Assembly (NCBI GenBank): GCA_003971905.1
Contig: RSEE01000089.1
Coordinates: forward strand, 124,001-188,000
DNA from: Moniliella sp. 'wahieum'
Taxonomy: Eukaryota
Direction: 5' to 3'
Length of the DNA: 64,000 bases
In this document: positions 1 through 64,000 of the stretch, piece by piece
Position numbering within the stretch: the first letter of the stretch is position 1
Layout of the letters: each line of letters starts with the position of its first letter
Notes under the pieces: model-generated
What the model saw: only the letters and a program-made list of their open reading frames with translations
Told to the model about the DNA's origin: nothing
Database searches by the model: none
Translations under genes and position numbers: made by a program

Positions 1-2782
1 GAGAGGGGGCTTGCATCCAAAACTTCTTCTGCCCATCACTACAGTCGCCCTCTTCTCCTTTGGCTCCGCTATGCATAGTTCGGTGGTAGATACATACCAC
101 CCTCTCCTATTGCTCGCTGTACTCCAACGCAACAAGCTCGGGGGCTGAAGCTCTGAAGCTCTAAAAAGCTTCAAGCTTCAAGGAAAGAAATATGTGTGTT
201 CTGGTACGTATGTGCACCTGTGACATGTCATGCATCACATATGATACACACCATACATCATGCATCATGTGATGAACTTTGTGGTATGTGGGGCATTCGG
301 CAGGAGATCTCTTGGTGTGGTATAGATCGAATTTTCAGTGACTAGTACAGATAACACACTGTCGCCGTCTCGTCCTTATAAACTGGTGCACTTTCTCCCC
401 ACGCTGCAACACCTCCTTTTTCATCTCTCTTGTTGCCACTTTCTCTCGCTTTGCCACATTCTCTGGTTGCCACAGTCTCTTGCCACACGCCCTTACTAGT
501 ACTCTCCCCGGCAATCCCAAACACACATACGCGGAGTCTCCGCTTTTGGGCCCATCAATTAATGCCTCAAGAAAGGCATAGTATATAGATCCGAGCATGT
601 GTCTCCTTCTCGGTTCTGCGATAGAGAGAGCAACCGTCCAGAAGGCACAATCAATATTAGACGCTGTCCACAGGCGAGATGTGGGGTTGAGGCGACCGTA
701 CGCTTGGGGCCTGGGTCTAGAGCACATCTCAGCGCACCAAATTCATCAACCGTTCGGAAGCACGTTCAAAGTACTCAACGCCGACCCAATTGCCTCACAA
801 CCGAAATTCCCCGCATTCTGAATGATTGATGCGTTGTCGAATGTTGATCTGCTTGATTGTTGCCCTCTCTCTAACAGTGTGATCGATGATCAATACATGA
901 TTCCGCAAGAAGCTCTCAGCTAATCAATGGCATAGGACTGCCTCCCAACGTAGTGATAGCGAACGTCACTACAAGTAAAACGGAGGAGGAACGTGCGCAA
1001 TGTATCAATGGAGGACGACCTGTTTCAAAGAGGTGGCCCGCACACCCATGACCAACGGGGGGGTACTTGTGCCACATGGTTGGTCAGCCGGTCAGTTCTT
1101 CAGTTAATATTAATAGCGTACCTACTCAGAAGGGGTTCGTTTCCTCGTAGTATAAGCATAGCAACGCCTGCCGTATTTGCCTATCAACACCACCACTTGT
1201 ATCTCGCACCCGCTTCTTCAGTATACTTGAAACTCCTCTCTGCTTTATGTTATCTGCATCGTAAAGCCCGTTGTCTCGCTGCATTCTGGCGTACTTGCGT
1301 CGCTACAGTACAACTGCACGCCCAATAAACCTCTGTTGCAGACAGTCTGTGTATACAGAGGCCTGTAATAAGCCCGAGGGGGGGCACCAGCCATAACGCA
1401 CCTTCATGTACCATGCATCTCATGTAGAGTTTGGAAGCGATGTGGGAGAGACGGAGGTCTTCTCCTCAGCTGACAAAGGGGTCCACACTCTGCAGTTCGG
1501 CCGCCGGAGACGAGGAGCGCCCAAGTGCGAGCGGAGATGGGCGAGTGGGTAGATCTGCAGCAGCGCAAAAAAAGGGGGCAGGAGAGGCGAGAGGCATTGA
1601 ACGGGGACGTGTGAACATGTGAACGTTGGACATTTGGATATGCATAGGGGCACCGCGGCAGTGAGGGGGACTCGGAAGAGGTGGCAATGGGCCCAGCGAC
1701 AAGGATGCCGAGTTGACGGCCACGCAAGCTTCAAGCGTTAAAAAGGGAGACGTGAGGTGTGACGTATGACGCGAGGGTTCAGCTGAACGCTGAGCGCTGA
1801 GCGCCGGTGAGCCTCAGCGCGCCTCAGGCCTCAGCGCACAGCGCGTCACCCCAATTCCTGAGGTCGGGGCGGGATGTGTTTTAGCAAATGGGTGTGGGCA
1901 ATCATTTTCGTAGGTTTTACCGCAACTAGTTGATTAGGGTCTCATCGTTGGTTCCTGAGTGGTATTTTCCCGAGGGTCAAGCATGCGGGGCGAGCGCCAA
2001 GGGTCGGATCTGTGCGTTAGTACGGTAGTGGTCCGGTTTGCCTTTAGTATATCACAAGAGGACCCCTGGGGTAATGTAATACGGCGCGTCCGTCTGTATT
2101 ATGTTACGTAGGCATATTATGTCTTGGGGGGTGGCCGGTGGGGGGAAGAGATTGCCAAGGTTGGCGGCATACTAGCCTCTCACCAACAGAGCATAGGGGC
2201 CCTCAGCACCACGTTTTGTGCTCGCAGGCGCGCACTGCCTCCTCATTCCTTCCTTTCCTTTTCTCTCTGTTCCAGTACTAGCTTCTTGTCTCCTTACCAC
2301 CCGCACGCTCTTCACTCTACTACCCGTGGTACCCTCGTCTGTTCATGGCTACCGTCCATTCGCTCGATAGCTTGGAGACCGCGCGCCGAATAGAGTGGTC
2401 TGCATTCACGGCGCGCGCAGCAACGCCAACCCCCCACCGTCAAATCCACAACACAATCTCTACGCTGACGCCGCGTCAACATTCAAACCCCCACCGAGTG
2501 GGTTTAGCATGGCGTCTCTCTCGATGCGCTGTGTGGCCCTCCATCCTATAGGCCACTGTGACATCAAGCTACCAAACTTAACAGAGCTGCCGTCTCCTGA
2601 TCACACCCAGAGCGTTTGTAGTGTGGATCAAAGTCTGCAGAGAACTGGCAGGGAGTAACATGACAATGAGACCTGGAGTCTCCTTTCTGGATCGATGCCA
2701 GCCCCATCCAGCCAACCGGTTAGAGAGCGTGTACAGGCACGCATCCAATCAACAGCTATAAGCGTTTGGGCGCATTTGGGCT

Positions 2783-2905
2783 AAGCGCTTGAGCGCATAT
2801 GGCCAAAAAGCGATTGAGCGCATGTGGTCAAAGCCCTTGAGCGCATGTGGTCAAAACCCTTGAGCGCATGTGGCCAAAGCGCTTAACCTCATGTGGCCAA
2901 AGTAT
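2783..2905. repeat. Degenerate ~23-bp minisatellite (about 5 copies of TTGAGCGCATGTGGYCAAAGCCC)
   Basis: Consecutive copies seen directly: gagcgcatatggccaaaaagcgatt / gagcgcatgtggtcaaagccctt / gagcgcatgtggtcaaaaccctt / gagcgcatgtggccaaagcgctt / aacctcatgtggccaaagtatct. Confidence 0.9.
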
Positions 2906-4167
2906 CTAAACGTCTAAAGGATTCACTCATTTCGGGGGGATGTGGTCGGCCTAAGCAAAATATCAATTTTTCATGACCGCCCGTGTGGTGCAATCGCACT
3001 AGTGGTGGTGGTGGTGATGATGGCGGTCTAATCCAACCAACAACGCTTACAGAGGAAGATCAAGAGCCAGTCCACCAGGGCTAGACTGTGGACAACAACA
3101 ACAAGCAAAACAGAAGCGAGAAAAACAACGGAACTGTTTCTAGAATAGGGGCCTGCTGAAGAGGAAGAGGGACTGGAGGCACGTTGGCCAACACAAACGA
3201 GCCAGTGGTGGTGGATAAATATAACAGTACAACCTTGGCCTTCTCCCGTCAATAACGAGGGCAAGAACGGGTCCGACCTGAAGGACACAATGTTGCTGCT
3301 CTCCATCGCCTTCCGTTCGCGCCCACTGGCACCTCTGCTATACGGGGATGAGTGGTAATATATAGTACTTGCCTGCGTTGCTGGTCAAGTGCAGAAGGGA
3401 TGTCTCCCTTTGATTTTAGATGGTACGGTGTGGCGGTGCCCAACGTGTTAATGTTGCGCCGTGGGCTTAACACCAGCAAAACACAATCGGCTGGTGTTGT
3501 TAAAAGTACTAATCAGACCAGACACGAGATATAATGAGCGGTATGGAAGTATCGCGCGCGGAGAGATAAGAGGATGGCGGTGGTGGTCACACGACACGCG
3601 AGAGAAGGACATGAAGGCGAGGCGCGCGCGCACGCATGGGCTGTGCCCGCTGCGCATGCTGCGGCCGCCTGGGGGCAAGCTATGTCTCTACGTTGCACGA
3701 CGCGGGCAGCAATATGGTGCCTGCCGAAAATCCGCGTCTTCCTCCTAAGCAACACGGCTGGCCAAAGTGCCGAGAATGGTGGTCACGTGATTGTTTTCGG
3801 CCGGTGCGCGCAAGAGAACTGGCAATTGTGGTTGCCTCGCAGTCTCCTCGCAGCGCGCACCAGCCAATGTCGTTTCGACAGCAGCAATAACGCCTAACGG
3901 CTGTGGGCCAGGCCTTCTCGTTTCTTCATCGAACCGAGGCGACGGCAGGCAGAGAGGGAAACCATACAGTGAGGAGCTAACCCACGCGTTCTCTGGCTTC
4001 CTTCTCTACGCTCCTACGTTACGCCAGTGCCACCGCCAGTCTCCCACCGGAGGCCGACGGTGGTGGTGGTGGTGGCACCGCCCAGCGGCTAGCGTATATA
4101 TAGGAACACTGCTCCGAGCAAGTGTACTTCCACCCCCATCATCTAACTCCTCCCCCATCCACTCACT

Positions 4168-5188
4168 ATGGCTACCAGTCCCCCCCCACCGCCGCAGCCA
4201 CGCCCAGCCACGCCAGTCTGGTGGTCAACGAGGTCTTCATTGCCGTTTACGCCTTGGTCTTCTTGGGCGCTTTGTTCAACGTGTTCAGACATGGCATTTA
4301 CCGCAAGGTCGGGTTCATTTTCCTGCTTGTCTTTGCGGCTTGTACGTCACCCCCTCTGCCCCCATCCGTGCTTCGTACCAATTCTGACGACCTACTGGTC
4401 TACTTTCTTTCTCACCATTAGGTCGACTGGTCGGAAACATTTTGATGATTGTGGCTCATGGAAACCACTACCACAACAGTGGGATCATCATTGCGGGTTC
4501 GGTTCTGCAAACCTTGGGTACACTTGGATTATCCTTCCGACTTTGATCTTTTACTTGCGCGCGACCGAGCCAGACGCGGCCTGTTCTCAGGAAAGGGCCT
4601 TATCAAAGAACTGGCGGGAGGAATTCTGATTAGCTTGTTCACTGGTCACTTCCACCTCTTGCTCGTCAAGATCCTCCATGCTCTCAACGTACTTGGCCTG
4701 ATCCTGCTCATTGTCGGGTTCACCAGCATGTCCTTCCCCTTACCCACTTGCCCGTCACCGCCCGCGCGGGGGATGTGGTCTTGGCCGTGGTGACGGGCTT
4801 GCTCATTGCGCTGACAGCGTGGCAACTCGTCATGGACCTTCTCGTGAACAGCAACAGTCCATGACGGCACCCCGCCAGAAGGAGCGTACGATGCTGCTCT
4901 GGTTCATTGCAGCTGCCTTGCCCTTCATGGCGGTGCGTGTGGTGTACGTGGCGATCAAGGCGTTTTCCTCCGACCCGATCTCGGGCTCGATCGCGGTACG
5001 AACGGTGCTGGAGTACGTGATGGAGATTGTGGCAGTGAGTGTATTTGGTCATGGGCGTCATGATTGGTGCTGGTACGAGCGATTATCGTGATGATCGCCA
5101 TTTGTACGACCATGACTTGGAGGAACGCGGAGATAGCGTCCAGCTGGTGAAGCATGACACTCATGATGCACCAGGCTACCCCGCTTAA
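4168..5188 (+). CDS. Multi-pass fungal integral membrane protein (RTA1-like/DUF7702-type), at least 1 intron, frameshifted
   Basis: Hydrophobic segments across ORFs 4122, 4449 and 4711: EVFIAVYALVFLGALFNVFRHG..GFIFLLVFAA, LLVKILHALNVLGLILLIVG, LLWFIAAALPFMAVRVVY, VLEYVMEIVAV. Intron gtacgt..ctgac..ttag at ~4342-4420. TATATATA at 4095-4102. Confidence 0.7.
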
Positions 5189-5914
5189 CACATCTTTTCC
5201 GTGATGGGACGACCCACATACTGTACTGCGGTAGGATCATTTCGAGTACGATGAAATGCCACTATTTGAAACAGGACAGTTCCCCCCCCCTTCCCCCTCT
5301 CTTCCCATAGGTCCTTGACTCGGCAATCGCACCTATGTACTCGCTAAGGCGTCTGTTTCATCAGGTATCTTGTCCTCCAGCCATATCGTAAGGGGATACA
5401 CATGAGGTAACAATTGTTGAGTATATCGGTCCACACCTGTGCTGATTATACTCATCAACAATTAACTATCATACTACAGTACGCTGTCTCAGGAAGATGA
5501 CATATGTAATGCACTTGCTAACTGACTTGAGGGGGGAGATTAGGGGATGTGATGGATGATAAACGCATTTTCGGTAATCGAGGTCTGTGGATTGAAGGTA
5601 CATTCACTGGGGGCGCAGCTATTGAGCCTTTTATTAGTATGCCCACTGTCGAGGGGAGTGAGGGTAGTGAACTGAGCATTGCCCCTCGCGGTACACAGAT
5701 AAGGAAAGAGGGCACACTGATTGGGTCCCATAACAGGGAGGCAGAAGCGTCAGCTACTCGCCCAGAGGGCCGCGGCTGGTATTACCGCAGATACGTTATC
5801 GCGGTACGCACTGGGGGGGGAGGAAGAAGGTCCATGAGGAGAAGATGAGAGGAAGATGGAGGGAATCACAATGAGGGGGCGCAAAAGGAAGTTCGGAGAG
5901 GCCCCAGGCCTCTC

Positions 5915-8345
5915 TTAGGCCCAAAGGAACGTGATCCACTTTTTCCACGCTGGCTGTGGGGGATCGGGGGGTTCTGGGTTGTCGACAAATTGGATGAGCC
6001 AAGGCCGGATGGGCACTTCGGAAAGGGGAGTCCAGTCCCATCCGCTCCAGATTACCTGGTACCCAACCAACAGAGCCAGATCAAACAGCGGACACGCATA
6101 TGCAGACACGAGCGTTTCCGCCTTGAAGTGGTGGGGGATGAAAATAGAATAGCCACCGGTAGAAGAAAAAGCACGCACCCAATCAGCCCAAACCAGGCTG
6201 TGTAGGGTTGTCCCCACGTCGCCCATGGTAGCTCGGAACGAGGGATGGATTGGCTGCGCATGCCGTAGTACACTTGCAGACAATTGATGTTGATCACGCC
6301 CCAGGTCCAGAGGATGCCAGACGAGCTAAATGACACGGCCCACTGGAACACTTTTTCTGCCGTCTCTGTAACTGACATGTAGGACATGGCAATCCACATG
6401 CAGATAAACAGTACAGCCACGTACGGAACGCCCCACCGATGTACCCGTAAAAAGATCTCGGGTGCGTTCCCATCTTGAGCGAGGCAAATCAAGCTACGGG
6501 AACCGTTGAGGATCAGCGAGTCAGCCGCGGACCAGGCCGAGATGAGAATGCCGGCGTTAATCACCGACTCCAACGCTTTCCACCCGGCGCGATGGGCGGC
6601 GACAACAAACGGGGATCGAGACGTGATGAGAGGGTCGTTGGACGCAACCACCAACCCAACAAAAAAGCAAATGCTGAGGTAACAACAGAAAATCCGTACA
6701 AACACACGTTTCGTTGCCTTTCTCATGCCTCGCCGGGGGGTGCTGGTCTCGGCCACCAGCAAGGAAATGGCTTCGCAATTGGCATACGAGTAGAGACTGG
6801 CAATCGTTGCGCTCCAGTACCCGGCAAACCGTCCGGCGGATCCACTTACAATGTGTTCCGCCGTGGGCCCTGGGTCGTGCCAAAAGTGGAAACCAAGACG
6901 CGGGCCAGCACCGGCACCGAGGTCAATGCAGAGACACACGATGATGACGCCAATAACCATGATCAGCTTGACTAAGGCAAAGTAGAACTCGGTCTCGGCC
7001 CAGGCTCGTACCACTAGACCAGGTCAGCACATCCATCCATCCATCCATCCATCCATCCATCCATCCAACCACTCATTCCCCCCACGTTAGAAAAAAGTGC
7101 GTACCAAAAATGTTGGTGGCGACAATGGCCAAGCCGAGGATGGTGACAAAGATGGCGGGAGATAGATTGGTCCAGAACTGAATCAGAACGGCACAACTCG
7201 TCACCTCGCCCGCGCAGGCAATCGCATTGTAGATCACGAGGTTCCAGCCTGTTGCAAAGCCCAAACTGGAGGAACTGAATACGGACGAGTGACGGGCATA
7301 AGCACCTGTAACTGGGGCTAGTGTTGTGACCTCCCCCAACGACAACATGGTCGCTGCCACGACCAGACCCGAGGTAAGATAAGCAAGCAAAAGCAAGAGC
7401 GGACCACACCATGAGAGTGTCCTTCCTAGGTTGAGCCATACTCCCACCCCAATCGTCCCTGTCAAAGCGATCATTTGCACACTGCAACCCGAAGAAAGCA
7501 ACGGCCAGAGTCCTAGGTTAGCTACATTTGCAAAATGCATGTCGGAAGGGGGGAAGGGTAGAAGGGACGCAGCACAGAGCAGAGGAGGTAAACGTACTGT
7601 CGTTGTTGGACGCCAGTCCTCAAGCCATCTTCACGGAAGAACTTGTCGCGTGCAGGCGAGTCGACACGGGTAAGGTCGCCATAATCCTTCTTGGGACCCG
7701 CATAGCGGTCCACGGTATCCTCCCAAGCTTGGCCAAGCGGGCTCGGAGCAGAAGAGGGCCCCGCTTCTGGCTGGCCTCGCTCCAGATCAAAGGGGGTCTG
7801 AATGGGACCATGCAGTTTGACTGGCGAGAGCCACGTGTCGCTTTCGGCATTGACAGAGCGTTTGTCCGACTCGGTGTAATTCGGCGGCTCGAGGGTCATC
7901 GATAGAGATTTCATGCGGGACGCGTTGGTCGGGCTGCGCCACAGAGGCGGCTCGGTCTCCTCGTGCTCGGGGATGGTCTCAAACCCGGTGTAGTTCTTTT
8001 CGTACTCATGGGACAGAGGCAGGTGAGGACTTTGGTCCAGCCCACGCGAAAAGGGAGGGGGGACGCCTGGGTTGTACCCATACCCTTCGGTGGTGAAAGC
8101 CAAGGGGGGGAGATGGGCTTGCGACGGATCGGGTTGAGCGAAGTGGGTGGAGGGCGCAAGTTCGGACAGGTCAAGCTCGAGTTGCTCAGGATGGTCCAGG
8201 TGCTCATCCGATGGTCCGAGGGTGGGGTCGTGCAGCGGGCCTTGGAGCACGGCGAGCGGGAAGGCGCCCTGGAAGGGGCGGGCGGGGTGCCAAAGTCAGC
8301 CGCCGTGTCCCGACTGCGGCGGCGGAAGCGGGGCAGGGTGGGCAT
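5915..8345 (-). CDS. Amino-acid permease (APC superfamily, YAT family) with a long low-complexity N-terminus; 2 introns
   Basis: GVQQRH|VQMIALTGTIGVG (spliced), SLGEVTTLAPVTGAY, GFATGWN, AETEFYFALVKL, GFHFWHDPG, SPFVVAA, INAGILISAWSAADS, GVPYVAV. C-terminus WKKWITFLWA*. Introns at ~7597-7482 and ~7103-7015. The start may lie further upstream. Confidence 0.9.
7029..7066. repeat. (ATCC)n microsatellite inside a permease intron
   Basis: About 9 tandem ATCC units just upstream of the minus-strand branch point GCTGAC. Confidence 0.95.
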
Positions 8346-8378
8346 GGGGGCGATGGGAGGGGTGACCTGGCGGCGCCC

Positions 8379-8462
8379 GGTGCGGAAGGTGGTGCGGAAG
8401 GTGGTGCGGAAGGTGGTGCGGAAGGTGGTGCGGAAGGTGGTGCAGAAGGTGGTGCAGAAGGT
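8379..8462. repeat. 12-bp tandem repeat GGTGCRGAAGGT x7
   Basis: Five GGTGCGGAAGGT copies followed by two GGTGCAGAAGGT copies, ~35 bp upstream of the presumed permease ATG. Confidence 0.95.
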
Positions 8463-9315
8463 GGGGGACGAGGTGGTGGGGCGGAGATGCGAGCGGGATG
8501 CACCTCGCAGCGGGCAGCTTGGCGGTGGAGCAGAGCGCAAAACAGGCGCCACCCCCATGGATGGCAGCAGGCGCGGGGGCAGTGGAGATGCGGCTGGTAG
8601 CACTGCGCTGCAGCGGACTGCGGGCTGCGCTGAGCTGCACGGGGACAGCGCCTGCGGTGCAATCCGCGTTGCATGTGGTGCACAGTGCCCCATGCATGTG
8701 CTTGTGCATGTGCTTGTGCTTGTGCATATGCATGCGCCAGGTCCGTCCTGCCGCGGCCTAGTCTGCGCCACGGCACAGCCAGGCTCTGTCCCCCGTGTGT
8801 GTCTGTGCCTGGTCTGGGGCACAGGCAGCACAGGCAGCACGACAGCTAGCGCAGCACGCACCCCCTCCAGTAGCTCGCGTGTGTGACATCTGACCGGTGA
8901 CGCTGCTGGGCGAGGCTTGGCACTGCCCCTGTCCCCTGCCTGGCTCCAATCGGCCATCTGCAATCTTTTAATCAGGCCGCAGCGCACGGCGGCGGGGCAG
9001 TGGCGTAAGCAGGCAAGCCACCCGCCCCGCATGGCCTGCATGCATCATGCATGACAGGCATCACACGACTCTCGACCCAGGCGAACGCATCAGAGTGCCT
9101 TTGATTGTTGTTAGCGCCACACGCGGAGGGTCACCGGTCACCGGTCAGGGCTCCCTTCTTGTGGCAATGCACGAGAGGCGGATGACGCTGACGCAGAGGA
9201 CGACCATGTGGCCATGAGACCATGCGATGATCGAGCGTCTGAGCGGAGACCAGAGGCCAGAGACGCTCGCTCAGGAACTATAGGAACACGTATTTTTGTC
9301 CTCCACCCACACATC

Positions 9316-10021
9316 TTATTGCCGAGCGATGAGAGTAGAAATGCCCAAGTTGGCAGAGCAGGATGCCGCTATATCGGGGAAGACATGGCTAAGCAAGGGA
9401 TTGTTCAGGCAGGGCACCCTTGGTGTGCGGCCAAAGAAGTTGCTCGGTTCAGAAGTTGATGCGCTGCACCCCCCATTGTACAAGTCAAACCGCTGTAGCC
9501 ATCCGTAATACCGCTGTCGGACACAACCCGTCTGAGAAGACTTCAATTGGCCTACACACAATTTTGTATTGGACGTTGACTTGGAAAAGAGAAACGGAGG
9601 ATGATCAGGATCCGAGAAGCTGTTGGGCCACACACAACGCGCCGGTTGACAGCTCCACCAGCCCCGCATGCCTCATTCTGAGAGCCACTGTCGGCGTGGT
9701 GCGCGCCAATCCGATTTTAACTCACATGTCACATAGCTCGTGGAGATGACCGACTAAGTTGTCTTCAGTCATCCGGTTACTCAGTCCCTTTCCCTCATTC
9801 TGTCGGGACCGGGCCTCATTCTGTCGGCGAGCGGCCTCAATATCAGCACATTGGACGGTAATCGGTTGACCAACGTAAACAACGGAGCATCCATCCGTCT
9901 TGTTGGAAGGCTCACAGGTGATAGGTTTCCTAATACAAGGTCCGTTTGGGTCGTAAGCACCTAGGCCCCCTTGACACACAGCTGTATGTGCTACGTCGAA
10001 AATAATATCCTAAACCACATT
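9316..10021 (-). CDS. Possible orphan small secreted Cys-rich protein (frameshifted or spliced)
   Basis: ATG at ~10021 gives MWFRILF and, after a 1-nt shift, DVAHTAVCQGGLGAYDPNGPCIRKPITCEPSNKTDGCSVV..QCAD. A gtgagt donor lies at ~9724. The downstream Cys-containing ORF is 9316-9669. No family recognised. Confidence 0.3.
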
Positions 10022-10165
10022 ATGATGCATGGCACACACGCCAAAAGTCTCCAGCGTTCGACAAAAAACAACGTTGATTTTGATTGAATCAATACCACAC
10101 ACGACGTATCACTTCGCTCAGAACAGTTGCTCTACGCATGGCGGTTCCCCAGGAGCAAGACGTAA

Positions 10166-12191
10166 TTAAAACTTGCGTTTGATGCCCTGCCTTTCTTCTT
10201 CGGCACGGTATTCGAACCTGAGGACAAGAATGTCAGTCTTCCTTCTTGCCATTGCCATCCGCACGAGGTAGAGAGCGGGGGAGGGGGGGAGGGGGACGTA
10301 CATGACCTGAATACCAATGAAGAGTCCGCAATCGTACCAGCAAAGAAGAGCCAGCCGACCAGGATCCCAAAATCTGGTGCCAAAGATACTTGATCCCATC
10401 CATACCAATCACAAAGCCCACCAGGTTGGCCGTCATCATCATCAGCACGTTGCCCACAGCGCCAAAGGCGGCCAAGTGCCGGAACCAAGGATAGCGACCA
10501 TACTTTTTTGCTGGCAGCAGTGACGTGGCTGCCACCTCAGGGATTACAAAGAGCGTCACAAGCCACGCCCAAGTAAGGAGGGTGAGACTGAGGTCGTGCC
10601 AGAGGGCGACAAAGTGAATACCAACAAGGTAGCCAGAACGGAGGCGAGTGGTCCATGATGGTTGCCTCCGACAGGATGTAATGTAGCGCACAACCCATTG
10701 GTTGTAGGAACGGTGCCAGGAACGCCAAAAGCCCAGTGGAGTAATTGTTGGCCATACAGCGAACCATATTTTCCGGTGGATCCACCTGGTCCAGCAGCGC
10801 CCACAGAAAAGAACCGCCAAGGAATCAGTAGCTTGAGCCACACGGTAATTAAGCTCCAAAAGCCAATCATGCTCAGCTGCATGGGTGTCCCCGTGCCACG
10901 CTCGTGCATCCTGATGGCACCCACATACATAAAATGAAGAATGAACTCCATCATCAGGAAGCAGACGATAAACCGCACAATGTATCGCACTTGCACTCCG
11001 AGGCCAATCCGAGGAGGGCGGTGTAGTTGGTGCAGCCAGTCGTTGAATGTCATGATCGGACCGGCGACGAAGAGCGGCGGGTAGAAGATATAGAGAAGGA
11101 AGTTGCCATAGCTGTATTGGTTGAGTTTATGGGCTTGGCTGGCACGCGCACGGGTACTGTCCAACGGACCAGATGCATGGGAGTCACCCACTTCGCCCTT
11201 TTGGACCGCTTGCACGGCCCAGTGGTAGTCGAACAAACGAGACAAGGCGGAGCATGGTGATGTTGTAATTAATCTGCCAGCGAGTGAGGATTCCCGTATG
11301 TCGTTCCTAGGGGATGAGAAACAGTGTTAGAAAAAGAGGTGCATGCTTTAGTGGGGAAGGAGTGGGCGCACCAAAAGAGCAAAGAGTGACCCGTACTGGG
11401 CGAGGGGGATACCATTAAAATAGTGCACCAGGTAGAGGGTCAAGATGTTAAACGTCCATATCACAGTTGGGTAAGAAAGCGGTGGCCAGCCAAGTGCTTG
11501 GCTAGGAGGTAATTGCAGCTACAGCAGGCAGCAATTTCCACACGTTGGTCCCATGCGACACGAGCAGGTACACGGAAGAGAAAAGCGCGAGAAAGACCCT
11601 CCTTCCTGGACGATGGTTGGGAGAAGGAGATGACAGGGCAGCATCGTTGTCCCCCTGGCTGGTGGATGCAAGAGGCGCAAAGCGCCTCTATTACCGCCTG
11701 CCGAGAGTCGGCGCGATACAAACTCGACCAGGAAGGAGAGAGTGAGGTACCCTACGCTGAGCCCCACCAAGACCGGAATTGCGTCGCGAAAGGTACGGTA
11801 TTGAAAGTCGGAATTGTCGCGCTTACGGCCTGCCATCCATCCTGGGACGAGATAATGGGCGTACTCGTGTAGTGCTCGTTGCTCTCTTGGCTCAACTGCA
11901 TGGGCACATACCATGTACGGGAACACAACGGCAAACGCCAGGGCATAAAAGTAGAACTCAGGTGTGCCCCGCGGTGGGGGGGAGACGGTGGCGTGGACGC
12001 GGTAGACACTGCAGATGAAGCTAGGGCTGACGTGGCGTGCTCTGGGTACCTGCGTCGTTGAGGTTGACCGTTAGGCGGACGAGGTTAGCACGGATCCGCG
12101 CAGCACAGTCGGAGGAGTGGGTGAGTCGGCGTGTGGTGGATGCGCCCGAGGGCGGATAGGATGGTGACGCAGCGGAAGAGTGTGCGTCCAT
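10166..12191 (-). CDS. GUP1: MBOAT O-acyltransferase GUP1/HHAT-like (glycerol uptake protein 1), with introns
   Basis: [113 protein letters not shown] (MBOAT His), end [16 protein letters not shown]. Confidence 0.95.
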
Positions 12192-12537
12192 GGGTACGAT
12201 CGTGTGTGTCGCCGCGCCGCCATCCAGGTCGTGGTCCAGGTCGTGGTCCGATCGTCGAGGCGCTGCTGGCCTTTCAGCCCCGCTGTGGGACAGGTGGTGC
12301 AGCGGACCGAATTGCAATGGCGGAACTCGGAGTAGCCTGCGTCCTATCTAGGGAGCCGCTTACCAATATATACACGTTTCCTTTCTATACGCGTGTACAA
12401 GCCAGGCCATGCGATGCCATGGGGGGACGGCCTGGTGGGATCGCAGCCTCGTCTATCTGGTCTGTGTCGGGAAGGGCAAAGCGTGGGAGGCGAAGCTGGC
12501 TCAACCTGAGCGCTCAATATTCAATCAAGACATCTAA

Positions 12538-15500
12538 CTAGTAACTCGAGACCAGGATGGTGCTCGTCGCTCTGGTCGCGAACTTAGGACGCGAACCAGA
12601 CACGCACGGCAACTTGGGGATCCATCCACATACGATCATGGATGGCCAATAGGACACGCTTAGGCCAGCGCCCCTACCAGCAGCGAACAGTAGTCGTTCG
12701 CCGCGGTCAACACCGCGTCGACACTGGGCGTAGGCTGGTGCTGCTCGACGGTGGCTGCGCCATCGAGGGCGGAAGCCGCCGCCAAGGACCAACTGGGGTC
12801 CACCTCGCCATCGTCGGGACCTTGCTCCCGTCCGTGCGTGTACCGGAAGAGAGCGCGCGACACAATACCCAACGACGCCATCACTGCCGAGCAAAGGAGA
12901 GGTTAGTTGGCCAATTCAAAGTCAAGTAAGCGAGAGCAAAACGTACTGTCGATTTTCGCCGCGTAGCGCGTCAGGGCACCAGGCGAGTTGTCCTCCTCGG
13001 GGGGAGCAGTACGGTAGGCACCACGTCGCCAGCTCCGAAATCCGCGAACAGGGCTTGGATGACCGAGTGCGCTGTCGTTGCCTCTTGCCGCCGGAAGGAG
13101 TGGAGGAGTGGAGTGAGCGACTGGGTTACTTCGACCCAATCAAGGTAAAGCTTGCCCCCCCAAGCCCAACCCGGACCTTCTCCTCGCCCGCTGCAGCTCC
13201 ACTTCAAGAAGGAACGGGTCAAACAGTTTCTTGAGCAAGTTCCGGTCGCCGCGCACAACGATCTCTGGGGCCAAATCACGCACCGCCACCGCATGAGCTT
13301 GCGCCAGATCGCGGGCCTCGAGAGCGTGCTCGTACACCCGCCAGAGATCGTCCTTGCCACGGGCCATGAAGGCACGTGCGAGTGCAAGCCATGACCGAGG
13401 CACCTTGAGTGTGGACACGATAACTCCTCTTGTTCCGAAGTGAGAAGATGAATCGAACGGGCGAGCAAATTTTTGATCGCTTGCGCCCGGCTCTCGGGCA
13501 ACTCCAAGTACAACAGCACAAATGCTGCCCATTGAAGGTGCCCGCCTCCTCAAGCTGGCTTGCTAGGTCGAGGGTCAAACGATCCGCCTTGGCACTGTTG
13601 TGGTCCATCACCACCAACTGCAGCTCCTCCTCACCCTGCACCACATTCTCCATCGGATCTTCTACCGGCGCCCCCTCGCGATCGGCAAAGTCACGGACAC
13701 CCAAAACGCGCGAGAGGAGGAGGTAGAGTTGCCAGAAAGGCGGTAGGATGCCGAGCTGGTGCTGTGTCCCGTAGGAAGAATGGCATCTTCGAGCAAGTAG
13801 TCCTGTTCGGATACACCTTGAGCAACTGATAGATGGTGTCCTTTGCGTACTTGTTCGATCGAGTGAGCTCCTTGGCTTTGGACGAAGGGAAGCTCGTCTC
13901 ATCCGCCAAGTAAGGCGGCAAAGGCGGGGGAGCAAGCATCGAGGTCACGGCGTCGTCGAACGTGCTTACAGCCTTCTGCAGTGGCTCCTCAGCAAGCGTA
14001 CCATACCAAAGATGGAGGCCAAAGGCACGCTTCCAGTCAAGCGAGTCGGCCAGATGCATCTCGGCCACTTTATCCCCCGAGGCAGCGCCCCCTGCAGCCT
14101 CCGAGGGTAACGTTGCCTGCCAGGAGTTCGTAGAGTTTGCGCATATCCTCACTCAACAGCGAATAAATCCCCTCATCTCTCCACGTGCTGAGCTGGTCCA
14201 ACATGTCTTCCCTTGTCCCCTTATCTCCAGGCAGCTGGGCCAGAAGAGTGGCAAGATGAAAGTCGTTGGCCCCCATGGCGGCTAGTGTGGCCTTCTCCAC
14301 ATCATGACTGGTCAGGTGGGAGAAGATGGCGGCCTCAACCCTTTCCTGGGCTTGGAAGCCACGCGCGTTGGCATCGGCACTAGGAGTGACTGCCGTCTTG
14401 AGCCACTGCGATAGGGCAGCCTTCCGGCGCAGGTCGGTCGCCTGCTGGCGAAGAGCGGGGGGCGCCGTGTCGGGGAGGCCGAGCTCCAAATCATCAAACA
14501 AGGCACTTCCCAAACGCCAAATGTGTGCTTCTTGCCGGTGATCGCCAGTCTCGAAAAGGGAAGCATAGTCGCGAAGCGCAAATCATTTTGCGGCAGAGCG
14601 CGTGGCACCCCATCCTCAGGAACGAATTCGATCGTCGTGTGTTCCAACTGGGCCTCCAACATTTTGAGAGATAGCTCATCCTCAGCGGGAGGCAACGTAA
14701 GGACTTTCACCTGGGACGCCGTCACGATGTCCACATCCTTCTGCGCACCCACCCGAACAAACAGGTTGGGGAACCCGAATCCGGGACGGAAGCTACCCGT
14801 AAAAGCAACGACAGGATCAGTCCACGTTCCCTCGGCACCAGCAGGACAGACTTGTCCATCGACGTTTTATAAACTTGATCCGTGGCTGGGTCGTCAACGT
14901 CGACTTGGCCCCAAAGTTGGCGCGGGCGGTCGAAGGGACCAAGGCGGGAGGGAGACTCCCCTCCCGAACGCTACTCTCACGTACAGAATGACTGCGCACA
15001 GATCCAACAGCTGGAGCAGGACTGATGCCACGGGGGCCAAAGGTGCAGCCACGGGGCGGACGAGGTCGTGGGAGGACCATTGCGGAAGACACTCGATTGG
15101 AACAACAATGTTGGCTCTTCAGCCGGTGTAGCCGACACTTGCCGTCCAACCCGCGGCGGGGGACGCTGCTCGTCCAAATCGCCAAGAAGCTGGCTTGCAT
15201 GACCTGCATTCGGCGAGGCTCGACATGCATCGCTTCAGCGAAGGAGACAGGTCCTGAAGTAGAAGGCGGAATGATAGCGTCCTCCTCTTCCTCTTCTTCT
15301 AGCTCTTCATCGTCCATCACATCGTCCTCGCTCTCGGCGGTAGCGGCGCTCGTAAGAGCCTGTGACCGAGCGCCGGCAGCCACAGGCTTAGAAAAAGAGT
15401 GAGACGGGGCCGTGTTGTTACGCCGCAGCTTCCTCCTCTGCATCATCGTCCGAATCGTCATCAAGGGCATAGCGGAGAAGTGCTCCACCTGGAACGACCA

Positions 15501-18500
15501 TGTGCCCGTTTCCGGCTCAAAGCTGACAAACTTTTCGCTGCGAGACTGGAGGCGAACAAGATGCTGCTTGTAACGGGGGTGGTTCGGGTCCTTGATCGAG
15601 CCTTGGTCGACTTGTCCGTAGCCCAGCAGCGCTCTAGCGAGACGGTGGCTGGCTCGTTGAGACCTGATCCTGGCGGCTGCGAAGGCCGGGCAAATAGCCC
15701 GGAAGCAGCCCATCATTCGACATCAAATCATCGTCATCCGGATAGACGATTACCTCTTTCAGTCGAATCAGGACAATCCCTCCGGCAATCTCGTTAAGGT
15801 CGTTGACAGTTGTCAGGTCAACAGGCTTGTCGAAGTGCACTTCACCAAACCCGGTACGGCCGACGACAAAGTTGGACACTGAGGTCAACTCGGCATGCGC
15901 CCATGTCCGCAGCTCCGAGACGGGAGGCCGCATGTAATAACCCAGGGGCAATTCTGACTCGAGCGCGCTCGTGTCGGCGGGGGCAGGGGGAGGTGGCATC
16001 GGAGCTGTAGCGGCCGAGAGGCGCGGCAGGGCCGAAGCGGCACGAAGGTTCGGCTCGAAGCGGCGACGCAGAGGCGTGTCGTCCAGGCTGGCATTCGAAT
16101 TAAACGTGTCGTCGCCAAGCGCCGGTGGCGCGCGATGGCGGACGGACGTTTCGAGCGCAGGGCTAAACAGCCTGGCTGCCGAACCTCCTAGCGGACGGTT
16201 GCTTGAGCGGTCCTCTGCCTGAGCAGTGGCGGCGCGGGTACTGCGCAAAGCGCCGATACGGGAGAAGCTCGAGTTGCTGACATCGACCGAGTCGTCCAAA
16301 ACAAGACGCTTGACACTGGGCTTGGGGACAAATGCCTGTGGGGACAACGCTTGCTCATCGCTCAAGCCACGGAAAAGGCTCGGCCGGCGCTGCTCAGACG
16401 GGAGAAGCTCGTGTTCCATCGCCCAAAGGCGTGCCTTCCCGACCGCGTGACATGGACAGACCGGGAGTGCTACCCCGCAGGCGCGTGATACTCGTCTGGT
16501 TACGGGGAGACGAGAAGACGCTGGGAACAAGGGGGCTTCTTGGCCGACTTGGGCGCCACATTGAATGGAATGACAGGCTGCTTGTTGTTCAGGTCGGCAA
16601 CCGAGAGAGAGGAGCCAAAGAGAGCATCGTACCGTACGGGTTGGACATCAAGCTGGGAGGAGCCTGGGTCTGAGGACTGCTGCAACTGGCTAAAGGCCGG
16701 GCCCTGCGAAGTGCCCAAGGTTGATTGTTGGCCAAACAGACCTCCACCAGTCCCTGTGTTGGCGGCACCACCACCCATAGTCGAGGTGCCTAGTCCACCC
16801 GTCTGGCCAAAGCCCGTAGTGCCTCCGGGTTTGCTTCCAAACAGGCCAGTACCGAGACCGGTTGTTGTTGGTTGTTCTGACCAAAGAGTCCTCCGGTGGC
16901 AATGCCAGTGTTGGCCTGGGTCTGGTTCGTGTTACCGAAGAGGCCGCCACCCGTGGTCCAAAGCCTGGCTTTGCCGCGTTGGCATTGGTGTTACCGAACA
17001 GTCCACCTCCCGTGTTGGTGAGGTAGTAGTATTGCCAAACAGACCACCACCCGTGGCGGGCTTGGCCTGTTGGCCAAAGAGGCCACCACCTGCAGGCTCA
17101 GGGGGCTTGGCACCAAATAGACCTCCCGTCTGGCCAGCAGGCTGAGCTTGGTTGGCAGTATTGGTGTTGCCGAACAAACCCCACCTGTTGGCTGTATTGT
17201 TTGACCGAAGAGACCTCCGCCCGTCGCGCCCGCTTGACCTTGGTTGGCACCAAACGTATTGCCGGTATTGCCAAAGAGGCCGCCTCCAGTCGGGTTCGTC
17301 TGATTGTTGGTGTTGCCAAACAACCCGTGCCAGTTTGGCCTGTAGCACCAGAGGTGCCCCCAAACCCAAAAGCTGGTTATTGGCTTGGTATTGTTGGTGG
17401 CTCCAAAGCCGCCGAAGCCAGTGGTGCCCGTCGTCCCCGTGTTGGCGGCAGGAGTGTTCCCAAAGAGCCCCGTTCCAGCGGGCTTATTTGTCCAACAGGC
17501 CGCCGCCAGTGTTGCCTGCGCCAAAGGTTGTTTTGCTGTTGTTGAGGTTGCTGACCGAAGCCAAAGCCAGTAGACGGTTGTTGTTGCTGTTGTTGCTGCA
17601 TATTTTGCTGGCCAAAAGTGCCACCGCCACCAAACAGTCCACCACCCGTGTTGGTGCCGGTGGCAGTGTTGCCGGTTTGACCAAAACCACCAAAGCCTGT
17701 GCCGGTGCTGGTTCCCGTGTTAGCCGCACCCGTGTTGCCAAAGCCAAACCCGGTCGTGGTGGTTTCGTCGCGCACCAAACAACCCACCGCCTGTGCAGCT
17801 TTCGTACTGGTCTGACCAAAGAGGCCGGTCCCGGTGGCGGGCTTGGCTGCTGGCCAAAGAGGCCAGTACCCGTATGCCAGCCGTATTGCCGCACCGCCAA
17901 ATACGCCCCCGCCGGTATTGGCAGTTGTGCCGGTGTTGCCAAACAGGTTGGTCCAGTGTTGGCCGGATTGCTCTGGCCAAATAGCCCCCCGTTGCTGGTT
18001 GGTTGGCTTGGCCCATAGTGTTTTGAGCGCCGCCAAAACCACCAAAGCCCGTGGTCGAGGCAGTGCCGGCTGCGCCGGGTGCTCCGGGGCCCGTCTGGCC
18101 CGTCTTGCGGCCCTGTAAATAGTCTTGAACTCGCAGTTCCTCAAGACTGGCTTTTTGGTAAGCGGGCATGCAGGTGATGCTCGTGTAGACCAGGTTGGAA
18201 GGATTGCCGTGGGCGTCTTTCTCTTGGATCTTTGTCGGTTCGTAGGGGGGCGCGAGGGTGCCTGTCGAAGGCACGGGCTGGCTGGAGGTCGTGCTCATCG
18301 CCCCAAACCCGGACGGAGTAGCGGCCGTGTTGCCAAACAGGCCCGTTCCAGCTGGCTTGGCTCCGAATGCATTGCCGCCTCCAAAAGTGCTTGTCTGAGG
18401 TTGCGCTGCGCCTGGACATACAAAGAGTCAGTGTGAGTCATACACAAGCCGAAAGCGGGCGACGTACCAAAGCCTCCGAGACGCACCGGTTGCAGGGGCA

Positions 18501-18906
18501 GCCGTGCTGAACCAAATCCGCCAAAGCCGGTGGTTACAGGCTTAGCAGCGGAGCCAAAGAGCCCAGTACCGGTTGTGCCGGCGGCCGGCTGCTGGGCCGC
18601 CTGGCCAAAGCCAAAACCAGTGCCAGTGGGGGCTGGGTTCGCTGCGCCAAAGATGCCGCCGCCAGCGGGGGGTTGGCAGCGGCGCCAAAGCCGCCAGTGG
18701 CGGGCTGGGCGGGCTGTCCAAAGCCTGGGGAAGGGTCAGCGGCGCACGCGCGGAGGGGGGATGGGCGTACCACCAAAGCCGGTCTGTGCGGGCTGCTGCT
18801 GCTGGGCGGGTTGGCCGAAGACGCCGGTGGCGGGCTGCTGCTGCTGCTGCTGGGTGTTGTTGGGGTTGGCGGCGCCAAAGCCGCCGAAGCCTCCGCCGCC
18901 AAACAT
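12538..18906 (-). CDS. NUP98: Nucleoporin Nup98-Nup96 precursor (Nup145/Nup189): GLFG repeats, GLEBS motif, autoprotease domain, Nup96 domain
   Basis: MFGGGGFGGFG start; many GGLFG repeats; GLEBS SITCMPAYQKASLEELRVQDY; GYYMRP..VSNFVVGRTGFGEVHFDKPVDLT; FVSFEPETGTWSFQVEHFS cleavage motif; Nup96 LDWKRAFGLHLWYG. Confidence 0.97.
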
Positions 18907-19463
18907 GATGGACGTGGAGGGGAGTGTGGGGGAAGGGGTCCAGGCGCAGGCAGGCGGGCGGGGGGGGGCGTGCGCTGGGAGAGGCGGTGGTGGGCGAGAG
19001 AGCTCGGGAGCAGCGGCGCGCCGGGAGGGTGGCTGCCGCACGACTGCTTCCTGCCGCCCGGCCTGTTCCGCACAGCAGCGCCGCACGGGGGCACTGCCGC
19101 CCAACCCTACTGCTGCGTTGCGATTTTTCTACGCACTGCATTCTGTCGCCAGCGCCTGCCCGCCCCCTGAGCCATCACCGGCACATCACACCCAGCCTGC
19201 GAGGGGGTCCATGTGCTGGCCACATGTCACATGTGATGTTGGGACAGGATGCATGGCGTCATGCACATGTCCATGTCACATGTCATGTATGATGGTCCTG
19301 CCACAGGCTGCTGCTGCTCGGGCCGTTGCCACTGGGCACACCCCCCCCCCCCCAGCGCTCACTTGATATATGCCCACGACGCCCCTATCTCGCCCTCCAC
19401 CGCCAGCCCCACCGCTACTTGCACGTCCTTCCCACTCGCTTCCGTCCCACCACCGCATCCCAC

Positions 19464-20382
19464 ATGCCGCCCCCGCGCAAGACGCAGCCTGCCATCCAGC
19501 AGATGCTGTTCCCAGCCGCTCGCCCCACGCACAAGGCCCGATCTGCCCCTCGCGCCCAACAGCACCACGGCAAGAGCAAGAGCAAGAGCACGACACGAAC
19601 AAAAGCAAGGCTCATGCCCTTGCACCCTCCCCGCCCGCCTCTTCCCTTCCCAGCGAGGTAGACTCTCCGCTCCGCCGCAGGTGGAGGCCATCAGCAGCGA
19701 TGCCGACGAGGACGAGGAGGAGTACCCAGATGAGGAACCAGAACCGAGCAGTGGTGGAACGCCTGCCTCTCCTGCCTCTCCTTCCTCTCCTTCCTCGTCT
19801 GTCTGTCTTGCTAGCTAAATCGCAGCCCAGCCAGCCTGGACGTATTCCCAATGCACACTCGCCGAAGCGCATGGCAGCATGGAAACCGTCAGTCGCCCAA
19901 TTGCACGATACGGCCAAATTGCCCGAACTGCATGTGGACGATCCGGCATTCGATGCGTACTGGAACGTAGCCAAGGCCAAGCTACGCTACACGCAAGTCA
20001 AACCTGGTATGTCCCCTACTTTTTGGCCACCTCGCATGCGTTTTCACTGACCCGGATCCTAGTTCATGTCGAAGGGGAGAATCGCGTGCAGATTATGCTG
20101 CGAGTGTTTGACCTGGATCCTCAGTGAGCACCAACCCGCCTCATTATCTCTCTATGTATATTACTGGCTTGAAGCACTGACTCTTTCTCTAGGTACGGGC
20201 CATCAAAAGGCATGACTAGGCTGGCGCGGTGGAGGCGGGCTCAAGCGCTGGGGCTCGATCCGCCCGATGGGGTACGTGCGATGCTGGAGACAAAGCAAGG
20301 CCAGTTGGAGCTGAACCGATCCGTTCTCGAGATATATCTTCTAAGATTATTCTATGAATCCGCGAATCAATCAATGTTGTAA
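19464..20382 (+). CDS. POLD4: DNA polymerase delta subunit 4 (p12/Cdm1), 2 introns
   Basis: After splicing (gtgagc..ctctag, ~20124-20192) it reads MLRVFDLDPQ|YGPSKGMTRLARWRRAQALGLDPP, the hallmark p12 motif. N-terminus MPPPRKTQPAIQQMLF. The 3' end is approximate. Confidence 0.85.
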
Positions 20383-20445
20383 CTGGGCATACATATATGT
20401 GAAGGGATACAGAGGTACTTTGCAACGAATACAGCCAAGCGTCAT

Positions 20446-23107
20446 TCATGATTGGTTCAGCATTTTGGTCCAATCGAACGGTGCCCACACCCCAGCAAAC
20501 GTATCCTGTCGTGCCTTGTGTGCCTTGTAGTCCAACTTGCGAGGGCGGCGCCAAAGCCGGGGCTCGCGATCCAACAAAGTACCCAGCAACTGCGCTGCAA
20601 AGTTGCCCGGGAAGGCGGCGCGTTCCAGGCCCATAACCCCATCTTTTTGCTCTTCGTCATTGTTCTCACTCGCGATCCACGTCGGGGGCCTCGATCACGT
20701 GGCCCATACCGCTCGTGCCACGGTAGTCAATAGAACAGCAAAGTAGGGCAAGTTGGGCACTAGGCTGCGGCGCATGGGTCGGTCCGGTGTGAAGGGATGA
20801 TCTTGCGGTGCTGACTCCATTCATCACCCGTTTGAGCAAGCTCTTCGCGAAAGTAGGCAGGAAGGTCGTCGGCCAAGTCTTGTGGCACCCCCACACACTC
20901 GAGGTAGGTATGCTTGTGCCAGCGGAGATTAAGCACCGTCTCATAAAACACCATCTTTTCCTTACGTGTGTGGGCGAGTTGTATGAGACACTTCATAAAG
21001 TTCTGCAAACCATGTTAGTTGGGAGCACGGCGCGCCTGGCAAACAAAGGAATAACGTACCTTGATCTCGTCCCATGAATCGTCGTCAAGCTCGAGCAGGC
21101 TCAAGGTATGATCGATGGGCACAACGAGGGCATGGATCGGGGCCAAGCTCTCCCGGAGAGGTAGAGTGAGGTATGTGCGGGTCCCCGAGCTAATAGGATC
21201 CGTCTCCTCCTTTTTATGGGACGAAGACGAGTCGGCTTGGTCCAGACAATAAGGGCACTCGTCCAACGCTTTCTTCACCCGGGCAAAGTCTTGGATGGCA
21301 AAGTTGCGCTTGAATAGTGCACTCTTTTCCCTCCGCACGGCCAGTCGATCGACATTGTCATCCATATAGTCCGCATCCGCGTGGAAGGCAGCGTCACGGG
21401 AGATGCTCTGAGCAAGCATGGCATCGGCACCTTGATCGGGCCCACCCTGGAACCGTTCGGCACGAAGCAGGTCGGCAAGAGTCTCACTTCCCTCCTGGGC
21501 GTTGTAAGCCACAATCTCGCCCGTCTTGGGATCACGCACTGGCAGTAACTGTAGATAAACCAGGTCAGCACATTGAAAAAAGTAGAGTGAAAGGTACTCA
21601 CATCCTTGGCCTTTTTGCGCCGGTTCCCTGGGAGCACCTGCTCCTCCCTTGCGATGTTGGCGTGCCAACGTCATACAAGCGCCCTTGCCCATCAAGAGTA
21701 GGAAGTACCCTCAACTCGACCTGCTCGTTCGGATGTTCTTCATCCTCATGCTGGTGCCCCTCTTGATGAAGAGAAAGCCGCTCATCACCCCTGTCCCCGC
21801 CTTCTTGGGCCCCAGGTTCGGACCCGGCACACGCTGCTTCATATTGCTCCCGCAACTGTGCGGCATTGGGTTGGTTCATCATTTCGGCCTTCATCACTTT
21901 AGCACGCAACTTGTTGAGTTCCGTTGGGGAAAGACGGGACATTTTTTGTCCTTGAGGCAAGGAAGTACCCGCTCGTGTGGGAGCCACCGGTGCAAATACA
22001 GATGGGATCGGGGTGGACGCTTGTGGGCGGGAAGTCAGGCGTTCTTGACTCGATCCCCGGCTGGGAGCGTTGTCCACCCCAGCACTACTGGGGGCTGGAC
22101 TCTGGGTGTGGAGTACGCGATCGTAGAAGACTCGAAGAGCCCGGCTTACGAAGAGGCCAGGGCGTTGGAAGCCAACGGGTGGGGTGCCCGTACGAGGAAG
22201 AGACATCATGAACCATGATCCCCGTGGTAGGGGCGTTGCTGCGCGGCAGATCGCGACTGTTGCCCGGGGGCTGAACAGTCTTGTCTCCATCCAGCCAGCG
22301 TTTCTCAGCCCTACCCATTCGAAGGCGGCCAGGCCATTGTACTGTTCCAGGGCAACCTCCTCTACAGGCCGTCCTTCCTCCTTAGCCCGCTCAAGCACCC
22401 GACGAAGTTTAACCATGCGCCACTTGTACCCTGGTCCCCCAAATTGAGCCTCCTCCTCCTTAGGAGCGGACGCGGAGTACTCTTCGAGTGACTTTCCCTC
22501 CTTAAACTGAAGGTTGATTTCCCTCTCGGACACGTGAAGCTTTCCTGCAGCCGAATCTGCAGCTGCCTTGGCCTTCTCCTGCAGCCGCACAGGCTTTTCC
22601 TTTGCTTTGCCCAAGGACGAGAAAAAATCCATCTCGTCCCCAGCGCCATCGTTTCCCGATCGTTCGTGGGGGAAGCATCCAGTCGTCCCGCTTCAGGCCT
22701 GTTGTTGTACTGTCTTCCGTAGTACGGATGCTGGCAGCAGCTGCATTCTGATTGGGTCGATCTGGATTAGCCTACAGCAGCGAGGAAGGACAGTTAAACG
22801 CACGGGTTCCTCAGACGTGGGCTGTTCATCCTGGCGCCTCCTCTTGCTGGAGGAGGACTGGTGGGGATCTGGAGACCGATGGCGACGGGACGGTCGACTG
22901 CGGCTGCTGTGCCCATGCCCATGCTCGCGCTCGTCGTGGGGACGGCGACTGGAGCTGTGGCGATGGCTGGAGCTGGAGCTGTGGCGGTGGCTGTGGGAGT
23001 GGGAGTCGCTGGATCCGGTGGTGTGGTGGCGGTCATGGCGGTGGCGGTGCGATCGCGTGGAGCCGTGGTCGCGGGAGCGCTTTCGCGCGCTCGTCGTCGT
23101 CACTCAT
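20446..23107 (-). CDS. CWF19: Pre-mRNA splicing factor Cwf19 / CWF19L2 (CwfJ C-terminal domains)
   Basis: R/H/S-rich N-terminus; FGGPGYKWRMVKLRR; LDECPYC; ISSGTRTYLTLP; HALVVPIDH; LDDDSWDEI; FYETV..HKHTYLECVGVP; WSQHRKII; GMGHVIE; WAPFDWTKML*. Confidence 0.93.
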
Positions 23108-23574
23108 GATGGTGGCGGGGCGGGGGGCAGGACCCGGCAGCGCCTGGAGCGCAGGGGCGGAATGGGCGGCTGGGGGCGGGGAACAGGCGGGGCGCGGGGG
23201 AGAGCGGGCGAGGATGGAGAATGTGTCAGCGGTCATTGGCAGTGCGCGTCATGCATCGTGCATGCTGCGTTGACGTGGCGAAGACAACACCTGCGCTTTG
23301 GGATCGTCACGCGCCAGCGTCATGCATCATGCGTCTGCCTCCGACATTCGACGGGAGAACGCGGCGTAGGACGCCGCACGGGGGCAGTGGAGGCGAGGGG
23401 TGGCCAGGTGCAGCGCAGCAACAGACGAGCGCAGCGCCAGAGGCCGTATTTTTTTCTCGCCTGCGCCCGCCCGACTTGGGGCGACCGCAGGGCAGCACGC
23501 CCAACGGAGGCGCGGGGACGCGGCACCTCTTCCTCCTGGCCACCATCCCCCCCCCCCCCCCCCCACACACCGCC

Positions 23575-24981
23575 ATGGCTGCTCCCGACGCTGCTGCTGC
23601 CAAGGACAAGGGTCCTGCCAACATCAACCGCGATGGCTTTAAGGTTGCCGACATGGAGTACTACGATCTCCTGGGCGTCCGCGCCAACGCAACCGACCTC
23701 GAGCTGAAGAAGGCTTATCGCAAGGCAGCCATCAAGAACCACCCTGACAAGGGGGTGATGAAGAGACGTTCAAGGTAATTGGAGAAGCATACCGTGTCCT
23801 GTCCGACAACAACCTGCGTGCCGACTACGACAAGTACGGCAAGAAGAAGCCGACAGACGAGGTGGGCATCCACGAGGCCACCGAGATGGTACGTAGATCT
23901 TCTTGGGCTGCACATGATTTTGCGGCGCACTGACACTAGGACTAGTTTGGCAACTTGTTTGGAGGTGAGGCGTTTGTCGACTACATTGGCGAGTTGTCCA
24001 TGTTTAAGAACATGACCAAGTCGGCCGAGATCATGATGACCGAGAGGAGCGCGAGGGGCCGCCGCCGCCCTCCGCGGGGATGCAGACAAGGAAAAGGAAA
24101 AGGAGAAGGAAAGGTTGCTGGCTCTGAGGCTCCCTCCGATTCAACAAATGTGTCTGAGTCTGACCCTGATAAGAAGGAGAAGGAGAGGAGAGGAAAAAAG
24201 GAAAAGGCGCGCAAGGGCCTTACCCCTGAGCAGAAAGCCAAGCTCGAGGAGCTGGACAAGGAACGCGAAGCCGATCAGGAAAACGGATTGCAGACTTGAC
24301 CGAGAAGCTGAAGGGGCGGATCCGTCTTTTCGTTGAGGCCAAGCATCCGGGTGACAAGGATGACCCCGAGACTCAATTGTTTGAGAAGAAGATGCGCGAG
24401 GAGGCTGAGGATCTCAAGCTGGAGTCGTTCGTGTTGAGCTGCTCCATGCGATTGGTAGTGTCTACCTGACCAAGAGCAGCATTTGGATCAAGACACAAGA
24501 ACAACTTTTTGGGTGTTGTCGGCTTTTCAGTAAGCTCAAGGAGAAGGGCTCTGTGGCGAAGGAGACTTGGGGCCTGCTCGGTTCGGCTGTAAGTGCTCAG
24601 ATGAGCATGGAGGACATGGCGCAGGCGCGGAGAGCAAGAGAAGGGTGACATTCCCGAAGACGAGATGCGTCAGCTGGAAGAGAGATGAACGGAAAGATGC
24701 TCCTGGCGACGTGGAAGACGACCAAGTGGGAGATTAGCGGGGTGCTCCGGAAGGTCCTGGATCGCGTTCTGAACGAAGAGAAAGTGGCAAGAAGACGCTC
24801 TGAAACCGGGCCAAGGCGATTGCGTTCATTGGGGCCATTTACAAGCAAGTCCAACCGGAACCCTAACGACGAGCAACGCGAGCTCGAGCGTCTCATGGCC
24901 AATGCCCAGAGTAAGAAGCACAAGAAGAAGTCACACTCGGTGCACCAAGTGAACCCCTCTCAGCCTGCTGCCTCCGAGTAA
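23575..24981 (+). CDS. DnaJ co-chaperone with DnaJ-X domain (Djp1/Caj1-like)
   Basis: J domain [74 protein letters not shown]. Intron at ~23889-23939. Confidence 0.93.
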
Positions 24982-26386
24982 GCATCTCCCTCCGCCTGCC
25001 TCCCGAGGGAAATCTCTACCCTTCGCTTCTTTCCCCCAGATACCGCCGACACTCCATTGAGGTCTCTTTCCTTGCACCTGGACGTTCGGTCCCCCCCATC
25101 CTCTTTCTCTTTCCCCTTTCCCCGCTCGCGTTAGCAATCTCTTATAAGTTGACCACATTCCTTCTCATCGGATATGGAGAATCATCTCTCATAGGGACCT
25201 TCACAAGAGCAAGGCGTTACTAAAAGTGGGAGCGGGGGGGGGGGGGATTCCTAATTATATGGCATGTGAATCGGATCGATGGATGCAAAAAGAGCACAAG
25301 TGTAAAATCACAAATTGGCTTCACTGAACCAGGCTTGCGCGTGGTTCATAATGTCGATGCATCATCGACGTTGCCCACATCCATTGCGAAATGAGTCGTT
25401 CAGGATAATATCAAAGGTCTCGATCGATGTCTGCTCGATGGGACCGGTAAGGTTGGCCTCCGACCCAGAATCGGGTCCTGCGCCGCAGACTTACAAGTGG
25501 GCACGACAGGTTCTCCCAATCCCTTGACCAGTGCCACTAAGTGGAGCGGAATCTGCTTGCGGACAAACGTATAGGCTAGTGGGTTTGGTCCGCAAGTGAA
25601 CTCAATTTCAGGTGGAATGAGTACCTCCATCTCGTAGCTCAAGGATATGTCCACATCCTCTTGGTCTGGCAATCGTATCCGATGCCTGGGCAGGAGGACG
25701 AGCAGGCAAGGCTGGGGGTTGCCGCATCTTGCCTGTGACCGTCAACCCGCTTTAGCTGTCTGCGTTGCCATGAAGACGACCATTGGTAAAACCCACGTTC
25801 TTCATCCTCGATGGCTTGACGAGCGCTGCGGCGAAACTCGACGAAACAAGAGAGCGTCGCAGGCTGTCGCGTCCACTTGGTCGCTGGAGCTTACCGGGAA
25901 CGTGCCGACTACATAGGCGTAACTCATTCAGGTGGCACTCATAAATCGGGCAAACTTTCAAATCCATTTAGCTGGCTCCTGACTTTCACGTTGAACGTCC
26001 AGTTGAACGTTCAAGTTGAACGTTGAACCAACGTCCCATTACATGCATTACGTTGACATTGACCATCGATCATCGATCACCGGTCACGGTCACCATTCAT
26101 CATACATCATGCATCATGCATCACATGTCACATGTGATGTCAGTGCATCAGACAACCGCTGGAACTACTGCCGAGTACCCGATTCACACAACTCCTGTCG
26201 TCCAGCACACAAAATCCCCAAGATGCATCTGTGTCCTCAAGTACCTCAGTAGTGCACCATTATGTGGGGCGTGCGCATCAACCGAATTCATTGTTCCCGC
26301 GCGGGCCCATCCCCACATCACGATTCTGGCCAGCCCACGTACTCCCCTCCCGTCACACCACCACCACGCCCACCGCCAAGACAGCC

Positions 26387-27096
26387 ATGAGTCCCACTCT
26401 GTTTGAACAATTCCAGCAACTCCCCAACGTCTCGCTCGCGGCTGTGCCTGCGGCTGCGGTGGTCGCTGCTCTTCGTACGTTCCCCTGCTTGCCTGCAACA
26501 AGTGTGTACTGACTCAGTGGGGCACAGCCCATTGGTACGCTGTCTTCCTCGCCATGCGCAAGAAGTCGTCTCCCCCATGGGACATTGCCAACCCGCGCAT
26601 ATGGGTTAATGGCCTGCAGTACCGCGCGCTATGTTGGAGCGTACAGACAAGAGGTGAGCAAAAAGCTTGCCAAGCACGAATGGCTCATCCTCCAAGCCGA
26701 CCGCGCAGGCCAATGCGTTCGAACACTTGCCTATGTTTGCTGTGGCAATGGTACGTATTCTTCCAAGCGGCTCTTGTTTGTTCTGACAAAGGGAGCACAG
26801 TTGACTGGCACGGTCGCAGGCCTCCCTGCTCCGTTCATGAACGGTGTCGCTCTCAACTACTTGGTCATGCGCCTCCTCTACAACTACGTTTACCTGAAGA
26901 TCCAAAAGGGAGATCTAGCTCTGCTCCGTACATTGGTCTTTTGGGTTATGTATGTCCCACTCTTGTGGGTCTTTGTCAAAAGGTACGTCTTCCTGTCCGT
27001 TGCTTGGCGTAGAAGTGGATCTGACCGAATCATCGCTGATCTATACTCCTCCGTGCGGACAGTTCGCTGGCATTTACCAAACAGCAGGGCAAATAA
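26387..27096 (+). CDS. MAPEG-family membrane protein, 3 introns
   Basis: SLAAVPAAAVVAALP|HWYA, WDIANPR, NAFEHLPMFAVA, YLVMRLLYNYVY, LRTLVFW match the fungal MAPEG pattern. gtacgt donors at ~26475, ~26752 and ~26983. The 3' end is approximate. Confidence 0.8.
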
Positions 27097-27756
27097 GCCA
27101 AGCTCTCGTAACTGTACCTATATCAAACCACTGGGCTGCCCAACAATATGCATCAGCTGCCTGGACTAATAGGAATCACAGCGTGAAGGAAACGGCAGGA
27201 ACCACGACTCGGCGCGTCAACATCGATAGATGGAACTTGGCACTTTGGCGCTACTTGAAAATGTGGACCAAGATAAAGACCAAATACGTCTATATCATAG
27301 CACTATCGCTGCCTGCGTCCTAAACAAGATGCAACGAACGCCGAATCGACCTGAACAATCCTTCGCCCCTCACGTCTTAAGAAGAGAGAAGGGTTGATAG
27401 CAAATTGCGCGCGAAGATGCAACAAAAATCTCTATTGCCTGAGAGAGTCGAGCAGGCTAGGCCAGGGTTGATTGCATTCGGACGTAATAGGCAAGGATAA
27501 CACCTCTGGCTCCCATTGAACGATGACAGGTAACACGGACGACAGACCTGAGTGGGTAGCCTGCGACGAACGCTCGAGACCAACTATATGGCAAGCAAAA
27601 TGATCAGGCGAAGCATGACATTGCCATATTTTGGGATTGGTGAAGCATGTCCATGGCGAGCTGTATTTTATCTGAAGCCCGCCAGGGCAATGTACGAGTA
27701 AGGAGGGCCTAGGGGGACAACAAAATGAGGGAAGACAGGGCGTATTAATACAACCA

Positions 27757-28368
27757 TTACTCCTGGTCAATGACGACCGTCTCAAGCCCCTTGAACGAGG
27801 TGATGCCAAACACGGGAGTGGCCACCACGTAGAGCTTCTCCTTGGCGTCCTCATCGTCGTTGCGCTTGCGCTCCAGGCGTACCCGAATCCGACGGGGCAC
27901 CGACTTGACTCCCAACTTCCAAATCTCCTCGTTGAGCTTGGGGTCGATGCGGACATCCTTGACGCTCATCGCACGCTGGGCAAAACGAACCACCTCCTTA
28001 ATGGCGCGAGGGGCCGTCTTCTTGTCCTGCATGCGGAACACGCGCTTGGCCAAGTGGATCGTGTACTCGCGCTAACCCAGATGAAACAAAACAAGTCAGT
28101 CAGTCAGGCCGGACCAGAGGAGACAAAGCCAGGTCGATGATGCGCACAGGGCAAATAAAGCCAAGCGTTGAACTCAACGTGTCCAACGCTCTCGACGATT
28201 TCTCCCTCAGGGGAGCCGGGGTACTGGTCTAGGACCAGCACCGAGGCGTCGACCGGCAGACCTTCATGCAATTTGGCATGCGAAGGACGGCATTCAGAGT
28301 CCCAGCAGGATACTCACGGTCACGACGTCCTTGAGGACGGAGCGCTGCGTCTTCTTGGTCGGGGCCAT
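27757..28368 (-). CDS. RPL31: 60S ribosomal protein eL31, one 246-nt intron (28317-28072)
   Basis: Exon 1 [17 protein letters not shown] plus exon 2 [70 protein letters not shown]. gtgagt donor and ttag acceptor are in frame. Confidence 0.98.
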
Positions 28369-29233
28369 TGTGAAGCGAGTGATGAGAAGCGTATAGGTGG
28401 ATGGATGAACGTGGGGGGTTGCGTCACAGGGCTTCCACATGAAGCAGGCGCATACGCCCGCCGCAACGAGTCTTTTATTGCGCCTCGAAACAGTGATAGG
28501 GTTGGGTTAGGCCTTTGGGCTCGTGGAGCTTGGTCAAGCCCTCACGGAGTTTACATTTCAATTCTGATTGGTTCCAAAACATGGCAGTGAATATTGAAAG
28601 TGTCAAGCTAGTGACTTCAGTGACTTGATTCACTCTAGTGATGCATGATGTACTCGAGTAGTCTGGGTATATTGACCGGTCAATTAACCGGTGACCGACA
28701 GGCAGTTCCGACAGCCGAGCTCGATCTTCCTCTTGCGCCCTTTGTGCCACCGTACACCAGATCCATTTGAGCACGGACGAGATAACGTGTGGCGGCGACC
28801 GGCAACAGCCCTTGCTTTGGCAGGTAATTGAAGGTAAAACATAGGCAACCTAGTGTCTCTCCAGCACGTGAACTGAGTTGGACCAGAACATTTTGAACGG
28901 TTGGACGAAGAATCGGTCTGGGCGCACTTGCCATCAACCCGTAAGTAGTATCTCCACCAGACAAGTGCAGCGGCATCAAGCCCGTTGTGAGTGGCATTGA
29001 GCATGTGCCTACCGCATGTGCATGTGCTTGCTACGCCATCCGCTGTTGTCTGTTTCATTCTATCAATCGTTCCTGTCGTGCCAATGTATGTGGCTCGTGC
29101 GTTACGGCAACGATGGGAGACATCGTTTCAATGGGAGCACGCCAGGAAAGCCTATGGAGTGAAGTGGCAACTCGAATGGGCATGCTTTTGTACGAAAGAC
29201 AACGCAAGATTATGGCGCATGACACCATGGCCA

Positions 29234-30704
29234 TTACCTCCTACCCGCACGGGCATTCTTACCTGGGCGGTTCTTCTTGTTCGAGGGAGCACGCACTCCT
29301 GCCGTTCCAGAGATGCGACGCTTCTTAGCCGGTCCTCCTGAACCGCCTCCAAACGAAAAGTTTTCCGTAGACTCGCGTGTGTTGGCTTTGGAGTGCTTCT
29401 TCTTGCCCCGTAGCCGTATTTGGCGTCACGCGCTGAGCGGGGCATATGCTTCCCCCCGCGCCCCCGTCCGCGTCCAGCAGGGCCACCGCGGGCCCCACGA
29501 GAAGGTGCTTCGCCCTCCATGACATCAGCCAGCTGGATATCAAACCCATCATCACCACCTCCAGAATGTTCTGCACAAAAGAGAGTAATGTCAGCGCCAC
29601 CAATCTCGCATAGGCTATCCAAAGTAGCGAGAAAATAGGAGATGGGGACGCACTGCGCTTCAAATCCTTGACCTTGTCGGCAAACTCTCGCTTTTGCTTT
29701 TGGCGCTCGAGCTGCTTTTCCACCTGTACCTTCTTGCCGAACTTCTTGAGCTCGCGCTGACGCTTAGCCTCTTCTGATGCCTTGATTCCGGCACGTTCAT
29801 CAAGCATGCGCTGGCGAACGCGTTCCATGTGCTCATCTGACTTGACCATCTCGGCAAAGTAGTCTTTCGGACGAATAAAGGGCACGCCAGCCTGCATCAG
29901 GCGACGACGACCCTCCTCGGCGCCCGCAAGAGCCTGTCGGTAAAAGACAAGTTCACGCTTCAGGTCATCCTCGAGAGAAGTGCCAACCTCCTCCGCTACA
30001 TTCTCCGGCCATGACACATGCATCGTCTCGGTCCACGCCAAAGGAGCGCCTTTCGAAGGAGCATTAAGCGCAATCGACTCAGTCAGAGCCTTAAGCGCAA
30101 CCACGTTGTTGATCCGTACTCGGTTGTGCTTAGTAGCCAAAACAGCAGGAGACACTTCCCCAGCAATTTGGTCCAGTTCCACGTCTTCCTCCTCATCGTC
30201 CCCCTCCTCTTCCTCCTCCTCTTCTTCCTCGTCATCCTCAGCTGAGAATCCGGATGGAACAAGACCGCTGCGTAGGATGCTCTCGGCCAAAGTGTTCTTA
30301 GACTTGGGTTTATCCTCACCATCGTCCTCATCTTCGTCCTCGTCCGTGTTCTCGCCCTCGGCAACATCCTCGTCCTCTTCGCCCTCCTCAGAATCGTCCT
30401 CATCACCTTCGTCTTCGGAGTCATCGTCGTCATCCATAGGGAGTTCGACACCTTGCCTCTTGAGGGCGGCCATTAGGTTCTGCATGCCCTCTTCATCAAT
30501 GTCCTCGTCCGAGTCGTCGTCTTCCTCTTCGTCCGAGTCATCGTCTTCCTCTTCGTCCGAGCCATCTGAATCCACCGCCGACTCCGGCTCCGGCTCTGGT
30601 GCCGCTTTCTTTTGGGTCTTCCCAGTATTCTTAGCCAGATTAGAAGTAGGTGCTGGCTTGCTGGGCGCAGAAGCGCGTGCGGCAGGAGCAGATTTGCGGC
30701 CCAT
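29234..30704 (-). CDS. EBP2: rRNA-processing protein Ebp2, 1 intron
   Basis: Acidic N-terminus; DDLKRELVFYRQAL; PFIRPKDYFAEMVKSDEHMERVR; RELKKFGKKVQVEKQLER; RDAKYGYG; C-terminus NRPGKNARAGRR*. Confidence 0.97.
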
Positions 30705-31816
30705 GATCAGCGCTTGTATCGAAATGACCTGGTGTTGGAGGTCGACGTGCGGAGCACAGGCGAAATAAGCAGGAGGACAGGAAAAAGCAAAAAAATTAAG
30801 AGAGCGGAATGCCGAGCCCACACCTTTCCGCCAACACTGTGATTCCGCCGATAGGTAAAATGGGACGGGTAGATAATTGGCTGGGGAACTCTAATAGGAA
30901 ACACTCCCTACTGACTGGTGAGATGAGGGGCCGATGAGACCCTGAAGCCGGAGGTCATCGCTTGACCCCTGCCGGCCGGACCACAGAGGTTATAAGCGCT
31001 AAGCGCTAAGCGCTAACCACTAACTGCTTATTAGAACCAGCACGGCACCCGTTGTTAAATGTCGCGAAGACATACCTTCGACATCAGTACAAAACGTCGG
31101 ACGTCGGGCTCCAGCGTCTACACCAGCAGGCGGCAATTACGGGGAAACATTCAGTGTGCCGTTATCTTCCAAAGAGGTAGCGCGAGCGTACACACGAAGA
31201 ATGAAGAACGTGCTGGTATATAGTCATCAAGTGATCGAGCGCTGAGCCATCTCCAATGAGGCACTTCTCTTACTAGGAAAACCCTCAGTAAATTTTCTTC
31301 CTTCCAGAGCTCAAACATCTTACTGACCGTCTTGGGGGCATGGTACTATCCACACGTCGCCACAACCAAGGGGAGGGGTGTTGGCTTTTGAGTGCACCCC
31401 TGGCACTTGACGATCTTGTAGAGCGCTCCGCTGGCTCTCAGCCGGGCGTGTGGTACAGTAAACTATTTTGGAACTATTACAGAACACAGAGACAACACAC
31501 GGATGAAGAAAGCTCGTCAAGTAATTCAAATGGTGACGAGTCGTACATGCATCAACGAGAGAGTGAGAAGGGAAGACAAGTAACGGCAAGTAACGGTGGT
31601 TTCCATTCAAAGCCACCAGCGGCTGCATCCATGATAACCACGGGCGCAAGGTCTATCTGATATAGGGCTGACGACGACGAGCCGTGGCGGGTGGGTGTGC
31701 CCGATGAATGAAACCACACAGGGGAGTGAGAAGAAGAGGGAGGGGATCGGCGATACTGTTCAATCGAAGGCCAGGAGCGGCGAGTAGGGCACACTGACAG
31801 AGTTGCGAATGCGTGT

Positions 31817-34218
31817 CTAGGTCGTGTGATGTGCGGCATTCTTACGGTCGTGGTGAAGCTCATCCTCCAACCGTTCTGCTTCGCGATCCAGGTTGTTGAG
31901 GTGCTCCTCTTGACGGTCCAGGTTGTAGAACACTGTATATAATAGCACAAAGCGAATTAAAAGTAGTTAGTTTCCTGTCGGTCCGGCCTCGATAGAAAAG
32001 AGGAAATACGCACAAAGATGAACACAATGCCTGCTCCAGACGAAAGGCCGGCGACGATGGCATAGTTCTCCACCAACTTGGGGTCTTCACTGATGGGAGT
32101 AAACGCCTCGCCAATTGCCGAGCTGATGGCCGAGGTGAAGAGTTGGATGCCCATCACGAAGGACTTCATTTTCTTGGGCGCCTTCGAATATGCGTACTCG
32201 AGTGCAGGGACGTTAACAAAGAGCTCCGAGGTGGCAATGAGAATGTAGGCGCCGGATTGTTGCCAGACGGTAATGGGTACCTTGGTGTCGCACGTGGCAG
32301 CGTAGTTACCACACGGCGACTTCTTATAAATGAAGTGCTGGGTAACAGCTGCGTACACCATGGCCAGCGCCGCAACTTGGTACCCAACGGCCATACGCTG
32401 CAGTGCCGACACCCGCCATCCACGGCGCCGTAACATGGGGTAGATAACAAAGTCAAGAATGGGGACAAGGATGATGATGGCTGCGATTTGGGGGCGGGCA
32501 TAGAGTTAGAAAACAAACGAGGGCTTCTTCAAAGGGGCGGGAGGAAACGTACCAATTGGGTCTAGGTTTTGAATAATACTGTTAGGAACACCGTCCAGCT
32601 GCATGGTGGCGGCTTGAGAAAGAAGATTGGACGTCATTTGGTTGTACGCCAACTGGTAGATAGGCAAAAGACAGAACACTTGGCACGCTTTAAACGTCCG
32701 GCGCACCTCCATTACCCAGACATCATCGAATGTCATCCACTTGGGCCGCGTTTCCGGCGTATAACGACTGGGAAGAGCGTAGTCCCAAAAGTCGTCGGCT
32801 TTCATTTGCTTGCACATCTTGATTGGGTTCCAACTCAGGCAAGGCTTCGTGCAGTACCACAGGATACGGAAAGCAGAAGGCATGAGGGAGCCCGAGGGGG
32901 GCGTCTTGATGTAGTGGTTGCGCCAACAGTAGAGGATTGGTGCACAAATCAGCAGCAAAATGGTTGGAAGAGTGTACTCGAGCCAAAACCCAACGTACTC
33001 TGTAATTCAGAATGATGGTTAGTGCCTGACTGCTCAACATCAACCGTAACAAGAGGATCGCCTCCAGGGAGACGTACTTTCAGAGTAGGCCATGCCAATT
33101 TGGCCACCAAGAGCGCCAATGTTAATGAACAGGTAGCTTTGTACAAGGTGTGAAAAAGTCAGCTGCATGTCGTACTTTCAGAGAATAATAACGTACAAGA
33201 CCATGAAGAGACGCGTCAGAGTCAGGTTCGGGTCAATGATCACTTTCTCCCCGGACTGCTCCAGCGTGGTGGTGTACATCTTGGTTGCTGACACCTGCTC
33301 GGCAATGAGGGGGCTCACCTGATAGTAGGAACACCAGTCAGTATCACGTGTTTATGGGGGGTACAAGAGGCCACGTACCGAAGACTTGAACCAGCCGGTG
33401 CCTACACCAAAGATGATGATGGCAATGATGAGGCAGGCATATGCACCGTTGGCGTTATCCATGACTGGGGGGGGGCACTGACTGTCATGCGGAATGAACG
33501 CAATGTATTTTGTCATGTCAGAAAAGGGCATATCAGATGGGGTATGGACGTACTAATGAGAATGATGTGGCCTATCGTGGCGATGACCAAGGCAATGCCA
33601 ATGGTCTTGAAGCGGCCCCAGTACGAGTCAGCCAGGTAGGCTCCAAGAAGTGGCATGCAGTAAACCCAGAACGAGTTAAACGTTGTGATGCCGAAAGCGG
33701 CACGTTGACCCTTACCAAGGGCACCTGTCACGCCGTTCGACGCTCGATTGGCACCGGTGCGGCCACCTTGGCTGTATGCCGGACGGGGTTGTTGGATAAA
33801 ATTGGTGAAGGCGTTGATCACACCGTAGTACGAGAAGCGTTCGGCCAGCTCACATACCGCCACACCAAATGCACGCCAGGGTACAGGGGCTGGGAGACGA
33901 CGCAAAGTTTTGAGCTCGTCAATTGTGGGAACCGGGTGGGATTCGGCAGGATCGTAGCGTGCGATGGGCATCTTTGCCTTGAAACTCCTCAAAGACATTA
34001 GCCTCGATTTCATCTACCTTCTTCTCGTCAATGTGGTCATTGCTTGACACTGTGGTTTCGAGGGCATGCTCCTCTTTGGACAACACAGCACACCGTTGTT
34101 GGTACCCACTGATTGGGGTGCTAGTAGAGTGGGGAAACGACGTCAGAAAAGGTGCATGGATACAAAATGACCATGCTTTTAAATGCAGAAAGGGAGGTAA
34201 GGACGTACGGGAAGCCAT
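31817..34218 (-). CDS. PTR2: POT/PTR-family di/tripeptide transporter, multiple introns
   Basis: TLRRLPAPVPW, VCELAERFSYYG (ExxERFxYYG), GALGKGQ, PLLGAYLADSYWGRFKT, GTGWFKS, YNQMTSNLLSQAATM, LEYAYSKAPKKMKSFV. Confidence 0.96.
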
Positions 34219-37200
34219 AGTGATAACGATCGAAGAATGTGCACGGATCGAAGGGAACGGGGATCCAGCCCAACGCAGAGCTTCAGCGATGAAGTGTGGG
34301 GATGAGGGGGCGGCTGAAATTATGGGGTTGTAGTTTTACCAGCAGGTGGTAAGAAAACTACAGCGGCAAGGGGAGGGTCCAAGGATGAAAAAGAGAATCC
34401 ACGGAGGGTATGCGTCGCTTATATATGCATCCGCTGATATGTGTAAATGCAATCCGACTCCCATATACTTGGGGAAAAACCATGATGCAGAAGAGACTCA
34501 GGTCAGGCGCTAGAGATAGCCACAGCCATAGACCGCGCTCCCTCTACCGCAAAAGCCCAGCCCCGCCCCAGCACCTGAGGCAGTGTGTGGGCAGACAAGG
34601 ACAGGATTCTACGTGTCCAGTGGTAATGCATAATGGCGGAGCCACAGCAGCTAGCTAGCTTATCTTGGCCCCGACGGTTCTTGCTATATAATACGGACGC
34701 CAACACTGCCCCCCTATAGCGGGAAGCAAATCGAGGCTTAAGCCCCCCCCGCAATATCAATACAGGTACAGGGCCAAGCTTGGCAGCGGCTGACACTGGC
34801 GCCAAGCCGCGCGAGTTTCGACGCAACACTGCACTAGTGCGGGTGGCGGCATTTTTGCGTCGACGGATGGCACAGTGTTATACCGCGGCCTTGGCCTCAG
34901 GCGCTCTTGGCACACACCGCCGCCTTGCCTATCTCTCACAGCTGCGTATCTATATCAACTAAAAAGCCTCTCGTGGAAGGTGGCACCTGATGGTGCCTGC
35001 CGTTCCTGTATTGGGTGTCCCTGGATAACATGGATGACAACATGTGGCCTCTGAGAGATCTGGAGGAAGAAGCGCCAGACGCACTGTGGCATGCACAGAA
35101 GATAAGCACTCCCAGCCAGACATTCGGCGAAGGTGACACCGTTGGCAACGAATAATAGTTGAGGTCATTAATCATTAACCATGCCAGCGTTGTATATTCC
35201 CAGCTTCTTGCAGTGGAAGCTGTAACAAAAGGACACACAAATCGTTAATTGGGTAGTGTATGACACCGCTGCGGCTCAGCGCTGAGCTCAGCTGAGCACT
35301 GACTGAACACGGAACTTACTGAACGAAGGCGCGCTAATCTTTCGACGTATGAAGCACCACAAAAGATTGGCCGACGAAAGAGATAATAAAGAGGTGTATA
35401 TAGAGACGAGATGAGAGCCGGCGCTGTGTGACCTATATGCTTTTGTTACGGGCGTTTTGTGCGAATTAGAATTGACGATGTAAGTTATTCCCTATGCCTT
35501 TTTTCCTTTTATATTTTCCCCTCCTACCTACTGACCGCAGGCTGATTAAAGTGGTGCCTTGTGCCACTTTAAGAGGGCTGCTGAAACTTGAAGGGCTGTG
35601 AACGCATGTGAGCGCTTACTAGTTACTACGCCGACATGAACCGCGTGATGCATCATGTGATGAGAGCGCCTGAGCCCTTCTGAGGCTTGAAGCTTGAAGC
35701 CTCAGGCCCTGATGGCTGAACTGATGTGCTGAGAGAGTCAGGCCTCAGGAGCTAATCAACCTGATTGCTCAGCTGAGCGGCTAAGCGGACAGACTGATTG
35801 GACATGGTATGGGACAAGGATGGTCGAGATGGCATCTTCTGTGGCCCAGAGGCTAGGCCCCGCAACATATCATTCATTGCATCATACATCATCCATGTTA
35901 TGTCGGTGAATATTGAACGAGACTATGTATCTCCGCACGGCGGCACCGCCGCTTAGACAGCGACTAGTGAGATCTGAGATCTGAGAGAGAGAAACGCTGA
36001 GCGCTGGCTGAGATCTGTGACATTGGGGATTAATTGATGGCGCTATGGACCAGATTGATGCATCGAATTGATCATCGATGATTGTTCATGACATGTACCT
36101 GCCCCCTACTGTACGGGATCTCGGGAGATTGCGCCTTAGTGCGCCCCCCTGCTGGAAGGCTTTCGCGGGCCGTTTTTTGTTTTTAAATCGGGTCGCTATA
36201 GTTCTGTTTGGGGTCTCTGTGTACAGTGCATCATATGCATTCCGATACTCCAAGTACACAGAGAGGTGTAAGTAGAGAGGGGAGGCGCCATTAGTTCCAG
36301 TCACTAGTTACTATGTAGGCACACAGTTATACGGTCCCAAATTCTGTTTCGACTCCCCGGCGTGCGCGCGCAGACCGAAACCATGCGTTTGCCAAGTCTG
36401 ATCAATTTCCATCGTAATGCTCCTCCATACACCATACTTCTTCAAGCTTCAATAGACAGGGTGGACAGGATGTTGTGAGACTTAGTGAGAACTGCAATCG
36501 TTGTGTATTCACATGCTGATGATCATCACTCTGTAGCACAGGGACTGGAAAAGGTCATATCGATCTGTGTACAGTTCAACGCTTATATAGTTTGTGTTGT
36601 GATGTAGGATTCGCACCAATCTCCGGTCTTGAGGTTTTGCAAATACTACCCACACAGTGTATGTCATCCGGGCCTATAGGCCGAGGGGGTCTCTTCCCTA
36701 TCATTGCCCCATCCACGCCATATCCATGGGGCTGGTGCGAGCCGCATGCCTTATGGAACGGCGCAGCGCAAGAGACCAGCGAAAAGTGCTATAGAAACGT
36801 GCGGTATGAAGTACCGACGCTCGCTTCCCTCTTCCACGGATGTGTCAAAGCAGCCCTGGCCCTTCCCGGGCGGGTAGCCCTCCGCGTAATGACCAGGGAC
36901 ACAAAAAGGCGACTAATGAGGTGCTCACTTGAGGTGCTTTTTGCCTTGCCCCGGGCGACAAAACGTCCATCTCCTTATTCCTGCACAGCTCGTATACCGG
37001 GTGGTGGGGGCGTGTTGGTGACGGACGCGGCGCCTCTCGGCGTCACGCGTCTTGTTCCCGAAGGAAGTCCAAGACATATTATAGGTTGTACGATGTCATC
37101 AAGTACTTTGAGGCAATGATGCCGTCATCTTGATGCCTGTTCGGTTGGTGGTGGTCGTAGTGCCTGGGGCGCTTCAATTTGGCGAAGGGGCCTCAACAAA

Positions 37201-38312
37201 GACGGGGCTTGCCCCCCCCCCCATTGGCATATCAGCTTGGCTGTGATCTCGTTCCTCCAATTCCAATCTCTTGTTCGCCCCAAGCGTCTCCCTCCTTTCC
37301 TCTTCCTTCGCTTCGCACATTGTCATCTGCTCTTGCTTTCTCCCCAGGAACGATGCTACATCCCTTGACCAAGTCTCCATTCTGTTCTCCCTCGCCTTAG
37401 CCGCGACTGTGACACCGCTCAATCCAAAAACGAAAGGTACTGTTGTGCCCTTGATGCCCGCACCCATTCTTAAAGGGGTACCGTCCGGACGAATGGGGGG
37501 CCTCTGCCCCTCGCCCCCTTCCCATTCTGCTTTCGTCTACTCCCATCATTTGCGGTTGGTCCGTGGTGCATGCTTATCCTTGTGACGGAGGTTCAGGTAA
37601 TCGGCTCTCCTTTCTTTCCCTCTGTCACCTTACAGACTTTTTATATTCGGCTTCCTGCCCCGGTTCGACTATCGTCAGGGAAATATTGCTCCCGTGTTCC
37701 CACTTCGTCTTGGCTCCCGTCGGTGCTTCTCTCTACCACAATCCCCCAAAATGTATCATCAATCTTCCGATTACTCCGAAACCCAGTGGCATTTTCAAGG
37801 CATCCAGTGGTGATTCTCTTCGTTTTAGCCGCTATTCCTGGCTTCGTGCTTGTCCCCACCTTGAATTCTATCAAAACATCGGGAACGATTCTCACTTTCA
37901 GGTTCATGATTCATGAAGGGCGCGCCTCCCTTTCCTCTGATGCGATGGGGAGACAATACCAGAGAATGGCTGGAAGTCGACAAGCTCTGCCCACGCTGTT
38001 GTATACAACGCTGGCTCTGCATGACCCTCTGCCGAGAGAGTCCTATATTTCCTGTGAAACCGATCCTGCCTCGTGCAACTTGAGGCCTCAAAAGCAGGAG
38101 ATATCCGCGTTCTAAGGGGGGGTTTAGATCGTCAACAGGGGCCTGTATAGTACACCGATTATCCAGGAGGGCGGACAACAGTAGTTGAAATAATTGCGTC
38201 CCTGCATAAAATCGTCCTTCGCGATGGTCGCACAAAACGAAACCAGGATCGTCTCTTGTGGTATGTGGCGCACACGACAGACAATGAGTAGAGGCAGGAG
38301 TGGAGTTGAATA

Positions 38313-40255
38313 TTAGTACAGGACCTGAGCCACTGCAGTCCCAGTTTCCGCCAACGACGATCCCCGAACAAAACGTGGTTGATCCGAGGAAATGGTACCC
38401 AGCAGGCGTGTGCCGTCATACGGGTGGGTAATCACCATTTTCTTATCCGGGCGTATACGCAGGGAGAGAGAGTCCAACCTGCCATGTCTGAACCGTAAAA
38501 TCGCCAACGAAAGAAGGGTGGTGGGTGAGAGAGAGCCGCCCGCGATGACAAGTAATGTGCGAATGAAGCTCCACTAACCCGCGGGAACGGAGTCGAGGTA
38601 CGTGATTGAAACGGCACCGATTTCACTCGAGACATGCACATAGAGAGCAGGGTCACTCCGGGGCGGGTAGACTTGGACCACCAACATATGACTGCTGCAT
38701 TTATGTTGCCAGATACGGTGCGCAGGTCCACGTCCATCCCCGAATCAGGCGAAGAATTACTCCCCACGGGGAAAAGCCCGACATCAATCGTGCCGAGACG
38801 GTAGTAAATCGAAATTTGGCGGGTCTGGGCAATACGGCAATTGAAGCTGCCATAGTATGCGAGGGCATGGACCAAATCCGAGACGACAGCGGCGAGGCGG
38901 ATGTGTCCTATTCGGCTCCGCAGGGCGATTTCAGCGCCATCACAGAGGCGCGAGATCGTTCAGGCTAGAAATATCGCCACTGTCGGTGACGAGAGAGATG
39001 TTGCTTGTTGTGGCGACAAGTCCATCCATCTCGATTGCCCCACTGGTCGTTTCAAGAACAAGTGAGTGCAACGGCGCATGCCCAGGCGTTCGTGGCACAC
39101 GGCGCAAGTCCATCTCAATAACCATTGCTCTCGATGACACATCTAGCGCCACTGAGCGAAACAAGGGTACAGACAGATTTGCCTTTACCTGCACCCCAGC
39201 CCCTGCGTTGTCCGAAGAACCAAAGGTCCAGCCCTGGTGAGTGCACTGGGTCCCATCGCCAACCTGATACAACCCGGATTCAACCTCAGCCAGTGTCACT
39301 CGCCGCACTTCTTGGGGGTGGCCGCAGATATGGTCACATTAAGATGGACCATTGCCGGGGCCAAGGGTAAGGGAGCCTCAATTACCAAAACTGGGTCAAT
39401 ACGCTCAATGGGAATGGGGCGGGAGGGGAGATCTTGCATGATTCGGGCCCTATAATCCATCCGAGGACCAGGCTCACCGATTCCGAAAGCAGGATCCGGC
39501 TCCGGTTGAATGAGGATGTTTCCTCCATGAGAGCCGTAGGAATGAAGGAAGACACCAAGAGGTTGCACAGAATTAGGTTTGGAGTGCTCTTGGAGTCGGA
39601 CGAGGGGCAAGGCGAGCTCGAGATGTGTGGTATAAAAAGCCGATCCGGCGCTTTGACGCGCAGCGGGAGAGGGACTACTCGGCGTAGGATCGTACCGTTG
39701 GGAAGATAGGGTTGAGGGGACGGTTCCATTTGCGACGTCAAGAACAAGAACAGGGCGCCGCCAAGAACAAGGTAGAGCACGAGGTGGGCGAGTAGGCGCA
39801 GTTTCTTTCGCTTTCGGCGGAATCCTTGGGGCGGGCACTTTCTCCATCTACGATCGTATCGTACGAAGGTGGGAGCGCATCGGGTTCAGAGATGCGTGTG
39901 CTCGTCGGCCTGCTCGAGTAGTGAGATATGTGGAGGGGAGGCCGGCGATAAAGGAGCATCGTGAGAAGCCTGGGTGGAGAAGGAGAAGAGATGGGGGTAG
40001 GAGCCGAATAAGAGCCAGCGGCAGAGGCAGGAGCAGGGGCAGAAGCAGGAGCAGCCGTGGACGCAGACGGTGGCGTTGCGTGGGGGGGCTGTATAGGGAA
40101 ACGGGGTGGGAGGGTGCGTGCGCGATGGCGTATAGGAGAGGGTAGACGGGGGATGCGGTGGGGGCGAGTGCGGCGAGGGGAAGCGGTGGGTCTGCTGGTG
40201 GGGAGTGCTGCCGGGAGGATTGTGGCAAAGGAGGTTTGTGGTCAATGATGGCCAT
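38313..40255 (-). CDS. Hypothetical membrane-anchored protein with DUF4097/adhesin-like beta-strand repeats, frameshifted
   Basis: Pro-rich N-terminus with PPSY, TM segment LLYLVLGGALFLFL, repeated [TS]xSG[ADN]I motifs (TTSGAIEM, TDSGDIS, TVSGNINA, RLGTIDV). Confidence 0.6.
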
Positions 40256-41128
40256 GGTGGTGTGCAGGGAGCGTGTGGGCTGCGAAAGGCTGCGAGGCAA
40301 CATGCAGATGCTAATCACCGCGCTAATCGGCCCCAACTGAAAAAACGAACCCATTGCCAACCTTCAATTTCAATTCTGATATCGCTTGCCATACTTCTCT
40401 TCTCAAAGCCATCTGGGGATGGCCACATGCCCAAAGTCTCTTGCTCCAGAGACACTCATATGGCCCAGCACTTCAGTATCCTGCATCATTGCTGGCCCAG
40501 AAAAGTTCCGGCTTTTCCTTTCGGATCTGCAATACAACTATGCCTCCGACGCGAGGGGACGAGGAGGGCGAGAAGACAAGGAAAGGGGACGGGGGGGGCG
40601 TGAATTATTGCGTTAACGAGATTGCACGCGCCACAGGGCTGACAATCATCCTTCTAAGTAGATGCATGCAGGTGACCGCCGGTGAGGCCGGTGATGACTG
40701 GTATTCCCACCTTCCACATTTTTGAGAGGGAAACAAGGAGCCTTACTACTTATACTTGTCTAGAGCTGTGGGGAGAAGAGCGCCAACCAGCTGGGGACAA
40801 CACAAAAGTAATGTTTCGTCGTGGGGATTTGAGTCAGAGATCTCGCTCGGGAGGTGAGGTTGCTAAAGTAGGCTTCGAAATGATGGTAGGTACATCGGAG
40901 GACGTCGTGCGGTGGTATCAATATGCCGGACAATGTGTGTACTGCGCCTATATACAGAACCCCACACCCTCTTGTTTTGATTAACCCTGTCGGTGCGCGT
41001 CATGCATCACAATCAGTGGTCGTCACCAATCGCGACACCGAACGCGTACGTAATCGACCCTCAGCTTTCCTCACCCAATTATTCAATGGTCTCGTTTAAC
41101 GTGCCTCCTCAAGCGCCCATCGCCACCA

Positions 41129-42934
41129 ATGAACAGTGTGCAAGTTCTTTCGGCAGGCAACTGCCGCTTTGGGAACAACTGCCGCTTCGAAGTGAGTCCA
41201 CCCCTTTTATCACTCCTCGCACCGCTTGCTAACCTCTCCACAGCACCCACAAGACCTGCAGCCCTCGGGAGGGGGCACGTCCGCCTTCGGCAACACATCT
41301 GCTTTTGGCAATACATCTGCCTTCGGGAACTGGTCTGCCACCTTGGCCCTGCTGCATCAACCCGCGGAAGGGCTGCAGCTGGCGTCCCCCCATCAAAGTT
41401 GGCAAATGGTCTCGCGGCTGGTGGGCGCGAGGTCGCCAAGTACCCAGATGGCCTAGACTGGAAAACAACACCCGCAGCGGCAAATCCAGCTGACGCATGA
41501 GAGTATCCAGTCGACTGTCGCGCCACAGGGAGCGGCCACAATGGCCAGCCAGCGGCTTTTCACCAGGAAAATTCGAGCCCACTTGATCCTGGACTCGACA
41601 TGAGTCCCGAGGAGATGCGGGTTGCGGCGTATGCCGCACGCAGCGCCGCTAGCATAGCAGGGCAGGACCCTTCAAACAGCGGCTTCGGTTGTGGCGGCGC
41701 AGAGAACGAGGCCTTTAACAAAGTCAATCAAGCCTTAGAAGGAGTCCGGAGGGATATCCCTGGTGCTTTTCAAAACAGGCCTTGACTAACAGACAAGCTG
41801 CCATGGAGGCTGACAAGGCTATCTCCTCCACAAACTTGGTATCCCCAGTGGGTCGAGGGTACATCTGTCCAGTATCGGCTTTTGGAGTGGTTGGCAGCGG
41901 CAGGAGGGTCGGCGTTTGGAACATCTTCGGCATTCGGTCAACCTTCCGCGCTTTGGCGCCACCAGCCAGCCGTCAACGTCGGCATTTGGACAGCCTAGTG
42001 CATTTGGTACGGCAACAGGAGGGAGTGGGGTGCCTTCGGCAAGCCCTCTGCATTTGGCCAATCGAGCTCATTTGGACAACTAGTTCTTTTGGTAAACAAG
42101 CGCCTTTGGAGCAGCGTCTTCTCAAGGATCAGCTTTGGCCAGACCAGTGCATTTGGGGCACCAGCGAAGCCTCCTACTGGGACAAGTGCGTTTGGGGCTC
42201 GCCCCACAACCTGCTTCGGCGGCGGGAGTGCGTTTGGCCAAACGTCCGCTTTTGGCCAGCCTTCTGCCTTCGGCCAAACCAGTGCTTTTGGTGCCAAGCC
42301 ATCAGCCACCCCTCAAACGAGCGCATTTGGCCAGACAGGCAACACCAGTGCGTTGGGCCGCAGTCTGCGCCGAATGCAAACACTAGTGCCTTCGGTCAAC
42401 CCAGTGCCTTCGGCCAACCCAGTGCCTTTGGTCGATCCAGCGGATTTGGTCAACCTAGCTCATTCGGTCAAACTAGTTCTTTCGGGCAAGCTAGCACCTT
42501 CGGCCAAGCCAGTGCACCTGGTAGCCAGCCTGGGGCATTTGGCCAGCCGAGCCAACCTAGCGCGTTTGGACAGCCAAGTGCATTTGGGACCACCACTGCC
42601 CCGGCTAATTCACCATTGGCGCGACATCGACCAACTTCTGCGTTTGGACCGAATGCTACCGCTGCTGGACCACCTGCTGGCTCTGCCTTTGGAGCGGCCC
42701 CTACTCAAGCCACATCAGCTTTTGGAGCACCCTCTGCTCAAAATACCTCTGCCTTGGAGCATTTTCTGCTTCTGCCCCTGCTGTCTCATCTGCCCCTACT
42801 TCTGCCCCTGCCCCTGCCTGGTTTCATTGGGCGAAGACTTGGCCAAGCTCCCGAAGATGGTCCAGGACATTTTCACTGGAGAGTTCGAGTGGGGGAAGGT
42901 TCCAGCGATCGAACCACCTTTGTCAGTACGGTGA
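41129..42934 (+). CDS. CCCH zinc-finger FG nucleoporin (Amo1/Nup42/NUPL2-like), at least 1 intron
   Basis: Frameshifted N-terminal C-KFF..GNCRFGNNCRFE|H zinc finger; SPEEMR; many SAFGQ/SAFG repeats; C-terminal FTGEFEWGKVPAIEPP (Gle1-binding-type tail). Confidence 0.9.
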
Positions 42935-43542
42935 CCGCATCATTTTGATGTAATATCTCGCCTCCTCTCATCCAATAAGCCCTTTCTAGGGCCTTTATAT
43001 GTACGTTTTGATTGGTGAGATGGATGAGCGCATCGCGATGAGCGCTGAGCATGAAATCCTCCTGTAGTGTAATGATTTGGGCCGAAGAATTCCAACCTGA
43101 CGAGTGTTTTCGGGGGACCAGGAGAAACGCTCACTTCAACTTCAACCACGTCTAAGTTCAAGCTCAAATGCAAAATCAAAGGCGTCCGGATCATACAGTC
43201 CGACCCTAGTGTTTTTGCATCCAATATTCGTAGCCGCCTGCTTGCTAACCGCTATATGGTCAAGATACGAGTAGGCCGACGTGTTGACCTTCCGTAACGT
43301 TTAACTTTCAAAAGCAAGCAAAAGTCCTCAGAACCCAGGCCTCGCTGTACTGGCAGTTCTCTTCGGGTTCAAGCTTAAAGCTCTTTGAGCTCACTCGGAA
43401 GGGGTTTTTCATCCATCTCTGTAGGGTGTGGCGTCTCACCTTTCTTGATCAGCGATTTCCACGTGTCGCAGCAACATCAGCGCTCGCGTTGCCCTTTCTC
43501 CGCTGCCCGCCCACTATGACATACTACGGTAAGCGTGTTTGC

Positions 43543-44455
43543 ATGGTGGGGTGTGTGGTCTTCACACGCGCTTCATTTTACATCCTGTGCCTATGCACCG
43601 CTCGGTGGTCATCGGCCATCCCTATACGCTCTCGCTCCCGGTTGCTATGCATAACTTTGTCCTCTGTCTCATCCAAGACCAAGGCCAAGGCCAGAAAGCG
43701 ATGGTGAGACATAGGGTCTTTATGGCCTTGGAGAGGACTAATGTGATCGCACTGTGGTGGGCGATATGTCTGTCGACCGCGGCCAACAAAAACAAGCGCC
43801 TACAAAGGAACAATAAACAGCCAGTCGCCACCAGGGACTAAGCTGCGGAGCAAGGAAAACAGAGGAGGGAAGAAAACGACGGAGGAATTCTTAGAAGTCT
43901 GAGGCCTGAGAGGAGGGGGACTGAAGCGACGTGGCCGAAAACACTCGAGCCACCCATGGCGGGTCAATAGGCAATCATACGGATAGATACGAATAAGGAG
44001 AAAAAAGGCCGTCAACCCGACTGTTATTATGAAAAAAGTGGTCGGAAGAGAGAGTATGCCAGAACAATCTGTCTTTTGGCTGGTGTGCCAAGCTAAGAGG
44101 CTCGAATTCGTTCCCTCTCTCTTCGCTTGCACTGGCATCGGACCAATGAATCCCATATCATTTCTGACGGTACTGATGTGATTGTTATAGAGGTTTGGAC
44201 GAACGGCAGCATGGTGCTTGCCACCCTAATGGCCAGCATTGCGTCAACCGACGGAATGATTACCGCGTTCGCCAACAAGCCCTATGGATATCGGATGATG
44301 CGGCGCTTCAACCCCAGCGGCTGCGACAGCAGGAAAGGAGCCCAGACTCCAGATGGTCCCTAGCAACTGGCCACTCCTATACTCCGCCTGCTTACCACCA
44401 CATCTTGTGCACCATCCTTCCTGGTTGGGCCATGATGCGGTCAAGCCGTGGGTAA
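43543..44455 (+). CDS. Possible orphan secreted protein (fragmented)
   Basis: Signal-peptide-like MVGCVVFTRASFYILCLCTARWSSA|IPI, followed by charged and Cys-containing fragments (RVCQNNLSFGWC, GACHPNGQHCVNR). No family recognised. Confidence 0.25.
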
Positions 44456-45233
44456 GCTGGACATTGGCTAAGCGGGCAGGCCGCCCGTCGCCAACATTGA
44501 CGTATCTATTGGAGTCGAAACCCCATTCAATGGGAAGCATGTCAAGTTTTGATCATAGATGAGAGTACTGAGTGAATATTGAATGAGCGATTGGTTGCTA
44601 CGACGGTTGAGCGCTGAGCAAAGACCGGTCGGCCGCGGTTGGGGGACGATATAACAGACGGCTTGGGAAAATGCGCAGGGAGAAGGAATCCCTGTGCGGC
44701 ACCTCCAAGTTCCCGACTATCAGCTTGGGGCGAAGAGTTACAAATCATGATGAGTGGGATGATTAATGACGCTGACGGCACTTGGACTCCGCGCTCACTA
44801 TGAGACCCATGGAGAAAATCACAAATGTATGTGACGCTTTTGTTTGCCGAGTTGGAAATATGCCCCACCAGAATTGTAGCCGATCGGAGCTTCAAGCTTC
44901 ACCGAAGGAGTAGGAACCGGCCACGCCAAAAACACTGAACCTGCCTCGCGAGGACGAGTGGGGTTCATGCGTTTATTGCATGAACAACGAGATGCATCGT
45001 GACAGAAAGGATGCAGCGTGACAGAAAGGATACAACGTATAGTGCAAACGTCTAACATGTAACACATGTAATTCGTAGCCGAGTAGCTGGATTCCATCTG
45101 CTATTTGAGTGGCGAGAGTGTAACATGCAAAGCCCTGTCCCAAAACAAACAGCCGAAGAGTGTGATGTGTAAAACACACGCAAAGCTGCGCGCTCTGTTT
45201 ACATGCATTACATGTTACAGGTCGCCTTGTAGT

Positions 45234-45275
45234 GAAGCTTGAAGCTTGAAGCTTGAAGCTTGAAGCTTGAAGCTT
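45234..45275. repeat. (GAAGCTT)6 heptamer array with palindromic AAGCTT core
   Basis: Six perfect tandem copies seen directly. Confidence 0.97.
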
Positions 45276-46124
45276 GAAGGGGCACGCTCTACTGTGGGTT
45301 GAACCGGGACTTTCACTCCATTTCTCGCTCTCTTTTTCTTCCTAAGTAGCCTCTGCTTTGCTATCATAGCTGCCCAATGGAGAGTTGTGGGGATCTCTCT
45401 GAGGCCAGAGCGCCTGGGAGCCAAAAACTCTCTCCCCACCCCCACATTGTCTTCGTAGTCTATGATGTGGCGCAAAAGCGAAGGCCGAGGCCCCCCGGCC
45501 GGGGACACACTAACCATCGGGAAATGACCGGTGACGCATCGGCGAAAAGGGACGCTGAGTACCTGAGTACCTGAGTAACCCATGTGCAGCGTGACATGTG
45601 CCACACTGGGGTAGCAATGTCATGTCAAATTTCATTAGTCCAAGGTCGAGGATGGCCGAGGATGGCCGAGATGCAACCCCAGACTAGCCCCAACCTTGAC
45701 GTTTAAAATTTAACGTTTGACGTTGACGTTTAACGTTTTAACAGCGCATGTGAATACGTGAAAAGGAACGCTACTATACGCATGATGGGTGATGCATGCC
45801 GCATGCCGCGTGACACGTGACAGCGTTTTTGCGCTCAGGCCGTGGCGCGATTATACGTCGACGCACGCACACGCGACGGGAAAAGCGGGGCAGCTGCCGC
45901 TGGCCAGTGCCACCGGCCGCTACGCCGCCACTGCGCCCTACGACGCGCAGTGAGTACTGAGTACCAGAGAAACAGGCATATTGCTAAGCGGGGAGCGGCA
46001 TCAACGACGTCAACATTCAACCCTACCAGGCCTTTTAAGAAAGGTGGAAGAGCGCATTGGCCACTATAGCATCTTTCTTCGCGCCGCCACCAACTCCTGA
46101 GCGTTTCCCCAGCAATCCCTCCCT

Positions 46125-47179
46125 ATGGCTTCAGCAACGACTACTCAAGTCGACGCCATTCCCGCCCTTGGCGGCAGCATGGCCCCTCTCAGGCGCCCCA
46201 AACCCGCGCTCACCTTCCCGGGGTTGGACCCTGTGGAGCAGACCCTTTTCCGTCAGCGGCGCTTTGGCTTTATGCGGAGTGTATACGAGAACACCAAGGG
46301 GAAATCCATGGGCATGACTGTGGCGGCGCTTTGTTTGTATGCGGGCATTAACCGCATGCCCTCCTTGATTCGCCCATTGTATGACTTGGTCGAGTCCTAC
46401 CCCCCGCCGGTTTCTTTTGTGGCCACCCTGTATACCTCTGCAATTATCTCGCAAATGACGATCGGAAGCATTTTTGCGTACCTGGACTATGCCAAACCCA
46501 AGTGGATCCAGAGATACCGGGTTCAAGCACTGAAGGACCCGACGCTGAAGGACTATCTCCACATCCAACCCACGTGCTGACCAACCTACTCTTCTGGAAC
46601 TTGGCGTTTTCCGTGACCATGGCCCCGGTCTTGATTTGGCGCGGCAACCAGTTGTCGTATGACACGATCCCTTCCATTTCCAGGGCAGTGTTTGACCTGA
46701 TCGTAAGCGCGTTGGTGACCGAGGTGGGCTTTTACTATATTCACCGGACGCTGCACCACCGCAAGATCTACAAGTACATCCACAAGCAGCACCATGAATA
46801 CACGGCGCCCTTTGCCTGGACAGCAACATATGCCCATCCGATTGAGCACATCTTGTCTAATTTGGTCCCGCCGCTGGCCGGGGTAGCCCTGTGTGGGTCC
46901 CATCTGAGTGTTGCGCTCATGGTATTTAACCTGCTTATCGTCCACACCCACTTTGACCACTCTGGTTACAATATCCCCTTTTTCAGCTCCTCTCTCCAGC
47001 ATGACTGGCACCACTACCTCACCAACGAGAACTATGGCCCTTTGGGCTTGCTTGATACGTTCCACCACACCAACACTCAGTTTAAGGCTTGGATGTCTCA
47101 TGTCCACAAGGCTTTCAATGGCGACACGGATGCTGCTGAGCGGTTCGCGGCCAATGCCATTGCTGAGCGCACCGGTTAG
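46125..47179 (+). CDS. Fatty-acid hydroxylase / sterol desaturase superfamily protein (FAXDC2/ERG25-like)
   Basis: His boxes [28 protein letters not shown] and HDWHH, then NYG. One frameshift near 46575. Confidence 0.93.
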
Positions 47180-47623
47180 TTGCTGTTGATGCTTTTTGCT
47201 GTGCTTCACACAACTCCACCTATGTTTTTTTCTTTTTTTTTCTCCTGCCCGTTTTTGTCTCCATTTTATCGCGCTTTTGTAAATTTACCCCATCAGCTTC
47301 AAGCATCTGAGTGACCACAGACACAGTCGTAGGTCGCTTTGCCAGAGTCTACCCGCGACTCCGCATGTGTATCTCCATCGAGTTTGCGGAGCTATCGATT
47401 ATCGTCAAGCGACAGAATATGAACAGCTGAATTGGATCCAATGTGCCTGGAGCGGTGCAGCGGAATGAGAATGGCCAAGGCATGCTCTCATTCCGCCTCC
47501 CAGTAGGCCAGTGTGGAGAAAGAAATAAAAATTCAACTCGCAAGGACCATTTTTCGCTCGCCTCTTCCCATCTCTCCATCCCGTTCTACCCCTACCTTCC
47601 CTTTCTTCCCACTAAATCCCAAC

Positions 47624-48308
47624 ATGTCGTTCCGTGGTGGCCGTGGTGGCTTTGGTGATCGCGGAGGTCGGGGTGGTTTCCGCGGTGGCCGCGGTGGTGC
47701 TCGCCCCTTTAACGCTGGCCCGCCCGACACCGTTCAAGAGATGGGCAGTTTCGTCCACGCCGTTGAGGGGGAAATGCTCTGCGCCTCGACGGACGCAAAG
47801 CATGTGCCTTACTTCAACGCCCCCATCTAGTATGTATTTCCAGTCCTCACTGGTCACACCTATGGGGTTATCTGACCCTTCCTTCCCCAGCTTGCAAAAC
47901 AAGTCCCAGATCGGCAAGGTAGATGAGATTCTGGGTCCCATCAACGAGGTCTTCTTCACAGTCAAGATGGACCCGGGCATGGTCGCCTCTTCCTTCAAAG
48001 CCGATGACAAGGTCTACATTGGCGGTGACCGGCTCCTTCCCATCGAGCGATTCCTTCCCAAGCCCAAAGCGCCCAAGGCGCCCAAGAAGAAATCGGGCGC
48101 TCAACGCGGTGGCTTTGGCGGAGGACGCGGCGCCCCCCGTGGGCGCGGTGGCTTCGGCGGACGTGGCGGCGGACGTGGTGGGTTTTCGTCCCGTGGTGGT
48201 GCTGGTGGCCGGGGCGGATTTGGCGCACCTCGTGGTGGGCGCGGAGGTGGATTCGGCGGGCGTGGAGGCGGCCGCGGCGGTTTCCGGGGTGGTCGTGGAG
48301 GGTATTGA
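47624..48308 (+). CDS. GAR1: H/ACA snoRNP subunit Gar1, 1 intron
   Basis: RGG repeats at both ends; [64 protein letters not shown]. Confidence 0.98.
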
Positions 48309-48630
48309 ACATTCAACGTCCCTGTGTTTTGTGTCCCTTAGCCTCTCATCACTATGATGCATCTCGAGCTCCCCTGCTGCCCTCAGACCCGTCTGTTTGC
48401 ATACAGATCGCAACACAGCAGTGTTGGCCACTTGCTCACCCCGTGTATTCGCATTGAAGGCGGGTGGATTGGCTGCAAGGCCAGTTAGTAGTGCACCCGC
48501 AAGCGGTTGGTTCATTTGGGACCCACAAAAGAATAACGCCTGCTGCACGCAACGACTTACGAGGCACTAGATTTCTGTTCTCGTTGTAATCGTATCTATC
48601 CGTCTTTGATTTGGGCAGTAACCGATGAAC

Positions 48631-48731
48631 GAGAGGGATGGGGGGAAGGAGAGAGAAAGAGGAGAAGGAGGAGGAGAGGGGGGAGAAGGAAGAGAAGGAG
48701 GAGAAGGAGGAGAAGGAGAGGGAGGAGAGGA
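48631..48731 (+). repeat. ~100-bp polypurine (G/A) low-complexity tract
   Basis: Almost pyrimidine-free run gagagggatgggggaaggagagagaaagaggagaaggag...ggagagga downstream of GAR1. Confidence 0.9.
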
Positions 48732-50084
48732 CCAGGGGAGCAGGGGCGCAGGCTCAGCTCTCAGCCTCCGAAGTTGGTCTGATTAGTATGTTATCTTGAC
48801 TGTTATAGTACTCGCGCATAGGGTCGTCATGGCCAGGGAGGAACGGCCCTTGAATGCGTCCCGGTGGTGCTTGCCGTTTTGTCGCATTCTGCTTGCTCTC
48901 AAAGTCGATACAGCTCCTTCTCCCTGCGTTGGCAGACGTTGCCGTCGCCTCGTGTGCATTCTCCTGACAAGGGTTGTACCGGTTACAGGCCTCTCAGATC
49001 TCACTGATCATTCGTGCCCGAGTCCCTTGGGGTGTGGCCCGCTTCCGTACAACATTCGGCATCGTCTGTTTCCGCCCTCTTGGCATCCTCCTTCTCGAGC
49101 TCTGCAGCGATTTGCTGCCGAGCAGGTAGGTGTCTGTGCTTGGGCCTAGAGCTGGGGCACCTGAAGTGGAGATCGCTCGGCCTCGGAAACCTCCAGCACA
49201 GCACGCCTGGATGCGTGGACTACTAACTACAGACGGGACAGCGCGCACTATGCTCGAGGCCGTGCATCTCTTGCACAGCTCATATCGGCTGCCTCTTGCA
49301 GCAGGCAATTGGAAGCGCACGTAAGCCACGTAAGCGGAATTGAGCGCTTGAGCAGCTCAGCGTCGCCGCGCTGAGGCTCAGCCCTACGGGCCGACTTGGC
49401 GATCTTGGCATCGCACCAGTGCGTACGTACACAGCCCCTCGGGCATCCGACCACTCTCTCGCCTGTCCACACACGCCCACCACCGCAGTCCGCCTCCTGA
49501 AGGCTGACCGTCAGCCTTCAGCGCTTCACCTGGGACTCGGGCCCGCTGAGGCCGGCACTGAGGCACTGAGTACTGAGGCCGAGGCCGGATGCGTGGTGCA
49601 TGATGCGCGATGCATGATGTGGGGTGCTGATCGGCAGCCGCCGAGACAGAGGGTCGGTGTGGGGGCAGTGTGTGTTGGACTTTGCAGCGTCTAGGACCCG
49701 GTGCCGCGCGAGGGCCCGCTGTGCTGGTCGTGGGCACACAGCCGTACTGCTGCGCGCATCCCTCTCGTAGAGCTTAGAGCCAGCATCCTTGCCACGCGCG
49801 CGGCATTCGTGTTACCCACTGCCCTCGTGCTTGATCGCATCCCTCGGTGCAGAATATCGGACTGGCCCTGTGCCCGTCTTCACCCACGCTGTCGTCATGC
49901 ATCGCGATCTAGCTTGCTGGGCGCTGGCCTCGCCCAGCCAAGCTGCGAGCTTCAAGCTTCACCTCCCCTCGCTTTGGGCCCACCCGAAACCACCACACCG
50001 CATTGCTTGTCTCGCATCTTCTTCTCCCTCTCCATCAATCTCCTGCCCCCTGCTCATTTCCTCGCCCGAACGACACTTTTGGCC

Positions 50085-50977
50085 ATGCGCTCTTTCACTG
50101 CCCTTGCCGTTGTTGCCGCTGCAATTGCGTCCCCTGCCGTCGCTGTTCACGGCGAATCGGGCTCCCGCTTTGCCCTCCACCGCCGTGGCGCTATGACGCT
50201 CACCGCTCCCGCTCCTGGCGATGTGTTCAACGAGGGCGCCACCTGCACCGTGCGTCTCTCTTTTGCTCTCTACCGCATGGCATGCTGACAGTCTACTCTA
50301 GGTGAGCTGGGACCCCGACACGTCGGGTTCCAAGAAATGGAAGTCCTTCACCCTTGACCTCTACACTGGTTCCAACCTGGCCATGCAGAAGCTTACCAAC
50401 GTCGCGACCGGGCTCGATGGCACTTCTTCCGGCCCGGGTAAGTACTCGTGGACCTGCCCTCAAGTTACACCCAACTCGGCCATCTACTTTTACCAGGCCA
50501 CCGTTGATGGTACCAAGAGCCCCCAGTGGACCACCGCTTCGCCATTGCCGACTCCACGGAAAGACGACGCCGCCTGAGCATGACAACCAGCCCACCCCGG
50601 TCACCCCTGCCGTGCCTTGGGGCAAGGGCACGCTCGTGTGGGGGGGCTGCGGGTGCGGGCTCGGGCTCGTCGGGTAAGGCAGCCTCGTCGTCAGCTGCGT
50701 CGGAAAGCTCGTCTTCCTCCTCCCCCTCTGAATCTCTTCTTCTTCTCCTGCCTCGGGTTCCTCCTCGGCCGCGTCCCAGCACGGCGCCGCCACCTCGTCG
50801 GCACTGCAGCAAGATGGCTCTACTGCTGCTGCGGCGTCGAGCGAGGCGAAAGCCACGGCATCGGCCGGGGAGGGTGCAGCTGCCAAGAGCTCCTCCACTT
50901 CGCCCGCCGGCCACATCGGTTCGGGTGCGGTACTGGCCGTAGCTGGTGCTGTGGGAGTGGTGGCAGCCATTCTTTGA
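50085..50977 (+). CDS. Secreted Ser/Ala-rich GPI-anchored protein with Kre9/Knh1-like N-terminal domain, 1 intron
   Basis: Signal peptide MRSFTALAVVAAAIASPAVA; PAPGDVFNEGATCT|VSWDPDTSG..W..FTLDLYTGSNLAMQKL..GLDGT..YSWTCPQVTPNSAIYFYQ..WTTRF; S/A-rich tail; hydrophobic end AVLAVAGAVGVVAAIL*. Confidence 0.9.
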
Positions 50978-52289
50978 TTCGAAAAGCATTGTGCAGTTCG
51001 ATTTTGGTACGAGGCGATCCCTAGCTCCCTGTATCTGCCTCTTGTTTCCTATCTCTCTTCTCTCTCATCACCTATCACCGGCTGGCCTGTTAGTTCTCCA
51101 AAAGCAACCCAGTAGCGTGAGGCCGCCAATGCCTCTTCCCCCCCTCACTTTTTCTTTGCCTCGTTGCAACATACTTTTATTACCCGATTCTCGCTTTGTC
51201 GTTATATCGAGCATATTGTGCTTGTGCAGTTATGGTTTAGTTGCTCTTCTCCTTGTTACGTTTCTTGTCGGTGGGTGTGACTGGGTGGATAGGCCTCATA
51301 GGTCTTCCAGGAACGGACCAAGGGTGAAGGAGAGGGTTCAAGTCGGGTAAAATGGACATGCTTTTTCGTCCACTACAGTGGTAGTAGGGTGCGTCTACAC
51401 TCCCGATGCTGTGGATGCATGTGGCCGCGGCAGAGATTGACCTTTTGACTTTGCAGTGCATGCATAATGACATGCAGACAAAAAACAATGGGCACTTCCG
51501 TAGCTGTGGTGGATCGCCCAATCATGCTTGGTGAACCATGTAGCCCAGTAGTATGACAGCACAAAAGGATGGGTGCGCCTTATTGTGAGCCGAAAGTCCG
51601 TGGTGGTGGGGGTAAATATGAGCATCTCTTTGCTTTAGTGTTGCTCTAGCCTCCATCATACACATGCCTGCTATCAGTATATATCACAGAACTCAAGGTG
51701 TAACACGTGTAGCACAGATCGATCTTCCGCCCCAGCGTGCTGGAGCAACTGGAGAACAGAGAGTTCCACAAAGGAGAGTTCCACAATAAGATCTCGGGAT
51801 ACTCAGAACGTACCACCTTGCATGGGTGTTGCAGCCGTCTTCCTCCTCTTTAATCATCAGGCTGCTTCAATGTCCCTATTGGGCAGGACTTCCAGTGGTC
51901 TCATGCATCATGGATGCACACCTCATCACGAAACCTAACTTCAACGAAGGGACTGCGCTACAGGGGCTGCATACGACGTATTAACGCCATGCAATCAGAT
52001 CACTTTGGAGGCACGGTATATAGCTACAGTACAAGTGATGCTGTTGGTGCGGAAATGGGGTGGAATCTTTTTGACATCGACAGCATCGGAACAAAGGGAG
52101 AAAAGCAAGGGCTGCAGCGAAAAGCAAAAGGGCAGCAGCGAAAAGCAAGGAATTAATGCGAGCGAGAAACTAGACAAGCACCCGAACAAGGCAGCTAAGG
52201 CAAGGCAAGGCAAGGCAAGGCGAATCGCGGGTTGGGTCGGCTTCAAGGCTGAGAGCTGAGAGCGGAGAGGCGATCCGTCACGGTAAGCT

Positions 52290-54782
52290 TCACGCCGCCT
52301 CGTCGACGGAAGAATCGAAAATCTCACGATGCAGTACTGGCAGAGCGACCGCTGAGTATCCGACAGGCCGATACGGATCGTAGTACCCACGCCCTGGGCG
52401 ATTCGAATCGTACACGTACCCACCCAACGAAGAAGGGGTGCGTGCAGTGAAGCTCGAACTCGACTCGCCCGTCGAAGCAGAGACTTTACGTAGCGACATG
52501 GAGCGTGCCGTGCCGACCGGGGCAGGCGGAGCGCGTCGGTCCCCTCCAGAGGCGGGGTAGCGGCGCGTCGAGCGGGGCAGAACGAGTGGGGGCGTGTTGG
52601 AGCGAGCGGCAGGGCGAGGATGGAGAGAAACGATGGGTGGGGACGGGAGGAAAAGGGTGAGAAGACGGCAGGAGTAGGTCATTGTCATCCACAATAGCGA
52701 TCTGTGGCATCTGCGTTTCTAGCAAGGGCGAGGGAGAACGGCTCCCTCCCTCGTCCGGCTCGTCTTCGACAGGGGAGAGGAAGCGAGCCGCATTTGTAGT
52801 AGAGGATGTGGAGGTAGGCAGCGTATTAGACGACGAGTGTGCCGGCAGAAGCGGCTGGGGATCTTGCTTTGTCACCGTAGCGCGATCTGTGGCAGTCCAA
52901 TGCTTGAGCTGGCCGAGCAGTTGCTTTTGCGCCTCACGTTCCTTAAGTGCCTCAGCCTCGATCCACTCCATTTGTTTTTGCGCCTGTTGGGCGCGTTGCT
53001 GGGCCTGGACCAAGGCCCGTTGCAGATGCAGCGCCCGCGCCACTTCTACGCGCAAATCCGACCGCAACCCCACCCCCTCCCGCCTTGCCTGCAACGCCGC
53101 CGTCTCGGAACGTTCCAGTGCATCCAGCAAACTTTCTCGCTCAAGTTTCTGACGTTCCGTCATCTGCTCCGTCGCAGGCGCCAACCCCAACGCCTCAGCT
53201 CTCACTTCTGGCAGAGGCTGTCGTCGTGGGTCCGACGTGAACCTCCGTCGAGGAGCTTCCTCCTCTTGCTGCTTTTTCTTGCGCCTGATCCAGGCCTAGC
53301 TCCTGTTCGGACATAGGCCCGTACACGTCCGGATGGGCCGAATAGTCTGCCCAGGCAGCTACGGCACGTGTACGCTCGGCCCGGTCTCTGCCCGACGGGA
53401 AGAAACGGTCGGAGGAGCTGGTAGGCGGCAAGTGGGGGCGGAGCAGTAACGTCGATCTGGCTCGAAGCGCCAGTACCCTCTGTGTCCAGATCATTCTTCA
53501 ACTCAGCCCCTACCCCATGCTCATGTTCGGGGTCGTGCTTGTACCGATGCATCTCCCTTGCGTTCCCGGCTTTGGAGTAGACGCAGACGAGTTGTTCAAC
53601 GCGAGAGAGAAGAGCAGGCACAAGGGATTGCGGGGAAAAGAGCGCGTGGAATGAAGGGTCGTCATGATCATCGGTGGCGGGCGACGAGCGTGAGCATGCG
53701 AGCATATGCCTCCTCAACCTCAGAGCGGACGCTGGCGTTGCGATGGGGCCGGCTAAGCTCGGTGGCTGTGGTGGCTGAACCTGTGGGAGTACCGGTGGAA
53801 GAGGCAATAGGCGAGAGGGCTTGTCGTACCTCCCATACCGCTTGGCTCAACGCCTGTTTCGAGCCGGGGGAGGTAGTTTGCATCGCCGTTCCCCTGAACC
53901 CGAGTGGACGAGGCCATTCAAGGGAGGAGGATGGGGACGAAAAAGCTGGGGCCTGCTTGTGGAAAGACGGACCGAGTGAGTGCAACAAGCGGAAGTCAAA
54001 CCAACCTTCCACTTCTCCGTCTTCCAACGCCGCCTCAACTCGCGACAGAGTTGTCTCAATCTCCGCTACCGACAGCTCTCCCGGCCCAGGATCAAAGGCG
54101 GCCGTGTCGTCCAACTTGGATTCGATCAGCGAAGCCCGTGGCGTTTGGCGCGCCTGAGCGCTAGGACCGTTTTTCACTTGGGTTTCGCTTCCTCTGCTGC
54201 TTGCGCTTTGGCCCTTTCCGGGCCTGGGGATAAGTGGGTGCGGACGGGTGACGGGATTAGGCTTGGTGAGGGCGAGGGAAGGAGCGAGGCACTAGGCTTG
54301 GCCGGGGCGGAAATGGAAGTGCGAGATGCATGGGAGGAAGGGGCAGAGGGGAAGAGGTGCAGTGTGGAAGAAGTGCTGGGACTCGTGGTACTCGAAGATC
54401 TCGGGAGGGGAGGGCGACTGAAGCTGTGTCCGCTCCTTGCGTGAGTGTGGCTGCGGGTCGGGCAGGTGGGTGGGGACGGGAGGTGGGTCGACCGGGGCGA
54501 GTAGGGGGGCGATGGAGAGGTTCCAGTGGCAGCGTGTACTCCACCCGCCTTCTCGCTCGTCCGCGCACCGGGGAAGGGGAGAAGGGACTGGTGCGGATGC
54601 GAGGTAGGACCAAGGAGCGAGACGCGCCGTAGGTTGGTGGCCGAGCCTGCCAAGGGCCCAGCAGTGGGGGTGGAGGCGGATGTGGAGATGTATGTGGATG
54701 TAGATGCAGAAGCAGATGTGGATGTAGATGCCGATGCTGAGGCGGAGCGGGAATGGGCGTAGGAGGGGCGAGGGATGGACAT
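52290..54782 (-). CDS. Hypothetical Ser/Pro-rich protein with a central coiled coil, frameshifted
   Basis: Chain of overlapping minus-strand ORFs (54174, 53668, 53202, 52486, 52290) with coding-like composition. Coiled coil RQKLERESLLDALERSETAALQARREGVGLRSDLRVEVARALHLQRAL. Confidence 0.65.
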
Positions 54783-56026
54783 GGTGGGGGAGAGCAAAAC
54801 GCAGAGGAAGACTAGTAGACGAAGGGCAGCCAACAAACAAAAGCAGGCATGCCTGCTGACCTCATCACACGAAAGGTTTACCCCGCGATTCAACCGATTT
54901 ATTAGTTGCCCCCTGTTCGCTCTGGAAAGGGAGTTCTCTGCTAACCTGCCATAGCCCCAGTCGCTCTCCTTTGGTGCACACCTCAGGCTTTCGGAAGAAC
55001 GGAGGTTCATGTGAGTTATCATGGACGACTCCTTCTTACCTACAAACACCATCAGTCTGGATGGAGTGGGCAGGATCTGTTTTTCTCTTTCTTTTTTTTC
55101 CAGCTGCTCCGGCAGTTTGGGGGATCACTATATTACGAGGTGCTCCACGTGCCGAGAACGCTTATATGGGTTGTGTTCCTGGTTGACTCAATCAAAAAAG
55201 CCCCACACCATTCCGAAGGGAGTGCAAGGATGAAGACTGGGAGACGCTTCTCCTCCGGTGGGAGGGTCATGGGGGCACAGATGAAGGTTTTTTTGGTTTG
55301 CCACACGCCACTGCACAGTTCAATTAGTACTCATCATTAAGTTCGCACGGCATGAAACACGAGAGATTGCGCAAGCTCGACGTGATATAGGCGTCCGCTG
55401 GACAGATGTATGGAGTACTTCATGCCAAAATTGGGCAGAACCTATGATCTGTGTATGCTAAGGTGCCAGATACCCCCCTTCAGAGTGTGAACGTCGGCTT
55501 TTACAACTGCGCAACAAGGAAAGCAGACTTCCGAACTTAGCGGTCTCCACAGCTGCTCTTTCTATAATTCCTGGGGTTTTCCCCTGCTTCGTCCCCAGCC
55601 GCCTTAACATCCTCATCTCCACCGAGTTACTCATTGGTGTCTTCTTTTGCAAGTTTATGCATCAACTGCATGTACTCACTATCCATTACGAGGACCCCAG
55701 CACCATGGAATGAACTAGTCGCAACGATCATACAAGCCGGCTATTGAGGTACACTCGTGTCTGTATGACTGGTGCGAAAGACGGAACCATGGCTGGGGCC
55801 GAAAGAAGAACAAAACAAATGAGGAACATCGAGAAAGTGTAACTTGGAGCATGAATGCCAGGGCTGTGAGATACCAGTGGAGATCAACGTAGGTAGGCGA
55901 TGAAGAATTGGCTTGGGAACGGTTGAGAGGGTGGAAGGTGAGTGAATAGGGAAATCCCTACAAGAGCAGGATGGAGGTTTTTTCCTGATGCGCCACCCTC
56001 CTCCGTTTCCGAGTAGCCAACGCTGC

Positions 56027-56468
56027 TCACACCTGGAAACGGAGGGTAAAGTTGATCACCACAGCGATGAGGAGAAGGACCGAGAGCATGGTGGGGCCCA
56101 AACGATCGTCGTATGGTCCTGAAGTACGGTTGCGGATGGCATGGGCCCGCCAGTGATAGATAATTAGCGCGTACACCATAATTGCCATCGCGACAAAGCT
56201 GAACAAGGACGCGCTGATCCGGCCGACTCGGTCCCCAAAGTTCAACAGGCCCACCGCCAGTGCTGACAGGGTGACAGTGAACGAGAGCCAAGAAAGGACT
56301 GGGAAGGCAGGTAGTCAGCTATACTGCCTGGCAACCGTTGCACAGGGATGGACGAAAGAAGGCAACACGTACAAGTACGTTCGTTGGCGAAGAACACTTT
56401 CGGCTCACGCGTACGGGAAGTGCAATGCGCTGCCGGCGGTGCGTTTGCAGAAGTGGCTGGGTGGACAT
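56027..56468 (-). CDS. VTC1: Vacuolar transporter chaperone 1 (DUF202), at least 1 intron
   Basis: [15 protein letters not shown](V)[52 protein letters not shown] further 3' intron after FQ is possible. Confidence 0.95.
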
Positions 56469-56863
56469 TTTCGAAGAAGGTGGTTGTGGTAGAGGGCAGG
56501 CAAATCAAATGTGGGTCATTTGAAGCTCCAGAGAAACAGACGATGCTGAACTGAATTTGGCGTATGGCCGACATAAGCGAACAGTGCTCTCCGCTGCCAT
56601 CAGTATAGCGTTGGGCACGTGGCTTGGCTTGATCAAAGCGTTGTCTACTTTCCAACGGATGATCATACGACGCTGCCACCGGCTCTGCCACTCCATCGCT
56701 GCCATCGTCCCTACGTGAACCGGCTTGTATTAGGTGTGCGTGTTCGGGCATACAGGTTCATTCAATCGTGAATTGGAAGGGGGAAGGATGCGTCGCCTAG
56801 TACTTACTTTGTCCATGGCAAATTGGGCCAGCCGGCGTCATGTAGAAGGGAGAATGCACAGGT

Positions 56864-58064
56864 TTAAGCAAGCAGTCTAGGAGGACAATGCCTGAGCGCC
56901 GGGCCTTGATCTGCAGCAAGGTGGTGGCGCCCTCTCGAAGAAGTCGCGGGCGACGAAGAGCAAGCTTTGAGAGATGACTGTTTTGTGGATATGAGCTTCC
57001 ATGCCGCGGTAGGAGCGAGAAGCCATCGGGCCCATGGGAAGCTCGTACATAATGGCACGCAGGGAGTTGCTCTGATGAGCCAGGCCCGCCGCGCGCGACG
57101 CGCTTGCAGACGCACTTTGGCCAGAATAAACGGGAACGTTACTATTGTCGCAACCGTCTTGGATGCTGCACCAATCCAGAAGGATTGTGATGGGCTGAGT
57201 CGTTCCTTGCCTGAGTTGCCGAGCACCAGTGTCTTCATCCCTGATGATAGTAGTTGTGTCAATAAGTGCTGAACAGGAAGCAATGGAGAAGCGACGTACG
57301 CTCAAATACACCGTAGTCAGTGCCGGGTTGATGCAAAGGATCAAAGAGGGCTTGAGGCCGGACCAAAAGCCAGTAATCCCATTCTCCTCGTACACTCCTT
57401 AGCCCATCCCAAAAAGAGTGGTCATGGTCCTTGGGCGAGGGGGAGGCCGTTTTGGCTGCGGCACCATTCCCGTTCCCGTTTCCGTTCGCCTGGGACTTGG
57501 GTGACTTGGGCGTCTGGGCCACCTGCTGCCGTGTAGCAACAATGCTCATGGGCAGGATAAAGAGCTGTGCCAGAGCGCCTGCGATGGCACCCAAGCTGAG
57601 CTCAGCTAGCGTGCTCAGTGGCACGCGGCGGGTACCCTTGGCCTGCCCAATTACACGACGCACATAGTTGGCTCGTAGGAGAGTGTACCAGTAGAAGTAG
57701 CAAAATTCTAACAAGAGGTGCAGAGCGTCAGGAGGGAGTCCAAAAATCACGCAGCAAACGTACGCATGAAGAAGGTGGTGACCATGTTGGCCGGAAAACC
57801 CTTGTAGAGCGCATTAAGATCGCCATGGCGCAGGTGGACGAGGATGCCATAAAGGAGAGGCACACGGCGCCTCATAACACGGGCCAGCTTTCCCGGTGGA
57901 TGAAGCGTTTCGTCGACCGCGTCAGCTTGGAGTCGAGTCTTGACGGTATCCATTGGGTAAACGACGGCACTGGACAAAACGCCGGAGAGTGCCGACGTTA
58001 CGGCCGTTTCAAAGACGGTCAGGCGCACGGGCGCAGCGGCGGGGCTGGTAGACGCAGAGGCCAT
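56864..58064 (-). CDS. Mitochondrial-carrier-family protein, peroxisomal adenine nucleotide transporter (Ant1/PMP34-like), introns
   Basis: YPMDTVKTRLQ carrier signature; FCYFYWYTLLR; ELSLGAIAGALAQLFILPMSIVATRQQ; GFWSGLKPSLILCINP; FWIGAASKTVATIVTFPFILAKVRLQ. Confidence 0.92.
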
Positions 58065-58676
58065 TTCTACTGTCTGAGGGCAAGAGGCAACAAGGTGGTG
58101 GTGGCAAGGAGCCAGGCCAGGTAGGCAGCAGAGTTGCTCATCTGTCGACTGACAAAGCGCAATCCCCTGCGCTGCCGGTCGTTTCACACGGTAAGGAACC
58201 GCGGCATTAACCCAGTGATGCATGATGCATGGTGCCACTCGATGATGGAGACAGCGCCTCCAGCGGATCCCCCTTAAGACCGTCACGTTTCAAAGTTGTT
58301 GCAATTGGGTACCAGTGACGTCACTTGTGAGTGCTCTCCGCTGACTCGGACTGAGCGGCTGAGCGTCCATGCAGCTCTTATGGTACTCACAGTGACTAGT
58401 GGTGAGTCCACTGAGCTAAGGGGCTTAAAGAGGCTGGACTAGCGCGGGACCAGGTTGGACCTCGCTCGACTACTGCGCCGGTTACCGGTTACCGGTTACC
58501 GTTACCAACCATTCATTAGGGTCATGGTGTTTGCGCATCGCGTAGTCGCTCCGGTCGCTTAGCTAGTTGGCCACCCAGCTAGCTAATCAGTCAGTGACAA
58601 CATACCGGCACTGGTCAGGACGCGGCTCACGTCGCACAAAACCACCACCAAGCAATGCTGCGACGACGCCCAATGA

Positions 58677-60152
58677 TTACGACGCCCACCCCACCTCCAG
58701 CCGAAGGTACACACGATCAGCACCCGCCTGGTCATGGAGACGCTGTGCCCGGCTCGCCCCGCCAAAATCGTCCTGCCCATACACGACAGCAGCGTCGAGC
58801 ATGCGTAGTTCGTCCATCCCGGCCGCACTGGCAGGCGGGAAGACGGTGAGCAACGCTTCGATCTCAGTCCGATGCGTCTCACGTAGCGGTGAAGTGATGT
58901 GCAGCCGAGCGTCCGAAGACCGGGCAAGGAACTTGTGGGCCACTGCTTTGATCCACACCGGATGAGCTGGGTCGTATACGCAATCGGCCGCTATGAGTAC
59001 TTCAAAAGTTTTGGAGCCAATATGGCATCGTCAGCTGTCAGGGGCGGCGTGGCTGTTGCAGTAGGCGTCCCTTGCCCTGTTTGTTGAGGAGTCGAAGGCA
59101 GTGTTTGTGCACTCGTGTTCCAACTGGTTGCCGCTCCTTCCAAAAAGGGACCACTGCGAATCCCGCTCGAAGAGGCATATACTTGGTACCAATCCAACGG
59201 AAGGACGGTCACGTCGACACAGTGATCGTTTGGGTTGTCCGTACGAAAGAGGGTGGCATTGTACTCTAGGTTGTCCAACACAGTAGGGTGATGATCGGTC
59301 AACCACTGATGAGCGCCTCTCGGCAGAGACTGCCTGTGCAGCGAGTGCCAACCCCACCAGCCCGGTTCCTGCACCAAGCTCCAAGACCTTGCTGGGGAAA
59401 GAGTTTTTGCGACTGAGTAGTTCAGCGGCCAATAAGGGTGCTGACCCCCATGTACGAGCACCCAGTGCGTCATCGACCAGCGTCCCATCGCGAATGGTTA
59501 CTTGCACGTCTGGTGAACTCTGTGCACCCTCCTTCTGCTGGGGGAAAACAAAGATGGTCGTTTCCGGTCCCGACGCTGTTCGAAAGTGAGCCAAAAAATC
59601 GAGCAAGTGTGAGTTACGCATGTTCGTCGGACCGATGGTGGAGTCGCAAACACTGCGAGGGATGGGGACCTACCGGCTTTTCCAGCCGCACAAGCCAACA
59701 GCTCGGCGGCCCAGTCAATCAATTGATCCACTGAAAATGAGGATTTCGGATCCTCAAGCACTTGAAGTTTGCACGAAACGATGCGTTGGAGCCAACTCAG
59801 AGCAGTCCGATGCTCGAAAGCATCGTCGAGGCCAATTTGATGTTGAACCGCTCGGGCCGAAGCCTGGGCATCGATATGGTCCTGGGCAGCGCGGACAGTA
59901 TGAGGAGGCAAGAGAGGTCGGATCCAGTCGGGCCACTCGTCCGAGGGAACTGCTGCTCCAACGACGACACGGCGTAGAAGGGGCGCACCGGTGCAGGCAG
60001 ACCAAAGGCGCGACGCAGGCGAAACAATGCGGTAGCCACAGCCGCTGCGTCCAGCGTGCGTCCGAGAGGGAGGTGGCGGGAAGGCACAAATGTATCCTCC
60101 ACCCCCTCGCGTGCAATGCGTTGCTCGTCAAGAGGCCTGGAGGCTGGGCCAT
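58677..60152 (-). CDS. SAM-dependent protein-lysine methyltransferase (family 16, Efm2-like)
   Basis: LGARTWGSAPLLA, VLELGAGTGLVGLA, LTDHHPTVLDNLEYN, LDW, ADCVYDPAH..WIK, PLRETH, end YLRLEVGWAS*. Confidence 0.9.
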
Positions 60153-61002
60153 CTGCTGTCGTCTGTATGCCAGCCAGTCTGGGCTATTGTGGGCTTCTGC
60201 TAGCTTTGGGAGGAGGCTGGTGGAGCAAGAAAAAAAAAGGTTTGGCGGAGCATGAAATTGAAATGTTGGAAGCATGGCATGCACACGTGACATGGGTGGG
60301 GTTGTGCATTAGGGCCTGGCGCAGTTGAACATTGACGCGTGACATGTGACAGCAGGCAGAGGAAAGCATGGGACTGGCATGGCGTTCCCGGGCGGATGGG
60401 CATACCAGGCACCAGGGGTAAACTGCTTAGCGCTTGCACTGAACACGGTAATAAGAGGCTCAGACCTCCCCTAAGCAGGAGAGCCTGGACCGGCAGCGCT
60501 TACAGATGGGCCCGTGACATGTGGCATGCTGACATCCGCTGACAAAGGTGCCCAGTGGCATGTGTGGCGCTGCGCCCCAACTGGTCTGGAGCGCGTGAAA
60601 ATACAGCGACTTAAAGCGACTGCGGCACTGCGTTGCCCTTACACTGCCGCCGTGCGGCGGGGATAGCTGGCCCTGTGCGAATATCCGAATGCCCGTCCGT
60701 TGCTACGGAGCGTACTGGTACGCCAAGGGCAAACACAGCCGCTGTGGTAGCGTCGTAGCTGCAAAGCGCCCCTCCTTGCTCTTCCTGGCCATGCCCTGGG
60801 GGGGAAGCTGGAAGGGAGATCTGCGATTTGAAAGATACCAACGGCTCTAGGGTGATCTGCTCGATTCACGAGGAGTAGCATTGTGGATCAGTACCTACTT
60901 GCCAAAAGTGTGCAATAGTGCGCTTCTTGCCCCCCCCCCCCCGCACCCGCCACCACCACCCCCCCCTGCTTCCCCATCGCCTTCTCTCGCCTTCCTTTAA
61001 CC

Positions 61003-61546
61003 ATGTCTTCCACCCCTGTCTCAATTGCAGAAGCCGAGCTGGCCAAGCACAACACGGCTGCTGATTGCTGGATGGCCATTGGGGGGAAAGTCTACAACGT
61101 TACCGACTTTCTCGACGAGCACCCAGGCGGTGACGACATCCTCCTCGCTCAGGCTGGCAAGGACGCCACTGAACCCTTTGAGGAGGTAGGACATTCAGAC
61201 GATGCGAACGAGCTCATGGTCCCGATGCTGGTTGGAGAACTAAAACTATCGGAGGTATGTGTACCAGTCACGCTGCCGCGCGCCTTCTGCATTCACGCTC
61301 TCTCTACCTCATCTGACTAACGCATCTGTGACTTCCATTCGTATCCAGGAGGCAGGAACGTCCACGAGGGGAAAAAGGGACCCAGCCAGCGTGTAACACA
61401 GACGTGAGTGCTTCAGCCTTGCTTGTATTCGGGGCCATGTTGACCATTTCCTTGTTTGCATTTCCATCCCTATCAGTCTTTTCCTTCAACTCATTCCCAT
61501 TTTGGTTGTGGCGGCCTCGTATGGATACCACCAATACTATAGCTAG
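61003..61546 (+). CDS. CYB5: Cytochrome b5 (tail-anchored), 2 introns
   Basis: KHNTAADCWMAIGGKVYNVTDFLDEHPGGDDILLAQAGKDATEPFEEVGHS; C-terminal TM LIPILVVAASYGY after splicing. Confidence 0.95.
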
Positions 61547-62987
61547 CGACTGTATTGGCAACAAAAACGCACATATCCAGCTATACCGATCAATCACGCC
61601 CATGCTGACCATCTTTTCCGTGTCATGGCTCACATTCTACCCTCTTCGAACCTGTCTGCCAAATTCATCTGCCGTGCGTTATGCTTCTACGACGTTAACA
61701 TATAACGTGTCCAATGAAAATGCATAATGCATACACGATGGATGGTATCAACTTCAGGTTCGAACGGCAAGAAAAGAATGGTGAGCAGGACACCAAGTAA
61801 CGGGAAACACAGACTGTGCATCAGCTTAGCACCTTTCACCACCGATTACCTTTGCTCGTATGAGAATGTTTCACAACGTTTCGCTGATTGCCCCTTCCAT
61901 CTTGGCACGCGGGGAACATACAGGCATAGCAGCCCGCTGTACCATGCCAGGAGATGGTTCGTGTGGCGATTGCTATCCACCGGCTCAATGAGCAGTCGTA
62001 TCGCTCGTCTTCTTAATCTGGAGCAGACGCGAGCGAACAGGAGTTTCGTTCATCTGCTTCGAGACGCCTTGACAAATCGTGGGGGTTGGAAAACGTACCA
62101 ACCAAATCCCCCTTTGTATTTTTGGGCCATATATTCCTGTGCACCACATGCGTCTTTCCGGACAATGGGCACCTTCTAAGCGCATTCGTTAGCATTTCAT
62201 CCGTCACCCCATTACCCGAATCCCAATGAGTAGTCGCCTGGGTGCTGAAAGGAAGGACGCGGCGGAGTCTTCGTGGTCAGTAATGATGGGCTGCGCACAC
62301 TCCAAAAAAGAGGGTGGGGAGAATACTAAGAGTCTCATTCGAGCAGCGCTTGGTGGCCGTCTCATAAGGATGTCCTCACCGCCTACAAAGCACCGTACTC
62401 CTCGTAGGTTGACCCTTTTAAAGTGCCCAGTAATCGATTTCCTCTCGCCATCCTGTGGGATCTGTCCACCCTGGGACGAAACCGAGGACTCACTGATCTC
62501 CATCGCAGCAGATTGATTGGCGTACTCTCAGTCCCCGTGCGAAACAGCAGACGGGCTCTCGTTGGTGGTGTAGTACATTCCGTACGTCTGATGGAAACCA
62601 TCGTACTAGCTGAACGTCCAACTTCCGCGCGATCTGTCCCACCGGTAAAAGGTGTGTACACGACGTTCTCACTTGCCTCGGATCCAGCAAAGAGGGTGGG
62701 GGCAGCCGTAAATGTTGAGGCTGTGTGATTGACCTTACCCTACGAACCATGGAACATGGTAGCAGTGGTGGTGTTGGTGTTGGCGGAGGCCCTTGTTTCC
62801 CAGCCCAGCATCAGCGCCATCATGCATCAGCATCATGCGGCGGAAAGACAGAAACACGCGAGAGGACTGGTGTAGCGCCCGCACCCGAATTCCGCCCCAG
62901 GTTTCCGCCCCCTGGCAAAAACGGGGGGCAGACAAAATCTTCTCTGCGCCGCTTTGCCGACGGCTACCTCCAACGTACTGGTGCACC

Positions 62988-64000
62988 ATGGCGTCCTTCA
63001 ACATGCCCCCCCTGCCCCCGGCAGGCACTCTCTTCGGCCCGCCGACGGAAGATCCTGCGTCGGATGTGCCGCAAGAACTCAAGGGCATCCCCTTTCCTTT
63101 CGCCATGGCTGATCCCGTGGGCCGTATCGCCGACTGGAACAACATCCTTGGCCAGGGCCAAGACGAGCGGACCCGGCGCCAGAACCAGCGCCCTGCTGCG
63201 CCCACTGCCTTGAACGTTTCCACGGTCGGCAGCACTTTCGGTTACACGCATGCCCAGGACGAGGCTACGTTCAGTGTGGTGAACAACGCCCAGCGCCCAG
63301 GCGAACGCTCCAAGGGATTCAGCACCCGCGGTGGGGCTCGGTCCAGCGCTCGTGGCGGCCGCGGTGGTACCAAGCTGGGTGGCGCTGCGCCCGTGTACAA
63401 CACCCGTGCTGGAACTGCTACCCGCGGCAACGCTCGCGGTGGTCGTGGTGGCCGGATGGGTGCGGTGGTGGTGGCCGCTGGCGCGATTGGGACCGGCCGC
63501 AGCGGACGCGTGAGCCGTCGGTTACCGTTCGGTCTGCTTGGAAGTCCGTGGAGGAGATTGAGTTTAGCCGGTTGGGCAAGCTGCGTCTGGACGTGCGTCC
63601 CGGTGCGACGCTCAAGCAGTATGGTGTGCTGGCCGAGTACAACCGGACCTACGATCGCACGGCGACGGTTCGTACGCCGCAGCCGCTCAAGCCGGTGGAT
63701 CGGACCAAGTTCCAGTTGACCACGTCGGAGGACGAGGTGCTGCGGAAGATTGCTGCTGCTCCGCCGCGGTCTTCCCTCCGCCGAGCGAGGATGTGCCCAT
63801 CTCGGCCGGATCGGGTGTCATGGCCTCCGAAGAGGGCCCCAAGCCGCATCGCATCTCTCCTCACCGACTCGATTCTGGCGCTGCTCATGTGCCTGCCCCG
63901 CTCGGTGTATCCTTGGGATCTGACCCTGACCGTCGAGGATGGCAATGTCTACTTTGACAAGCGCGACGGTGGTGCGTTGGACTATGTGACGGTGAACGAG
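62988..64000 (+). CDS. EIF3D: Translation initiation factor eIF3 subunit D (5' part; runs off the window)
   Basis: GIPF..DPVGRIADW; DEATFSVV; W..VEEIEFSRLGKL; TTSEDEVL; TDSILALLMCLPRSVYPWD..YFDKRDGGALDYVTVNE. Confidence 0.95.

Follow-up and report, generated by a model that had tools for sequence, protein, structure and literature searches.

Short arrays with a 7-bp T-N-A pitch in non-coding DNA of a smut-like fungus: one exact structural rule and a possible origin as insertion scars

Introduction

Hairpins formed in cut-and-paste transposition and V(D)J joining are usually opened 2 nt off their tip, and Hermes prefers nucleosome-free DNA. The hAT, Transib, MULE and RAG cleavage reactions generate hairpins on the flanking DNA, and the subsequent end joining leaves footprints (PMC5499845, in the part consulted). 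Transib elements produce 5-bp duplications at family-specific targets (PMC1131882, consulted in part). PHIS/NuwaII elements, whose target is C-TNA-G, are reported in two basidiomycetes in the accessible part of PMC4482050.

The arrays described here were found in a single 64-kb stretch of DNA (the window), on which all counts rest. The nearest protein relatives of its genes belong to Ustilaginomycotina and the host is a basidiomycete. Short arrays built to one exact rule are scattered through the non-coding DNA of this smut-like fungus. The literature searched gave no description of such arrays, and a remark in the earlier note about TCACGA-type heptamers in Ustilago returned no match. Below, x and y are any bases, x' and y' their complements and N the spacer base within T-N-A; D-P-D denotes [TNAxy][y'x'][TNAxy], where D is the 5-nt direct repeat TNAxy and P the 2-nt joiner y'x'.

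Several known systems share some of these features. As in hAT, Transib and MULE footprints and V(D)J P-nucleotides, a short target duplication (TNAxy, modal repeat 5 nt) flanks an inverted copy of the adjoining flank, with variable junctions (PMC5499845 and PMC1131882, parts consulted). Unlike in these systems, the inverted copy is one-sided and almost always 2 nt, and the units are iterated into arrays; unlike hAT, Transib and MULE targets, the 5-nt repeat is not symmetric but has TNA at one edge, and no element lies in the window. PHIS elements (PIF/Harbinger, NuwaII) likewise use a T-N-A with any middle base, but they duplicate 3 bp (5 bp if counted as CTNAG), whereas here TNA is duplicated with two arbitrary bases on one side; the PHIS target has C before and G after TNA, while the flanks here (x' and x) are of any kind. 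Footprints of this kind are not described for PHIS elements in the consulted part of PMC4482050.

Each unit consists partly of neighbouring bases copied in inverted form, as in quasi-palindrome template switching or fold-back, but fold-back synthesis predicts a complementary N. Short tandem repeats in yeast promoters reportedly change length by slippage. The present arrays are also short, promoter-concentrated and able to change length in this way; they differ from microsatellites in being heptamers with a palindromic core and a fixed T-N-A, in their 7n+5 lengths and in occurring mostly as isolated 1.7-copy units. Finally, the half-site cores of bZIP factors (AP-1/CRE/Yap), taken in both orientations, are TGA, TCA, TTA and TAA, i.e. 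the triplet set found here. However, in bZIP sites the half-sites are inverted and separated by 1-2 bp, whereas these triplets are direct repeats 4 bp apart.

Palindromic cores between T-N-A triplets

The 7-bp T-N-A palindrome pattern is real and far beyond chance. All the clusters named in the earlier note were read and every one contains it. The description given there, a palindromic A....T hexamer plus one base with a T-N-A junction every 7 bp, holds: 27 pairs of such hexamers lie 7 bp apart in the window, against means of 0.46, 0.79 and 2.86 in Markov simulations of order 2, 4 and 6 (maximum 7). Other distances from 4 to 16 give 0-3 pairs each, save distance 14 (10 pairs), and the other hexamer classes give 0 (C-class), 3 (G-class) and 1 (T-class) pairs at 7 bp. 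Identical units make up 18 of the 27 pairs. The chaining of different hexamers in register, also claimed previously, accounts for 9 pairs (simulated means 0.4-2.0, maximum 5), all of which keep the same N across the two cores. At least 13 of the 16 possible hexamers had been listed; all 16 occur in the window, and every core except TATA (15 of 16) is found between TNAs. The four highest 7-bp self-correlations among trinucleotides are those of TAA, TTA, TCA and TGA.

The comparison with non-palindromic sites that had been proposed gives a concordant result. N4 is palindromic in 81 of 203 TNA-N4-TNA sites (40%; 7-25 sites in Markov controls), against 3.6-8.5% in the 15 other X-N-Y flank classes, and no palindrome excess is seen in the window when the gap between TNA flanks is 2, 6 or 8. 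Singleton sites are palindromic in 44 of 139 cases, and perfect 10-bp palindromes (TNAxy plus its reverse complement) number 12 for 3.1 expected. Tandem Repeats Finder (TRF) reports 22 rows of period 7, 16 of period 8, 4 of period 5 and one of period 4. With multiples of three set aside, heptamers are the most frequent unit size; a palindromic hexamer is present in 19 of the 22 period-7 units (A....T in 18).

N is directly repeated in 63 of the 81 palindromic units, complementary in 12 and otherwise in 6; the share of same-N among TNA pairs at distances 8-29 is about 57%. Same-N pairs are not confined to the C and G of the suggested T[CG]A half-sites: they have C (25), G (27), A (7) or T (4), which roughly tracks the abundance of each TNA.

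The elementary unit and the ends of the arrays

The elementary unit is the D-P-D 12-mer: two direct copies of a 5-nt sequence are separated by 2 nt that form the reverse complement of the sequence's final two bases. Exact 12-mers number 68 at 40 loci (Table 1), against 0.38 expected (Markov order 4, maximum 2) and 0-7 equivalents in each of the 15 other X-N-Y flank classes. When the unit is parsed as 4+3+4, 85 matches have A at the second position and 3-6 have C, G or T; since T precedes 68 of these 85, both T and A are required. TNAxy direct repeats of periods 5 to 12 number 3, 23, 90, 18, 19, 17, 4 and 18, respectively. The gap is the reverse complement of xy in 68 of the 90 at period 7, and in none of these 90 is an inverted copy confined to the T side. 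At periods 8-10, the gap opens with the reverse complement of xy in 16 of 54 repeats (0.9 expected), and a T-side inverted copy of at least 2 nt is seen in only one of the 54. A simple 5+0 product occurs only three times.

The ends of the repeats are equally regular. When the bases past the second TNA of 52 isolated units are compared with those 7 nt upstream, the first two match in 36 and 26 units, and the third and fourth in 15 and 16, which is the background level: the direct repeat stops exactly at the palindrome centre. Its modal length is 5 nt (15 of 38 same-N isolated units) and the modal run ends are (0,2) (19 of 52 runs). The isolated 1.7-copy unit is the commonest form. Four of the six multi-unit arrays, including the 47-nt one, are exactly 7n+5; those at 30993 and 58478 do not fit. 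Across the 40 loci, 14 of the 16 cores are used, roughly as often as the TNAxy available in non-coding DNA would predict, although TGCA, AGCT and CATG occur at about twice the expected rate.

As N is repeated directly and the repeat ends exactly two bases past TNA on one side, the unit corresponds to a 5-nt duplication with a 2-nt inverted copy and not to a fold-back. From the fold-back or template-switch origin envisaged earlier, the mutational-looking character with an inverted copy is thus retained and the fold-back itself is not.

Table 1. Positions of units and arrays in the window
Feature	Positions	Strand
D-P-D locus, core AGCT, both orientations	169..182	
D-P-D locus, core TGCA	256..269	
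D-P-D 12-mer, D=TGATC	880..891	+
D-P-D locus, core GCGC, within degenerate cluster 1726-1850	1789..1802	
D-P-D 12-mer, core GGCC	1822..1833	-
Two-unit array, core CCGG, period-7 run 12 = 7n+5	9129..9147	-
D-P-D 12-mer, D=TCACA	9722..9733	+
D-P-D 12-mer, D=TCAAT	12514..12525	+
D-P-D 12-mer, D=TAACT	12535..12546	+
D-P-D 12-mer, core CATG, ~370 bp upstream of likely Nup98-96 ATG	19274..19285	-
D-P-D 12-mer, core TGCA, between CwfJ-like (-) and DnaJ (+) genes	23320..23331	+
D-P-D locus, core ACGT	26015..26028	
D-P-D 12-mer, core TCGA, first block of mixed array 26065-26140	26068..26079	-
Mixed array, TGCA block then CATG block, N = C throughout	26105..26132	
D-P-D 12-mer, D=TGATG, in degenerate cluster 28588-28695	28639..28650	+
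Three-unit array TAA+GCGC, ~290 bp upstream of likely Ebp2 ATG; period-7 run 17, ends off 7n+5	30993..31016	
D-P-D 12-mer, D=TAATG	34624..34635	+
D-P-D 12-mer, core TTAA	35165..35176	+
Degenerate stretch, very TGA/TCA-rich, fillers 2-7 nt	35560..35800	
D-P-D 12-mer, D=TTACT	35616..35627	+
D-P-D locus, core AGCT, centre of 24-bp near-palindrome	35686..35699	
D-P-D 12-mer, D=TCAGG	35738..35749	+
Two-unit array, core GATC, CTAG unit before; period-7 run 12 = 7n+5	35968..35986	+
D-P-D 12-mer, core AGCT	36440..36451	-
D-P-D 12-mer, D=TGAGC	43039..43050	+
D-P-D 12-mer, D=TGAAT	44573..44584	+
D-P-D 12-mer, D=TGAGC	44608..44619	+
D-P-D 12-mer, core AGCT	44890..44901	-
D-P-D 12-mer, D=TAACA	45053..45064	+
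D-P-D 12-mer, D=TTACA	45208..45219	+
Longest array, (TGAAGCT)x6 then TGAAG, 47 nt, period-7 run 40 = 7n+5	45233..45279	+
8-bp variant array, TGA + GTAC + one extra C, 2.9 copies	45555..45577	+
D-P-D 12-mer, core AATT, in degenerate AACGTT-type array 45692-45738	45702..45713	-
Single clear G....C analogue, GCATGC + C, 2.3 copies, C-N-G junction	45794..45809	
D-P-D 12-mer, core GTAC	45951..45962	+
D-P-D 12-mer, core GATC	48992..49003	-
D-P-D 12-mer, core GTAC, in degenerate cluster 49340-49620	49565..49576	-
D-P-D 12-mer, core AGCT	49950..49961	-
D-P-D 12-mer, D=TCATG	51901..51912	+
D-P-D 12-mer, core TGCA, ~150 bp upstream of likely mitochondrial-carrier ATG	58216..58227	+
Array TTA+CCGG; fourth unit with 1-nt deletion	58480..58500	
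D-P-D 12-mer, core CATG, last of mixed chain 60326-60351 (ACAT, CGCG, CATG), divergent promoter	60340..60351	+
D-P-D 12-mer, core TGCA, upstream of likely eIF3d ATG	62818..62829	-

Origin of the arrays

The arrays may be mutational scars and not a code, left by a recurrent TNA-specific 7-bp insertion of the break-repair or transposon type and then amplified by slippage; the probability of this reading is put at about 0.5. It fits the data better than a factor-binding grammar, pure microsatellite slippage or a simple fold-back. Taken step by step, the process that we infer would run as follows. A recurrent sequence-specific event would add 7 bp beside a T-N-A. TNAxy would be duplicated directly, with y'x', the reverse complement of the first copy's final xy, placed between the copies; the palindromic hexamer A-xyy'x'-T, with the same N after it, is then an automatic outcome. 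Since this product has TNAxy at its end once more, the array would grow to 7n+5 through new events or through ordinary 7-nt slippage between the 5-nt copies. An event in mirror orientation would take the two bases on the other side of TNA and add a different palindrome in register, hence the mixed arrays. The founding event could be the repair of a break with a 5-nt stagger, in which the end on the xy side would pass through a hairpin or turn-around adding 'P-type' nucleotides while the T side would stay clean. The break could be made in open intergenic chromatin by a transposase-type nuclease, either that of a transposon which inserts and excises or a domesticated relative.

Ordinary microsatellite dynamics, in which palindrome-bearing heptamers form slipped hairpins and therefore expand more readily than other heptamers, would account for the many pairs of identical units and for the 8-bp variant propagated as an 8-mer, and some slippage is needed to lengthen arrays under any model. 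The longest array does form a hairpin, albeit an imperfect one, whose triloop is TGA (z = -5.3, no shuffle out of 200 being as good). Of the six shorter arrays, however, five surpass their shuffles by a modest margin only (z -1.6 to -2.8) and the sixth does not surpass them (z +0.8). Slippage does not explain why junctions are T-N-A only, as the G....C and C....G hexamers, whose hairpins would be stabler, give 3 and 0 pairs, nor why different cores stand in register with the same N, nor the repeat end at the exact palindrome centre. It should also add whole units in any phase and give an excess only from at least two copies, whereas the arrays have a fixed phase with 7n+5 lengths and the excess of palindromes extends to singletons. 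Slippage is generally held to favour short units, and the prominence of the heptamer among TRF rows counts for the scar model. An origin by slippage alone is thus unlikely.

The transposon-like aspect of the scar model is only partly matched by the window. A direct duplication flanks the gap and the gap is an inverted copy of the adjoining flank, like the P nucleotides of hairpin footprints, and the junction variants at periods 8-10 are typical of end joining. In contrast to such footprints, P nucleotides are not found at either flank indifferently, the T side alone never showing them at period 7. The one-sided inverted copy and the TNA at a single edge of the repeat are unexpected from a symmetric transposase dimer or from two hairpinned flanks. 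Within the window, no cognate element with the same target duplication was found: none of 868 inverted-repeat pairs is flanked by identical TNA triplets, none of 13,108 candidate pairs is flanked by TNAxy, and none of 264 ORFs of at least 100 aa encodes a transposase domain. The scarcity of 5+0 products, the two multi-unit arrays off 7n+5 and the approximately twofold use of three cores also count against the scar model.

Both the asymmetry and the lack of any element would be explained by a replicative scar made without a transposon. The same 7-bp insertion would arise if a nick just 5' of T-N-A led to strand-displacement synthesis over about 5 nt, the polymerase turned around for 2 nt and the product was ligated to the uncut 5' flap, the clean T side being the 5' end at the nick and the inverted copy lying on the xy side only. 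This variant, constructed here, is rather improbable: no nicking activity known to have such specificity was identified, and the junctions, which vary at periods 8-10, resemble end joining more than its products.

Location relative to genes

The rarity of the pattern in coding sequence, judged by eye in the earlier note, is borne out by the counts: Pfam-supported ORFs, by which the coding fraction was defined, cover 28.8% of the window but contain 3 of the 81 palindromic units, all of them at the 5' edges of stop-to-stop ORFs. Under the scar model, the confinement to non-coding DNA would arise because a 7-bp insertion carrying TGA or TAA is not tolerated in coding sequence. It is very improbable that the arrays are artefacts of amplification, sequencing or assembly, such as template-switch chimeras. 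Strand-displacing polymerases do make inverted chimeras, but an artefact would neither shun coding sequence nor be T-N-A-specific, nor would it turn up at 40 loci where perfect and decayed copies lie side by side.

Two longer strings are shared within the window. A 19-mer is common to 19221 and 26122 and a 16-mer to ~23244 and ~40993, each time in unrelated promoters with dissimilar flanks.

The proposed placement upstream of ATGs is found for ten genes with plausible start codons (chosen by reading, on a tentative gene map), at about 35-900 bp. One or several factors, possibly dimeric, might bind the T-N-A-punctuated palindromes in tandem at 7 bp and mark promoters, nucleosome-free regions or origins, the arrays being kept by selection. 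Palindromic hexamers are typical dimer sites, intergenic arrays lie mostly on the 5' side of genes, and none was seen in three short intergenic stretches read as convergent on that map. The recurrence of the 16-mer and the 19-mer in unrelated promoters could point to function and counts against the scar model, and the over-use of TGCA, AGCT and CATG also favours a regulatory reading. Nevertheless, such a regulatory grammar is doubtful. The promoter-side location suits a functional reading and a scar reading equally well, and the coding depletion is expected of any 7-bp insertion carrying stop triplets. In place of a conserved recognition sequence, nearly any palindrome serves as core, roughly as TNAxy supply predicts, and complementarity without sequence preference is a signature of copying and not of reading by a protein. 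As N is repeated directly, the unit is not a dyad that a homodimer could read, and the ends of the arrays obey the copying rule. There is no evidence here for the tandem-binding factor reading T[CG]A that had been put forward. Neither position nor orientation is constrained, as the distance to the likely ATG varies and both orientations relative to genes are found, and the upstream region of Gar1 has no arrays. The longest array lies ~850 bp upstream of the likely ATG of a fatty-acid hydroxylase gene.

The 7-bp pattern and its specificity

All the clusters named in the earlier note were read, and each shows the pattern described there, i.e., A....T palindromic hexamers following one another every 7 bp. 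Such hexamers form 27 pairs at 7 bp, whereas every other distance from 4 to 16 bp gives only 0–3 pairs, except 14 bp (10 pairs); hexamers of the C, G and T classes form 0, 3 and 1 pairs at 7 bp, respectively. Markov simulations (100 for each of orders 2, 4 and 6) give means of 0.46, 0.79 and 2.86 pairs, with a maximum of 7. The chaining of different hexamers in register, also claimed in the earlier note, is found in 9 of the 27 pairs (simulated means 0.4–2.0, maximum 5), and the spacer base is identical in all nine. Among all 64 trinucleotides, TAA, TTA, TCA and TGA show the strongest 7-bp self-correlation.

The comparison of palindromic with non-palindromic TNA-N4-TNA, suggested in the earlier note, gives the same picture: the N4 core is palindromic in 81 of 203 cases (40%), as against 3.6–8.5% in the 15 other flank classes and 6.7–25 palindromic cases in simulations. 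Gaps of 2, 6 or 8 between TNAs show no excess of palindromes. Palindromic hexamers are not over-represented per se (1052 observed, about 950–1050 simulated): the signal is their arrangement, not their number. Tandem Repeats Finder detects a palindromic hexamer in 19 of its 22 period-7 rows, 18 of them being A....T. Heptamers are the commonest among unit sizes that are not multiples of three (22 rows, against 16 for period 8, four for period 5 and one for period 4), and this predominance argues against pure slippage.

Anatomy of the unit

Of the 81 units with a palindromic core, 63 have the same base N at both spacers and 12 have complementary ones, the remaining six showing some other difference; same-type TCA/TGA pairs at distances of 8–29 bp amount to only about 57% (our arithmetic). 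Simple fold-back, among the origins proposed in the earlier note, would give complementary spacer bases and is rejected on this count. The palindrome excess extends beyond arrays, since 44 of 139 singleton TNA-N4-TNA are palindromic, 32 of these with the same N.

Fifty-two units have no adjacent unit. In 26 of them, the second TNA is followed by the two bases that open the core; in 20, the first TNA is preceded by the two that close it; and 39 show one or the other. When the bases after the second TNA are compared with the base 7 nt upstream, matches number 36, 26, 15 and 16 of 52 and thus reach background exactly at the palindrome centre. This stop indicates that the elementary object is the 12-mer [TNAxy][y'x'][TNAxy], in which a 5-nt direct repeat (D) flanks the reverse complement of its last two bases (P). 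Three rejected candidates would predict something else, as worked out from their expected products: a whole 7-mer tandem duplication would repeat the core in full, whereas its final two bases match only at background level; a 3-bp duplication plus the terminal bases of an element would give no match after the second TNA, where 26 of 52 match at two bases; and hAT-type duplications of 7 or 8 bp, with complementation of the end bases, would, by hand derivation, give other sequences.

An unbiased scan for period-7 runs that are maximal, span exactly 5 nt and have a palindromic 2-nt gap yields 24 entries at 21 loci, with T-N-A-x-y as D in 15 of the 24. Exact D-P-D 12-mers number 68 with TNA (0.38 expected), at 40 loci, against 0–7 for each other flank class. 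Parsed as 4+3+4, the object requires A (85, against 3–6 for other bases), and T precedes in 68 of these 85. Direct repeats of TNAxy peak sharply at 7 (3, 23, 90, 18, 19, 17, 4 and 18 for periods 5–12); at period 7, the gap is the reverse complement of xy in 68 of 90, and none has an inverted copy of the T side alone. At periods 8–10, the gap begins with this reverse complement in 16 of 54 repeats (0.9 expected, maximum 3), and an inverted copy of at least 2 nt on the T side occurs in only one of the 54. Perfect 10-bp palindromes made of TNAxy and its reverse complement are also in excess (12 versus 3.1). The 40 loci use 14 of the 16 possible cores, roughly tracking the TNAxy supply in non-coding DNA, with TGCA, AGCT and CATG at roughly twice their expected usage. 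A 5-bp target of the symmetric form x'TNAx, with one P nucleotide per side, is rejected, as only four cores would be possible.

Arrays, mixed arrays and variants

Over 52 runs, the commonest ends are zero extra bases on one side and two on the other (19 runs), and run length modulo 7 is 5 in 20. Four of the six multi-unit arrays have lengths of exactly 7n+5. In mixed arrays, the core of each block corresponds to two flanking bases, those left of the first TNA for the left block and those to the right for the right block (our parsing, one mismatch being allowed in two cases). Pure slippage accounts neither for the confinement to T-N-A junctions and the palindromic singletons nor for a repeat that ends at the palindrome centre and lengths of 7n+5. 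The long array forms a good single-stranded fold (z = -5.3), in every case with a T-N-A triloop; the folding of five others is modest (z -1.6 to -2.8), and that of one is no better than in shuffles. Hairpin folding is not a general property of arrays, although it may help them grow.

It is improbable that the arrays are binding sites read by a protein. A 19-mer and a 16-mer, each shared by two unrelated promoters and built of TCA/TGA plus CATG, TGCA or GCGC pieces, speak for such a reading, their flanks showing no similarity; other dispersed repeats in the window are short motif matches only. However, the complementarity comes without sequence preference, N is directly repeated, the array ends obey the copying rule, and distance and orientation are variable, which together point to templated copying rather than to protein reading. 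The phrase 'window-wide promoter grammar' used in the earlier note goes too far. The exact D-P-D loci occupy about 600 bases of this single 64-kb window, from which the rule is drawn, but that rule is exact and unusual.

Coordinates of arrays, repeats and genes in the window
Position	Strand	Feature
2760-2902		23-bp tandem repeat, 6.1 copies, 82% matches; non-coding, upstream of DUF7702 gene; unit holds TGA+GCGC, ends TGGCCA, may be made of the same kind of pieces as the arrays
6055-7630, 10236-11326, 13694-14582		Single Pfam domains split across adjacent or overlapping ORFs in different frames
7030-7071		(CATC) repeat, 10.5 copies, between two amino-acid permease ORF segments; probably intronic
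8379-8464		Near-perfect 12-bp repeat GGTGCGGAAGGT, 7.2 copies, within long overlapping ORFs upstream of permease domain
9129, 26105, 35968, 45233 (47 nt)		Multi-unit arrays, exactly 7n+5
30993, 58478		Multi-unit arrays, other lengths
26065-26140, 35960-35986		Mixed arrays (examples)
19221-19239, 26122-26140		Identical 19-mer
near 23244-23260, 40993-41010		Identical 16-mer
12974-19100	-	Nup98-96, FG-repeat nucleoporin
23547-23564		Run of 18 C, directly upstream of likely DnaJ start codon
29325-30890	-	Ebp2 ORF
41054-42945	+	CCCH-finger FG-repeat nucleoporin
45794-45809		One clear G....C analogue, GCATGC + C, 2.3 copies; junction C-N-G instead of T-N-A
52197-52221		Perfect (AAGGC) x5, adjoining GCTGAGA heptamer array with unit palindrome of only 4 bp (AGCT)
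60930-60966		C-rich 37-nt tract, directly upstream of likely cytochrome b5 start codon

Location relative to genes

ORFs of at least 100 aa take up 86% of the window, and neither a self-trained codon-usage map nor GC3 had the power to tell coding from non-coding DNA; therefore, only Pfam-supported ORFs were used as the coding sample. These represent 28.8% of the window and contain three of the 81 units, all three at the upstream edge of stop-to-stop ORFs, ahead of the likely start codon. Arrays lie about 35–900 bp upstream of ten genes (likely start codons, chosen by us). The rarity in coding sequences that the earlier note had seen by eye was borne out. No array lies in the three short stretches taken as convergent intergenic regions on a tentative gene map. 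A sequencing or assembly artefact, expected neither to avoid coding DNA nor to be specific for T-N-A, is highly improbable. Location cannot separate function from an insertion scar, given that a 7-bp insertion changes the reading frame and that TGA or TAA repeated at this pitch puts stops in all three frames.

A possible insertion mechanism

The arrays are most likely scars of an insertion process, which could be viewed as follows. A founding event would insert 7 bp at TNAxy, as a direct 5-nt copy plus a 2-nt inverted linker. Its product again has two copies of TNAxy at a distance of 7 nt, so that it could grow by 7 bp at a time, either through further events of this kind or through ordinary slippage; events in mirror orientation would append another core in the same register. 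The D-P-D form would be expected of end joining after a break staggered by 5 nt, provided that one end goes through a hairpin that is opened two nucleotides from the tip. Cleavage by hAT, Transib, MULE and RAG proteins is described as producing hairpins on flanking DNA, followed by end joining (PMC5499845). Transib elements make 5-bp duplications at family-specific targets (PMC1131882), PHIS/NuwaII elements with the target C|TNA|G are reported in basidiomycetes (PMC4482050), and among hAT relatives there are some with duplications of 5, 6 or 7 bp, those of 7 bp in rust fungi (PMC12730594). A bolder and less probable reading (probability about 0.3) is that this fungal lineage has a novel T-N-A-specific nicking or cleaving activity, which continually places such 7-bp insertions, five bases copied and two inverted, in open promoter DNA; the putative agent may be a transposase of PIF/Harbinger-, hAT- or Transib-like type that has been domesticated, or else a process linked to replication.

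Four points weaken a break-repair scar: no element is present in the window (searches below), TNA lies at the edge instead of the centre of the repeat, only one side carries the inverted copy, and the plain 5-bp duplication is rare (three seen). The one-sidedness agrees with a replicative process, in which a nick 5' of T, strand displacement of about 5 nt, a 2-nt turn-around and flap ligation would give the same product; no enzyme is known for it, and we consider it unlikely. Inverted-repeat and Pfam searches found no transposon or transposase domain in the window: T-N-A occurs in none of the 15 inverted-repeat elements with identical 3-nt flanks (among 868 pairs), and none of 13,108 candidate pairs flanked by TNAxy has a terminal inverted repeat of at least 7 bp. 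RNA genes are rejected as a source, no tRNA gene or Rfam family being found in the window.

The closest known objects are transposon and V(D)J-type footprints, which share target duplication and P nucleotides with D-P-D. However, these footprints have two-sided P nucleotides and a cognate element, both missing in the window; D-P-D can therefore be said to work like such a scar, not to be one. The literature searched, also for literal strings, yielded no account of palindromic heptamers punctuated by T-N-A or of the 5+2 rule. If the rule holds genome-wide, it would provide a clean, countable mutational signature with single-base resolution and a map of the places, mostly promoters, at which breaks or insertions of a sequence-specific kind have occurred in a fungal genome. 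It would also explain how palindromic hexamers and arrays of heptamers can arise without selection for binding, a caution against taking such arrays as regulatory code, and there would be a direct handle for finding the responsible enzyme and asking whether it drives promoter evolution in the lineage. If a T-N-A-specific activity is truly involved, one dedicated mutational machine would have made a measurable share of promoter sequence and would steadily supply new palindromic sites, its scars recording where it acted.

Gene content and source lineage

The window is eukaryotic nuclear DNA (G+C 52–65%) with short, interrupted ORFs. The split Pfam domains indicate short introns, or possibly assembly frameshift errors. 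The genes found by Pfam are an ordinary housekeeping set: amino-acid permease, MBOAT acyltransferase, Nup98-96, CwfJ-like, DnaJ, RPL31e, Ebp2, PTR2 transporter, CCCH/FG nucleoporin, fatty-acid hydroxylase, Gar1, mitochondrial carrier, lysine methyltransferase, cytochrome b5 and eIF3d. The top named relatives of the Ebp2 ORF are Ustilaginomycotina (Tilletiaria, Meira, Parajaminaea, Sporisorium, Malassezia and Jaminaea), with only about 44–56% identity over about 41–55% of the query. The source thus appears to be a basidiomycete of Ustilaginomycotina affinity without a close relative in the protein collection; as no relative of Ebp2 above about 56% identity was found among 5.8 billion proteins, its lineage seems unsampled at the protein level. 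The commonest palindromic hexamer in the window is TGGCCA (57 copies), an abundance probably due to the FG-coding repeats of both nucleoporins, many of which contain TTTGGCCA.
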